Notes under the pieces: model-generated
Database searches by the model: none
The model's input: the letters and a program-made list of their open reading frames with translations, nothing else
Told to the model about the DNA's origin: nothing
In this document: positions 1-32,000 of the stretch, piece after piece
Layout of the letters: each line of letters begins with the position of its first letter
How positions within the stretch are numbered: the stretch's first letter is position 1
Made by a program: the position numbers and the translations under genes
Source of the DNA: Sedimentisphaera cyanobacteriorum
Lineage (GTDB): Bacteria > Planctomycetota > Phycisphaerae > Sedimentisphaerales > Sedimentisphaeraceae
Reading direction: 5' to 3'
Assembly (NCBI RefSeq): GCF_001997385.1
Contig: NZ_CP019633.1
Coordinates: forward strand, 1,170,001 to 1,202,000
Length of the DNA stretch: 32,000 nt

Positions 1-1272
1 GATATTATACGCCAGGTGCTCGCTCCTGACGTGCCGGGCTTCTGGTACGACAGCGTCACACACACCGAGCGAGGAAAGGAGCAGTGGGGCAACAAGATGA
101 TAAAGGGCTCGATCGTTCGCGACTTCGACGGCGATGACAAGCCGGACCTCATAATGGCGGCTTATGCCGATCGTGGCTTTCAGGAAGGCGGGCGCGGCGG
201 CATTGGGCAGCAATGGATCGATCAACAAGAGCGCGGCCTGTTCGTGCTGCATAACCGCTCGCAGCCGGGAAAGATCCGTTTCGCAGAGGTTGCTAAAAAA
301 GCGGTTGGTTCTTGGGCGTACGGCAATACCAATAAAGACTGGAATTGTTATTCGGTCATCCCGCTGGATTACAACCGTGACGGCAGGCTCGACCTGTTTG
401 TGGGCGCCGTAACCCGGCGAGCGGGGCTCGGACGGTTTGAAGATACACGCTCAGTTGCACTGCTGGAAAATGTCTCAAAGCCCGGTGAGATACGCTTTAT
501 CGACCGAACGGAAGATAGCGGCTTCGGGCACTACAACGAGATGTACCCGGCTGAGCGTTGGCAGATCAGCTTTGCTTCCGGAGCCGCGTTCGACTACGAT
601 AACGATGGCTGGGTGGATATGTGCTTGGTCAACCGTCGCGACAAAGATAAGACGCGCTGGCCGTATCCGCATTTGTTTCAAAACAGGGGCAAGGGAACGT
701 TTGTTTCAGTGCCGCCGCACGAGCACGGCATCGGCGGCGGCGCCGGCGAGGTCTATCGCGGCAGCTACGACCCCAGGAGGCCCGGAGGGATCCGGTGGGA
801 ATCGACACCGGAGTACGCAAACCCCGACTTCGATGACGGCCCTTTCAAACGCTGCCAGGGTTTTGCCGTGGCCAACGGCCGGCTCTACGCCTCCGTATCG
901 CCGCGCTTGTTGGTACGTCGCGACGGTACCGAGCCCAAGTGGACTGAGGTCTTCCGATGGAAACCGGAACAGCGCGCTGGCGCCGGCTTGCGCGGAATCA
1001 CCGCCGTTGCCGCGCCCGACGGAACCCACGAGGTCATCCTCGGCTCCAGGGAACAGGAGGGCCGCATCCTCCGCATCGACCCGGAAGTCGGTTACAAGGT
1101 CACCGATGAACTGGACTCGCAGCAATTCCTCAAAGAGAAACTCGGCAGCTTCCGGGGCGGCAGGCTGGTAGCCTACAACCGTTTCATCCCGGGGACGCAT
1201 CCGGGTACCGGGAAACCGATCCACTTGGTCACCGTGGCGGGAATCAAGCCAAACGACATACGCGCCGCATGA
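1..1272 (+). CDS. FG-GAP/VCBS-repeat beta-propeller protein, 5'-partial (frame is open to base 1); annotated end is an in-frame TGA
   Basis: Repeated Ca-binding FG-GAP-type motifs are present: FDGDDKPDLIMAAY, DYNRDGRLDLFVGA, DYDNDGWVDMCLVN. There is a strong GC3 bias in this frame. No stop occurs between base 1 and the ORF-track start at 16. Coding-like sequence continues in the same frame after the TGA at 1270-1272. Confidence 0.7.
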   Translation, partial: DIIRQVLAPDVPGFWYDSVTHTERGKEQWGNKMIKGSIVRDFDGDDKPDLIMAAYADRGFQEGGRGGIGQQWIDQQERGLFVLHNRSQPGKIRFAEVAKKAVGSWAYGNTNKDWNCYSVIPLDYNRDGRLDLFVGAVTRRAGLGRFEDTRSVALLENVSKPGEIRFIDRTEDSGFGHYNEMYPAERWQISFASGAAFDYDNDGWVDMCLVNRRDKDKTRWPYPHLFQNRGKGTFVSVPPHEHGIGGGAGEVYRGSYDPRRPGGIRWESTPEYANPDFDDGPFKRCQGFAVANGRLYASVSPRLLVRRDGTEPKWTEVFRWKPEQRAGAGLRGITAVAAPDGTHEVILGSREQEGRILRIDPEVGYKVTDELDSQQFLKEKLGSFRGGRLVAYNRFIPGTHPGTGKPIHLVTVAGIKPNDIRAA

Positions 1273-1484
1273 CTGCTGATACGGCACGCCGAGTCAAGCT
1301 ACGAGACTGTCCGCGTCTTCGATCCGAACCTCGATCCGCATCCGCTGCTCGTCTCGACTCGCACTCTCGAATTCGCCCCCTGGAATCCCCGCGAATTCTA
1401 CACCGGCGGCTACGACGGCGCTGCCAACGATCGCAAAAACCACAACACGGCATGGATCTACAAAGCATCATTAAGGAGAGGACA

Positions 1485-3311
1485 ATGAAAAAAACAACCC
1501 AGTTTATATTATGTATAGCTCTAACTGCTGCCGGCGCAGTACCGAAAGGGTCGGCGGATTCCAAGCAAATTGAACGAACCTTGACGGTCAATGGCCGCGA
1601 ACGGCGGTACCGCGTTTATGTTCCCGCCTCCGCACGAACAACAGAAGCGATCCCGGTCGTCATTGCCTTCCACGGTGGCGGCGGCAATCCGGACAGCATG
1701 ATCCGGCTCAGCGGGGTGAATGCCAAGTCGGACGAGGCCGGCTTCATCGTGGTGTATCCCTATGGCAGCGGCAGGAACCCGAAGCGGGGACTCACCTTCA
1801 ACGGCGGCGGGTGCTGCGGCTACGCGAAGCGGAAGAACGTCGACGACATCACCTTCGTGCGGGCAATACTCGATGACCTTAATGGGGTTGCCAGCGTCGA
1901 TTCCGAACGCATCTATGCCACGGGTATCTCCAACGGCGCAATCATGGCTTACTACGTGGCGTCCGAATTGTCGGACAGGATCGCAGCAATCGCACCGGTG
2001 GCCGGGCCGATGATGACGGACAAGTGCAATCCGACGCGGCCGGTGTCTGTCATCCATTTCCACGGCACCGCCGACGAGCTGGCTCCGTTTAACGGCGGGC
2101 GTGGCAAAGGCACTTCTAATGTTCCGGCATTCATGCGACCGGAGTTTTTTTCGGTGGAGCATTCGATCAACTGCTGGGTCGAAGCCAACGGATGCAAAAG
2201 AAAACCGACCATTACCCCTATGCCCGACACGGCAGATGACGGCATGCGGGTAACCCGCAAGGTCTGGGGCGGCGGGAAGAACGGTTCAGAGGTGGTGTTG
2301 TATGAAATTGAAGGCGGCGGGCATACCTGGCCGGGCCGAGAACCTACTGTAAAGTTTCTCGGTAAATCCACAAAAGATATTTCGGCAAATGATTTGATGT
2401 GGGAGTTTTTCCAGAAGCATACGCGCAAGGCGGGAACGCGCAAGCCGCTCGAAAACGGCGACGCCTCCGAAGACGCCTCCGAAGACGCCTCCGGGACGGG
2501 ACAGCTCTTCGAGTCGATACATGTGCCGGGATTCACCGATTTCCATGAGGGACTTAACGGCATCGCCTTCGCCGACTTCGATGGGAATGGATTTCTGGAT
2601 GCGCTCACGGTAACGACCCCGCCATTCGTTTTGAGTAAGGAACTGAAGGGCAAAGAGCAGCCTCGCGACCACCTGCGTTTGTTGTTGAACCAAGGCAGCT
2701 TTGTCTTTCGCTCACACGAATTGACTTTGCGGAACTCACCCGCAACGCCGAATGACTTTGGCCAAGGCTGGCGCGGCAGCCAGATACCAGTCGTGGCCGA
2801 CTTCGACGGGGACGGGCTGCTGGATTACTTCGTGTCGCGGCAGTTCCCCGGCGTGGCCGACCGGGTGCGCAAGGGGCACAAGCCGGTTGGCTGCAGCCTT
2901 TTCCTTGCCGACGGCGTGTTCCACACGTTCAAGGACATATCTCGCAAGCTGAACGTGCTCAACGAACGGGCGTACAACCGCCAACCCAGCCTCGGCGACG
3001 TCAACCGCGACGGTTACATCGATATAGCTGTGGGCGCAGACAATACCACAAACGCGTTCGAAGGCATCCCAAAGGCCGCGCTCATGGTCTACGAGCCCGG
3101 CAAGAACGGCGAGTTCACATCCGGCACTTACCGGGACATCGGCGGCAGCGATCTGGTTGCCGACTTCGGCGGTTTCCACAACGACCCCGCGCGCGACAAG
3201 GCCGGGCCGAAGGTCTCCCTGCGTGACATCGACAACGACGGCGACCTTGACCTGTTCCAGTCCACGCACGTGCTGATCAACATCGGCTACGACGCCAGGC
3301 GTCTGCGATAA
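1485..3311 (+). CDS. Secreted PHB-depolymerase-family (LpqC/CE1-like) esterase fused to FG-GAP/VCBS repeats
   Basis: The ATG at 1485 is preceded by AAGGAGAG (1473-1480) and encodes signal peptide MKKTTQFILCIALTAAGAVP. Esterase signatures are VVIAFHGGGGN, GGGCCGY, the nucleophile elbow GISNG and IHFHGTADE. A DASEDASEDAS linker follows. Then come FG-GAP motifs FADFDGNGFLDAL, VADFDGDGLLDYFV, LGDVNRDGYIDIAVGA, LRDIDNDGDLDLF. The ORF-track start at 1269 is upstream read-through in another gene's tail. Confidence 0.8.
   Translation: MKKTTQFILCIALTAAGAVPKGSADSKQIERTLTVNGRERRYRVYVPASARTTEAIPVVIAFHGGGGNPDSMIRLSGVNAKSDEAGFIVVYPYGSGRNPKRGLTFNGGGCCGYAKRKNVDDITFVRAILDDLNGVASVDSERIYATGISNGAIMAYYVASELSDRIAAIAPVAGPMMTDKCNPTRPVSVIHFHGTADELAPFNGGRGKGTSNVPAFMRPEFFSVEHSINCWVEANGCKRKPTITPMPDTADDGMRVTRKVWGGGKNGSEVVLYEIEGGGHTWPGREPTVKFLGKSTKDISANDLMWEFFQKHTRKAGTRKPLENGDASEDASEDASGTGQLFESIHVPGFTDFHEGLNGIAFADFDGNGFLDALTVTTPPFVLSKELKGKEQPRDHLRLLLNQGSFVFRSHELTLRNSPATPNDFGQGWRGSQIPVVADFDGDGLLDYFVSRQFPGVADRVRKGHKPVGCSLFLADGVFHTFKDISRKLNVLNERAYNRQPSLGDVNRDGYIDIAVGADNTTNAFEGIPKAALMVYEPGKNGEFTSGTYRDIGGSDLVADFGGFHNDPARDKAGPKVSLRDIDNDGDLDLFQSTHVLINIGYDARRLR
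2460..2493 (+). repeat. 12 bp tandem repeat GACGCCTCCGAA x ~2.8, encoding the (DASE)n interdomain linker
   Basis: Direct reading gives gacgcctccgaa gacgcctccgaa gacgcctccg. It lies between the esterase and FG-GAP parts of the CDS. Confidence 0.85.
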
Positions 3312-3335
3312 TCGCCCGCAGAGTACCGACAGGGG

Positions 3336-4517
3336 GTGTTTACCTGGCGCAACATGCTTGCCGAAACGGATGAATTCCGCTTCGAGAAGTCTGTTGGCAA
3401 CGGTCTGGCCAAGGAAGCGAGGTTGACCTACGACGTGCAGAAGCGCCGCTACGTCCCTGCAGGCGACAATGTAGCCCCGGGCCTGGCTTACCTGTTTTTC
3501 GGGGACGTCAACAACGACGGACTTTACGACGCCATCGCCGTCGACGGGACAGATGCATTGTTCACGCCCAAGACCCAAGACGTTTCGGCCTGCTTCTGGA
3601 AAAATGAAGGACAATTCCGTTTCAGCGAAGCAACCCAAGAAGCGACGTTGAACACCCTGAATCGAAGCTACGGTAAGTGGTACCGTTTTTTCAATCAGCA
3701 GATAACTCCACGGCAGAAGAACCCGCTGCCCCTCGGAAGGATGAACAAATCGCAGCCCGGCCTTCCGGCTACGCCGCCGATGGACTTTCGTCCGTATTGG
3801 GGCGATCTTGTCTTTGCGGACTTTAACAACGACACACATTTGGATTTTGTCGTGCTCGACCGGCGCGAGGCGAAGTTGCTCGAACCTCGCTCTATCCTGT
3901 ACATGAATCGCGGAAACGGCGCGTTCGCTCCCAAGCCCACCACATTCTCAGGGCTGGACGACACGGGAATAGCCGGTGAGGCGGTCGATCTGAACAACGA
4001 CGGGCTGGTGGACATGTTCATCTCCGGAGACCCGGACAACACCGCCCCCGAAGGCAATTCAGATCAGCGATACGAGGACAAAGTCTACCTCAACACCGGA
4101 ACCCACGGCGCCCGCGACAACCACTGGCTGCGCCTGCGATTCAGCGGCATCTCCCATGCTAGGCTGCTGGGCACGCGCATCGAGATATTCGAGCCCGGCA
4201 CCGAAGCCCGCCTCGGCACGCGCGGCATCTACGCGGAGCAATCGTACAAATCCGGCAGCCCGCTCGAAGCGCACTTCGGGCTTGCAAACGCGTCCCAAGT
4301 CGACGTGACCGTTCATTTGCTCGACGGGCGCATAATACGTCTCGAATGCGTTAAAGCTGACCGTTTCGTCGAAATCAATATAGAAAAGGAGACGGTGCGT
4401 GAGGTCGGCCAACCTAAGAGCGATCCCCGTGAAAGACAACTCAAAGGGATGGAGTTACTGCACACGTCGGACTTGCTATTAGACAATCTGCCGGATTACG
4501 AGCTTGAGCCGAGATAA
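3336..4517 (+). CDS. FG-GAP repeat protein with C-terminal ASPIC/UnbV domain (CRTAC1-family-like); probably the continuation of the preceding ORF
   Basis: FG-GAP motifs are FGDVNNDGLYDAIAVDG, FADFNNDTHLDFVVLD, VDLNNDGLVDMFISGD. The ASPIC/UnbV-like tail reads NHWLRLRFSG..GTRIEIF...YKSGSPLEAHFGLANASQVDVTVHLLDGR. It has no signal peptide and no convincing RBS of its own. It is in the same frame as 1485-3311, separated only by TAA plus 8 sense codons. Confidence 0.7.
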   Translation: MFTWRNMLAETDEFRFEKSVGNGLAKEARLTYDVQKRRYVPAGDNVAPGLAYLFFGDVNNDGLYDAIAVDGTDALFTPKTQDVSACFWKNEGQFRFSEATQEATLNTLNRSYGKWYRFFNQQITPRQKNPLPLGRMNKSQPGLPATPPMDFRPYWGDLVFADFNNDTHLDFVVLDRREAKLLEPRSILYMNRGNGAFAPKPTTFSGLDDTGIAGEAVDLNNDGLVDMFISGDPDNTAPEGNSDQRYEDKVYLNTGTHGARDNHWLRLRFSGISHARLLGTRIEIFEPGTEARLGTRGIYAEQSYKSGSPLEAHFGLANASQVDVTVHLLDGRIIRLECVKADRFVEINIEKETVREVGQPKSDPRERQLKGMELLHTSDLLLDNLPDYELEPR

Positions 4518-4756
4518 CTGTGAGTCGATGACCCAAACCTGCCACATGGAAACAAGCGGATTCACATGCGAGCAAAAGCCAGAAAATAGTGTATTTTCTA
4601 CCCCCGCAAAAATCCACGCAGATTGTGCGCCCAAAGGCGGATTTTGGCGAACTCAAGCGACGATGGAAAGCCGAATTCTAATGCAATGCAGAAAAGCCGC
4701 AAAAGGCTTTGAGGAGGGTCATGAAGCAGTTTTACGGGTTAGAGAAATGTGAAAAG

Positions 4757-4830
<74 letters not shown>

Positions 4831-4853
4831 ATTGAGATTTGGGTGGACATATA

Positions 4854-4881
4854 TTTATATGAAAGCTCGGCCGGCTGTCAA
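4854..4881 (-). promoter_or_regulatory. Sigma70-like promoter for tRNA-Arg
   Basis: On the minus strand the sequence reads TTGACA (4881-4876), a 16 nt spacer, then TATAAA (4859-4854). This lies about 24 nt upstream of the tRNA 5' end. Confidence 0.45.
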
Positions 4882-4961
4882 AGCAAATTGGCCGTACAGA
4901 TCAGCAAAAATCAAAAAAGTTACGGTTTCGTCATAAAAATACAATAGAGAATTCAATCTGC

Positions 4962-4989
4962 TTGAAAATTTATTCCTTTAAGCTATAAT
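4962..4989 (+). promoter_or_regulatory. Sigma70-like promoter for tRNA-Gly
   Basis: TTGAAA (4962-4967), a 16 nt spacer, then TATAAT (4984-4989). The -10 element ends 16 nt before the tRNA 5' end. Confidence 0.5.
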
Positions 4990-5005
4990 TCCTGTTTCCT
5001 TGAAA

Positions 5006-5076
<71 letters not shown>

Positions 5077-5083
5077 AGCAAAA

Positions 5084-5125
5084 TAATAACCCGTCTGTGA
5101 AACACGCAGGCGGGTTATTTTCTTT
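5084..5125 (+). terminator. Rho-independent terminator after tRNA-Gly
   Basis: The stem AATAACCCGTCTG / CAGGCGGGTTATT has one G-U pair and is followed by TTTTCTTT. Confidence 0.6.
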
Positions 5126-5139
5126 ACTCACAAGCACTT

Positions 5140-5454
5140 ATGAAACACTCTCGCCCTTTCAAGCCCCCTTCATCAGACGGCTGGGCGAAGGATGAGCAAA
5201 AACGCCCATCCGGCTACAAGCCAGACCCTGAAGACAGCAGGCGTCTTGCTGAAGATGAGAACGAGCAGCTGGTGATTAAAAACGTGATCCAGCAAAGAAA
5301 GCAAGGCAAGGGCTGGAGCGAGATTGCTCGCTGGCTTAATGAGAACGGTTTCCCCGCCCGCGATGAGAGATGGTCGCACGTTGCCGTAATCCGTATAATT
5401 GACCGCTACGCCCCAGAACTGAGAAAAATCCAGAACTCTATTGATAAGGACTAA
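5140..5454 (+). CDS. Serine-recombinase 'recombinase' domain fragment (no catalytic resolvase domain); likely integrase remnant
   Basis: PSGYKPDP..LAEDENEQLVIKNVIQQRKQGKGWSEIARWLNENGFPARDERWSHVAVIRIIDRY matches the pattern of the post-catalytic recombinase domain of large serine recombinases (GY..EA..V..IF....G.s...IA..LN..g.....W....V..IL.N..Y). At only 104 aa it lacks the N-terminal catalytic Ser domain. It starts 64 bp after tRNA-Gly. Confidence 0.5.
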   Translation: MKHSRPFKPPSSDGWAKDEQKRPSGYKPDPEDSRRLAEDENEQLVIKNVIQQRKQGKGWSEIARWLNENGFPARDERWSHVAVIRIIDRYAPELRKIQNSIDKD

Positions 5455-5518
5455 TGAAAATACAAACGGCCTACTTCGTCAGTTCTTCCCTAAGGGGACT
5501 GATTTTAAGAAAGTTAGT
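5453..5518 (+). pseudogene. IS30-family transposase relic (about 21 codons)
   Basis: The frame starting at 5453 reads NENTNGLLRQFFPKGTDFKKVS. This is the conserved ENTNGLLRQYFPKGTDF motif near the C-terminus of IS30-type DDE transposases. Flanking codons are unrelated and there is no start codon. Confidence 0.5.
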
Positions 5519-5565
5519 TCTAATACCGCGAGGTATTATTCAAATCTGCTAATCAGTGCTCTTGT

Positions 5566-5668
5566 CATTTAATGTATGCACTGTAAGGCCTTGAGTCTTT
5601 TATGGTGTTTTCGGCATAAAAAGGCTCGCAGCGTATCCGATTACCACGCACAGGACTATTCCTATAGT
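5566..5668 (-). pseudogene. Fragment of a sodium:solute symporter 3' end (paralogous copy of 9696-9798), with internal stop
   Basis: This ~103 bp segment aligns base-for-base with 9696-9798 at a constant offset of 4130, with 6 mismatches. The minus-strand reading is ..GIVLCVVIGYAASLFMPKTP*KTQGLTVHTLND versus the intact ..GIVLCVVIGYAASLFMPKTPEKTEGLTVHTLNG. Confidence 0.7.
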
Positions 5669-5691
5669 CACGCAATCTGACCACCTTCCCA

Positions 5692-7284
5692 TCAATAGCG
5701 TCCAATGCGTTTTGGTCCTGTATCCATTGCGATTACCGTGTCGTCAAAGAGCTTCTTGAGCCCTTTGAAGTCCACCGGAACGTCCTCTCCCGTCGGCGTA
5801 TCAGAGAGAATCGGCATCTGGTTTTCCAGCGCTTTCATGGTTTCCTCGAAACTCTGCTTCAGCAAAGTGAGTCTTGTTTCCTCATATTTCGGGTTGTCCC
5901 ACAGGTTTGTGAATTCGTAGGGATCATTCTTCATATCATACAGTTCGCCATGTTCGTGGCCGTGATATACGCACAGCTTGTAATCTTCCGTTCTGAGCAT
6001 AGTCCCCCATGTGGATTTGGCGTTGGACGATCTCGGCTTTGCCGCATCATAGAACTCACAGCGTACGAACTTCCTGTGCTTGTGAGGGTCAGTCATGCCA
6101 GTCAGGATAGGAAGAAGGCTCTTACCCTGCATATATTTTGGAACCGAGTTGCCGGTCAGCTCCATCAGCGTCGGAGCTATATCTGTTGATTCGACAAGTG
6201 CCTTGCTTCTCAAACCTTTCTTGAACTTGCCCGGCCACCAGAATATCAGCGGAACTCTTACCAGCCCCTCATAGAAACGACAGCCTTTTGCATTCAGGCC
6301 GTGATCGCCACAGCTATCGCCATGATCGGAAGTGAAAATGATCAGAGTGTTGTCAAGCTGTGCGGTATCTTCCAGAGCCTTGAGCATGCGGCCGATGTTC
6401 TCGTCGATCAATTCAATCTGAGCCCAATACTTGGCCTGCCGAAGCTTGCCACCCTTACCGGAAGTCTTCTTGGGACGGGACTGAAAAAACACATCCTTCA
6501 GCATCTCTTGTTGTGTTAGATCCGATTCCCTAAAAAGCGGTCCCGGTAGCTTGTTCAGGTCAAATCGCTTCACGTAATCAGCGGGCGGATTGAACGGGCC
6601 ATGCGGATCAAAAATGTTCACACTGAAAAGCCATGGTCGGCCTTTGTTATTCTTCATGAAATCAATGGCCATGTCCGAACACCATGTGGTCTGGTGACAG
6701 CGTGCATGTTCCGCGCCTGGCAGTCCCCTAAGGTCTTTGTACTTGTAACCTTGTTTCCACAACCAAACCAGATAGTCATTCTTGTCTCCGCCCTGATGCG
6801 GCGAATGACTGTAATGAAACTCGCTGTAGCCGTCATCCTTCGGACGCTTCTCCGGATTGTGTGCCATTGCGGTGGAAAGATGCAGTTTCCCTGACAGACC
6901 GCACAGATACCCTTCGTCCTTAAGCAATTTGGGCACCAGGGGTGCGACTTCCGGCCAGTGTGAAGCGCCGTTTTTGCAGCCTTTCACGCTGGAAGGGTAC
7001 ATACCGGTCAGGAATCCGGACCGGCTCGGCGTACAGAGCTGTGCGGTCACATGTGCATAGTCAAAAGAAACACCCTCTCCGACCAGTCGATCTAGATTCG
7101 GCGTATGAATATGTTTGTTTCCGAGTGCACGGATCGTATCCCAACGCTGCTGATCAGGACAGATCCACAGGATATTAGGACGGCTCTCAATGTTCTCCTT
7201 TGCAGACAGTCTTGTGCCGAGTTCCATACCTATCCCCAAAGCTGTACCAGTTTTGATGAATTGACGTCGTGTAATTCTGTTCAT
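5692..7284 (-). CDS. Cys-type (formylglycine) sulfatase, TAT-exported
   Basis: The sulfatase signature is CTPSRSGFLTG (C-x-P-x-R). The twin-arginine signal is MNRITRRQFIKTGTALGIG. AAGGAGA lies 5 nt upstream of the ATG at 7284. The ORF-track start at 7314 is 10 codons upstream and lacks an RBS. Confidence 0.9.
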   Translation of the reverse strand: MNRITRRQFIKTGTALGIGMELGTRLSAKENIESRPNILWICPDQQRWDTIRALGNKHIHTPNLDRLVGEGVSFDYAHVTAQLCTPSRSGFLTGMYPSSVKGCKNGASHWPEVAPLVPKLLKDEGYLCGLSGKLHLSTAMAHNPEKRPKDDGYSEFHYSHSPHQGGDKNDYLVWLWKQGYKYKDLRGLPGAEHARCHQTTWCSDMAIDFMKNNKGRPWLFSVNIFDPHGPFNPPADYVKRFDLNKLPGPLFRESDLTQQEMLKDVFFQSRPKKTSGKGGKLRQAKYWAQIELIDENIGRMLKALEDTAQLDNTLIIFTSDHGDSCGDHGLNAKGCRFYEGLVRVPLIFWWPGKFKKGLRSKALVESTDIAPTLMELTGNSVPKYMQGKSLLPILTGMTDPHKHRKFVRCEFYDAAKPRSSNAKSTWGTMLRTEDYKLCVYHGHEHGELYDMKNDPYEFTNLWDNPKYEETRLTLLKQSFEETMKALENQMPILSDTPTGEDVPVDFKGLKKLFDDTVIAMDTGPKRIGRY

Positions 7285-7412
7285 TTGATCTCCTTGCTCT
7301 TTAAATTTGCTCATAACTAATCAGGCAAAACCACCACAACCCTAGCTCTTGAAAAAAAACTAATGCATTTCTTCTAAAGTTACTAGGGCAAAAGCTTTTC
7401 AATCATTTTCGG

Positions 7413-7994
7413 TTATTGATTCTCTACCAGCCACTGCAAGTTAAACACAGCAACGTTTATCTGGTCATACAATTTCTTATCGCCGGCTTCATACAGCAGG
7501 TAAATCATCCCATCTTCATCAGCTGATAGGCAGGAATAAGCGCTGTGGCCTTGATCTATCAACCGCTTAACCGGCCATGTTGCGGCACCGTTGAAGGACG
7601 CCCAGACCGACATTTGATATCGCCAGCCGCCCTTCCAATCGGGCACACTGTAAATCAACACGTCTGAAAGCTCTTTAACTGCTTTGTCAGGAACTCTGAA
7701 CAGCCCCGCACGAATACCATATGAGGGTTTTCTGCCGTATTTGAAATAAAACGGCTCACCTGTTTCATACAATTCATCAGAAACTTGCCAATCAACATAT
7801 CTTTCGCCGTCATCATAGCTCCAAGCTATTCTGCGTTTATGATCGACCGACATATGAGATCTTGAGTTGTAATAGATTCGCCCGTCTGCAAGCTCCGCCA
7901 GAGCTGCCTCCCCTGTTCCAGTCATAATACCATCACTAACCTGCCAAGTCTTCCCTCGATCATCGCTGTACATTGAAGTGTTATAATTATACAT
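7413..7994 (-). CDS. Sialidase/BNR-like protein, segment 3 (C-terminal blades)
   Basis: The Asp box SDDRGKTW comes immediately after the break. The remainder is typical GH33 C-terminal strands (..[10 protein letters not shown].., ..[11 protein letters not shown]..). Confidence 0.75.
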
Positions 7995-9154
7995 CCAATA
8001 CCGCTGCTTTTTTTCCCTTTGGCTTTCGGCGGCTGAAGCTGAACTCTCCCCGGAATCAAAAGCCTGCCCTTATGCTTTCCGTGCTTCAGCGTAATACCTG
8101 TGGACATAGCCCCTATATTAATCGGAACATTACCCGGAGCAGCACCATGCCCCATAAAATTGGGTTTTACGGTTATATCCTCTTTCTTCCATGTTTTTCC
8201 ACTATCTTCACTTCTGAATAAAAAGGAAGATTTTCCTGACGTATGAAGAATTAAAATATCACCTGTAACACCATCTTTAACCACATTTGATCCTTTAATC
8301 CCCTTTTCTGAGAGGTTTTCTTCCGAAGACCAAGTTTTGCCTTGATCGGTGCTTTTGCGAAGATAAGAGCAATAACCGGCGAAAGCGAGAACAGTTCCAT
8401 CTTCAGCAACAATTATATGAGGAGAACGAATTTTTCCTGTTGCTTTCCTTTTTCTAAAAAGGGTTTGCTTTTTGAAATAAGGCTTGCTGTTTAGCTCAAA
8501 ACTATTACTAACCGCCTTTTTCCCTGCTATCAAGTCTGTTTCATGGATTTTGAAACGGGTACTTACAACAGAATGCTTGTTATTATTATCTTTGTATTTA
8601 ATGTAGGTTGTCGCAACAATTGTTCCATCCGGCAAGATCTCTATTCCTGGATAGCCGCAATCAGTGCCAGCATTACTCTGCAGCAGTTTAATACGATATT
8701 CTCCTGGACTTGAATTACGCACGTTCTCATAAGTTCCTACCCAAGCAATGAAATGACCGTAAGAAGGGCTCCCTTTTGCTCTGTCTCGAAAAGCTATAAC
8801 CAGCCTCCCGTCTTGAGTATAAACTCCTTGATGCCTGTCTCCAGTTAATCCCAATGAGGTTTTCACCGAATTGCTCCATGTTTTTCCTTCATCTTTGCTG
8901 AACATCATCAGGCTTCTGCCTTGATGTGTGTTCTCCTGCATAATGCAGCAAAGCTCGTTCTGATCAGGCGACATAAAGACATAAGGTTCACAAGGGTCTT
9001 TACCCTTCACATCGGCAATAACTCGGGGGTCTGACCATGTCAATCCACCATCATCAGTTTTGCTCTGAAGTACAACTGACGAATCCGATTTTTTGCCGTG
9101 GCAGAAACCCAAATAGTTGCCATCAGACAATCTGACTATACTGCTGAAAGTCAT
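7922..9154 (-). CDS. Sialidase/BNR-like protein, segment 2 (rest of propeller 1 and most of propeller 2)
   Basis: Asp boxes are [32 protein letters not shown]. The second propeller starts with an [17 protein letters not shown] (RIP-like) motif. The ORF-track ATG at 9154 is probably internal. Confidence 0.75.
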
Positions 9155-9633
9155 AACGCAGTCAAAATTGAGAGGTTTTTTTCTGTCCAGGTTTTTCCTC
9201 CATCCTCACTCATAATACGCGGCATACTCGGGCTTGCAGAGAAAATCCACAGTCTGGTTTTACCAGACTGCATATCCCTCATCCGGTAGATACTGGGACA
9301 ATTTTCATGGCTGCTGAAGGACGCCGGCAATCTTTCATCTATTCGTTTCCATGTTATACCACCGTTATGACTAACAGCCATTAGGCCTGAGTTGCCGCCG
9401 TCGACTATGTTGCATACACAAAAAATTGTTTCACCATCCGGAAGCAGCAGAGTTGCAGGGCGTACCTGACAAACATCCCCTGTTCTCTCAGCAATCTCCA
9501 CGTGCCTTTCTGTATCATCTGAGATATCAATAAGAAGAGGCATTTTTTGAGAAGACTGAGCATAACTGCAAAAGCAAAGAAAAAAAGTGATCATAATAAT
9601 ATTCAAGTTGATAGTAAAGTTTTTGTACTTCAT
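9151..9633 (-). CDS. Sialidase/BNR-like protein, segment 1 (signal peptide and first blades)
   Basis: AAGGA RBS lies 9 nt upstream of the ATG at 9633. Signal peptide is [27 protein letters not shown]. An R-x-P element is present ([17 protein letters not shown]), plus Asp-box-like SHNGGITW and SEDGGKTW. The frame ends 24 nt after the A7 tract. Confidence 0.75.
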
Positions 9634-9669
9634 AATAACAATCCTTTAAAGTTTTAATATTCTGGGAAT

Positions 9670-12348
9670 CTAATTTTTAGACCAAGTATTTTTGCCATTT
9701 AATGTATGCACTGTAAGGCCTTCGGTCTTTTCCGGAGTTTTCGGCATAAAAAGGCTCGCAGCGTATCCGATTACCACGCACAGGACTATTCCTATGGTTC
9801 CGTAGAGCAGCAGATGCACATCGGTATATTTCTGCACACAATACAGGCCTGCCGCTCCGAGAATTGCCCCTATCACAGCGCCGCCGCCGTTTGCGCGTGT
9901 TGTAAATATGCCTAAACAGAAAAGCCCGCACATCACGCCTCCCATCAGGCCGAGGATTGTCATAAACATATCCCACAGTGATTTGATGTCGGAGGTGGCA
10001 AACAGCAGAGCCAATACAACGCCCAGCAAACCGAACGTGAAAGTCATAATCCGGCCTAAACGAAGAAATGCTTTTTCGCCTTTCAACAAACTGAAAGGCC
10101 TTATGAAATCTGTTACAAAGGCAGTAGCTGTGCTGTTCATACTTGTGGAAACAGTGGATTGGGCAGCGGCAAACACGCCTGCCACTACTAAACCTGCAAT
10201 CCCTACGGGAAGTTCACGAGCGATAAAAAGAGGGAATATTGCATCGTTCTTGAATGTCGGGTCAATCTGGGCGGGATTGTCCTTGTAAAAAACAAACAGA
10301 GCTGTCCCAACGCCAAAGAAAAGTATTGAGGCGGGTATAATAGTTATAGAATTAGTCCAGATGGACTTTTTTGCAAATTTCATAGAGGATACAGACATAT
10401 ATCTCTGAACAACAGCCATATCTGAAGAATAAGGTACTAACTGCTGCCCGAGCCCGCCAAGAACCACGACCCACAGAGCCGTAGTTGCAAAGCTCACAGA
10501 AGAAAAGTCCCAGTTTACCAGATGGAACTTGTTGTCAGCAGAGGCCGTTTCAAGGAAACCTCCAAAACCTCCTTCAATGCCGTTAATAATCAATGCAAAG
10601 CTGAAAAAAGCACCACCAAGCAGAATGAATGTTTGAATTGCATCAGTCCATACAACCGCTTCAAGACCGCCCATAGTGCAGTAAATAAGGCTCAAGACGC
10701 CAATGGCCATAATACACTGTATCTGCGAGAGAGGCGTAATAGCTGCAAGAGCAAGAGCCGGCAAATACATAACTACTGCCATCCTTCCAATCTGGAAGAA
10801 GATAAACGATGCGCTTGCAAAAAGGCGGACAAAACGGTTGAAACGTTTCTCCAGATATTCATAAGCGCTGGTTGCATCAATCTTGCGAAAAAATGGAAGG
10901 AAAAATATTATAACAAACGGAGCCAAAACTACGGCGCACATATTAACCCAGAAATATACCCAATCTGTCATAAACGCCTTTGCCGGTATTGCTATGAATG
11001 TTATCGAGCTTAGCATTGTTGCAAAAATACTAAGACCTGCCACAAACCACGGCACGCGCTGGCCGCCTCGAAAATAGTCGTTGGAGTTTTTGTTTCGAAA
11101 TGAGAAAAACACTCCCACTCCGAGCAAAATACCGAGGTAAACCACAATCGTGGACAGATCGATCCATCCAATTGCTTTTTTGATCTGCAGCGGCTTTCCC
11201 GACCATATTTCAGCAGATCGAACTCTTGGCCGAACCTCACCTGAGGGGATAATAATCGGGTCGTTTACCATATCATCGCCCCACCGAACAGCGTTGGTTG
11301 TAACCTGATTAGAGGGAAGATTATCCGATTCTACCCACGTATCTGTGATAGTATGATAAACATAAATCTTTTTAGGAAAGCCTGGATGGTCGTCTTTAAG
11401 TTCATTCTCAAGTCCCCAAAAACTTCCGTCTGCACCTCCAAAGACAAATATATGGCTCTGGCCTACACCAATAGCTGTACCTGCCATGACACTGCTTGGA
11501 AGTGATTTCCTTTTCCGCCATGGATCTAAAGGACCGTTATAGGTTTTCGTATCAGGGTTGTACTGTTCAGGGTCAAACACAAGTGGGTTAAACTCATACA
11601 CGTCTTTAAGGAATTTCACTTCACCTTCTTTGCTGGCGGCTCTGCCGCTCATAATGTAAATGCAGTCTGTCCTGCCATTGTGCTGAACAGCAGTTATATT
11701 GAATGCTCTCGGACTTCCCGGCCAAGGCGGGAGCTTTTGCCAACTAAGGTTATCAGGCTCATCAATCTGCGATAAATCCAGACACCAGAAATTCTTCATT
11801 GCAGTTTCAAGGCCTCTGCCTGTTGTTCCGCCGGCAACATAAATCCTGCTGCCTATTTTTGCTGCATCGCCATAAACGCAGCGGGAAGGCAGAGAAGGCA
11901 AATCCTTCTTTTCAATTGTTTTGCTTTGCGGATTCCAGCTCAGCATAAAGACATCAGAGTAAGCTCTTTTCGAATCGTTCCCGCCCATACATACTACGCC
12001 GTGTTCGGTGGAAACAGATGCTCCATAGGCAAGCGGACGAGGAAGCGAGAAACCTGTATGCCACTGGAAACCGGAGTCAGACTCTGGGGCTTTAGTTAAA
12101 ACATAAATGTCATTATGCCATTGCTTATCAGATTCCCATACAGGTTTTGGGAAGTTAGCCCCGCCTGCGAGGATAAGGGCATCGTTATGAACTCCTGAAA
12201 ACATCCCTGCCCTGCCGAGCGAATCGGGCAACTCAGGCAGCTCAGTCCAGTCCATATATCTTGGTGAAACCGCTTCATCATTTGCCGCATAACAGGCAAT
12301 AGATAAGAACAAAACAAAAACATATATCAATTTTTCAAAAATTTTCAT
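9670..12348 (-). CDS. Fusion protein: N-terminal NanM/YjhT-like Kelch sialic-acid mutarotase domain + C-terminal sodium:solute symporter (SSS family, SiaT-like)
   Basis: Signal peptide is [21 protein letters not shown]. Residues ~30-385 are Kelch-type and paralogous to ORF 17293-18444 ([33 protein letters not shown] vs [33 protein letters not shown]). Residues ~395-892 are polytopic and SSS-like (many TM helices, [35 protein letters not shown]). Confidence 0.9.
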   Translation of the reverse strand: [892 protein letters not shown]

Positions 12349-12393
12349 AAAGCCACTCTCTTAAATATCATTTCATATTCCAAATAATGAAAA

Positions 12394-13515
12394 TCACCTG
12401 CCGGCATACTGCTTCATTATTTCTTGTGCTTCAGCAAAAGACTCAGCCCTGTAAACCAGCGAAACTCCCGTAGGGAAGCGTTTTTGCACTTCACCACTTA
12501 TAAGCTGTTCTTTGGAAACAGAAACTCTTATAAGTGAAATATTTCGTTCTTTTGCAATACTGTAAATAGTATCTAAATCATTCATCTCGGGCTGGCCGAA
12601 ATCAACAGAAAGGCAGTGCGGTATTTCCATAAACTTTTCTGCTACATGACCAATCTTTCCGCAGGAATGTATAGAGCCTTTCCCGATAGCGTTTAAAACC
12701 ATATCATCATAGCAGGCTATCTTCTCAGAATACATCTCCGGGGAAATCATAACTGAAGAATCATTTCTAAGGAGTATATTCCCGCGTATCATCGCAGCGT
12801 GCTGGTGAGCAAAACCATTTACCTTTTCGGTAAGATAAGGGGAAAAATGCTTTGCGGCATTGGCCTGAGCCTGAGCGGCAAGCTTCATTGCTTTAGCAGT
12901 TAATTCCGGCTCGGTAAGCAGCTCTACAAAAAACTCGCTCCCTCGCACCATAGCTGCGTTGTCAAGAGGTCCCTGAAGGTCAGGTAAGACAATCTGAATC
13001 ATATTCTTAAGCTTTGGATATTCTGAAAGTATCTGTTTGTAAACCTTCAGCGTTTTTTCTGCTTTTGCCATCCAAGGACTTGAAAAATCTGATGGGTCGA
13101 AATTATCGAGGCATTTTTCAAACTCATCCTTTGATTCAAGATGTCTTGCCCATGGGGGATTATCTTCAGCATTTTCCACTTCGCATCCAAACATAGAAGC
13201 CACTAAAACAGTCCCGAAATTCGCTCTTACAGTTAAAGGCAAATCATCATTGATTTCATCACGCATTGCGATGCTTGTATCGAATGCATGTACGAGCTCG
13301 TTATAGAGCATCTTTTCGGGGCTATCAAAAATCTCCCTGTGCGGGAAAGGCTTATAATTTGCACTTTCATCTAACGGATAACACATCACCAGCGGAAGCC
13401 TGTCGGTATCCTGCCATTGCAGAGCCATTTTATGACGCTGTTCAATCTCTTCTTGCCGTTCGGGCTCAAGTATGCTGTTTAGGTGTTTGAGAAGTTTTTT
13501 CAATGGATCAATCAT
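12394..13515 (-). CDS. URO-D/MtaA-like (uroporphyrinogen decarboxylase family) TIM-barrel protein, function unknown
   Basis: This is a 373 aa cytoplasmic-looking protein. Its N-terminal ..DRLPLVM.. and C-terminal ..GSIHSCGKIGHVAEKFMEIPHCLSVDFG.. resemble the family pattern (..DRvP.. / ..lHsCG.....l..l.e.g.d.l..d). The family call is from motif memory only. Confidence 0.55.
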   Translation of the reverse strand: MIDPLKKLLKHLNSILEPERQEEIEQRHKMALQWQDTDRLPLVMCYPLDESANYKPFPHREIFDSPEKMLYNELVHAFDTSIAMRDEINDDLPLTVRANFGTVLVASMFGCEVENAEDNPPWARHLESKDEFEKCLDNFDPSDFSSPWMAKAEKTLKVYKQILSEYPKLKNMIQIVLPDLQGPLDNAAMVRGSEFFVELLTEPELTAKAMKLAAQAQANAAKHFSPYLTEKVNGFAHQHAAMIRGNILLRNDSSVMISPEMYSEKIACYDDMVLNAIGKGSIHSCGKIGHVAEKFMEIPHCLSVDFGQPEMNDLDTIYSIAKERNISLIRVSVSKEQLISGEVQKRFPTGVSLVYRAESFAEAQEIMKQYAGR

Positions 13516-13555
13516 TTATCAATCATCTGTTTTATGTATTCATAAAAATTAGCAG

Positions 13556-14482
13556 TTATTTAAAGAATTCAGGTACGAGCCTTCGAGCCTCTGCGCGAAC
13601 TCGCGGGGCTTCTGTTTCAGGAATCGACCTGTAAGGCCACCTCATCCTGCTTCCCACATCAGCCCATCCGCCTACAACAGCCATAAATCTGTCGCAGGCA
13701 CCATTGCAAAATCCTTTTTCAGTTATGAAAGGTACGATATAATTATCCATAAACTGCCTCAAACGCCCTTCAAGCTCAAGGGAAGAATCCATATCATATT
13801 GCATTTGATCTGTCCATCTCTGAGCAGCAGCAGGGTTTAGGCACGCGGCATTTGAATAGGACCCGCTTGCTCCTTCCTGGATGCCGCTTGCAAGCAGATG
13901 ACCAGGCACAAAAACGCTTAAATTCGGTATATGCTTTCGCATAGAGTCGTACCAAGATTTATCCCCGCCTGCTGTTTTGAGGCCTACTAATCTTGGTACC
14001 TCGCCTGAAAGATATCCAACTTCTTCTGGAGATAGAACTCTCTTTGCATGCGGAGGATTGTACAATACCAAACCGATTCCTTCTGAAGCCTCTGCCATAC
14101 GTTTTAAGAAAACAGCAGCCTCTTCATCAGTAACGGGAAACCAGTCCGGCAGAATAACCTGTACAGCTGAAGGGGCTAAATGAACAACCCGCTTGAGCCG
14201 CTCCAGAGATATCTGGGCGGACATATGGCTCACACCTATCTGAAACGGCATACCAGTTTTATTGCATTTTTCCGCCAAACACTCTGATATCATATCGAAT
14301 TCTGCTTCGCTCTGGCAGTGAAATTCTCCAGTAGTACCGTTTGAATAGATCCCGTCAACCTCCATATCAATCAAGGTATCAATCTCTTCTTTTACTCTGC
14401 ATATATCAAGTGAATCATCATTCCATACTGAAAGCAATGTCGCCCAGTTGCCCTTTATCTGATCTGCTTTAAGAGCTATCAT
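13556..14482 (-). CDS. DHDPS/N-acetylneuraminate-lyase family class I aldolase (paralog 1)
   Basis: Motifs are NGTTGEF, LYNPPHA and the Schiff-base lysine context VGLKTAGGD. Length is 308 aa. Confidence 0.85.
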   Translation of the reverse strand: MIALKADQIKGNWATLLSVWNDDSLDICRVKEEIDTLIDMEVDGIYSNGTTGEFHCQSEAEFDMISECLAEKCNKTGMPFQIGVSHMSAQISLERLKRVVHLAPSAVQVILPDWFPVTDEEAAVFLKRMAEASEGIGLVLYNPPHAKRVLSPEEVGYLSGEVPRLVGLKTAGGDKSWYDSMRKHIPNLSVFVPGHLLASGIQEGASGSYSNAACLNPAAAQRWTDQMQYDMDSSLELEGRLRQFMDNYIVPFITEKGFCNGACDRFMAVVGGWADVGSRMRWPYRSIPETEAPRVRAEARRLVPEFFK

Positions 14483-14493
14483 TCCTTGGCCTT

Positions 14494-15411
14494 TTAATAA
14501 ACTTTTGAAAAGTTTTTCAAGCGGTCTATAGGCTTTTTCTGATCTTCGGTTAATTCCTGAATCGGGCGAACAGGCCTGCCTATACCCATGCCAAGGGTTG
14601 ATAAGCCGTACATAATTCCAGCAATCCAGTTTTTATCTTCTCCCAAGAGCAAAACTTCACGAACTGAAGAGATATGCTCCTGAAGTTCTGAGAGCTGCTG
14701 AAAATCTTCCTGCGTTGCAGCATTTACCGCAGCTACAAAAGCCTCAGGCTCATAATTTGCGCAGACAGGCACTATCCCCGCTGCACCAATCCTAAGCCCC
14801 CATTCAATATCCGGCTCATTGCCCTGCATCACACCAATTGAAAGCCGCTGACATACACCAAGCACTTTCAGGAAGTAGTCCCTGTCTCCGCTGCTTTCTT
14901 TGATCAGATCAGTCCAGCCCTTCTCGGCCATATACTCGATCACTGAAACAGGTATAGTGCTCTGGACGCAGCCCGGGATATTGTAAGTTATCATCTGCAT
15001 ATCTGTCGCTTCACGGCAGGCGGAAAAATGCGACAGCATCTCCTTCTCTGTTTTAAGAGAGATGTAGTATGTAGGCGTTACTACCATACTGGGAAAATCG
15101 AGCCTTTTGAGTATATCAATCTTTTCAAGGGCTCTTCGTGTAGAAGTAGCTATCACTCCCCCCGCAAGTCCTGCACGGCCTTCAGTTTCGTCCTTGGCGA
15201 TCTCCATAGCCCGCTGCCACTGGTCATCTGCAAGAAGAGGCCCCATACCGGCAGAGCCGCCGGCAAAGATTCCATGCGCGCCTGCATCAATGCAATGCCT
15301 TATCACAGCCCTAAAGGCTTTTTCATCCACATTTTCATTTTCATCTACAGGGGTAATAATCGGAACGAGCACCCCTCCGTTAATCTCTTTTTTTTCTGTT
15401 ACATTTTCCAT
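14494..15411 (-). CDS. DHDPS/N-acetylneuraminate-lyase family class I aldolase (paralog 2, divergent GxxGE motif)
   Basis: Motifs are GVLVPIITPVDEN, GGSAGMG in place of G[ST]TGE, TYNIPG and the lysine context LIKESSGD. Length is 305 aa. It lies 11 bp upstream of paralog 1. Confidence 0.85.
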   Translation of the reverse strand: MENVTEKKEINGGVLVPIITPVDENENVDEKAFRAVIRHCIDAGAHGIFAGGSAGMGPLLADDQWQRAMEIAKDETEGRAGLAGGVIATSTRRALEKIDILKRLDFPSMVVTPTYYISLKTEKEMLSHFSACREATDMQMITYNIPGCVQSTIPVSVIEYMAEKGWTDLIKESSGDRDYFLKVLGVCQRLSIGVMQGNEPDIEWGLRIGAAGIVPVCANYEPEAFVAAVNAATQEDFQQLSELQEHISSVREVLLLGEDKNWIAGIMYGLSTLGMGIGRPVRPIQELTEDQKKPIDRLKNFSKVY

Positions 15412-15477
15412 AATAATTCCAGTCTAAGATGCTGCCATAAATTTGGGATACTACAAAATATAAAATTTGGAGACGGC

Positions 15478-17196
15478 CTAACCTTTACTTATAATTTCCC
15501 AATCAACGACCCCTACTTTATTTGCCCATTCTTTATACTTCTTAGCCATTTGTTTAACTTTTTCTGGATATTTTTTGCTCAAGTCATTAAGTTCTCCTCT
15601 ATCCTCAGAGATATCATATAGTTCCCATTTACCATCCTGTCCAGGGTAAAAACATTGCCACTCACCCGGGTATTCTGAAACCAGTTTCCACTTATTAATT
15701 CGCACTGCCCTGTTTCCTTCATGTTCCCAAAACAAAGGTTTTCTTTGCCGCTTTTCTCCCTCAAATACCTTAAACAGACTTTCCCCTTCATAAGGTTTTA
15801 TGGTTTTTCCTTTGAAAATGCTGGGGTATTTTGTTCCTGACACCTCGCACAGAGTAGGCATAATATCTGTAATATGCCCTACCTGATTACAGATTGAACC
15901 TGCATCATTTATGTAATTGGGCCAATGAGCAATAAAAGGTGTAGAAATCCCTCCTTCATGAACCCATATCTTATGCCTTCTGAAAGGTGTATTTGAAACA
16001 CTTGCCCAATTAAGACCGTAGCTTCCAAAGGTATCAGGCCCTCCAAGAGGCCTGCCAGGAATATCACCTTTTACCACAGGCTCGCCATTTGGAGTTTTTT
16101 CAGGAGCGAAAGAACTATTCCATGGGCTGTTAAGTCTTTCAATAGTATCATTGAGATGTCCTTCAGCTGAACCACCATTATCAGATAGGAAAAGAATAAG
16201 GGTATTATTTATTTTTCGATTATTCTTTATTGCTTGAAGAACTTTCCCCACTGACCTATCTAATTCCTCTACCATTGCTGCATAAGTCTGCATCCTTTGG
16301 GCCTGCCAATCTTTATTTTGCTCCATTACCCAAGATTTGCTAGCTTCATCTTGTATTTTTACATCAATATCCTCTGAGACAAGCCCTATTTCTTTAACAT
16401 TTTTTATTCTTTGCTTACGCGTTTCATACCATCCCTTATCGTAAACACCTTTGTATTTATCTATAGTTTCTTTTCTTGCATGAAGCGGGTAATGGGGTGC
16501 AGGGCTTGCTAAATACAAAAACATTGGTGAACTTTTATCAGCAGTTTTTATATAATCAACAGCTTTATCTGCAATAGCATCTGTATAGAAAAAATCATCC
16601 CAAGGCTCAATAAAATCATTTCCTTCAACTAAACCTGCCGGGTCCCACAAACTTCCATAAGCGGGAATAGTCCCGAAAAATTTATCGAAGCCTCTCTGTA
16701 AAGGCCAATTATCAATATTTTTTTTTGTAAGGGCATCTCTAGCAACGTGCCACTTGCCAACCATTGCAGTCTGATACCCCCCAATCTTCAGCATCTCCGC
16801 CAGTGTTACGGAATTTTTGCTCAAAGTTCCCCTATATCCCTCATAACCTTGGTCTTCAACCATAAGCCCTATACCTGCCTGATGAGGATAGAGACCAGTA
16901 AGAAGAGAGGCTCGTGTCGGACAACATCTTGCTGAATTGTAAAATTGCGAAAAACGTAAACCGTTTTCAGCTAATTTGTCAATATTTGGAGTATGAATTT
17001 CACCACCATAACACCCCAAATCAGAGTACCCTAAATCGTCAGCCATAATAAGAACCACATCAGGTTTTTGCATGGACTGGCTAAAAACAGTTTTATTTTC
17101 CAAAGATTTACAACCATTAAGACAAAATCCAATATTTGATATACCTATTCCTATTGCTGCCTTTTTGATAAAATTTCGTCTATTCATATTTTCCAC
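15478..17196 (-). CDS. Cys-type arylsulfatase, TAT-like signal
   Basis: CCPTRASLLTG (C-x-P-x-R) is present. The N-terminus is MENMNRRNFIKKAAIGIGIS. Family blocks are LIMADDLGYSDLGCYGG and FLSDNGG. Confidence 0.9.
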   Translation of the reverse strand: MENMNRRNFIKKAAIGIGISNIGFCLNGCKSLENKTVFSQSMQKPDVVLIMADDLGYSDLGCYGGEIHTPNIDKLAENGLRFSQFYNSARCCPTRASLLTGLYPHQAGIGLMVEDQGYEGYRGTLSKNSVTLAEMLKIGGYQTAMVGKWHVARDALTKKNIDNWPLQRGFDKFFGTIPAYGSLWDPAGLVEGNDFIEPWDDFFYTDAIADKAVDYIKTADKSSPMFLYLASPAPHYPLHARKETIDKYKGVYDKGWYETRKQRIKNVKEIGLVSEDIDVKIQDEASKSWVMEQNKDWQAQRMQTYAAMVEELDRSVGKVLQAIKNNRKINNTLILFLSDNGGSAEGHLNDTIERLNSPWNSSFAPEKTPNGEPVVKGDIPGRPLGGPDTFGSYGLNWASVSNTPFRRHKIWVHEGGISTPFIAHWPNYINDAGSICNQVGHITDIMPTLCEVSGTKYPSIFKGKTIKPYEGESLFKVFEGEKRQRKPLFWEHEGNRAVRINKWKLVSEYPGEWQCFYPGQDGKWELYDISEDRGELNDLSKKYPEKVKQMAKKYKEWANKVGVVDWEIISKG

Positions 17197-17292
17197 CTTA
17201 AAAATTCTAAATAAAATTATTTTTTGTATTTCAAATTAATTCAGCTATTTTGCGTCTTTTATATTTACAGGCCTTGCTAATAATTATTTCAA

Positions 17293-18444
17293 TTATTCAA
17301 AACCATTTCCAATCCAAATTTTAGGCGATCTGATCCTTGGGGATATCTCGCCGCTTGTAATAACAATATATCCATTCCAATTAACAGCATTAGAAGTAAC
17401 GTGTGTTTTAGGCATTTCCCCATTCATTGACCAAGTATTTTCTACTGTATCATAAACAAATATTTCTTTAGAGAATCCAGGATGGTCTTGTTTTAAAATC
17501 TCGCCCTTACCATATAAACTGCCATCTGAGGCACCAAAAATATAGATATAGTTTCGACCTATAGAGGATACTGTGCCTGCACAGAAAGGTCTTTCGGCAG
17601 ATTTTTTCCTCAGCCATGTTCTTTGAGCTGGATTATACTCCCAAATATCATTCAAGAATGTAATCTCCTGACCTGAATCTTTTGATCTTCCACCTATCAC
17701 ATAGATGCATTCTTCTTCTCCGTTATATTGGCTTACAGTCATGCTACATGCTCTTGGCCGCCCAGAAAAGTCATTTAATTTTTGCCACTCGAGTACATCA
17801 TTGTCTCTTTTGTCTAAATCTAACGCCCAAAAGTCTTTCACAGCAGACTCTAACGCCATTTCACGCTGCCCACTTACAACATAAATTTTATTACCAATTG
17901 CAGTACACCCCCCGTTAGCGCAAGGTTGAGGAAGAGAGGGCAGCTCTTCGCAAACTATATTTTTCTCTTTACTGTTCCACCTAAGAACAAAGGCATCACT
18001 ATATACTTTCTTTTCATCTAAACCGCCAATACAGACTACACCATAATCAGTAGTTACGCTCATACCGTATGCAATATTTTTATAAAGGCGAAAACCTGTT
18101 CTCCAATAATAATCTTCTCTGATTTTTTCAAGAACCCAGATATCATCCAACCAAACTTTGGAGTTCTCCCAATAAGGTTTAGGAAAATTAGCTCCACCAG
18201 CAACAATCAACGCATTATTACTGACACCTGAATAAGGACCTGCAACTCCAAGAGCATCACACTGCCCCTGAGCTGCAGGCAAAACTGCCAGTTCTTTCCA
18301 TTTAAAGATCCTCATCTCATTCTCTTTCTGTGCTAAAGAAACTGTGCCCAAAATAAACAAACTAATATAGATAAACTTATGTACAATTTGCTCCGAGCGA
18401 GTTATGTGGCTAAAGTTATTTCTTCCCATCAATAATCCAATCAA
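17293..18444 (-). CDS. NanM/YjhT-like Kelch-repeat sialic-acid mutarotase (stand-alone, secreted)
   Basis: It is homologous along its whole length to the N-terminal half of 9670-12348. A hydrophobic signal HKFIYISLFILGTVSLAQ is present. The start is uncertain (ATG 18444 or 18429), and either overlaps the upstream sialidase stop. Confidence 0.8.
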   Translation of the reverse strand: MIGLLMGRNNFSHITRSEQIVHKFIYISLFILGTVSLAQKENEMRIFKWKELAVLPAAQGQCDALGVAGPYSGVSNNALIVAGGANFPKPYWENSKVWLDDIWVLEKIREDYYWRTGFRLYKNIAYGMSVTTDYGVVCIGGLDEKKVYSDAFVLRWNSKEKNIVCEELPSLPQPCANGGCTAIGNKIYVVSGQREMALESAVKDFWALDLDKRDNDVLEWQKLNDFSGRPRACSMTVSQYNGEEECIYVIGGRSKDSGQEITFLNDIWEYNPAQRTWLRKKSAERPFCAGTVSSIGRNYIYIFGASDGSLYGKGEILKQDHPGFSKEIFVYDTVENTWSMNGEMPKTHVTSNAVNWNGYIVITSGEISPRIRSPKIWIGNGFE

Positions 18445-19564
18445 GTGTAAATTTTGAAAAAATTATCTTTGAATATCTAAAACCTTTGCCACCCTCATAC
18501 AAACAAGCTATCTTACCATTATCTAATACGGTTAGAGATGAATAAGCCGCTGGTCCTTCATGAATGGTTCTCTTATGACTCCAAGTCTTTGCTCCATCAT
18601 AACTAACTCTAACTGTCATGTTGGTACGCTTTTTAGAGTCAGGATTGGAGAACAAAATAATGTCCTTATCATTATTCTTATTTGGGGCATACCTTATAAT
18701 ACTTGCTTGACAAGTTGGTTCATTGAGATTAGATTTGTATGACACATAGTCCCAAGTTTCTCCGCAATTAGTGCTGAATGACAAGGCCCTGCTGCCCCTG
18801 TAACGTGAGTTGCGAGAATTCAACAAAACCTTCCCATCAAGAAGCTCTACCACCTGACTTTCATTCAATCCAGGGCGTGCAACATCACTGAGTTTCCATG
18901 TCTTGCCATGATCATCACTGTATATTACATGCGCCCCCTGTTGAAACTTTTTGTACTCACAGCTAATTGTGTGGTTTGCTGGTATAACCAAACGACCTTT
19001 CTTCTTGCCGTACTTGAGTTGTATTCCAGTCCCAGGTCCTGTAGCGTACCATCTCCAATAATCTCGACGGACAGAATCACTGATATTATTAGGTTTTGTC
19101 CACGTAAGCCCATCGTCCTCAGATTTACTAATATAAGGAATACGAGGATGCTTACTTTCCCCTGCAACAATTCCCTTTAAATGATCACTGCCGTAATTCC
19201 ATGTTAAACCAAGCCAAATAGTGCCAGTTTGTCTATCTACTACTGGACAAGGATTTCCACAAGTATTATCGCCATCATCCCATATTACAACCTGCTTAGA
19301 CCAAGACTCACCATTATCCTCGCTTCGTTTCATTAACAAATCTATATCACCTTCATCTCCCACACCATCCTTTCTTCCTTCACAAAAGGCTAATAGAGTA
19401 CCTTTATTTGTTCTTATAATTGAAGGAATTCTGTAAGTGTTATAGCCGTTCTCGTGCCTCACAAAAAGATCAGTGTACTCAATCTCATTTTTATCATTAC
19501 CTTCTGCAAAAACAGCAACAGATACTACAAACATAAACAAACAAAAATAATTCTTAAAAGTCAT
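18416..19564 (-). CDS. GH33 exo-alpha-sialidase (secreted)
   Basis: The FRIP motif is YRIPSIIRT. Five Asp-box-like repeats are SEDNGESW, SEDDGLTW, SDDHGKTW, STNCGETW, SYDGAKTW. Signal peptide is MTFKNYFCLFMFVVSVAVFA. Confidence 0.92.
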   Translation of the reverse strand: MTFKNYFCLFMFVVSVAVFAEGNDKNEIEYTDLFVRHENGYNTYRIPSIIRTNKGTLLAFCEGRKDGVGDEGDIDLLMKRSEDNGESWSKQVVIWDDGDNTCGNPCPVVDRQTGTIWLGLTWNYGSDHLKGIVAGESKHPRIPYISKSEDDGLTWTKPNNISDSVRRDYWRWYATGPGTGIQLKYGKKKGRLVIPANHTISCEYKKFQQGAHVIYSDDHGKTWKLSDVARPGLNESQVVELLDGKVLLNSRNSRYRGSRALSFSTNCGETWDYVSYKSNLNEPTCQASIIRYAPNKNNDKDIILFSNPDSKKRTNMTVRVSYDGAKTWSHKRTIHEGPAAYSSLTVLDNGKIACLYEGGKGFRYSKIIFSKFTLDWIIDGKK

Positions 19565-19653
19565 TAGAAAACCTCAAAATAAATAACAATTGATTAATTA
19601 AATTCCTGAAAAACTGTTTTAGTAACACCCAAAATCGTTATTGTTACTTCAGG

Positions 19654-22455
19654 CTAATCGCCCCAATTTGATGCCATTATTACTAAATCACGAATATCGA
19701 CAATGCCGTCTTTATTCAAATCTCCTGAATATAAACTTATATAATTCTTATAATCAGCTTTACTAACTAAAACCTCATCAATGTAACCTTGGAATATTCT
19801 GTTATCCTCATTGAAATGGCCTATTACAACATTTGCATTCAATTCAACGTCAGATTTGAGGGTATTGTCCTGCTGTGCTTCCAATTTACCATCTAAAATT
19901 ATTACAAATTTATAGTCAGCAATGTCTTTGGCAAAAACTACTTCATGCCATTTGTTATCACTCACATTAGTAGTTCCTTCAACTTTAACAGTATTTCCAT
20001 CCGTATCGCTAACAAAAAACTGCAATACACCATTTCTAATTCTTGTCCACCAAGATGATTCTCCAGGGCCAACATCCCTTGCAACCAAGGCGCCTGAATT
20101 ATCGGTACCCCCACTGCTATGTTTATTAGTCCTGAATACCGCAGATATAAAGAAAGGCGATTCCGATTCAATGTTAAAATAATTCAATAATGTGCCTCTT
20201 GTATCGAAGTCGTGATTTCTTATCACTATTCCGTTACCATTACCATTCAAATGCAATGCAACACTCCCTGAACTCGAGGAACTTCCTTCTGCAAAACCCA
20301 GCTCACCTTCAGTTCTTCCATGAAAGCCCTTCCCTTTTTTGTCGTTCACTTTATATGGAGCTGCTTTTATATTTTGGTCAAGATCAAATTCCTCAAAGTC
20401 ATACATAAACAAAACTTTGCTGTATCTGTTATTTCTCAGAGGGGGAAATTTCTCAAAACCTTCAATCCCCTCTCTAGGTACTCTGTAGACCATTAAATCT
20501 TTTGGCCTTATCCAACGATCCCCTATCATCAGATTAACCATTGGGAAAATGTAGCTTTCATCAACATACATTCCTAAATCGTTAAATCTCCAAGGCAGCC
20601 CTTGAAAATCATCCACCGTCATCAAATACTGCCATGTTTCCATATCATCTTCGGTTTTGGCAAGAGCAAGTCTTTCTCTAGGCAAAGCCGGATGCGGCCA
20701 AGCATCTGGGTCAGAATAAGTCCAGAACAAAAATATTTCGTTCGTATTATCATCTCTTCTGACATTAAATGCATTCATAGGAGAGATGATAGGCATTATA
20801 TTAATGTCGGTTGACCATGTAGCTCCTCCATCTGAGGAATCTGCATACAAAAGTCTTCCCATATCACTACGGGCAACCAACCTTACTTGCCCGTTGTTCA
20901 ATTCAACAACCTGAGCTTCTTGCAGATTAAAACCATTAGTAGTTGACCTATCAAGGACGTTTGACTTTGTCCATGTTAGTCCATCATCGTCGCTGTAATA
21001 AGTTGTAACGCCACCCACGGCTTCATCATATTGGGTCCCTGGGTTAATAAATATCCTACCATTACTGATTTGAGAAATTTTACTGTTCATCACTTTATGC
21101 TTTTTTGGAGCTTGATTAACCCAAATAATATCGCTCCAAGAAGATCCTTCATCATTTGAAATTTTAACTCCCAATTTTCTCAAATTATTTGGTTGTTTTA
21201 CATTAAACATTGCCAGAAGCCTACCAGAATTTAAGTTAAGAATATTTTTACTGCTTTTGCTACCCAAAGAATCAAAAATATCTGTCCCATTCCATGTAAG
21301 TCCTTCATCATCTGAGGAAAGATAACTAGAGCCTACATGCAGAATCAATTCATTATTAACCCTATTCATATCTCCCATTGCTGAATTTTCAAAACAAAAC
21401 ATCTTATAATTTTTAAGATGTTTATCATTGCCCTCATAACTTAAATCATCTATGTTTACTATAGCTCCAGAAGCCCCAAATACTATACCTCCATAGTTAG
21501 TGTTACGCAGTGATTTACTTTCTAGTACTAAGCTGCCGTCTATGTAAAATAGAATGTTTATTTTGTCGATAACAACCTTAAAGTCATACCACTTATTGGA
21601 CTGTATATCCAGTGATGAGCTGTTTCTTAACTTTTCCTTAAGCCACCCGTCTATCAATTCCCATCGCTTTTCTGATGTATCATAAATCAGGGAGACCTTG
21701 TAAACATGATTGCTGTCAATATTGTGCCTTAAGGAAATTTCAAAGTGAGAATGAGGGGCAGAATAAAGAATATTAAAACGCCCTTCTAGGACAGTGTCTC
21801 TTGAAAAACAATTGATTTTAACTTCGGAAGGATTGTTTATTGAATAAAGTTGAAGGTATTTATTGCTTCCCGAACTAACAACGGTATTGACACCTGAAAT
21901 ATTTTGCCATCCAGTATCTTTAAAATTCAGCATGTTATCAAAAGAGTAACTTTCAGAAAAAACAGGTTCTTCATTTCGGTAAACAAGCCTATTCCCATAG
22001 AGTTCATTATACTTTTCGTCGTACTTTTCAATAAGAGCTTGTTTTTGCCCAACCCAGATCTCAGCCTTTGTAAGCCAAAACCCCTTATCAGAACCATTTC
22101 GCGAATTTGAAAATGTGAACTGAAGTTCATTATTACCAGTTATTAATTCATCTTTTATCCAAACAAAGCCGCGTTGTTTGCCTGTAGCACTAAAAAGCTC
22201 AGGAGGAGGTGTTACCGTAATACCATTAATTACCAGCCCCAATTCATCAAAATTATTAATATCTACGGTTTCGATAACAAGCATATAATTCATATTTTGA
22301 TCTAAAGAGTTTATTTCAAAATTTAATTCCTCCTGCTGTGCCTGATCAGTCAACTCCAAAGGTAATTTATCTTGATTCGGGCTTAGAATTGTATATGAAA
22401 ATAGCCGGGAACTTAACAGTAAAACAATAGATACTCGATATATACATGCAATCAT
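19654..22455 (-). CDS. 933 aa secreted multidomain protein: N-terminal beta-sandwich modules, BNR/sialidase-like propeller, LamG domain, dockerin-like tail
   Basis: It carries a signal peptide. A DUF1080/LamG-like block is ..WYDFKVVIDKINILFYIDGSLV... Asp boxes are SDDEGLTW, SNDEGSSW, SDDDGLTW, SSDGGATW, TEDDMETW. The LamG block is ..NKWHEVVFAKD..VIILDGKLEA..FQGYIDEVLVS. The C-terminus is GDLNKDGIVDIRDLVIMASNWGD. Confidence 0.85.
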   Translation of the reverse strand: MIACIYRVSIVLLLSSRLFSYTILSPNQDKLPLELTDQAQQEELNFEINSLDQNMNYMLVIETVDINNFDELGLVINGITVTPPPELFSATGKQRGFVWIKDELITGNNELQFTFSNSRNGSDKGFWLTKAEIWVGQKQALIEKYDEKYNELYGNRLVYRNEEPVFSESYSFDNMLNFKDTGWQNISGVNTVVSSGSNKYLQLYSINNPSEVKINCFSRDTVLEGRFNILYSAPHSHFEISLRHNIDSNHVYKVSLIYDTSEKRWELIDGWLKEKLRNSSSLDIQSNKWYDFKVVIDKINILFYIDGSLVLESKSLRNTNYGGIVFGASGAIVNIDDLSYEGNDKHLKNYKMFCFENSAMGDMNRVNNELILHVGSSYLSSDDEGLTWNGTDIFDSLGSKSSKNILNLNSGRLLAMFNVKQPNNLRKLGVKISNDEGSSWSDIIWVNQAPKKHKVMNSKISQISNGRIFINPGTQYDEAVGGVTTYYSDDDGLTWTKSNVLDRSTTNGFNLQEAQVVELNNGQVRLVARSDMGRLLYADSSDGGATWSTDINIMPIISPMNAFNVRRDDNTNEIFLFWTYSDPDAWPHPALPRERLALAKTEDDMETWQYLMTVDDFQGLPWRFNDLGMYVDESYIFPMVNLMIGDRWIRPKDLMVYRVPREGIEGFEKFPPLRNNRYSKVLFMYDFEEFDLDQNIKAAPYKVNDKKGKGFHGRTEGELGFAEGSSSSSGSVALHLNGNGNGIVIRNHDFDTRGTLLNYFNIESESPFFISAVFRTNKHSSGGTDNSGALVARDVGPGESSWWTRIRNGVLQFFVSDTDGNTVKVEGTTNVSDNKWHEVVFAKDIADYKFVIILDGKLEAQQDNTLKSDVELNANVVIGHFNEDNRIFQGYIDEVLVSKADYKNYISLYSGDLNKDGIVDIRDLVIMASNWGD

Positions 22456-22511
22456 AATTTTATCCTATTTCATTTCATTAATTCAAAAAAAACCCATAGC
22501 CTAAAAACATA

Positions 22512-23357
22512 TTAGTATTCTTTGGGTATATAATGAAGACGGCCAGATAGATTAACAAGCCAGAGTTCCTGAAGTTCGCTGCTATCATATGTTCTAACAC
22601 TTCCGTCATTATATCCTGCATTTACTTTAATATCTGGCCTCTCCCTATCTGGATCAAATTTATTATAGTATAACGCGTTATTCCGTCTCTTTTGACCATT
22701 TTCCATAGGGTGAGTCGACATCCAACAAAATTGATATCCAGCTGCAGGATCATTCCAGCGAATAGCATCACAAGTTAAAAGACTGCTGTTTGTATTAATT
22801 GAAGGCCCTCTAAATGGCCGTTCATTCCTATCTCTATCATAGTACCCGTCGTAATTCCATAAGAGATCATATGAACCTGATATGCCTACCAAACCCTGTT
22901 CGTATAAATCTTGGAAGGTGTAATTTTGCCATGTCATTTTGTCAATATTTACTCGGCTCATAGGACAGATATAAACACCTGCCTCCGAAATGTAATCCAG
23001 CATAAATCTCGCTAGTATTCCACCTGCTAAACCATTACTTTGACCTGAAGCAGCGTTTTCTGGATGGTAATTTATCCTAGCAGGTTGTGTCCAAAAACCA
23101 TTGGATTGAAAATAACCACCAGAATCATTTTTTCTTTTACCTGCTATGCTAGGTGGATATCTGTTGCCATTATCTGCCTGATAAGCAGATACACCATAGA
23201 TAATTTGTTTCTGGTTTGAACTGCACATAACAAATTTTGCTTGATTACGTGCTTTTTGTAGTGCGGGCATAAGGATTGCCATTAACAAAGCTATTATTGA
23301 TATAACAACTAAAAGCTCTATCAGGGTAAATGCACTGAGATTATTTGTTTTTTTCAT
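22512..23357 (-). CDS. Prepilin-type N-terminal cleavage/methylation domain protein (type II secretion pseudopilin-like, DUF1559-like)
   Basis: The N-terminus is MKKTNNLSAFTLIELLVVISIIALLMAILMPALQKARNQAK, followed by CSSNQKQI, which is typical of the expanded PVC pseudopilin-like family. Confidence 0.85.
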   Translation of the reverse strand: MKKTNNLSAFTLIELLVVISIIALLMAILMPALQKARNQAKFVMCSSNQKQIIYGVSAYQADNGNRYPPSIAGKRKNDSGGYFQSNGFWTQPARINYHPENAASGQSNGLAGGILARFMLDYISEAGVYICPMSRVNIDKMTWQNYTFQDLYEQGLVGISGSYDLLWNYDGYYDRDRNERPFRGPSINTNSSLLTCDAIRWNDPAAGYQFCWMSTHPMENGQKRRNNALYYNKFDPDRERPDIKVNAGYNDGSVRTYDSSELQELWLVNLSGRLHYIPKEY

Positions 23358-23426
23358 AATATACCCTCAAGTCTTAAAAGCTTACAGCAAGCCAGCAAAG
23401 AGAGCTGGCTTGCTGCGAAAGTTTAA

Positions 23427-24602
23427 TTACTCGTATTCATTTGACCGGAGCCAATTCTCTGCTAGAATAGAAAAATCAAGCATATCAACCGAACAATTGC
23501 CATCTAAGTCACCTTCTTCTGTTGTTATTACGCATGATGGGGTATTGAAGCTCCAAACATCACCTTCGATAATAGTAGTTCCATCGTCGCCAAAGTCTAT
23601 CAAAGTATCTACCCTCCAATAATATGTTTGGCCTTTTTGGAGATTTGAAAAACTTATGGAGTTACCATCAGCGACTGCAGATTCTAAAACATTTGACATA
23701 TCTTCAGTATCTGAAAGATTTACAGTTTCAGATATAATATTTTGGCCTTCAATAGAAGACCAGCCGAAAACTTTATCGATAGGCACCATTACTGAATTGC
23801 TGGCTGGATCAGGATCAGAAGGCTTTCCTATTGGCTGTACAAATTCCTCTACGCTCAACGCTTCATCGGAAACCTTTATAAAATCAATCTTTCCATGAAA
23901 ACGTTTTGCTGCAGAATCGTAATCAGGATCCATTGCACCTATCTGAACAGGGTGCACAGAGCCATCGTTTTCGTAAGAAACGCCTGCCAACTCGTCATGT
24001 TCCGTTAAGACAAGCTCTCCATCTAAGTAGACCCTGTATTCTTCGGTAACACTGTCTCTTACCCATGCCACGTGGGTCCATTGCTCTGCACCAATACCGT
24101 TTTCTGATGCAACCTTACCCCCTGAATTAAGAACCTCGCCATCTTTGACATATTCCCTTGCTAAGAAATTAGGCCTCCCGTTTGGCTCATCAAACCTATA
24201 CCAGTATTCTCCAGGAAGACCTCTTTTGGCCAAAAAACCGTTCTCTGTCGTAATTGGTCCGGCAAGCCATATCAGACATTCAATTGTATAATCAACACCT
24301 AAATCAAAAGACGGCCCTCCTGCTGCTGGAATCAAAACCTGACCAGTTGATGGCGGAAAGAAATAGACAGCTGAACCGAAAGGATTATAATCTGGATTAC
24401 CCTCTACAAATGTCATATTAGGGTCGCTCTTAGCAGTTACTTCCAGATTAATGCCGTTTCCTGAAGTATCCAACACAGTCTCTCCAAGAGTTGCTTGTGT
24501 GCCCGGATCTTTCTCATCAAATGTCCAGTATGCAACTACACCTGCCTGAACAAAGGAAGCAAAAAAACATCCTAAAACTAATGTAAACATATTTTTTTTC
24601 AT
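23427..24602 (-). CDS. Secreted LamG (concanavalin-A-like lectin) domain protein with Fn3-like module and dockerin-like tail
   Basis: A signal peptide is present. The LamG pattern is AYWTFDE..DTSGNGINL..SAVYF..YTIECLIWL..WTHVAWVRD..YRVYLDGELV..FHGKIDFIKVSDEAL. This is followed by ..GQTYYWRVD..GDVWSFNT and a C-terminal GDLDGNCSVDMLDFSILAENW. Confidence 0.8.
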   Translation of the reverse strand: MKKNMFTLVLGCFFASFVQAGVVAYWTFDEKDPGTQATLGETVLDTSGNGINLEVTAKSDPNMTFVEGNPDYNPFGSAVYFFPPSTGQVLIPAAGGPSFDLGVDYTIECLIWLAGPITTENGFLAKRGLPGEYWYRFDEPNGRPNFLAREYVKDGEVLNSGGKVASENGIGAEQWTHVAWVRDSVTEEYRVYLDGELVLTEHDELAGVSYENDGSVHPVQIGAMDPDYDSAAKRFHGKIDFIKVSDEALSVEEFVQPIGKPSDPDPASNSVMVPIDKVFGWSSIEGQNIISETVNLSDTEDMSNVLESAVADGNSISFSNLQKGQTYYWRVDTLIDFGDDGTTIIEGDVWSFNTPSCVITTEEGDLDGNCSVDMLDFSILAENWLRSNEYE

Positions 24603-24764
24603 GATATTACCCTTAAAAACTTAAAAAATAGAAACTTAAATAATTGTTATTACCACACAACTTTAGTAAAAACACAGGAAAAATATTTCACATAGCAACC
24701 ATCCTTTCATGAATATTTACAGTTAGACTTTCTTTCATTATAAATCTTTTTTTCATTTTAAACG

Positions 24765-25937
24765 CTAAATCCGAGCAACCGTTTTGCCTTCATAAAGTGC
24801 AAGGGGTTTGTAAATCACTTCATCGGAATTTATAGGTCGCTGCCCTGTCCGGATCTCATCAAGCACCTTGGCAGCCCGTCCGCCCAGCTCGTATTCATCT
24901 ATCGTTACTGAAGTGAGTCTGTCTAGAAATACGCCGTTTCTCGCATGGCGATCTCCAAAGCCGATTAAAGAAACATCTTCCGGTATCCTGAGCCCCAACT
25001 CCTTAAGCGCAAACTGAACAAGTTCGGCTTCCTCATCGTCATTGCAGAAGATCGCAGTAATCGGATCTGCCCCGCCTACCATTGGCTTGAGAGCATCCAT
25101 CCGTTTCTGAAGCTGATAATCAGGACCTTCACCGGGGCCGTTACCGTAAAATATATGCTTTGCGGGCAGCTCAAGGCCACCTTCGGCGAGTGTTTTACGA
25201 AGGGTGTCTTCGTGTATTTCGGTCATCGTATAACGTGTGCGGGCAAAGTATGCGATTTGCCCGTGGCCTTTATCGAGCAATTCTCTGGCGGCAAGCCTTG
25301 AAACTTCCGCCGCATCCCAAGTGATAAGAGGCGCTGAAACGCCCGCTACTGGACGATGGCAGAAAACAACAGGGATGTCATGCTGCTGGAGCTGGGTGGC
25401 ATGGTAAGCCGGCGTTTGCGGCTTTAATGCCGGCACCATAGCCACTCCGGATACATTCTTATCAAGCATCTGCAGGACTATATCCCCCTGCTTGCTGATG
25501 TTGAAATCTGTATTGCAGAGAAGAACCTGATGACGGTTGAGGGCTGCGCAGTGATCGAAGCCCTTGGCCAAAACTGGGTATATACCGTGAGATATTTCAG
25601 GCAGCAGCAAACTGAGCACAGCAAGCTGCTCCTCTTTCCCGTGATTGAGCTGAGTGAAATAATTCCCCTTTCCGTGGACACGGCGAACGTAACCTTCTTT
25701 GACTAACTCATCTATAGCATTGCGGACGGTGTTTCTCGCTACGCCGAGTCTGTCAATAAGCATATTCTCAGAAGGCAGCGCTTGGCCTTGCTTAAAATGG
25801 CCGCTCTTGAGCTCATCAAGAAGAAACTCCTTGATGATTTCATATTTTGGGCGGCTTCGCCTGGCTCCTCTCAAGCCGGCCAGTTTGCTTTCTAATTTTC
25901 CGCTAAGTTCAATTTGCTCTGTAGGTAATTTTGCCAT
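24765..25937 (-). CDS. AraR-like transcriptional regulator (GntR-type winged HTH + LacI/PBP1-type sugar-binding domain)
   Basis: The N-terminal region is KYEIIKEFLLDELKSGHFKQGQALPSENMLIDRLGVARNTVRNAIDELVKEGYVRRVHGKGNYF. The C-terminal ~270 aa has periplasmic-binding-protein-like alternation (VSGVAMVP.., IPVVFCHRP.., ITAIFCNDDEEA.., VSLIGFGD). Confidence 0.85.
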   Translation of the reverse strand: MAKLPTEQIELSGKLESKLAGLRGARRSRPKYEIIKEFLLDELKSGHFKQGQALPSENMLIDRLGVARNTVRNAIDELVKEGYVRRVHGKGNYFTQLNHGKEEQLAVLSLLLPEISHGIYPVLAKGFDHCAALNRHQVLLCNTDFNISKQGDIVLQMLDKNVSGVAMVPALKPQTPAYHATQLQQHDIPVVFCHRPVAGVSAPLITWDAAEVSRLAARELLDKGHGQIAYFARTRYTMTEIHEDTLRKTLAEGGLELPAKHIFYGNGPGEGPDYQLQKRMDALKPMVGGADPITAIFCNDDEEAELVQFALKELGLRIPEDVSLIGFGDRHARNGVFLDRLTSVTIDEYELGGRAAKVLDEIRTGQRPINSDEVIYKPLALYEGKTVARI

Positions 25938-26338
25938 CTCTGTGCTCCGAACCCTCCGAATAGCGAAGGGATAACTCGACTCAAATCATATACCTTATTA
26001 TTTCATTACTCATTCATTACTTGTTCATTATTCACACTAAAAACAAAAAGTCAAGTACTTTTAAAAAAATTTAATAAAACAGTTTTCTAATCATATAAAG
26101 GCATGACTCGGAATAACTCTTCATAGACCTAAGACCGCAGAGCAACTGAAAACTGAACACAACTCTTAGCAGCAAACAACTTGTTCATATCACATTTACT
26201 GCACATACATATTAAAATTATTATTATGTTTCAACCTAACATGACTTCAGGCGGTAAATATTCATAAGTCGTTGTGAATAAAGGGCTCGTTTATTGCGTA
26301 GGTACTACAAACCCTTTTCCCACATTTCTTCAAAAACG

Positions 26339-27747
26339 CTATTTATGAAGCCTTATTAGCAGTTGCTCGAGCGGTGCGAGATATATTAATTCCGGATTTA
26401 CCGATCTGCCTGTGAGAATGTTTTCAGCCGAGCTGAATCCACCTGCCTGATTCAGAGAAACAACAGTCTTTTCAGCCCCTGTATTCACAAGAGCCGCTGT
26501 ATAGCTGTCCGAATCGTTTTGGTAAGACCTGCAAAGCACTCCCCAGCCTCCCCGTTTGAGCCAGTCTTCACATTCAACCAGCGGCTGTATATCCGCATTC
26601 GCAAGAGCCTGCTGAATCTCGGGCATAAGCTCCTTGGCCGGCTTCAAATCAAACTGCGGGCAGTTTTGGATAAAGCTAAGACTGCTTTCACTGCGAACGA
26701 ATCCGCGTTTATTATACTTAAAGCACTTCTCGCCGGCAAAAGCTGCTCTGCCTCCGCTGAGGATATAGTTTCTCAGTGCAGAAACAGTTTGATCATCCAC
26801 ATAGCCTGCATTAGGAACAATTATAAAACCGAGATCCTGATTATCCCAGCCCTCCTGAAGCATCTTTTCAGTAACAAAGCCGATGGGCAAATCCTGAAAA
26901 TAGAGCGATTCGTAAATCAGAACAAGCGCATCGCAGAATTCGCTGCTCTGAATGGCCGAGGCGTTGGAATACAAGATCCGCACAGGACGCTGCTGGGAGG
27001 CAAGATTCTTAACATCCCCTCCGGCTCGGTTAATTTCGAGCATCGTTCTTACGTAGCTGTTGAGCGTTCCAGGTAGAGTGGAAAGTGAGCCGTAAAACGA
27101 AGACTCCCAGCTGGGCGAGGGGGAACTGTTCCATTTTCTCGCCCAATACCACATAACATTAGCCCCCATTCCGTGCAGATGGGCAAGCCAGAGAGCGGCT
27201 TGAATACGTTCGTCCGGCATATCTGCATCTCTGTTGGCGAGGGTTTGTATGCTGTGCCACTCGCTGTCGTAGATGAGTTTATCCGGCTGGAGGGAGCGCA
27301 TAAAATCAAACGCTATAGACTGCTCAAACCACTGGATGGCGTAATCATCCATATCCTGCCACGGGTGATGAACATTGTACGGGGTTTGCGCAAGTATCCT
27401 TGTATCGCAGCCGTTTATCTCCAGCAGTTCCATCAGAGCCTCCCTGTCGATACCGTCGTGTCTTGCGGGCGGTGCGGAAATTGGATTTCCCCATAAGCCT
27501 ATCGAGCCTGTGAACGCCCTGTGATTGAAAACCTTCGCATGGCACATCGCATCAGGGTCGTGCTTTTCTATCTCATCGTGCATAAGCTTGAAGTATTCAG
27601 TGCACCGGATCTGATTAAACCTGCACCAGTCATACCAAGCGGGCTTATTCTCAGGTGTTCCCTGATAATCGCTGATTTGCCCGAAGACTTCAAAATCGCT
27701 TCCCCAGCTTGCGTTAAGGGTTTCTATCGATCCGTACTGATCCTTAA
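26339..27747 (-). pseudogene. GH42-like beta-galactosidase, 5'-truncated at the IS boundary
   Basis: The open frame runs from the IS end (..KDQYGSIETLNASWGSDFEVFGQI..PAWYDWCRFN..) through a GH42 middle-domain-like block (RPVRILYSNAS..LPIGFVTE..GFIIVPNAGYVDDQTVSALRNYILSGGRAAFAG) to the stop at 26339. The ~190 N-terminal residues of the TIM barrel, including the acid/base region, are absent. The family call is by motif recognition. Confidence 0.65.
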
Positions 27748-27765
27748 CCCCGATTTCTCACTTAG
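27744..27765 (+). repeat. IS left terminal inverted repeat
   Basis: This is the exact reverse complement of 29714-29735. Confidence 0.85.
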
Positions 27766-27894
27766 CGTTCAAAATCGTGAAAAATCAAAATTTTTTCTTT
27801 GATTCTGCGTTGTAATCGGCGTTTAAAAGTCTCTTTAGTCTCTGGTACAGACCTGCCCTATTGCAAGTGATTTTTCATCAGCAATAATATTGTT

Positions 27895-29655
27895 ATGTAC
27901 TTGAAGAAGCACAAGCGAAAGAAGAATGGTAAGATCAATTCCTATTACAGCATAGCGGAGAAGCGTAAGGTTTCTCGCGGGCGTTATGTTGAGAAGATGG
28001 TGCTGTATCTTGGTGAAATCTCTGATTCTCAGAAGAAGTCTTGGCAGAGATCCATTGAGATAATCAACGAGGACAACAAGCCTGTCCGCAAGTCATTATT
28101 CGCTTTTGATCAGGACAATCACACACATCACGACATAGATACGATTCCGGTAAAGCTCTCAAAGATGAAGCTTAACAACCCCAGAACATTCGGGGACTGC
28201 TGGCTCGGCTGCGAGATATGGGATATGCTGGGATTAGACACCTTCTGGTCGGAGAGGATAGACACTGCCAAATCGCCGGTTGACTATTCAAAAGTTGTAA
28301 AATTGCTGACAGTAAACCGTCTTATCAAGCCCGGAGCGGAGTTTTATGTCCACCGGCACTGGTTCACTCAGACCGCAATGGATGTATTGCTGGGCTGTGA
28401 ATTTGATGTTGCCGAAAAAAACCGGCTTTACCGTTGTCTGGACAGGATATTGCCGTATAAAGAAGAGCTTTGTTCTTATTTGAAAGACACATGGCAGATG
28501 ATGTTCAATCTGGAATATGACATTCTGCTTTACGATATAACCAGTACTTATTTTGAGGGATTATGCAAAAGCAATCCCAAGGCAAAATTCGGCCACAGCA
28601 AAGACCGCAGAGGCGATTGCAGGCAGATTCTTATCGCTTTGGTAGTTACCCCTGAGGGATTTCCGATCAATTATGAGATACTCGCCGGCAACACCTCAGA
28701 GAGAACAACGCTTAAACCCTTGTTAAACAAGATAGAGTCGAAATACGGCAAGGCAGGCAGGTTATGGCTGATGGACAGAGGTATTCCAACAGAAGCTGTG
28801 CTGGAGTATATGCGTGATAACGGGATTGATTATCTTGTCGGAACGCCCCGTAAGCTGCTGGATGAATTCCAAGAAGAGCTTTCTGTGAAAAGCTGGTTTG
28901 ATGTAAATGGAATCGTTCGCATAAAGCATATAGCCAAAGATGACGAATGCTATATTCTTGCTCGAAGCAAAGAGAGAATGGCTAAAGAACGGGCTATGCG
29001 TAAAAGAAAGCTCCGTAATTACTTAGAAGGACTGGAGAAGTTAAAGAAATGCCGCAGCCGAGATGTTTTTATGCAAAGGCTCGGCAAACTCAAACATCAG
29101 GCGGGCAGCTGCCGTAAGTGTGTAACTCTTACGATTCCCCGAAATAAGGAAAGGATTGAGAAGGGCGAGTTTGATTATAAGTTTGAAGCGAGCAAATATA
29201 AAGAAATGATATACCGCGACGGCACATACTTTTTGCGTACAAACCAGTCTGGCAAGGATGGTGCAGCCCTGTGGAAGGAATATATGCTTCAGTGCAACGT
29301 TGAGCAGGCATTCAGGGAGCTCAAGAGCGATCTGGGAATTCGTCCTGTCTATCACCATAAGCAAGACAGGGTTGAGGCTCACGTGTTTGTAGCGTTTATG
29401 AGCTATTGTTTGCAAGTAACACTGAGGCATAAGCTCAGGGCAAGCGCCTGCGGGATGACTGCTCAGGCGGCATTAGCAGCAATGTCTCGGATCCAGATGC
29501 TGGATGTTTCATTTGAAACGCAAGACAGCAGAACTCTGCTTATGCAGAGATATACCGAACCGGAAGACGAACACAAGCTGCTGCTGCAGAAATTGAAGAT
29601 AGAACTGCCGCCGCAAAAACCTCCGAAAATATACAGCGGGAAACTGAAAAAATAA
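27895..29655 (+). CDS. IS1634-family (IS4 superfamily) DDE transposase
   Basis: The N-terminus is MYLKKHKRKKNGKINSYYSIAEKRKVSRGRYVEKMVLYLGEI. DDE context is LLYDITSTYFEG, RLWLMDRGIPT and the IS4-type Y-x2-R-x3-E-x6-K-like block NVEQAFRELKSDLGIRP. Confidence 0.85.
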   Translation: MYLKKHKRKKNGKINSYYSIAEKRKVSRGRYVEKMVLYLGEISDSQKKSWQRSIEIINEDNKPVRKSLFAFDQDNHTHHDIDTIPVKLSKMKLNNPRTFGDCWLGCEIWDMLGLDTFWSERIDTAKSPVDYSKVVKLLTVNRLIKPGAEFYVHRHWFTQTAMDVLLGCEFDVAEKNRLYRCLDRILPYKEELCSYLKDTWQMMFNLEYDILLYDITSTYFEGLCKSNPKAKFGHSKDRRGDCRQILIALVVTPEGFPINYEILAGNTSERTTLKPLLNKIESKYGKAGRLWLMDRGIPTEAVLEYMRDNGIDYLVGTPRKLLDEFQEELSVKSWFDVNGIVRIKHIAKDDECYILARSKERMAKERAMRKRKLRNYLEGLEKLKKCRSRDVFMQRLGKLKHQAGSCRKCVTLTIPRNKERIEKGEFDYKFEASKYKEMIYRDGTYFLRTNQSGKDGAALWKEYMLQCNVEQAFRELKSDLGIRPVYHHKQDRVEAHVFVAFMSYCLQVTLRHKLRASACGMTAQAALAAMSRIQMLDVSFETQDSRTLLMQRYTEPEDEHKLLLQKLKIELPPQKPPKIYSGKLKK

Positions 29656-29687
29656 CACATCTTTGGCGACAGACCAACCCCTCTGAC

Positions 29688-29714
29688 GGGGGTAAAAACG
29701 CACTTTTTACCCCC
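29688..29714. other. Perfect 11 bp stem / 5 nt loop hairpin inside the IS right end
   Basis: GGGGGTAAAAA-cgcac-TTTTTACCCCC lies 33 nt after the transposase stop and abuts the right inverted repeat. No T-run follows, so it is not a classical intrinsic terminator. Confidence 0.6.
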
Positions 29715-29735
29715 TAAGTGAGAAATCGGGGTTAA
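29714..29735 (+). repeat. IS right terminal inverted repeat
   Basis: This is the exact reverse complement of 27744-27765. Confidence 0.85.
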
Positions 29736-29792
29736 AATATTGTCGCAAAGAGCAAATATTGTTATTTTTTTTTATTTTGGTGCATATTTGTT

Positions 29793-29820
29793 TTGCATAC
29801 AGCCCCTTCAAACCTATAAT
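29793..29820 (+). promoter_or_regulatory. Sigma70-like promoter of the RRM protein gene
   Basis: TTGCAT (29793-29798), a 16 nt spacer, then TATAAT (29815-29820). This leaves a ~85 nt leader ending in the AGGAGA RBS before the ATG at 29912. Confidence 0.45.
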
Positions 29821-29911
29821 TACCAGTTGATGGTTTAAGTAAACCCTTTCCAAGAGACCCGGAAAGAGAAAGAAACGGGTCATCGCCCACATCAGCTATC
29901 AGGAGATTCAA

Positions 29912-30196
29912 ATGGGCAAGAGTATCTATGTCGGTAACCTTAACTATAAGGTTGAAGCAGAACAGCTTGAGGAAGTTTTCTCAGAGTTCGGTGACGTTGT
30001 AAGTGCGAGAGTAATCCTCGACCGTGAAACAAAAAGAAGCAAAGGCTTCGGATTTGTTGAAATGGGCGATGATGAATCCGCAGCTACTGCAATCGAAGAA
30101 TTGAACGGCCATGAGTTGGATGGAAGAACTATGAAAGTCAGCGAGGCAACTCCGCGAGAGGAAAAGCCACGCAGGTCATTTAATAGAAGAAACTAA
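29912..30196 (+). CDS. RRM-type RNA-binding protein (glycine-poor, 94 aa)
   Basis: RNP-2 is IYVGNL and RNP-1 is KGFGFVEM. An AGGAGA RBS is present. Confidence 0.9.
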   Translation: MGKSIYVGNLNYKVEAEQLEEVFSEFGDVVSARVILDRETKRSKGFGFVEMGDDESAATAIEELNGHELDGRTMKVSEATPREEKPRRSFNRRN

Positions 30197-30212
30197 TCTG
30201 GCTATCCAGAAA

Positions 30213-30239
30213 GGCGGCATAAATTTGCCGCCTTTTTTT
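30213..30239 (+). terminator. Rho-independent terminator after the RRM gene
   Basis: GGCGGCA-taaatt-TGCCGCC is followed by TTTTTTT. Confidence 0.75.
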
Positions 30240-30411
30240 ATGCGCTGAAAATTCTCTAAACTGCCGCAGCATTATATTCACTGCCTTACTTTTGAGTCAA
30301 AATTCAAAAAGAATGCAGGATTCGCTGGGGGAAAATAAAAAATTTTTATCCAGCCCTTGATTGTTCGGGTTATGTTCGGTAGTATATACTGATATAAACA
30401 AGGACTGGTTT

Positions 30412-31572
30412 ATGACAGCTATTATTACAAAACCCGATTTAGAGCAGAAGCTCAGCCTCCTCAGCAGGGACGCACAATACGATCTCGCCTGCGCCTGCAA
30501 TGTTAGCGGCGAACAGAACCGGAAAGCCGGCAGCGACGGAAAATGGATCTATCCAGCAACACTTCCAGAAGGCGGCAAGAGCGTCCTCTTCAAAACTCTT
30601 CTCACTAATTCCTGCACAAACGACTGCAAATACTGTCCTCTGCGCAAAGCCAGAGACGAGCAGCGCTTCAGCTTAAGCCCTGAGAGAATAAGCCGCGTTT
30701 TTATGGATTATCTTAGGCGGGGAAAGGTGCACGGTTTGTTTTTAAGCAGCGGTGTTCATCGCGGCCCGGAATACGCTATGCAGCAGCTTATCGATACAGC
30801 GGAGATCCTCCGCAGAAAGCACAGATTCAGCGGGTACATACATCTCAAAATTATCCCCGGGGCAAGTGCTGAATCTATTGAGAAAGCGGTATCGCTTGCC
30901 AGTGCTGTATCGCTGAATATTGAAACCGCAGGCGAGGAGAATTTCCGCAGGCTCTCAGATAAAAAGGACTATATGCGGGATATCGTGCGGCCAATAAAGC
31001 TGATAAAACAGCTCACCTCTGCGGACGGGCGATACAGCAGGGTAAAACAGACCACGCAGTTTATCGTTGGAGCATCAGAGGAGAAAGACAGCGAACTGCT
31101 CGCATATATGCAGAGACTCTACGATAATATGAATATGCAGCGGATTTACTTCAGCGCGTATCAGAAGGGGCTCGGCAGTCCTGATCTGCCTGGTGAGAAC
31201 AGCTCCCGAACCGCAAACCAGCTTCGCCTCAGGGAGCACCGCCTCTATCAGGCCGATTATCTCTTCCGCATTTACGGCTTCAAAGCATCCGAGATGCCCC
31301 TGCTCAAAGACGGGAGCATGCCGGCAGATAAAGACCCGAAGCTCGCCTGGGCAGGACAACATCCCGAGCGTTTCCCTGTGGACGTTAATTCTGCGGGCAA
31401 AGCTGAACTGCTTAGGATTCCCGGCATCGGTCCGGCAGCGGCTAAAAGGATAATCCAGCGGCGCAAAAAAGAGAGCCTGCGCAGTCTTTCGGATATAAGC
31501 AGCAGACCTGCCGTTCAAAGCAGGGCCTGCCATTACATATCATTCAGCGGGAAGCGGGCTTCGCTTTTCTGA
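30412..31572 (+). CDS. Putative DNA modification/repair radical SAM protein with C-terminal helix-hairpin-helix
   Basis: The radical SAM cluster motif is CTNDCKYCPL (C-x3-C-x2-C). The family-typical N-terminus is KLSLLSRDAQYDLACAC. The C-terminal HhH is VNSAGKAELLRIPGIGPAAAKRII. The ATG at 30412 is preferred over the TTG at 30361. Confidence 0.8.
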   Translation: MTAIITKPDLEQKLSLLSRDAQYDLACACNVSGEQNRKAGSDGKWIYPATLPEGGKSVLFKTLLTNSCTNDCKYCPLRKARDEQRFSLSPERISRVFMDYLRRGKVHGLFLSSGVHRGPEYAMQQLIDTAEILRRKHRFSGYIHLKIIPGASAESIEKAVSLASAVSLNIETAGEENFRRLSDKKDYMRDIVRPIKLIKQLTSADGRYSRVKQTTQFIVGASEEKDSELLAYMQRLYDNMNMQRIYFSAYQKGLGSPDLPGENSSRTANQLRLREHRLYQADYLFRIYGFKASEMPLLKDGSMPADKDPKLAWAGQHPERFPVDVNSAGKAELLRIPGIGPAAAKRIIQRRKKESLRSLSDISSRPAVQSRACHYISFSGKRASLF

Positions 31573-31581
31573 GAGCCGCTG

Positions 31582-32000
31582 TTAATCGCTTATTTTGAGC
31601 CAATCCTGCGATGTTTCTTTTAGGTCATCAAGAAAATACTCCGCCTGCCATAAACTTGAAAGCTCGCAGAAGTCTTCCAAATCCACCGCCCTGCTTTGAT
31701 TTAAGTCGCCAGTGTGATAAATATCCTTTGCCTCAATCAGGGCTCTTTGAAGTGAGCACCTGTTCCACCAGCCTGCATCGATATACACGGCGAGAGGATG
31801 GCCTACTGCTGAAGTTTTATACTTAGAGCTGAAGTAAACAGAGACATCTGCATACCCATCCTGAGGCGGATACACCTTTTGGGAAACGATATCTGAATCG
31901 GTATCGGCGTTTTGCAGGGTAAGGGTAATTCCTTTGCCGGCGCGATTCTTTGCCCGAACCCTGAGGTAGTATTCAGTATCAGGCTGCACAACTGCGGAGG
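31582..32000 (-). CDS. 3' end of a secreted protein with dockerin-like tail (5'-partial, runs off the window)
   Basis: The frame is open to base 32000. The sequence reads ..PDTEYYLRVRAKN.. followed by GDLNQSRAVDLEDFCELSSLW near the C-terminus. Confidence 0.65.
   Translation of the reverse strand, partial: SAVVQPDTEYYLRVRAKNRAGKGITLTLQNADTDSDIVSQKVYPPQDGYADVSVYFSSKYKTSAVGHPLAVYIDAGWWNRCSLQRALIEAKDIYHTGDLNQSRAVDLEDFCELSSLWQAEYFLDDLKETSQDWLKISD

What the first reader, a model, noticed from the sequence alone, without database searches (positions are those of the whole stretch)
5692..25937. About 20 kb one-strand sialoglycan/sulfoglycan locus lacking the canonical Nan catabolic core
Seen in sequence: 13 consecutive minus-strand reading frames with gaps of 11-162 bp or overlaps. 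In transcription order they are an AraR-like regulator, a LamG protein, a pseudopilin-like protein and a 933 aa BNR/LamG protein. Then come a GH33 sialidase (FRIP + 5 Asp boxes), a NanM-like mutarotase and a sulfatase, followed by two DHDPS/NAL-family aldolases, a URO-D-like protein and a NanM-SSS fusion, and finally a tandem sialidase (broken) and a second sulfatase. Established knowledge: GH33 + NanM + SSS + NAL is the capture, uptake and first cleavage set for Neu5Ac. C-x-P-x-R sulfatases remove sulfate esters from mucin-type and marine glycans. Inference: this is a PUL-like system for sulfated sialoglycans built without SusC/D. It also lacks nanK, nanE and nagA/nagB in the window and carries a second lyase paralog and a URO-D-like enzyme instead. 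The downstream chemistry may therefore differ from the textbook Nan pathway, or the substrate may be a modified nonulosonic acid (KDN, O-sulfated or O-methylated sialic acid).
Basis: partly seen in the sequence, partly recalled or inferred. Interest (0 to 1): 0.75.

Follow-up and report, generated by a model that had tools for sequence, protein, structure and literature searches.

The report
Planctomycete sialic-acid harvesting gene cluster
This is a real 20-kb gene cluster in the anaerobic planctomycete Sedimentisphaera cyanobacteriorum that strips, imports and splits sialic-acid-type sugars from (probably sulfated) glycans; its conserved core holds two unusual aldolases and an uncharacterised enzyme with a uroporphyrinogen-decarboxylase/methyltransferase fold instead of the textbook downstream enzymes, and the same partners recur next to sialidase genes in many bacterial phyla.

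Summary
The window comes from Sedimentisphaera cyanobacteriorum (Phycisphaerae).

The locus has two layers.
- A four-gene core: two DHDPS-family aldolases, a URO-D-fold protein and the NanM-SSS transporter. It is 82-91% identical in S. salicampi.
- Variable parts: both sulfatases, the extra NanM and the tandem-BNR gene are absent from the 21 kb read at S. salicampi's locus. The capture genes are only 29-55% identical.

The NanM-SSS fusion is the published SiaF transporter. The "broken" sialidase is one ~740-aa gene with two -1 frameshifts in A7 runs.

NanK, NanE, NagA and NagB are absent from the window. In 88 related loci I found none of them either, apart from one NagB match.

Neither aldolase has the canonical NAL GxDE/Ser208 signature.

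The URO-D-like family sits beside GH33 sialidases, pyruvate aldolases and sialic-acid transporters across about ten phyla. In one Tannerellaceae operon it lies with a second URO-D protein, a corrinoid protein and a MetH-type activation protein.

Verdict: a sialoglycan locus of a known kind, with an undescribed conserved catabolic module. The module's chemistry is unproven; demethylation of O-methylated nonulosonic acids is one option.

The parts
24765..25937 (-). AraR-type regulator (GntR winged-helix + LacI-type sugar-binding domain)
   Evidence: Pfam GntR 5e-16 and Peripla_BP_3 1.9e-20. The same regulator type was the commonest family among 83 otherwise unlabelled neighbours of the URO-D-like gene in other genomes: 9-10 members.
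23427..24602 (-). Secreted LamG (ConA-like lectin) protein with a dockerin-like C-terminal tail; putative glycan-binding component
   Evidence: Pfam Laminin_G_3 1.5e-11 and a faint match to the Sialidase N-terminal lectin domain. N-terminal signal-like sequence.
22512..23357 (-). Prepilin-type N-methylation-motif protein (pseudopilin-like, weak DUF1559 match)
   Evidence: Pfam N_methyl 5.7e-6; NCBIfam GspG/ComGC N-terminal hits. 38% identical ortholog at the same position in S. salicampi.
19654..22455 (-). 933-aa BNR_2 + LamG protein; a distant, partial GH33-like propeller of uncertain activity
   Evidence: Pfam BNR_2 3e-21 and Laminin_G_3 4e-13. The PDB match covers only the middle blades (anhydrosialidase 4.9e-10). 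No RIP motif seen.
18416..19564 (-). GH33 exo-sialidase catalytic domain with signal peptide
   Evidence: PDB 1w8n/1eur sialidase 1.9e-55. YRIP, NSR, VRVS, YSSL and EL motifs align with the template. Five Asp boxes.
17293..18444 (-). Free-standing NanM-type (cyclically permuted) sialate mutarotase
   Evidence: Pfam NANM 9e-43; NCBIfam mutarot_permut 6e-41. No counterpart in the 21 kb read at the S. salicampi locus.
15478..17196 (-). Tat-signal S1 sulfatase, nearest to S1_4 3S-Gal sulfatase BT4683
   Evidence: Pfam Sulfatase 1.7e-59. C-C-P-T-R motif preceded by Arg. PDB 7ALL 1.4e-111, and 7ALL = BT4683. Absent from the S. salicampi locus.
14494..15411 (-). DHDPS-family class-I aldolase 'DH1', C. 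glutamicum NAL (5C54)-like
   Evidence: Pfam DHDPS 2.8e-34; PDB 5c54 2.5e-25. Lys165 and Tyr137 equivalents present. G-N-E in place of GxDE. 89% identical in S. salicampi.
13556..14482 (-). DHDPS-family class-I aldolase 'DH2', a distinct subfamily conserved across phyla
   Evidence: Pfam DHDPS 1.6e-18; best PDB hit is E. coli NAL at 5.5e-14. Lys165, Tyr137 and GTTGE kept; GxDE deleted; Ser208->Asn. Orthologs 54-76% identical in 15 loci of Planctomycetota, Bacteroidota and one MAG labelled Gammaproteobacteria.
12394..13515 (-). URO-D/MtaA-fold enzyme of unknown function (the 'anchor' family), cytoplasmic
   Evidence: No Pfam hit; NCBIfam MtaA/CmuA 6e-7, below cutoff. AF2 pLDDT 95; Foldseek 4ay8 MtaA 1.9e-10 and UROD about 1e-9. 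Invariant H283-x-C285-G, D305, Q238-H239, R97, R250/D252 at the ends of the barrel strands. 91% identical in S. salicampi.
9670..12348 (-). SiaF: NanM mutarotase domain fused to a SiaT-type Na+/sialate symporter
   Evidence: Pfam NANM + SSF; PDB 5nv9 8e-111. Carboxylate ligands S60, T63 and R135 conserved; T58M, F78Y, G81V, Q82N, F243G, N247Q, Q250P. Fusion family described in PMC8461474.
7413..9633 (-). Tandem two-propeller BNR/GH33-like gene (~740 aa) interrupted by two -1 frameshifts in A7 runs (9176-9182 and 8008-8014)
   Evidence: The 733-aa ortholog L001:2663-4864 aligns as aa 5-147, 150-531 and 533-731 to three frames, at 56-76% identity. Sequence at the breaks.
5692..7314 (-). Tat-signal S1 sulfatase, nearest to GlcNAc-6-sulfatases (S1_11-like)
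   Evidence: Pfam Sulfatase 1.5e-47 + SGSH_C; C-T-P-S-R motif; PDB 5g2v 7e-49 and 7p24 1.3e-40.
5555..5668 (.). 114-nt copy (91%) of the siaF 3' end (9685-9798). The two copies lie at the edges of the tandem-BNR + sulfatase-2 block.
   Evidence: the repeat finder family D1, spacing 4130 nt; read directly.

Best explanation
The locus is a PVC-style glycan-utilisation cluster (no SusC/D) for sialic-acid-type (nonulosonic) sugars. It has two layers.

Outer, fast-evolving layer. An AraR-type regulator controls a surface capture set: a LamG lectin-like protein, a prepilin-type protein and a BNR-LamG protein. It also controls exported trimming enzymes: a GH33 sialidase, a NanM mutarotase, two formylglycine sulfatases and a now frameshifted two-propeller BNR enzyme. 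These bind the glycan, remove sulfate esters from the underlying Gal/GlcNAc, and release the terminal acid sugar.

Inner, conserved layer. SiaF converts the released alpha-anomer to the beta-anomer and imports it with Na+. Two Schiff-base (class I) pyruvate aldolases and a URO-D-fold, probably metal-dependent (His-x-Cys) enzyme then process it in the cytoplasm, yielding pyruvate plus a hexose or hexosamine.

Shown: domain identities, conservation of catalytic residues, synteny and conservation patterns, and the recurrent linkage of the URO-D-like family with sialidases, aldolases and transporters.

Inferred: co-transcription, the substrate, the order of the steps, and the reaction of the URO-D-like enzyme.

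My ranking for the URO-D-like enzyme's reaction:
(a) About 0.35: methyl/alkyl transfer that removes an O-methyl-type modification from the imported acid or from its cleavage product.
(b) About 0.25: a replacement for the missing post-lyase ManNAc-processing step.
(c) The remainder: another hydrolase or isomerase role, for example on an anhydro or ester form.
For: - Thirteen same-strand genes with 11-162 bp gaps.
- GH33 with a complete set of motifs. NanM appears twice.
- The SSS domain matches the Neu5Ac transporter SiaT at 8e-111 and keeps its carboxylate-binding triad.
- Both aldolases keep the Schiff-base Lys and the catalytic Tyr.
- The core genes DH1, DH2, URO-D-like and SiaF are 82-91% identical and syntenic in S. 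salicampi. The outer genes are 29-55% identical or absent.
- Among 48 loci of at least 12 kb from other genomes that encode the URO-D-like family, 26 have GH33/BNR genes, 25 have a DHDPS or RraA pyruvate aldolase, 25 have SiaF or an MFS transporter, and 20 have all three. A GH33 gene is the commonest immediate same-strand neighbour, at 26 of about 150 flanking positions.
- A NanQ/YhcH (DUF386) sialate anomerase lies in some of these loci.
- The sulfatases are nearest to mucin-type 3S-Gal and 6S-GlcNAc enzymes. A Bacteroidota PUL repeats the combination of sialidases, two sulfatases, SiaF and the URO-D-like gene.
Against: - There is no expression or biochemical data. The promoter and terminator scans are at chance level.
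- The transporter's N-acetyl and glycerol-tail contacts differ from SiaT, and neither aldolase carries the canonical NAL GxDE/Ser208 residues. Neu5Ac itself is therefore not established as the substrate.
- The locus lacks galactosidases and hexosaminidases needed to use the rest of a mucin-type glycan.
- One sialidase-like gene is frameshifted, which may mean the accessory part is decaying.
- 15 of the 48 large loci with the URO-D-like gene show no sialic-acid gene within 10 kb.
Confidence: 0.7

Rival explanations
1. This is an ordinary Neu5Ac pathway split over the genome. DH1 is a CgNal-type N-acetylneuraminate lyase. ManNAc is handled by an AGE-type epimerase, a ROK kinase and NagA/NagB encoded elsewhere, as in the Bacteroides paradigm. 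The URO-D-like protein and DH2 are accessory or unrelated passengers.
For: - DH1's best solved relative is the C. glutamicum enzyme deposited as a DHDPS/NAL-family protein.
- Severi et al. describe Bacteroidetes in which NanE-II and RokA act outside the nan cluster.
- The rest of the genome could not be searched.
Against: - The URO-D-like and DH2 genes are as conserved between the two Sedimentisphaera species (91% and 82%) as the transporter is. They also recur together, 50-60% identical, in other phyla. That is not how passenger genes behave.
- No NanK, NanE or NagA was found in 88 related loci, and AGE was not a recurrent neighbour.
Confidence: 0.3
2. The conserved module handles a different or modified 2-keto-3-deoxy acid sugar, such as KDN, O-methylated Neu/KDN or a Kdo-type acid. 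The URO-D-fold enzymes would be corrinoid-dependent methyltransferases that strip O-methyl groups, so that the special aldolases (DH2, RraA-type) can cleave the sugar.
For: - The fold and the best family hits are to MtaA/CmuA methylcobamide methyltransferases.
- The H-x-C-G motif is shared with PF01208 paralogs.
- Two to four URO-D-fold genes sit in single sialidase-rich PULs: four in L001, three in L089.
- Operon L044 reads GH33, anchor, URO-D, corrinoid protein (B12-binding 2.8e-31), MetH-type activation protein, DH2. The corrinoid pair sits inside the otherwise adjacent UROD2-DH2 pair.
- L094 links a URO-D protein and a corrinoid protein with a SASA-family esterase and a BNR-LamG protein.
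- The N-acetyl pocket of SiaF is altered, and the canonical NAL residues are missing.
- With KDN as substrate, no NanK/E or NagA/B would be needed.
Against: - A corrinoid protein is present in only 1 of about 88 loci.
- The window has no corrinoid protein, no second URO-D gene and no pterin-binding methyltransferase.
- The anchor family lacks the second Cys/His zinc ligand of MtaA-type enzymes.
- Close relatives of the L044 corrinoid protein mostly sit in cassettes unrelated to sialidases.
- No literature precedent was found.
Confidence: 0.3
3. The cluster is a recombinational mosaic, not a functional unit. It would have been assembled next to tRNA genes, a resolvase remnant and an IS element, with parts already decaying. 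The one-strand layout would then overstate functional coherence.
For: - tRNA-Arg and tRNA-Gly plus a resolvase fragment lie at one end.
- An IS4-type element and a truncated GH167 lie at the other end.
- A duplicated siaF 3' end flanks one block.
- One gene carries two frameshifts.
- G+C ranges from 34% to 52% within the locus, against 59% in the first 4 kb of the window.
Against: - All added genes belong to the same theme: sialidase-like, mutarotase, and sulfatases of glycan type.
- The same combinations recur in unrelated genomes.
- The core is intact and highly conserved.
- Mosaic assembly is the usual way glycan loci diversify. It does not exclude function.
Confidence: 0.15

Closest known systems
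SiaF-containing nan clusters of Bacteroidetes and Planctomycetes/Verrucomicrobia (ST5 SSS family; Severi et al. 2021, PMC8461474)
   Same: - N-terminal, signal-peptide-bearing, cyclically permuted NanM domain fused to a SiaT-type SSS permease.
- Linked to a sialidase and a NanA-like aldolase.
- Found in Planctomycetes.
   Different: - That paper defined the clusters by NanA/NanK/NanE/NanE-II. In the passages I read it does not mention a URO-D-fold partner or a second, non-canonical aldolase.
- Here NanK, NanE and NagA/B are absent in cis.
- Six of the non-carboxylate SiaT ligand positions are changed.
Bacteroides nanLET / Tannerella nan sialic-acid loci (lyase, AGE-type epimerase NanE-II, MFS transporter, plus NanOU SusC/D-like uptake)
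   Same: A compact operon of lyase, one further cytoplasmic enzyme and a transporter. It lies next to sialidases and relies on kinase and NagA/B genes encoded elsewhere.
   Different: - No SusC/D-type outer-membrane pair.
- An SSS-NanM fusion replaces the MFS transporter.
- A URO-D-fold protein sits where the epimerase would be.
- There are two non-canonical aldolases instead of one NAL.
E. coli nanATEK-yhcH / nagBA pathway
   Same: The logic of sialidase-independent uptake followed by cleavage to pyruvate, and the NanM mutarotase concept. NanQ/YhcH homologs occur in a few related loci.
   Different: NanK, NanE, NagA and NagB were not detected in the window or in the related loci, apart from one NagB match. 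The aldolases are only about 22% identical to NanA and lack D191, E192 and S208.
MtaA/CmuA methylcobamide methyltransferases and uroporphyrinogen decarboxylase (URO-D superfamily, PF01208)
   Same: A distorted TIM barrel (Foldseek TM about 0.6, E 1e-10 to 1e-9). An H-x-C-G motif at a strand end followed by Asp about 20 residues later. One operon carries a corrinoid protein and an activation protein.
   Different: - 11-14% identity.
- Below the Pfam and NCBIfam cutoffs.
- The distal Cys ligand is absent.
- Normally no corrinoid protein lies in cis.
- The genomic context is glycan and sialic-acid use, not methanogenesis, haem synthesis or aryl-ether demethylation.
Mucin O-glycan sulfatases of Bacteroides thetaiotaomicron (BT4683 S1_4 3S-Gal; BT4656 and BT3177 S1_11 6S-GlcNAc)
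   Same: Sulfatase 15478-17196 matches BT4683 (7ALL) at 1.4e-111 and keeps the Arg before the formylglycine Cys. Sulfatase 5692-7314 matches 5G2V and 7P24 at 7e-49 and 1e-40.
   Different: No SulfAtlas assignment or specificity test was possible. The host is a hypersaline-mat anaerobe, not a gut symbiont. The sulfatases are not part of the conserved core.

Membership tests
GH33 exo-sialidase (protein 18416-19564) | Six-bladed propeller with an (F/Y)RIP motif and repeated Asp boxes | tested here: met
   BNR_2 5e-38 over the full length. YRIP and five S-x-D-x-G-x-T-W boxes read in the sequence.
GH33 exo-sialidase (protein 18416-19564) | Catalytic Arg triad, acid/base Asp and the Tyr/Glu nucleophile pair | tested here: met
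   In the alignment to the M. viridifaciens sialidase (1.9e-55), the YRIP, EL(x)DG, NSR, (V/I)R(V/M)S and YS(S/T)L segments are matched residue for residue. Assigning these segments to catalytic roles rests on my own knowledge.
GH33 exo-sialidase (protein 18416-19564) | Hydrolysis of a sialoside (Neu5Ac, Neu5Gc or KDN) | not testable with these tools
   Needs an enzyme assay.
N-acetylneuraminate lyase subfamily of DHDPS (proteins 14494-15411 and 13556-14482) | Schiff-base Lys165 and Tyr137 (E. coli numbering) | tested here: met
   Both are present in DH1 and DH2 in the MAFFT alignment with E. coli NanA.
N-acetylneuraminate lyase subfamily of DHDPS (proteins 14494-15411 and 13556-14482) | NAL-specific sugar-binding residues G189-x-D191-E192 and S208 (roles taken from my own knowledge of NAL structures) | tested here: not met
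   DH1 has G-N-E-P and Val at position 208. DH2 has the D-E positions deleted and Asn at 208. In the same alignment, canonical NALs from related loci (L004, L005) do have GxDE and S208.
N-acetylneuraminate lyase subfamily of DHDPS (proteins 14494-15411 and 13556-14482) | Score above the curated NCBIfam NAL equivalog cutoff | tested here: not met
   NF003164: 81 bits (DH1) and 51.5 bits (DH2) against a cutoff of 281.
SiaF / ST5 sialic-acid SSS transporter (protein 9670-12348) | N-terminal NanM (permuted mutarotase) domain fused to an SSS permease related to SiaT | tested here: met
   NANM 1.7e-29 + SSF 2.6e-40; 5nv9 8e-111. Definition taken from PMC8461474.
SiaF / ST5 sialic-acid SSS transporter (protein 9670-12348) | Neu5Ac-binding residues of SiaT (T58, S60, T63, Q82, R135; F78, G81, F243; N247, Q250) | tested here: inconclusive
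   The carboxylate ligands S60, T63 and R135 are kept. T58M, F78Y, G81V, Q82N, F243G, N247Q and Q250P are changed. This fits an acid sugar but does not establish Neu5Ac.
URO-D superfamily / MtaA-type methyltransferase (protein 12394-13515) | URO-D-type distorted (beta/alpha)8 barrel | tested here: met
   AF2 pLDDT 95.1. Foldseek probability 1.00 to 4ay8 (MtaA), 4zr8/1jpi (UROD) and MetE.
URO-D superfamily / MtaA-type methyltransferase (protein 12394-13515) | Match to PF01208 or the MtaA/CmuA models above the curated cutoff | tested here: not met
   No Pfam hit at E <= 0.01. NCBIfam PRK06252 scores 28.7 bits against a cutoff of 244. A few family members carry a precomputed PF01208 hit.
URO-D superfamily / MtaA-type methyltransferase (protein 12394-13515) | Zinc site H-x-C ... 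(E/D) ... C (ligand pattern taken from my own knowledge of MtaA and MetE) | tested here: inconclusive
   H283-x-C285 and D305 are invariant in 36 sequences. No invariant distal Cys or His exists; the paralog family A3 has a near-invariant His363 instead.
URO-D superfamily / MtaA-type methyltransferase (protein 12394-13515) | A cognate corrinoid protein as partner | tested here: not met
   None in the window. It is present in 1 of about 88 related loci (L044), and there inside the operon.
Type I (formylglycine) sulfatases (proteins 15478-17196 and 5692-7314) | C/S-x-P-x-R motif and the Sulfatase domain | tested here: met
   CCPTR and CTPSR in the sequences. PF00884 at 1.7e-59 and 1.5e-47.
Type I (formylglycine) sulfatases (proteins 15478-17196 and 5692-7314) | SulfAtlas subfamily and sulfate-ester specificity | not testable with these tools
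   Only nearest solved relatives are available: 7ALL (BT4683, S1_4) and 5G2V/7P24.
Bacteroidota-type polysaccharide utilisation locus (PUL) | Adjacent SusC/SusD pair | tested here: not met
   No TonB-dependent receptor or SusD family was found in any window ORF scanned. Bacteroidota relatives of the same module do have SusC/D.
Canonical Nan/Nag catabolic core | NanK, NanE (or AGE), NagA and NagB encoded with the lyase | tested here: not met
   tblastn with the E. coli proteins found nothing in the window. In 88 related loci it found 0 NanK, 0 NanE, 0 NagA and 1 NagB. AGE did not appear in eight Pfam-annotated contexts or among families shared by at least 2 of 83 unlabelled neighbours. The rest of the genome was not searched.

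The most novel reading that the evidence does not exclude
The URO-D-fold 'anchor' enzyme and the DH2-type aldolase, joined in other genomes by a second URO-D paralog and an RraA-type aldolase, would define an unrecognised and widespread branch of nonulosonic-acid catabolism. It would replace the NanK/NanE/AGE route. At least in some bacteria it would use corrinoid-dependent methyl transfer to de-O-methylate modified sialic, KDN or Kdo-type acids before aldol cleavage. That would be the first anaerobic, cobalamin-based sugar demethylation tied to a glycan-utilisation locus.
Probability: 0.3. Interest if true: 0.8.

Novelty: new variant of a known kind. Interest (0 to 1): 0.6.

Why it matters
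Sialic-acid use by bacteria is understood through two paradigms, the E. coli NanATEK route and the Bacteroides NanL/NanE-II route. Both are mostly studied in host-associated species.

This locus is one of many from sediment, digester and marine bacteria. They span Planctomycetota, Verrucomicrobiota, Lentisphaerota, Bacteroidota, Spirochaetota and other phyla. In these loci, sialidases and sialic-acid transporters travel with a different cytoplasmic enzyme set whose reactions are unknown.

Working out what the URO-D-fold enzyme and the DH2 aldolase do would show three things:
- how environmental bacteria consume nonulosonic acids, which are now known to be common in microbial and algal polymers;
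- whether modified (methylated, sulfated, deaminated) forms need special enzymes;
- what function belongs to a protein family currently mis-annotated as 'methylcobalamin:coenzyme M methyltransferase' or 'uroporphyrinogen decarboxylase family protein'.

Both Sedimentisphaera species have complete genomes on record (2.95-Mb and 3.19-Mb contigs), and I recall both as cultured isolates, so the question can be tested directly.

Tried and rejected
- Promoter and terminator scans of 5000-24999 gave counts at shuffle level: 55 vs 46.5±7.1 promoter-like sites, and 14 vs 16.1±3.6 terminator-like sites. They say nothing about operon structure.
- Rfam found only the two tRNAs.
- A k-mer and palindrome search of the intergenic spacers for a shared operator gave only short AT-rich matches. 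The best is a 12-nt inverted match between the region upstream of the regulator and the regulator-LamG spacer. I did not consider any of these convincing.
- Sequence search of the URO-D-like protein against the PDB found nothing. Only the fold search did.
- Literature searches linking URO-D or corrinoid enzymes to sialidases, NAL or PULs returned nothing relevant. Two Planctomycetota CAZyme surveys do not mention GH33 or sialic acid. A DUF1559/prepilin search was uninformative.
- I tested whether 'corrinoid protein next to the anchor family' is a recurrent arrangement. The L044 corrinoid protein pulled 80 metagenome loci. It is nearly always beside a URO-D protein (72/80) and an activation protein (67/80). 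Those URO-D proteins are only 25-35% identical to the L044 paralog, and none of the loci has the anchor family or DH2. The arrangement is rare, not general.
- The idea that the three BNR ORFs are separate, translationally coupled genes was rejected in favour of one frameshifted gene.
- The AFDB fold library was unavailable.
- A look-up of the Maribellus homolog's context failed.

Full report
ORIGIN AND OBSERVATION

The URO-D-like protein of the window is 100% identical to a protein of Sedimentisphaera cyanobacteriorum on a 2.95-Mb contig. It is 91% identical to its S. salicampi ortholog. The window is therefore from this planctomycete of the class Phycisphaerae, which from memory is an anaerobe.

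The ORF listing shows an unbroken series of minus-strand ORFs from 25937 to 5692, with gaps of 11-162 bp or short overlaps.
- an AraR-type regulator (GntR HTH + Peripla_BP_3);
- a LamG protein;
- a prepilin-type N_methyl protein;
- a 933-aa BNR_2/LamG protein;
- a GH33 sialidase with YRIP and five Asp boxes (1.9e-55 to the Micromonospora enzyme);
- a NanM mutarotase;
- a sulfatase (CCPTR);
- two DHDPS-family proteins;
- a protein with no Pfam hit;
- a NanM-SSS fusion;
- three BNR ORFs;
- a second sulfatase (CTPSR).

The Pfam-less protein is a URO-D-fold enzyme. It gives weak NCBIfam MtaA/CmuA hits (6e-7). Its AlphaFold model has pLDDT 95, and its best structural matches are M. mazei MtaA (1.9e-10), several uroporphyrinogen decarboxylases (about 1e-9) and MetE. 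None of the window's ORFs is NanK, NanE, NagA, NagB, a ROK kinase or an AGE epimerase.

CORRECTIONS TO THE ANATOMY

The 'tandem sialidase (broken)' is one gene. A 733-aa two-propeller protein from a Bacteroidota-type PUL (L001) aligns end to end with the three ORFs in three frames, at 56-76% identity. Both breaks lie in A7 runs, at 9176-9182 and 8008-8014. One extra A restores the frame in each case. These are either real slippage mutations or homopolymer sequencing errors.

The NanM-SSS fusion is already described. It is the SiaF clade of ST5 sialic-acid transporters, reported as widespread in Bacteroidetes and Planctomycetes/Verrucomicrobia (PMC8461474).

- Its SSS half matches the Neu5Ac symporter SiaT at 8e-111.
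- It keeps SiaT's carboxylate ligands Ser60, Thr63 and Arg135.
- It changes the residues that contact the anomeric OH, the glycerol tail and the N-acetyl methyl group: T58M, Q82N, F78Y, G81V, F243G, N247Q and Q250P.

TWO LAYERS

I compared the window with the S. salicampi locus (L003). The four-gene block DH1, DH2, URO-D-like and SiaF is syntenic, at 89%, 82%, 91% and 90% identity. The GH33 is 55% identical, the pseudopilin 38% and the BNR-LamG protein 29%. Both sulfatases, the free NanM and the tandem-BNR gene have no counterpart in the 21 kb read there.

- The tandem-BNR + sulfatase-2 block is bracketed by a 114-nt direct repeat (91%) of the siaF 3' end, at 5555-5668 and 9685-9798.
- Just beyond that block lie a resolvase fragment 77% identical to the intact S. 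salicampi resolvase, then tRNA-Gly and tRNA-Arg.
- Upstream of the regulator lies the C-terminal half of a GH167 glycosidase. It is cut off 160 bp from an IS4-type element with 31-nt inverted repeats.
- G+C is 34-40% across 17-24 kb, mostly 42-46% in the core, and 59% in the first 4 kb of the window.

The locus is thus a conserved uptake and cleavage core that has collected strain-specific capture and trimming genes.

SULFATASES

Sulfatase 15478-17196 matches PDB 7ALL at 1.4e-111. 7ALL is BT4683, an S1_4 enzyme that removes 3-O-sulfate from Gal of LacNAc and tolerates sialylated O-glycans. Sulfatase 5692-7314 is nearest to GlcNAc-6-sulfatases, 5G2V at 7e-49 and 7P24 at 1.3e-40. Both start with twin-arginine-type signals.

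A Bacteroidota PUL from a metagenome repeats the combination: SusC/D, SiaF, GH33, the URO-D-like gene, more BNR proteins and two sulfatases. Across all related loci, sulfatases are a minority feature, present in 6 of 48. 'Sulfated sialoglycan' is a reasonable reading for this strain, but it is not the defining property of the conserved system.

THE ALDOLASES ARE NOT CANONICAL NALs

I aligned both aldolases with E. coli NanA. Both keep the Schiff-base Lys165 and Tyr137.

- DH1 has GGSAGM and G-N-E-P. Its best solved relative is the C. glutamicum enzyme 5C54 (2.5e-25), which has G-S-E at the same place.
- DH2 keeps GTTGE. It has lost the D191-E192 positions and has Asn for Ser208.

Related loci contain three classes:
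- canonical NALs with GxDE (13-15 loci);
- DH2-type proteins, which never have GxDE and are 54-76% identical between Planctomycetota and Bacteroidota (15 loci);
- DH1-type proteins (6 loci).

The window has DH1 and DH2 but no canonical NAL.

THE URO-D-LIKE FAMILY AND ITS COMPANY

The family has several hundred members: 561 clusters at 50% identity with E <= 1e-3, and 75 at <= 1e-30. An alignment of 36 members has invariant H283-x-C285-G, D305, Q238-H239, R97, D90-D91 and R250/D252. In the model these residues lie at the C-terminal ends of the barrel strands.

Profile comparison with a PF01208-positive paralog family from the same loci ('UROD2') aligns the HxCG, D..Q and xDD motifs at 95% probability. 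The distal Cys/His ligand of MtaA-type zinc sites has no invariant counterpart in the anchor family.

A scan of one genome per species returned 80 loci. They come from Planctomycetota, Verrucomicrobiota, Lentisphaerota/Victivallales, Bacteroidota, Spirochaetota, Calditrichota, Sumerlaeota, Chloroflexota, Armatimonadota, and one MAG each labelled Gammaproteobacteria and Oscillospiraceae.

I called ORFs, clustered them and built HMMs. Of the 48 loci of at least 12 kb:
- 26 carry GH33/BNR genes;
- 25 carry a DHDPS- or RraA-type pyruvate aldolase;
- 25 carry SiaF or an MFS transporter;
- 20 carry all three;
- 20 carry at least one further URO-D paralog;
- 15 show none of the sialic-acid-related genes within 10 kb.

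A GH33 gene is the commonest immediate same-strand neighbour, at 26 of about 150 flanking positions. If a genome has about ten sialidase genes among some 3,000 genes, my rough estimate is that chance would give well under 1%.

tblastn with E. coli NanK, NanE, NagA and NagC found nothing in 1.24 Mb of such loci. NagB matched once and NanQ/YhcH three times. The eight contexts with precomputed Pfam annotation show no AGE, ROK or NanE. A Pfam scan of 83 unlabelled neighbours of 340-450 aa found AraR-type regulators as the top family, and no AGE among families with two or more members.

Bacteroidota versions share a recurrent architecture: SusC/D, GH33, (UROD2), GH33, anchor, RraA, GH33, MFS, DH2, UROD2. 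L001 carries four URO-D-fold genes, and L089 carries seven BNR_2 genes.

THE CORRINOID LEAD

One locus, a Tannerellaceae MAG (L044), reads as follows:
- SusD;
- GH33;
- the anchor;
- UROD2 (PF01208, 6e-26);
- a corrinoid protein (B12-binding 2.8e-31, B12-binding_2 1.6e-21);
- a MetH activation-domain protein (4e-13);
- DH2;
- an EamA transporter.

The corrinoid and activation genes sit exactly between UROD2 and DH2, which are adjacent in five other loci. This is the gene set of a corrinoid-dependent methyltransferase system, placed inside a sialidase and aldolase operon.

It is the only such case among about 88 loci. Close relatives of that corrinoid protein in metagenomes belong to a common URO-D + corrinoid + activation cassette, mostly from human-gut samples. 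Its URO-D proteins are only 25-35% identical to UROD2, and it lacks the anchor family and DH2. One of those loci (L094) couples the cassette to a SASA-family (sialate O-acetylesterase family) esterase and a BNR-LamG protein.

I found no paper on corrinoid-dependent sugar demethylation in glycan loci. The known sugar demethylase is an aerobic P450.

MECHANISM, WITH STATUS OF EACH STEP

1. Glycan binding by the LamG, prepilin-type and BNR-LamG proteins. Inferred from domains only.
2. Desulfation by two exported formylglycine sulfatases. Inferred from motifs and nearest relatives.
3. Release of the terminal acid sugar by GH33. A strong inference, since all the sialidase motifs I checked align with the template.
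4. Alpha-to-beta mutarotation by NanM and the NanM domain of SiaF, followed by Na+-coupled import. A strong inference by homology to SiaT and the published SiaF family.
5. Cytoplasmic processing by DH1, DH2 and the URO-D-fold enzyme, giving pyruvate plus a C6 sugar. The aldolase chemistry follows from the conserved Lys and Tyr. The substrate and the URO-D-fold reaction are unknown.
6. Further metabolism by genes outside the window. Unknown.

For the URO-D-fold enzyme I rank three options.
- Removal of a methyl-type modification, about 0.35. For: the fold, the HxC motif, the multiplicity of paralogs, and L044. Against: no corrinoid protein in cis in the window, and a zinc ligand is missing.
- Replacement of the ManNAc-processing step, about 0.25. 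For: its operon position between the aldolases and the transporter, and the consistent absence of NanE, NanK and AGE. Against: it is more often next to GH33 than next to aldolases, and the fold has no precedent for this reaction.
- Other hydrolase or isomerase roles. These take the remainder.

COMPARISON AND NOVELTY

As a sialidase + mutarotase + SiaF + aldolase locus, this belongs to a known kind.

In the searchable literature I did not find a description of:
- the conserved partnership with a URO-D-fold family and a DH2-type aldolase;
- the systematic absence of the canonical downstream enzymes from these loci;
- the single corrinoid-containing operon.

I therefore rate the finding as a new variant of a known kind, with interest 0.6. 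The most novel reading is a cobalamin-linked or otherwise non-canonical nonulosonate pathway. I give that about 0.3 probability.

Noticed in passing
window 26339-27583 (-) and 27744-29735: The ORF upstream of the regulator is the C-terminal half (equivalent to residues ~380-762) of a GH167 glycosidase: PDB 6ptm 1.3e-40, 9whd 2.7e-39. Its N-terminal half is missing. The ORF starts 160 bp from an IS4-type element with 31-nt terminal inverted repeats (27744-27774 and 29705-29735) and a 586-aa DDE transposase. The missing half is not on the other side of the IS.
   Followed up: partly
window 4756-5454: tRNA-Arg(CCG) at 4756-4830 (-) and tRNA-Gly(CCC) at 5006-5076 (+) are followed by a 104-aa resolvase/recombinase fragment at 5140-5454. 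The fragment is 77% identical to the C-terminus of an intact resolvase that sits directly after siaF in S. salicampi. The locus therefore ends in a recombination-prone spot in both species.
   Followed up: partly
window 5555-5668 and 9685-9798: A 114-nt direct repeat (91% identity) duplicates the 3' end of siaF on both sides of the 4.1-kb tandem-BNR + sulfatase block. This looks like the footprint of the insertion or recombination that added the block.
   Followed up: yes
window 9176-9182 and 8008-8014: Both frameshifts in the tandem-BNR gene are single-base losses in poly-A runs (A7 where A8 restores the frame). They could be real slippage or phase variation, or homopolymer sequencing errors. 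The gene's C-terminal part is 76% identical to a Bacteroidota ortholog, which is high for a cross-phylum comparison.
   Followed up: partly
window 1-4517: Three plus-strand genes for FG-GAP/ASPIC-repeat proteins, one with an esterase/PHB-depolymerase-like domain, have 58-59% G+C. The sialic-acid locus has 34-52%, and the S. salicampi locus 42-47%. This compositional outlier is possibly foreign DNA.
   Followed up: no
L044 2175-9496 (Tannerellaceae MAG DBFJSK010000209.1): An operon reads GH33, URO-D-like anchor, PF01208 URO-D, corrinoid protein (B12-binding), MetH-activation-domain protein, DH2-type aldolase, EamA transporter. It is a complete-looking corrinoid methyltransferase set inside a sialidase and aldolase cluster.
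   Followed up: partly
L092-L171 (metagenome contigs, mostly human gut): A very common cassette holds a corrinoid protein, a MetH-type activation protein, a CobW-family GTPase and variable URO-D-family methyltransferases, often with an AraC regulator and sometimes an SSS transporter. Its substrate appears to be unknown. L094 couples it to a SASA-family esterase and a BNR-LamG protein.
   Followed up: partly
L001, L012-L014, L024, L038 (Bacteroidota loci): A recurrent PUL architecture reads SusC/D, GH33, (URO-D), GH33, anchor, RraA-like aldolase, GH33, MFS, DH2, URO-D. It has several sialidase-like paralogs and two to four URO-D-fold genes per locus. The anchor-RraA pair is separated by a median of about 4 bp.
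   Followed up: partly
window 29912-30196 and 30361-31572: A 94-aa protein that looks like an RRM-type RNA-binding protein (read from the sequence only, not scanned) and a 403-aa radical-SAM protein with a C-terminal helix-hairpin-helix domain lie beyond the IS element. They appear unrelated to the locus.
   Followed up: no

Follow-up and report, generated by a model that had tools for sequence, protein, structure and literature searches.

Gene content of the locus

The window analysed here is a stretch of DNA of 32,000 nucleotides. One of its gene strings, on the reverse strand, holds a gene for a NanM-SSS fusion protein, called siaF below, together with sialidase-like BNR_2 genes and two DHDPS/NanA-like aldolase genes. 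Listed from the head of the cluster, the genes are:

24765..25937, (-), regulator with a GntR-type HTH and a periplasmic-binding fold, at the head of the gene cluster (domains)
19654..22455, (-), large BNR_2 + Laminin_G_3 protein, sialidase-like with a lectin-type domain (domains)
18416..19564, (-), exported BNR_2 sialidase-like enzyme (Pfam BNR_2, 131 bits; signal peptide)
17293..18444, (-), free exported NanM paralogue, cyclically permuted, with predicted catalytic residues E366 and R372 (domains, alignment, leader)
15478..17196, (-), sulfatase with a twin-arginine-type leader, RRNFIK (Pfam Sulfatase; leader)
13556..15411, (-), two cytoplasmic DHDPS-family aldolases, one at 14494-15411 and a NanA-like one at 13556-14482 (Pfam DHDPS)
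12394..13515, (-), cytoplasmic protein of 373 aa, encoded directly upstream of siaF (weak MtaA/URO-D-like match)
9670..12348 including the stop, (-), siaF-type gene encoding a NanM-SSS fusion of 892 aa (ORF list, Pfam/NCBIfam domains, colinear homologues)

The regulator is 39% identical to that of a similar cluster in L. sulfuriphilus, and the sialidase at 18416-19564 is 38% identical to the sialidase of the nan cluster of Anaerohalosphaera lusitana. The start of the free NanM gene overlaps the end of this upstream sialidase gene. Neither aldolase carries a leader, and neither reaches the NanA equivalog cutoffs. N-acetylneuraminate lyases are the best PDB matches (E 5e-14) for the 13556-14482 product, and the 14494-15411 product matches both DHDPS and NAL structures. 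The locus holds two sulfatases. NanK, NanE and AGE genes were not found within the window.

The protein encoded at 12394-13515 gives an MtaA-like NCBIfam match below the cutoff (E 6e-7), and a search for Pfam domains in it found none. A homologue of it adjoins siaF in one related locus (L017). A relationship to the URO-D genes found in the nan cluster of A. lusitana was considered and rejected, there being no detectable similarity. The BNR genes on the other side of siaF, at 7413-9633, show apparent frameshifts.

Architecture and topology of the fusion protein

The siaF gene is one uninterrupted ATG-to-stop ORF. Its product runs from a signal peptide through a six-bladed NanM-type Kelch propeller (residues ∼28-386) and an eight-residue linker into a 13-helix SSS domain, the same succession of signal peptide, propeller and SSS-type membrane domain that the initial annotation had read in it, and no stop or frameshift separates the two halves. 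Its features are:

12283..12348, (-), signal peptide, residues 1-22, with probable type I cleavage after CYA (hydropathy, AF2, homologue leaders)
11191..12267, (-), six-bladed Kelch propeller, residues 28-386, a permuted NanM lacking the dimerisation hairpin (PF24996, TIGR03548, alignment, AF2, Foldseek)
11218..11241, (-), catalytic motif GEVRPRVR, residues 370-377 (motif mapping)
11167..11190, (-), linker PLQIKKAI, residues 387-394, from the last propeller strand to TM1 (AF2 secondary structure)
9739..11166, (-), SSS (LeuT-fold) domain of 13 helices, residues 395-870, SiaT-like (phmmer, Foldseek, AF2)
10999..11022, (-), unwound TM1 segment ATMLSSIT, residues 443-450 (residue mapping onto PmSiaT)
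10783..10785, (-), R522, equivalent to SiaT Arg135 (mapping and conservation)

Domain models agree with this division. Pfam NANM (PF24996) scores 103 bits against a cutoff of 45 and, with Kelch motifs, spans residues 28-361; Pfam SSF (PF00474) scores 139 bits over residues 425-831, and NCBIfam TIGR00813 (sss) is likewise above its cutoff. The best NCBIfam mutarotase model is that of the cyclically permuted mutarotases, TIGR03548 (E 9e-40; score 137 against a cutoff of 243), while TIGR03547 scores 96 against a trusted cutoff of 256. In the full-length AF2 model (pLDDT 83, pTM 0.84) the last propeller strand covers residues 381-386 and the first transmembrane helix residues 395-418. The pTM, taken by itself, points to a defined arrangement of the modelled domains.

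Hydropathy and the AF2 model both give a leader, followed by an all-beta propeller and 13 long helices. The hydrophobic leader peaks at residue 12 and is modelled as a helix (residues 2-21) followed by a low-confidence stretch (21-27). No hydrophobic segment occurs over residues 23-397; TM1 is then centred near residue 407 and is followed by a K/R-rich loop. A lipoprotein signal was considered, as the leader contains SIAC, and rejected: homologues have comparable leaders with AxA-type sites and no conserved lipobox Cys, which makes type I cleavage the likelier processing. The prediction that the propeller is periplasmic is supported by the leader, by a TM1 that is N-out and by the positive-inside loop that follows it. 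The claim that the Kelch domain faces the periplasm, and that the fusion is topologically coherent, thus holds in the prediction, and Severi et al. also placed the SiaF propeller in the periplasm (PMC8461474).

The propeller domain

The fused propeller aligns over its full length with a circularly permuted E. coli NanM (EcNanM) at 27% identity. The alignment shows a gap of ∼21 residues in the fusion at the position of the helical dimerisation hairpin of EcNanM, and the hairpin is missing from the fused propeller as judged by this alignment. AF2 models the domain as all-beta with a pLDDT of about 90, and its Foldseek matches are Kelch propellers. A 2008 study by Severi et al. is said to have identified a Glu and an Arg as the catalytic residues of E. 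coli NanM. Residues E371 and R377 of the fusion align with E228 and R234 of the EcNanM precursor (E209 and R215 of the mature protein). Of the 80 genome homologues, 76 keep the catalytic motif (GE..P..R). Among the listed single-propeller fusions the share is about 88%, and ∼10% of these fusions lack R377. From these sequence features we infer that the propeller is a monomeric, cyclically permuted NanM with predicted mutarotase activity, and the NanM-like character first assigned to it is borne out by the PF24996 score, the permuted alignment and the fold.

The transporter domain

The SSS domain resembles one structure strongly and specifically: 5NV9, the only crystallised sialic acid SSS transporter. 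A phmmer comparison aligns the two almost without gaps over residues 6-483 of 5NV9 (E 8e-111), and the next best structures reach E 2e-52 or weaker. Foldseek superposes the domain on 5NVA/5NV9 with a target-normalised TM score of 0.93, an rmsd of 2.2-2.5 Å and 39% identity.

In Proteus mirabilis SiaT (PmSiaT), Arg135 forms a salt bridge to the sialic acid carboxylate, which Ser60 and Thr63 also bind; the Na2 site is formed by Ala56, Leu59, Ala339, Ser342 and Ser343, and the Na3 site by Ser345, Ser346 and Asp182 (PMC5931594). The three carboxylate ligands correspond to S447, T450 and R522 of the fusion and are invariant in all homologues examined (R522 in 120/120 and 78/78). Both predicted Na+ sites are also kept (A443, L446, A728, S731, T732, S734, T735 and D569, with A443 and L446 mapping to Na2), and the sole changes in them are conservative Ser-to-Thr substitutions.

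Several other pocket residues differ. SiaT Thr58, which contacts the anomeric OH, and Gln82, which contacts the glycerol tail (PMC5931594), are replaced in the fusion by M445 and N469, and G81V, F243G, N247Q and Q250P are further differences from PmSiaT. Several of these changes are clade-wide: T58M and Q82N each occur in 73 of 78 homologues, F243 becomes G, A or S, and Q250 becomes S or P. With these changes the fusion may prefer another substrate or anomer than PmSiaT does. Thr58 is nonetheless the least conserved of the SiaT ligands, and the T58A variant of PmSiaT is fully active (PMC5931594). Two of the residues of the fusion, Y465 and N469 (F78Y and Q82N), are also present in Staphylococcus aureus SiaT (SaSiaT), a proven Neu5Ac/Neu5Gc transporter that prefers Neu5Gc (PMC6039549).

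Distribution of related fusions

The fused architecture is widespread. A homologue scan of species-representative genomes gave at least 579 relatives, and the 80 that were kept are all near full length, matching query residues ∼1-887. Homologues share 46-74% identity over nearly the whole query, and those of full length include members of the Bacteroidota, Verrucomicrobiota and Planctomycetota. At least one nan-type gene lies within 10 kb in 53 of the 80 related loci. The closest relatives come from A. lusitana and from Sedimentisphaerales and Anaerohalosphaeraceae MAGs, all of which we take to live in marine or sediment habitats, not in the gut. The orthologue from A. lusitana is 73% identical, and its nan-type cluster also encodes a sialidase, a DHDPS-family aldolase and members of the GlcNAc 2-epimerase (PF07221) and SASA (sialate O-acetylesterase) families.

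The free NanM copy and tandem-propeller relatives

The stand-alone gene at 17293-18444 had been called a paralogue of the fused propeller, and the comparison agrees: the two are 43% identical over the full length of the free gene (E 8e-113). In a neighbor-joining tree the free copy forms a lone deep branch. By sequence, then, it is a true but old paralogue of the fused propeller, not a recent duplicate. Both copies keep the catalytic residues and a leader, and a division of labour between them is a matter for speculation. A separate NanM gene near the fusion was found in none of the 80 kept related loci; most fusions must thus be their own source of any mutarotase activity.

Some relatives have a tandem NanM-NanM-SSS arrangement. 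In these the distal propeller retains the catalytic Arg and the membrane-proximal one has lost it, with Q or P in its place; in the neighbor-joining tree it is the membrane-proximal propeller that groups with the fused propeller of the window. The idea that the free NanM is the counterpart of the distal propeller was rejected, as the tree gives this grouping no support; in BLAST the free NanM has a slight edge towards distal propellers (35-40% against 30-35%).

Relation to known systems

This fusion architecture was already known. Severi et al. (2021, Microb Genom; PMC8461474) named a clade of NanM-SSS fusions SiaF (ST5), noted its topology and proposed an anomer hand-off; they gave Alistipes timonensis A0A1H4AP10 as an example and reported the family in Planctomycetes, Verrucomicrobia and Bacteroidetes, beside sialidase and lyase genes. 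That paper contains no transport, mutarotase or channelling assays of SiaF, and we found no later one that does. SiaF is very common in this bacterial group. The protein of the window shares with it the order of leader, permuted NanM propeller without the dimer hairpin and 13-TMH SSS domain, the N-out, C-in topology of the SSS domain (from alignment, model and positive-inside loop) and a place among sialocatabolic genes. It differs in its apparent source, a Sedimentisphaerales/Anaerohalosphaera-like planctomycete rather than a gut organism, and in a locus that adds sulfatases, two aldolases and the free NanM.

Its two halves have separate counterparts. P. mirabilis SiaT (5NV9/5NVA) has the same carboxylate triad and Na2/Na3 sites but lacks an N-terminal enzyme domain; the fusion, for its part, has Met for Thr58 and Gly, Gln and Pro for Phe243, Asn247 and Gln250, and shares F78Y and Q82N with the S. 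aureus protein. E. coli NanM/YjhT (2UVK) is likewise a periplasmic six-bladed Kelch propeller with the GE..P..R motif. However, it is a free homodimer, whereas the propeller of the window lacks the hairpin, is tethered to a membrane protein and is permuted in blade order (the 27% identity is that after re-permutation). Akkermansia NanM-NanZ (ST4) carries the same enzyme domain, facing the periplasm, at the N-terminus of a transporter (Severi et al. 2021). That transporter is an unrelated MFS protein in which an extra TM helix fixes the topology, unlike the SSS domain, which is naturally N-out.

Proposed function and alternatives

We consider it very probable that the siaF product is a SiaF-type (ST5) Na+-coupled sialic acid symporter with an exported, monomeric, permuted NanM domain. 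Its cargo would be a sialic acid (Neu5Ac, Neu5Gc) or a close nonulosonic acid. Exported sialidases, aided by periplasmic sulfatases, would free alpha-sialic acid from glycans, and NanM, both free and tethered, would accelerate alpha/beta interconversion. Held on its eight-residue linker directly above the transporter, the tethered domain may produce the transported anomer near the outward-facing vestibule. The SSS domain would then bring the sugar in with two Na+ ions, and cytoplasmic NanA-like aldolases would cleave it. The anomer hand-off in this scheme is a plausible hypothesis already published for SiaF (PMC8461474), and tethering may further bring a kinetic advantage, that is, channelling.

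A protein of the same architecture might instead carry a related 2-keto-3-deoxy sugar acid, not Neu5Ac itself. Candidates are Neu5Gc, Kdn, the O-sulfated or O-methylated sialic acids of marine animals and bacterial nonulosonic acids. We regard this as a real but clearly less probable reading. It draws on the pocket, where the carboxylate ligands are invariant and yet, throughout the clade, the surroundings of the glycerol tail, N-acyl group and anomeric OH are not those of PmSiaT, and on the match of F78Y and Q82N to the Neu5Gc-preferring SaSiaT. It also accommodates a locus with two sulfatases and two divergent aldolases but no NanK, NanE or AGE, and the presumed marine or sediment habitat of the closest relatives. 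However, SaSiaT still transports Neu5Ac with the same two substitutions, Thr58 varies most among the SiaT ligands and T58A retains full activity, and genes of the GlcNAc 2-epimerase and SASA families accompany the orthologue in the nan-type cluster of A. lusitana.

Two further readings give the propeller another role. It is unlikely, in our estimation, that the tethered propeller is docked rigidly over the vestibule, where it would be indispensable for capture and hand-off, and that the pocket (Met for Thr58) has co-evolved with it. Under that reading the tandem relatives would be snapshots of an enzyme turning into the receptor domain of a transporter, and the free and fused NanM of the window would be the unfused equivalent of a two-propeller system. 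About as doubtful is a mainly non-catalytic fused propeller that captures and hands off substrate like a tethered binding protein and leaves catalysis to the free NanM. The free copy in the window, with its intact motif, would suit such a role, as would the single-propeller fusions without R377 and the tandem proteins, whose Arg-deficient inner propeller is the one that groups with that of the window. Against this, the GE..P..R motif, E371 and R377 included, is complete in the fusion of the window and kept in 76 of the 80 genome homologues, and a separate NanM to which catalysis could be left was found in none of the 80 related loci.

That the single ORF is an artefact, with adjacent nanM and siaT genes joined by a sequencing or assembly error, is effectively refuted: the apparent frameshifts in the neighbouring BNR genes do mean that indels are present in the assembly or the genome, but over 120 listed independent full-length homologues and the 80 kept genome loci, from several phyla, have the two halves in the same continuous order, and the linker and TM1 are conserved among homologues, so the join is neither a frameshift nor an assembly error.

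Implications

As a predicted Na+-coupled symporter with its own NanM domain, the protein of the window adds little to published work beyond one more, non-gut, SiaF example. The additions made here are the clade-wide T58M and Q82N changes, the rare co-located free NanM and the tandem propellers in which the inner catalytic Arg is lost. They come with residue-level predictions for biochemistry: catalytic E371 and R377, ligands S447, T450 and R522, and the clade-specific M445 and N469. Whether tethering is of benefit is a question that concerns the whole SiaF family rather than the locus of the window. If tethering sped the uptake of freshly released alpha-sialic acid, SiaF would clearly exemplify the coupling of an enzyme to a transporter on the outside of the membrane.

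Architecture of the fusion protein

siaF (window 9670-12348, minus strand) is a single unbroken ORF, from ATG to stop, encoding 892 aa. Hydropathy analysis indicates that the N-terminus carries a hydrophobic leader, that residues 23–397 contain no hydrophobic stretch, and that a first transmembrane segment (TM1) is centred near residue 407; the loop that follows is K/R-rich and, by the positive-inside rule, cytoplasmic. Pfam assigns NANM (PF24996) and Kelch motifs to residues 28–361 and the sodium:solute symporter family (PF00474) to residues 425–831. Among NCBIfam models, TIGR00813 (sss) scores above cutoff, and the top model for the N-terminal half is TIGR03548, ‘cyclically-permuted mutarotase family’ (E 9e-40, below its trusted cutoff). 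ORF, Pfam and hydropathy thus confirm the leader, Kelch propeller and SSS domain described in the initial annotation. It had also raised a stop or frameshift between the halves; the frame is open throughout and homologues are colinear across both.

This is exactly the architecture that defines SiaF, a clade of ST5 (SSS) transporters described by Severi et al. 2021 (Microb Genom 7:000614; PMC8461474): ‘CPM + TMD (13 TMH)’, together with a leader peptide and a NanM domain that is monomeric and lacks the dimer hairpin, reported from Bacteroidetes, Planctomycetes and Verrucomicrobia. Since those authors also proposed that the NanM domain hands beta-Neu5Ac straight to the transporter, the initial annotation's description and inference coincide with the published SiaF hypothesis. 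They called the experimental evidence very scarce (PMC8461474), and our literature search found no later experimental work on SiaF among the papers it covered.

The full-length AlphaFold2 model (input alignment of 40 sequences) has a mean pLDDT of 83.3, a pTM of 0.84 and 13 long helices beyond residue 395. Its last propeller strand ends at 386 and TM1 starts at 395, leaving a linker of only ∼8 residues, so that in the model the propeller would have to rest immediately on the transporter's periplasmic face; the high pTM is consistent with the domains having a defined arrangement. We consider it likely that the fusion works as a Na+/sialic acid symporter of the SiaF type whose periplasmic mutarotase domain is active, a reading in line with the initial annotation and supported by the domains, the topology and the match to SiaT, the Proteus mirabilis sialic acid symporter. 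Channelling from the mutarotase domain to the transporter is a plausible inference.

The transporter half

Among all PDB sequences, SiaT (5NV9) is by far the best match (E 8e-111, residues 393–870 against 6–483, almost gap-free), followed by SMVT, SMCT1, NIS and the SGLTs at E 2e-52 or weaker. Foldseek aligns the modelled membrane domain with 5NVA/5NV9 at a target-normalised TM-score of 0.93 (rmsd 2.2–2.5 Å, 39% identity). The SiaT ligand residues are defined by crystallography and mutagenesis (PMC5931594).

SiaT ligand residues and their counterparts in the window protein
Carboxylate ligands: SiaT Ser60, Thr63, Arg135; window S447, T450, R522; invariant in 120/120 and 78/78 homologues
Na2 site: SiaT Ala56, Leu59, Ala339, Ser342, Ser343; window A443, L446, A728, S731, T732; kept, one Ser-to-Thr
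Na3 site: SiaT Ser345, Ser346, Asp182; window S734, T735, D569; kept, one Ser-to-Thr
Rest of pocket: SiaT T58, Q82, F78, G81, F243, N247, Q250; window M445, N469, Y465, V468, G632, Q636, P639; different
Codons of M445 and N469: nt 11014-11016 and 10942-10944, minus strand

Met at SiaT position 58 and Asn at 82 are clade-wide (73/78 each among NanM-fused genome homologues). These pocket differences do not argue strongly against sialic acid as cargo: of the SiaT ligands Thr58 is conserved least, and the T58A mutant is hyperactive (PMC5931594); the proven Neu5Ac/Neu5Gc transporter of S. aureus, which prefers Neu5Gc, carries F78Y and Q82N (PMC6039549). Y465 and N469 of the fusion are the same residues as in that Neu5Gc-preferring protein. 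A preference for Neu5Gc, Kdn or a modified or sulfated nonulosonic acid is compatible with the symporter reading, and we hold it as a tentative possibility.

The propeller half and its relatives

Direct sequence search matches E. coli NanM/YjhT (EcNanM, 2UVK) weakly and in permuted order (query 32–144 to YjhT 229–346, query 189–256 to YjhT 35–94). Once circularly permuted, the MG1655 EcNanM sequence could be aligned from end to end with the fused propeller (27% identity); the ∼21 residues of the EcNanM helical dimerisation hairpin are absent from the fused domain. EcNanM GEAKPGLR (E228/R234 of the precursor, E209/R215 mature), whose Glu and Arg we take to be catalytic, aligns with GEVRPRVR (E371/R377) of the fusion and has the counterpart GEISPRIR (E366/R372) in the free NanM, the stand-alone exported propeller (17293-18444, minus strand). 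The GE..P..R motif is kept in 76 of the 80 genome homologues and in ∼88% of the listed single-propeller fusions. That the propeller serves mainly as a capture domain is improbable; the SiaF reading keeps it an active mutarotase.

The initial annotation's claim that fused and free propellers are paralogous holds, at 43% identity over the whole length (E 8e-113). The free NanM has its own leader and many stand-alone relatives. In a bootstrapped NJ tree it forms a lone deep branch, neither duplicated recently from the fused domain nor sister to any fused class. At its start the gene overlaps the 3' end of an exported BNR_2 sialidase gene (18416-19564, minus strand), which suggests translational coupling. 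No separate NanM gene lies within 10 kb of siaF at any of the 80 related loci, making the co-located copy the window's one unusual feature.

Outside the window, in eight relatives of 1242–1292 aa, a tandem pair of propellers precedes the SSS domain (P0008, P0011, P0012, P0033, P0034, P0037, P0047 and P0094; e.g., 10001-13729 in related locus L004). The distal propeller keeps GE..PG.R; in the membrane-proximal one, which nests in the fused-propeller clade beside the window protein in the NJ tree, the catalytic Arg is gone (GEVQHGLQS, GETKKGVPT and similar). As ‘tandem’, ‘two NanM’ and ‘duplicat’ are absent from the SiaF paper's main text (PMC8461474), the NanM-NanM-SSS variant may be undescribed.

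Genomic context

The minus-strand gene string runs from a GntR-type regulator through LamG and prepilin-like proteins, a large BNR+LamG protein, the sialidase and the free NanM to a Tat-leader sulfatase, two cytoplasmic DHDPS-family aldolases (one best matching N-acetylneuraminate lyase structures), a cytoplasmic protein of no assigned role and siaF, then broken BNR genes and a second sulfatase.

15478-17196, minus: sulfatase, twin-arginine-type leader RRNFIK
12394-13515, minus: 373-aa cytoplasmic protein directly upstream of siaF
9151-9633, 7922-9154, 7413-7994, minus: overlapping BNR ORFs A, B and C
5692-7314, minus: sulfatase, twin-arginine-type leader RRQFIK

The 373-aa protein has no Pfam match and a weak MtaA/URO-D-like NCBIfam match (E 6e-7); a 44%-identical homologue adjoins siaF in related locus L017 (12526-13626). 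ORF A plus residues 1–209 of ORF B line up with a single frame in locus L009, and ORF B residues 224–370 with ORF C form one frame in L016. The three ORFs look like two ancestral sialidase-like genes split by frameshifts, either pseudogenes or assembly indels.

Just past the regulator end lies an IS4-type DDE transposase (PF01609; 27895-29655, plus strand), adjoined by a 414-aa ORF (26339-27583) without a Pfam match. On the strand opposite the cluster, 16-4517 (plus) encodes three FG-GAP/VCBS-repeat proteins in a row, one with an alpha/beta-hydrolase (PHB-depolymerase-like esterase) domain and one with an ASPIC/UnbV domain.

The Anaerohalosphaera lusitana orthologue of siaF (73% identity) lies in a nan-type cluster with a GntR regulator, a sialidase, a GlcNAc 2-epimerase-family gene (PF07221), a DHDPS-family aldolase, a SASA-family (sialate O-acetylesterase) gene and two URO-D genes (PF01208), to which the 373-aa protein has no detectable similarity. 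The Limihaloglobus sulfuriphilus cluster is very similar to the window's. Within 10 kb, the 80 genome loci encode a NanA-like aldolase in 47 cases, a sulfatase in 26, a sialidase in 22 and an AGE epimerase in 19. The sulfatases (two in the window's string) hint at sulfated sialoglycan substrates. Exported sialidases and sulfatases would act before SiaF, whose periplasmic domain would be active as a mutarotase and whose SSS domain would import sialic acid with Na+; the cytoplasmic aldolases would act afterwards.

A widespread fusion family

The best 120 database proteins are full-length fusions (47–74% identity to the window protein). A one-genome-per-species scan matched at least 600 stretches, at least 579 of them encoding relatives, and the 80 kept all align over approximately query residues 1–887. 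These relatives belong to Planctomycetota (Pirellulales, Planctomycetales, Sedimentisphaerales, Phycisphaerae), Verrucomicrobiota, Kiritimatiellia, Victivallales, Hydrogenedentota, Omnitrophota, KSB1 and Bacteroidota, including cultured strains such as Novipirellula rosea, Bremerella cremea and Stieleria bergensis. Full-length fusions recurring in database proteins and genome loci show that the join is no artefact, and misassembly can be dismissed with near certainty.

The window's siaF is a new member of a known, widespread fusion family. Across the mutarotase-fused clade another residue stands in for Thr58, the proposed sensor of the anomeric hydroxyl in SiaT (PMC5931594). The SiaF publication (PMC8461474) does not mention this replacement in its main text, and the observation makes a small addition to the published account of SiaF.
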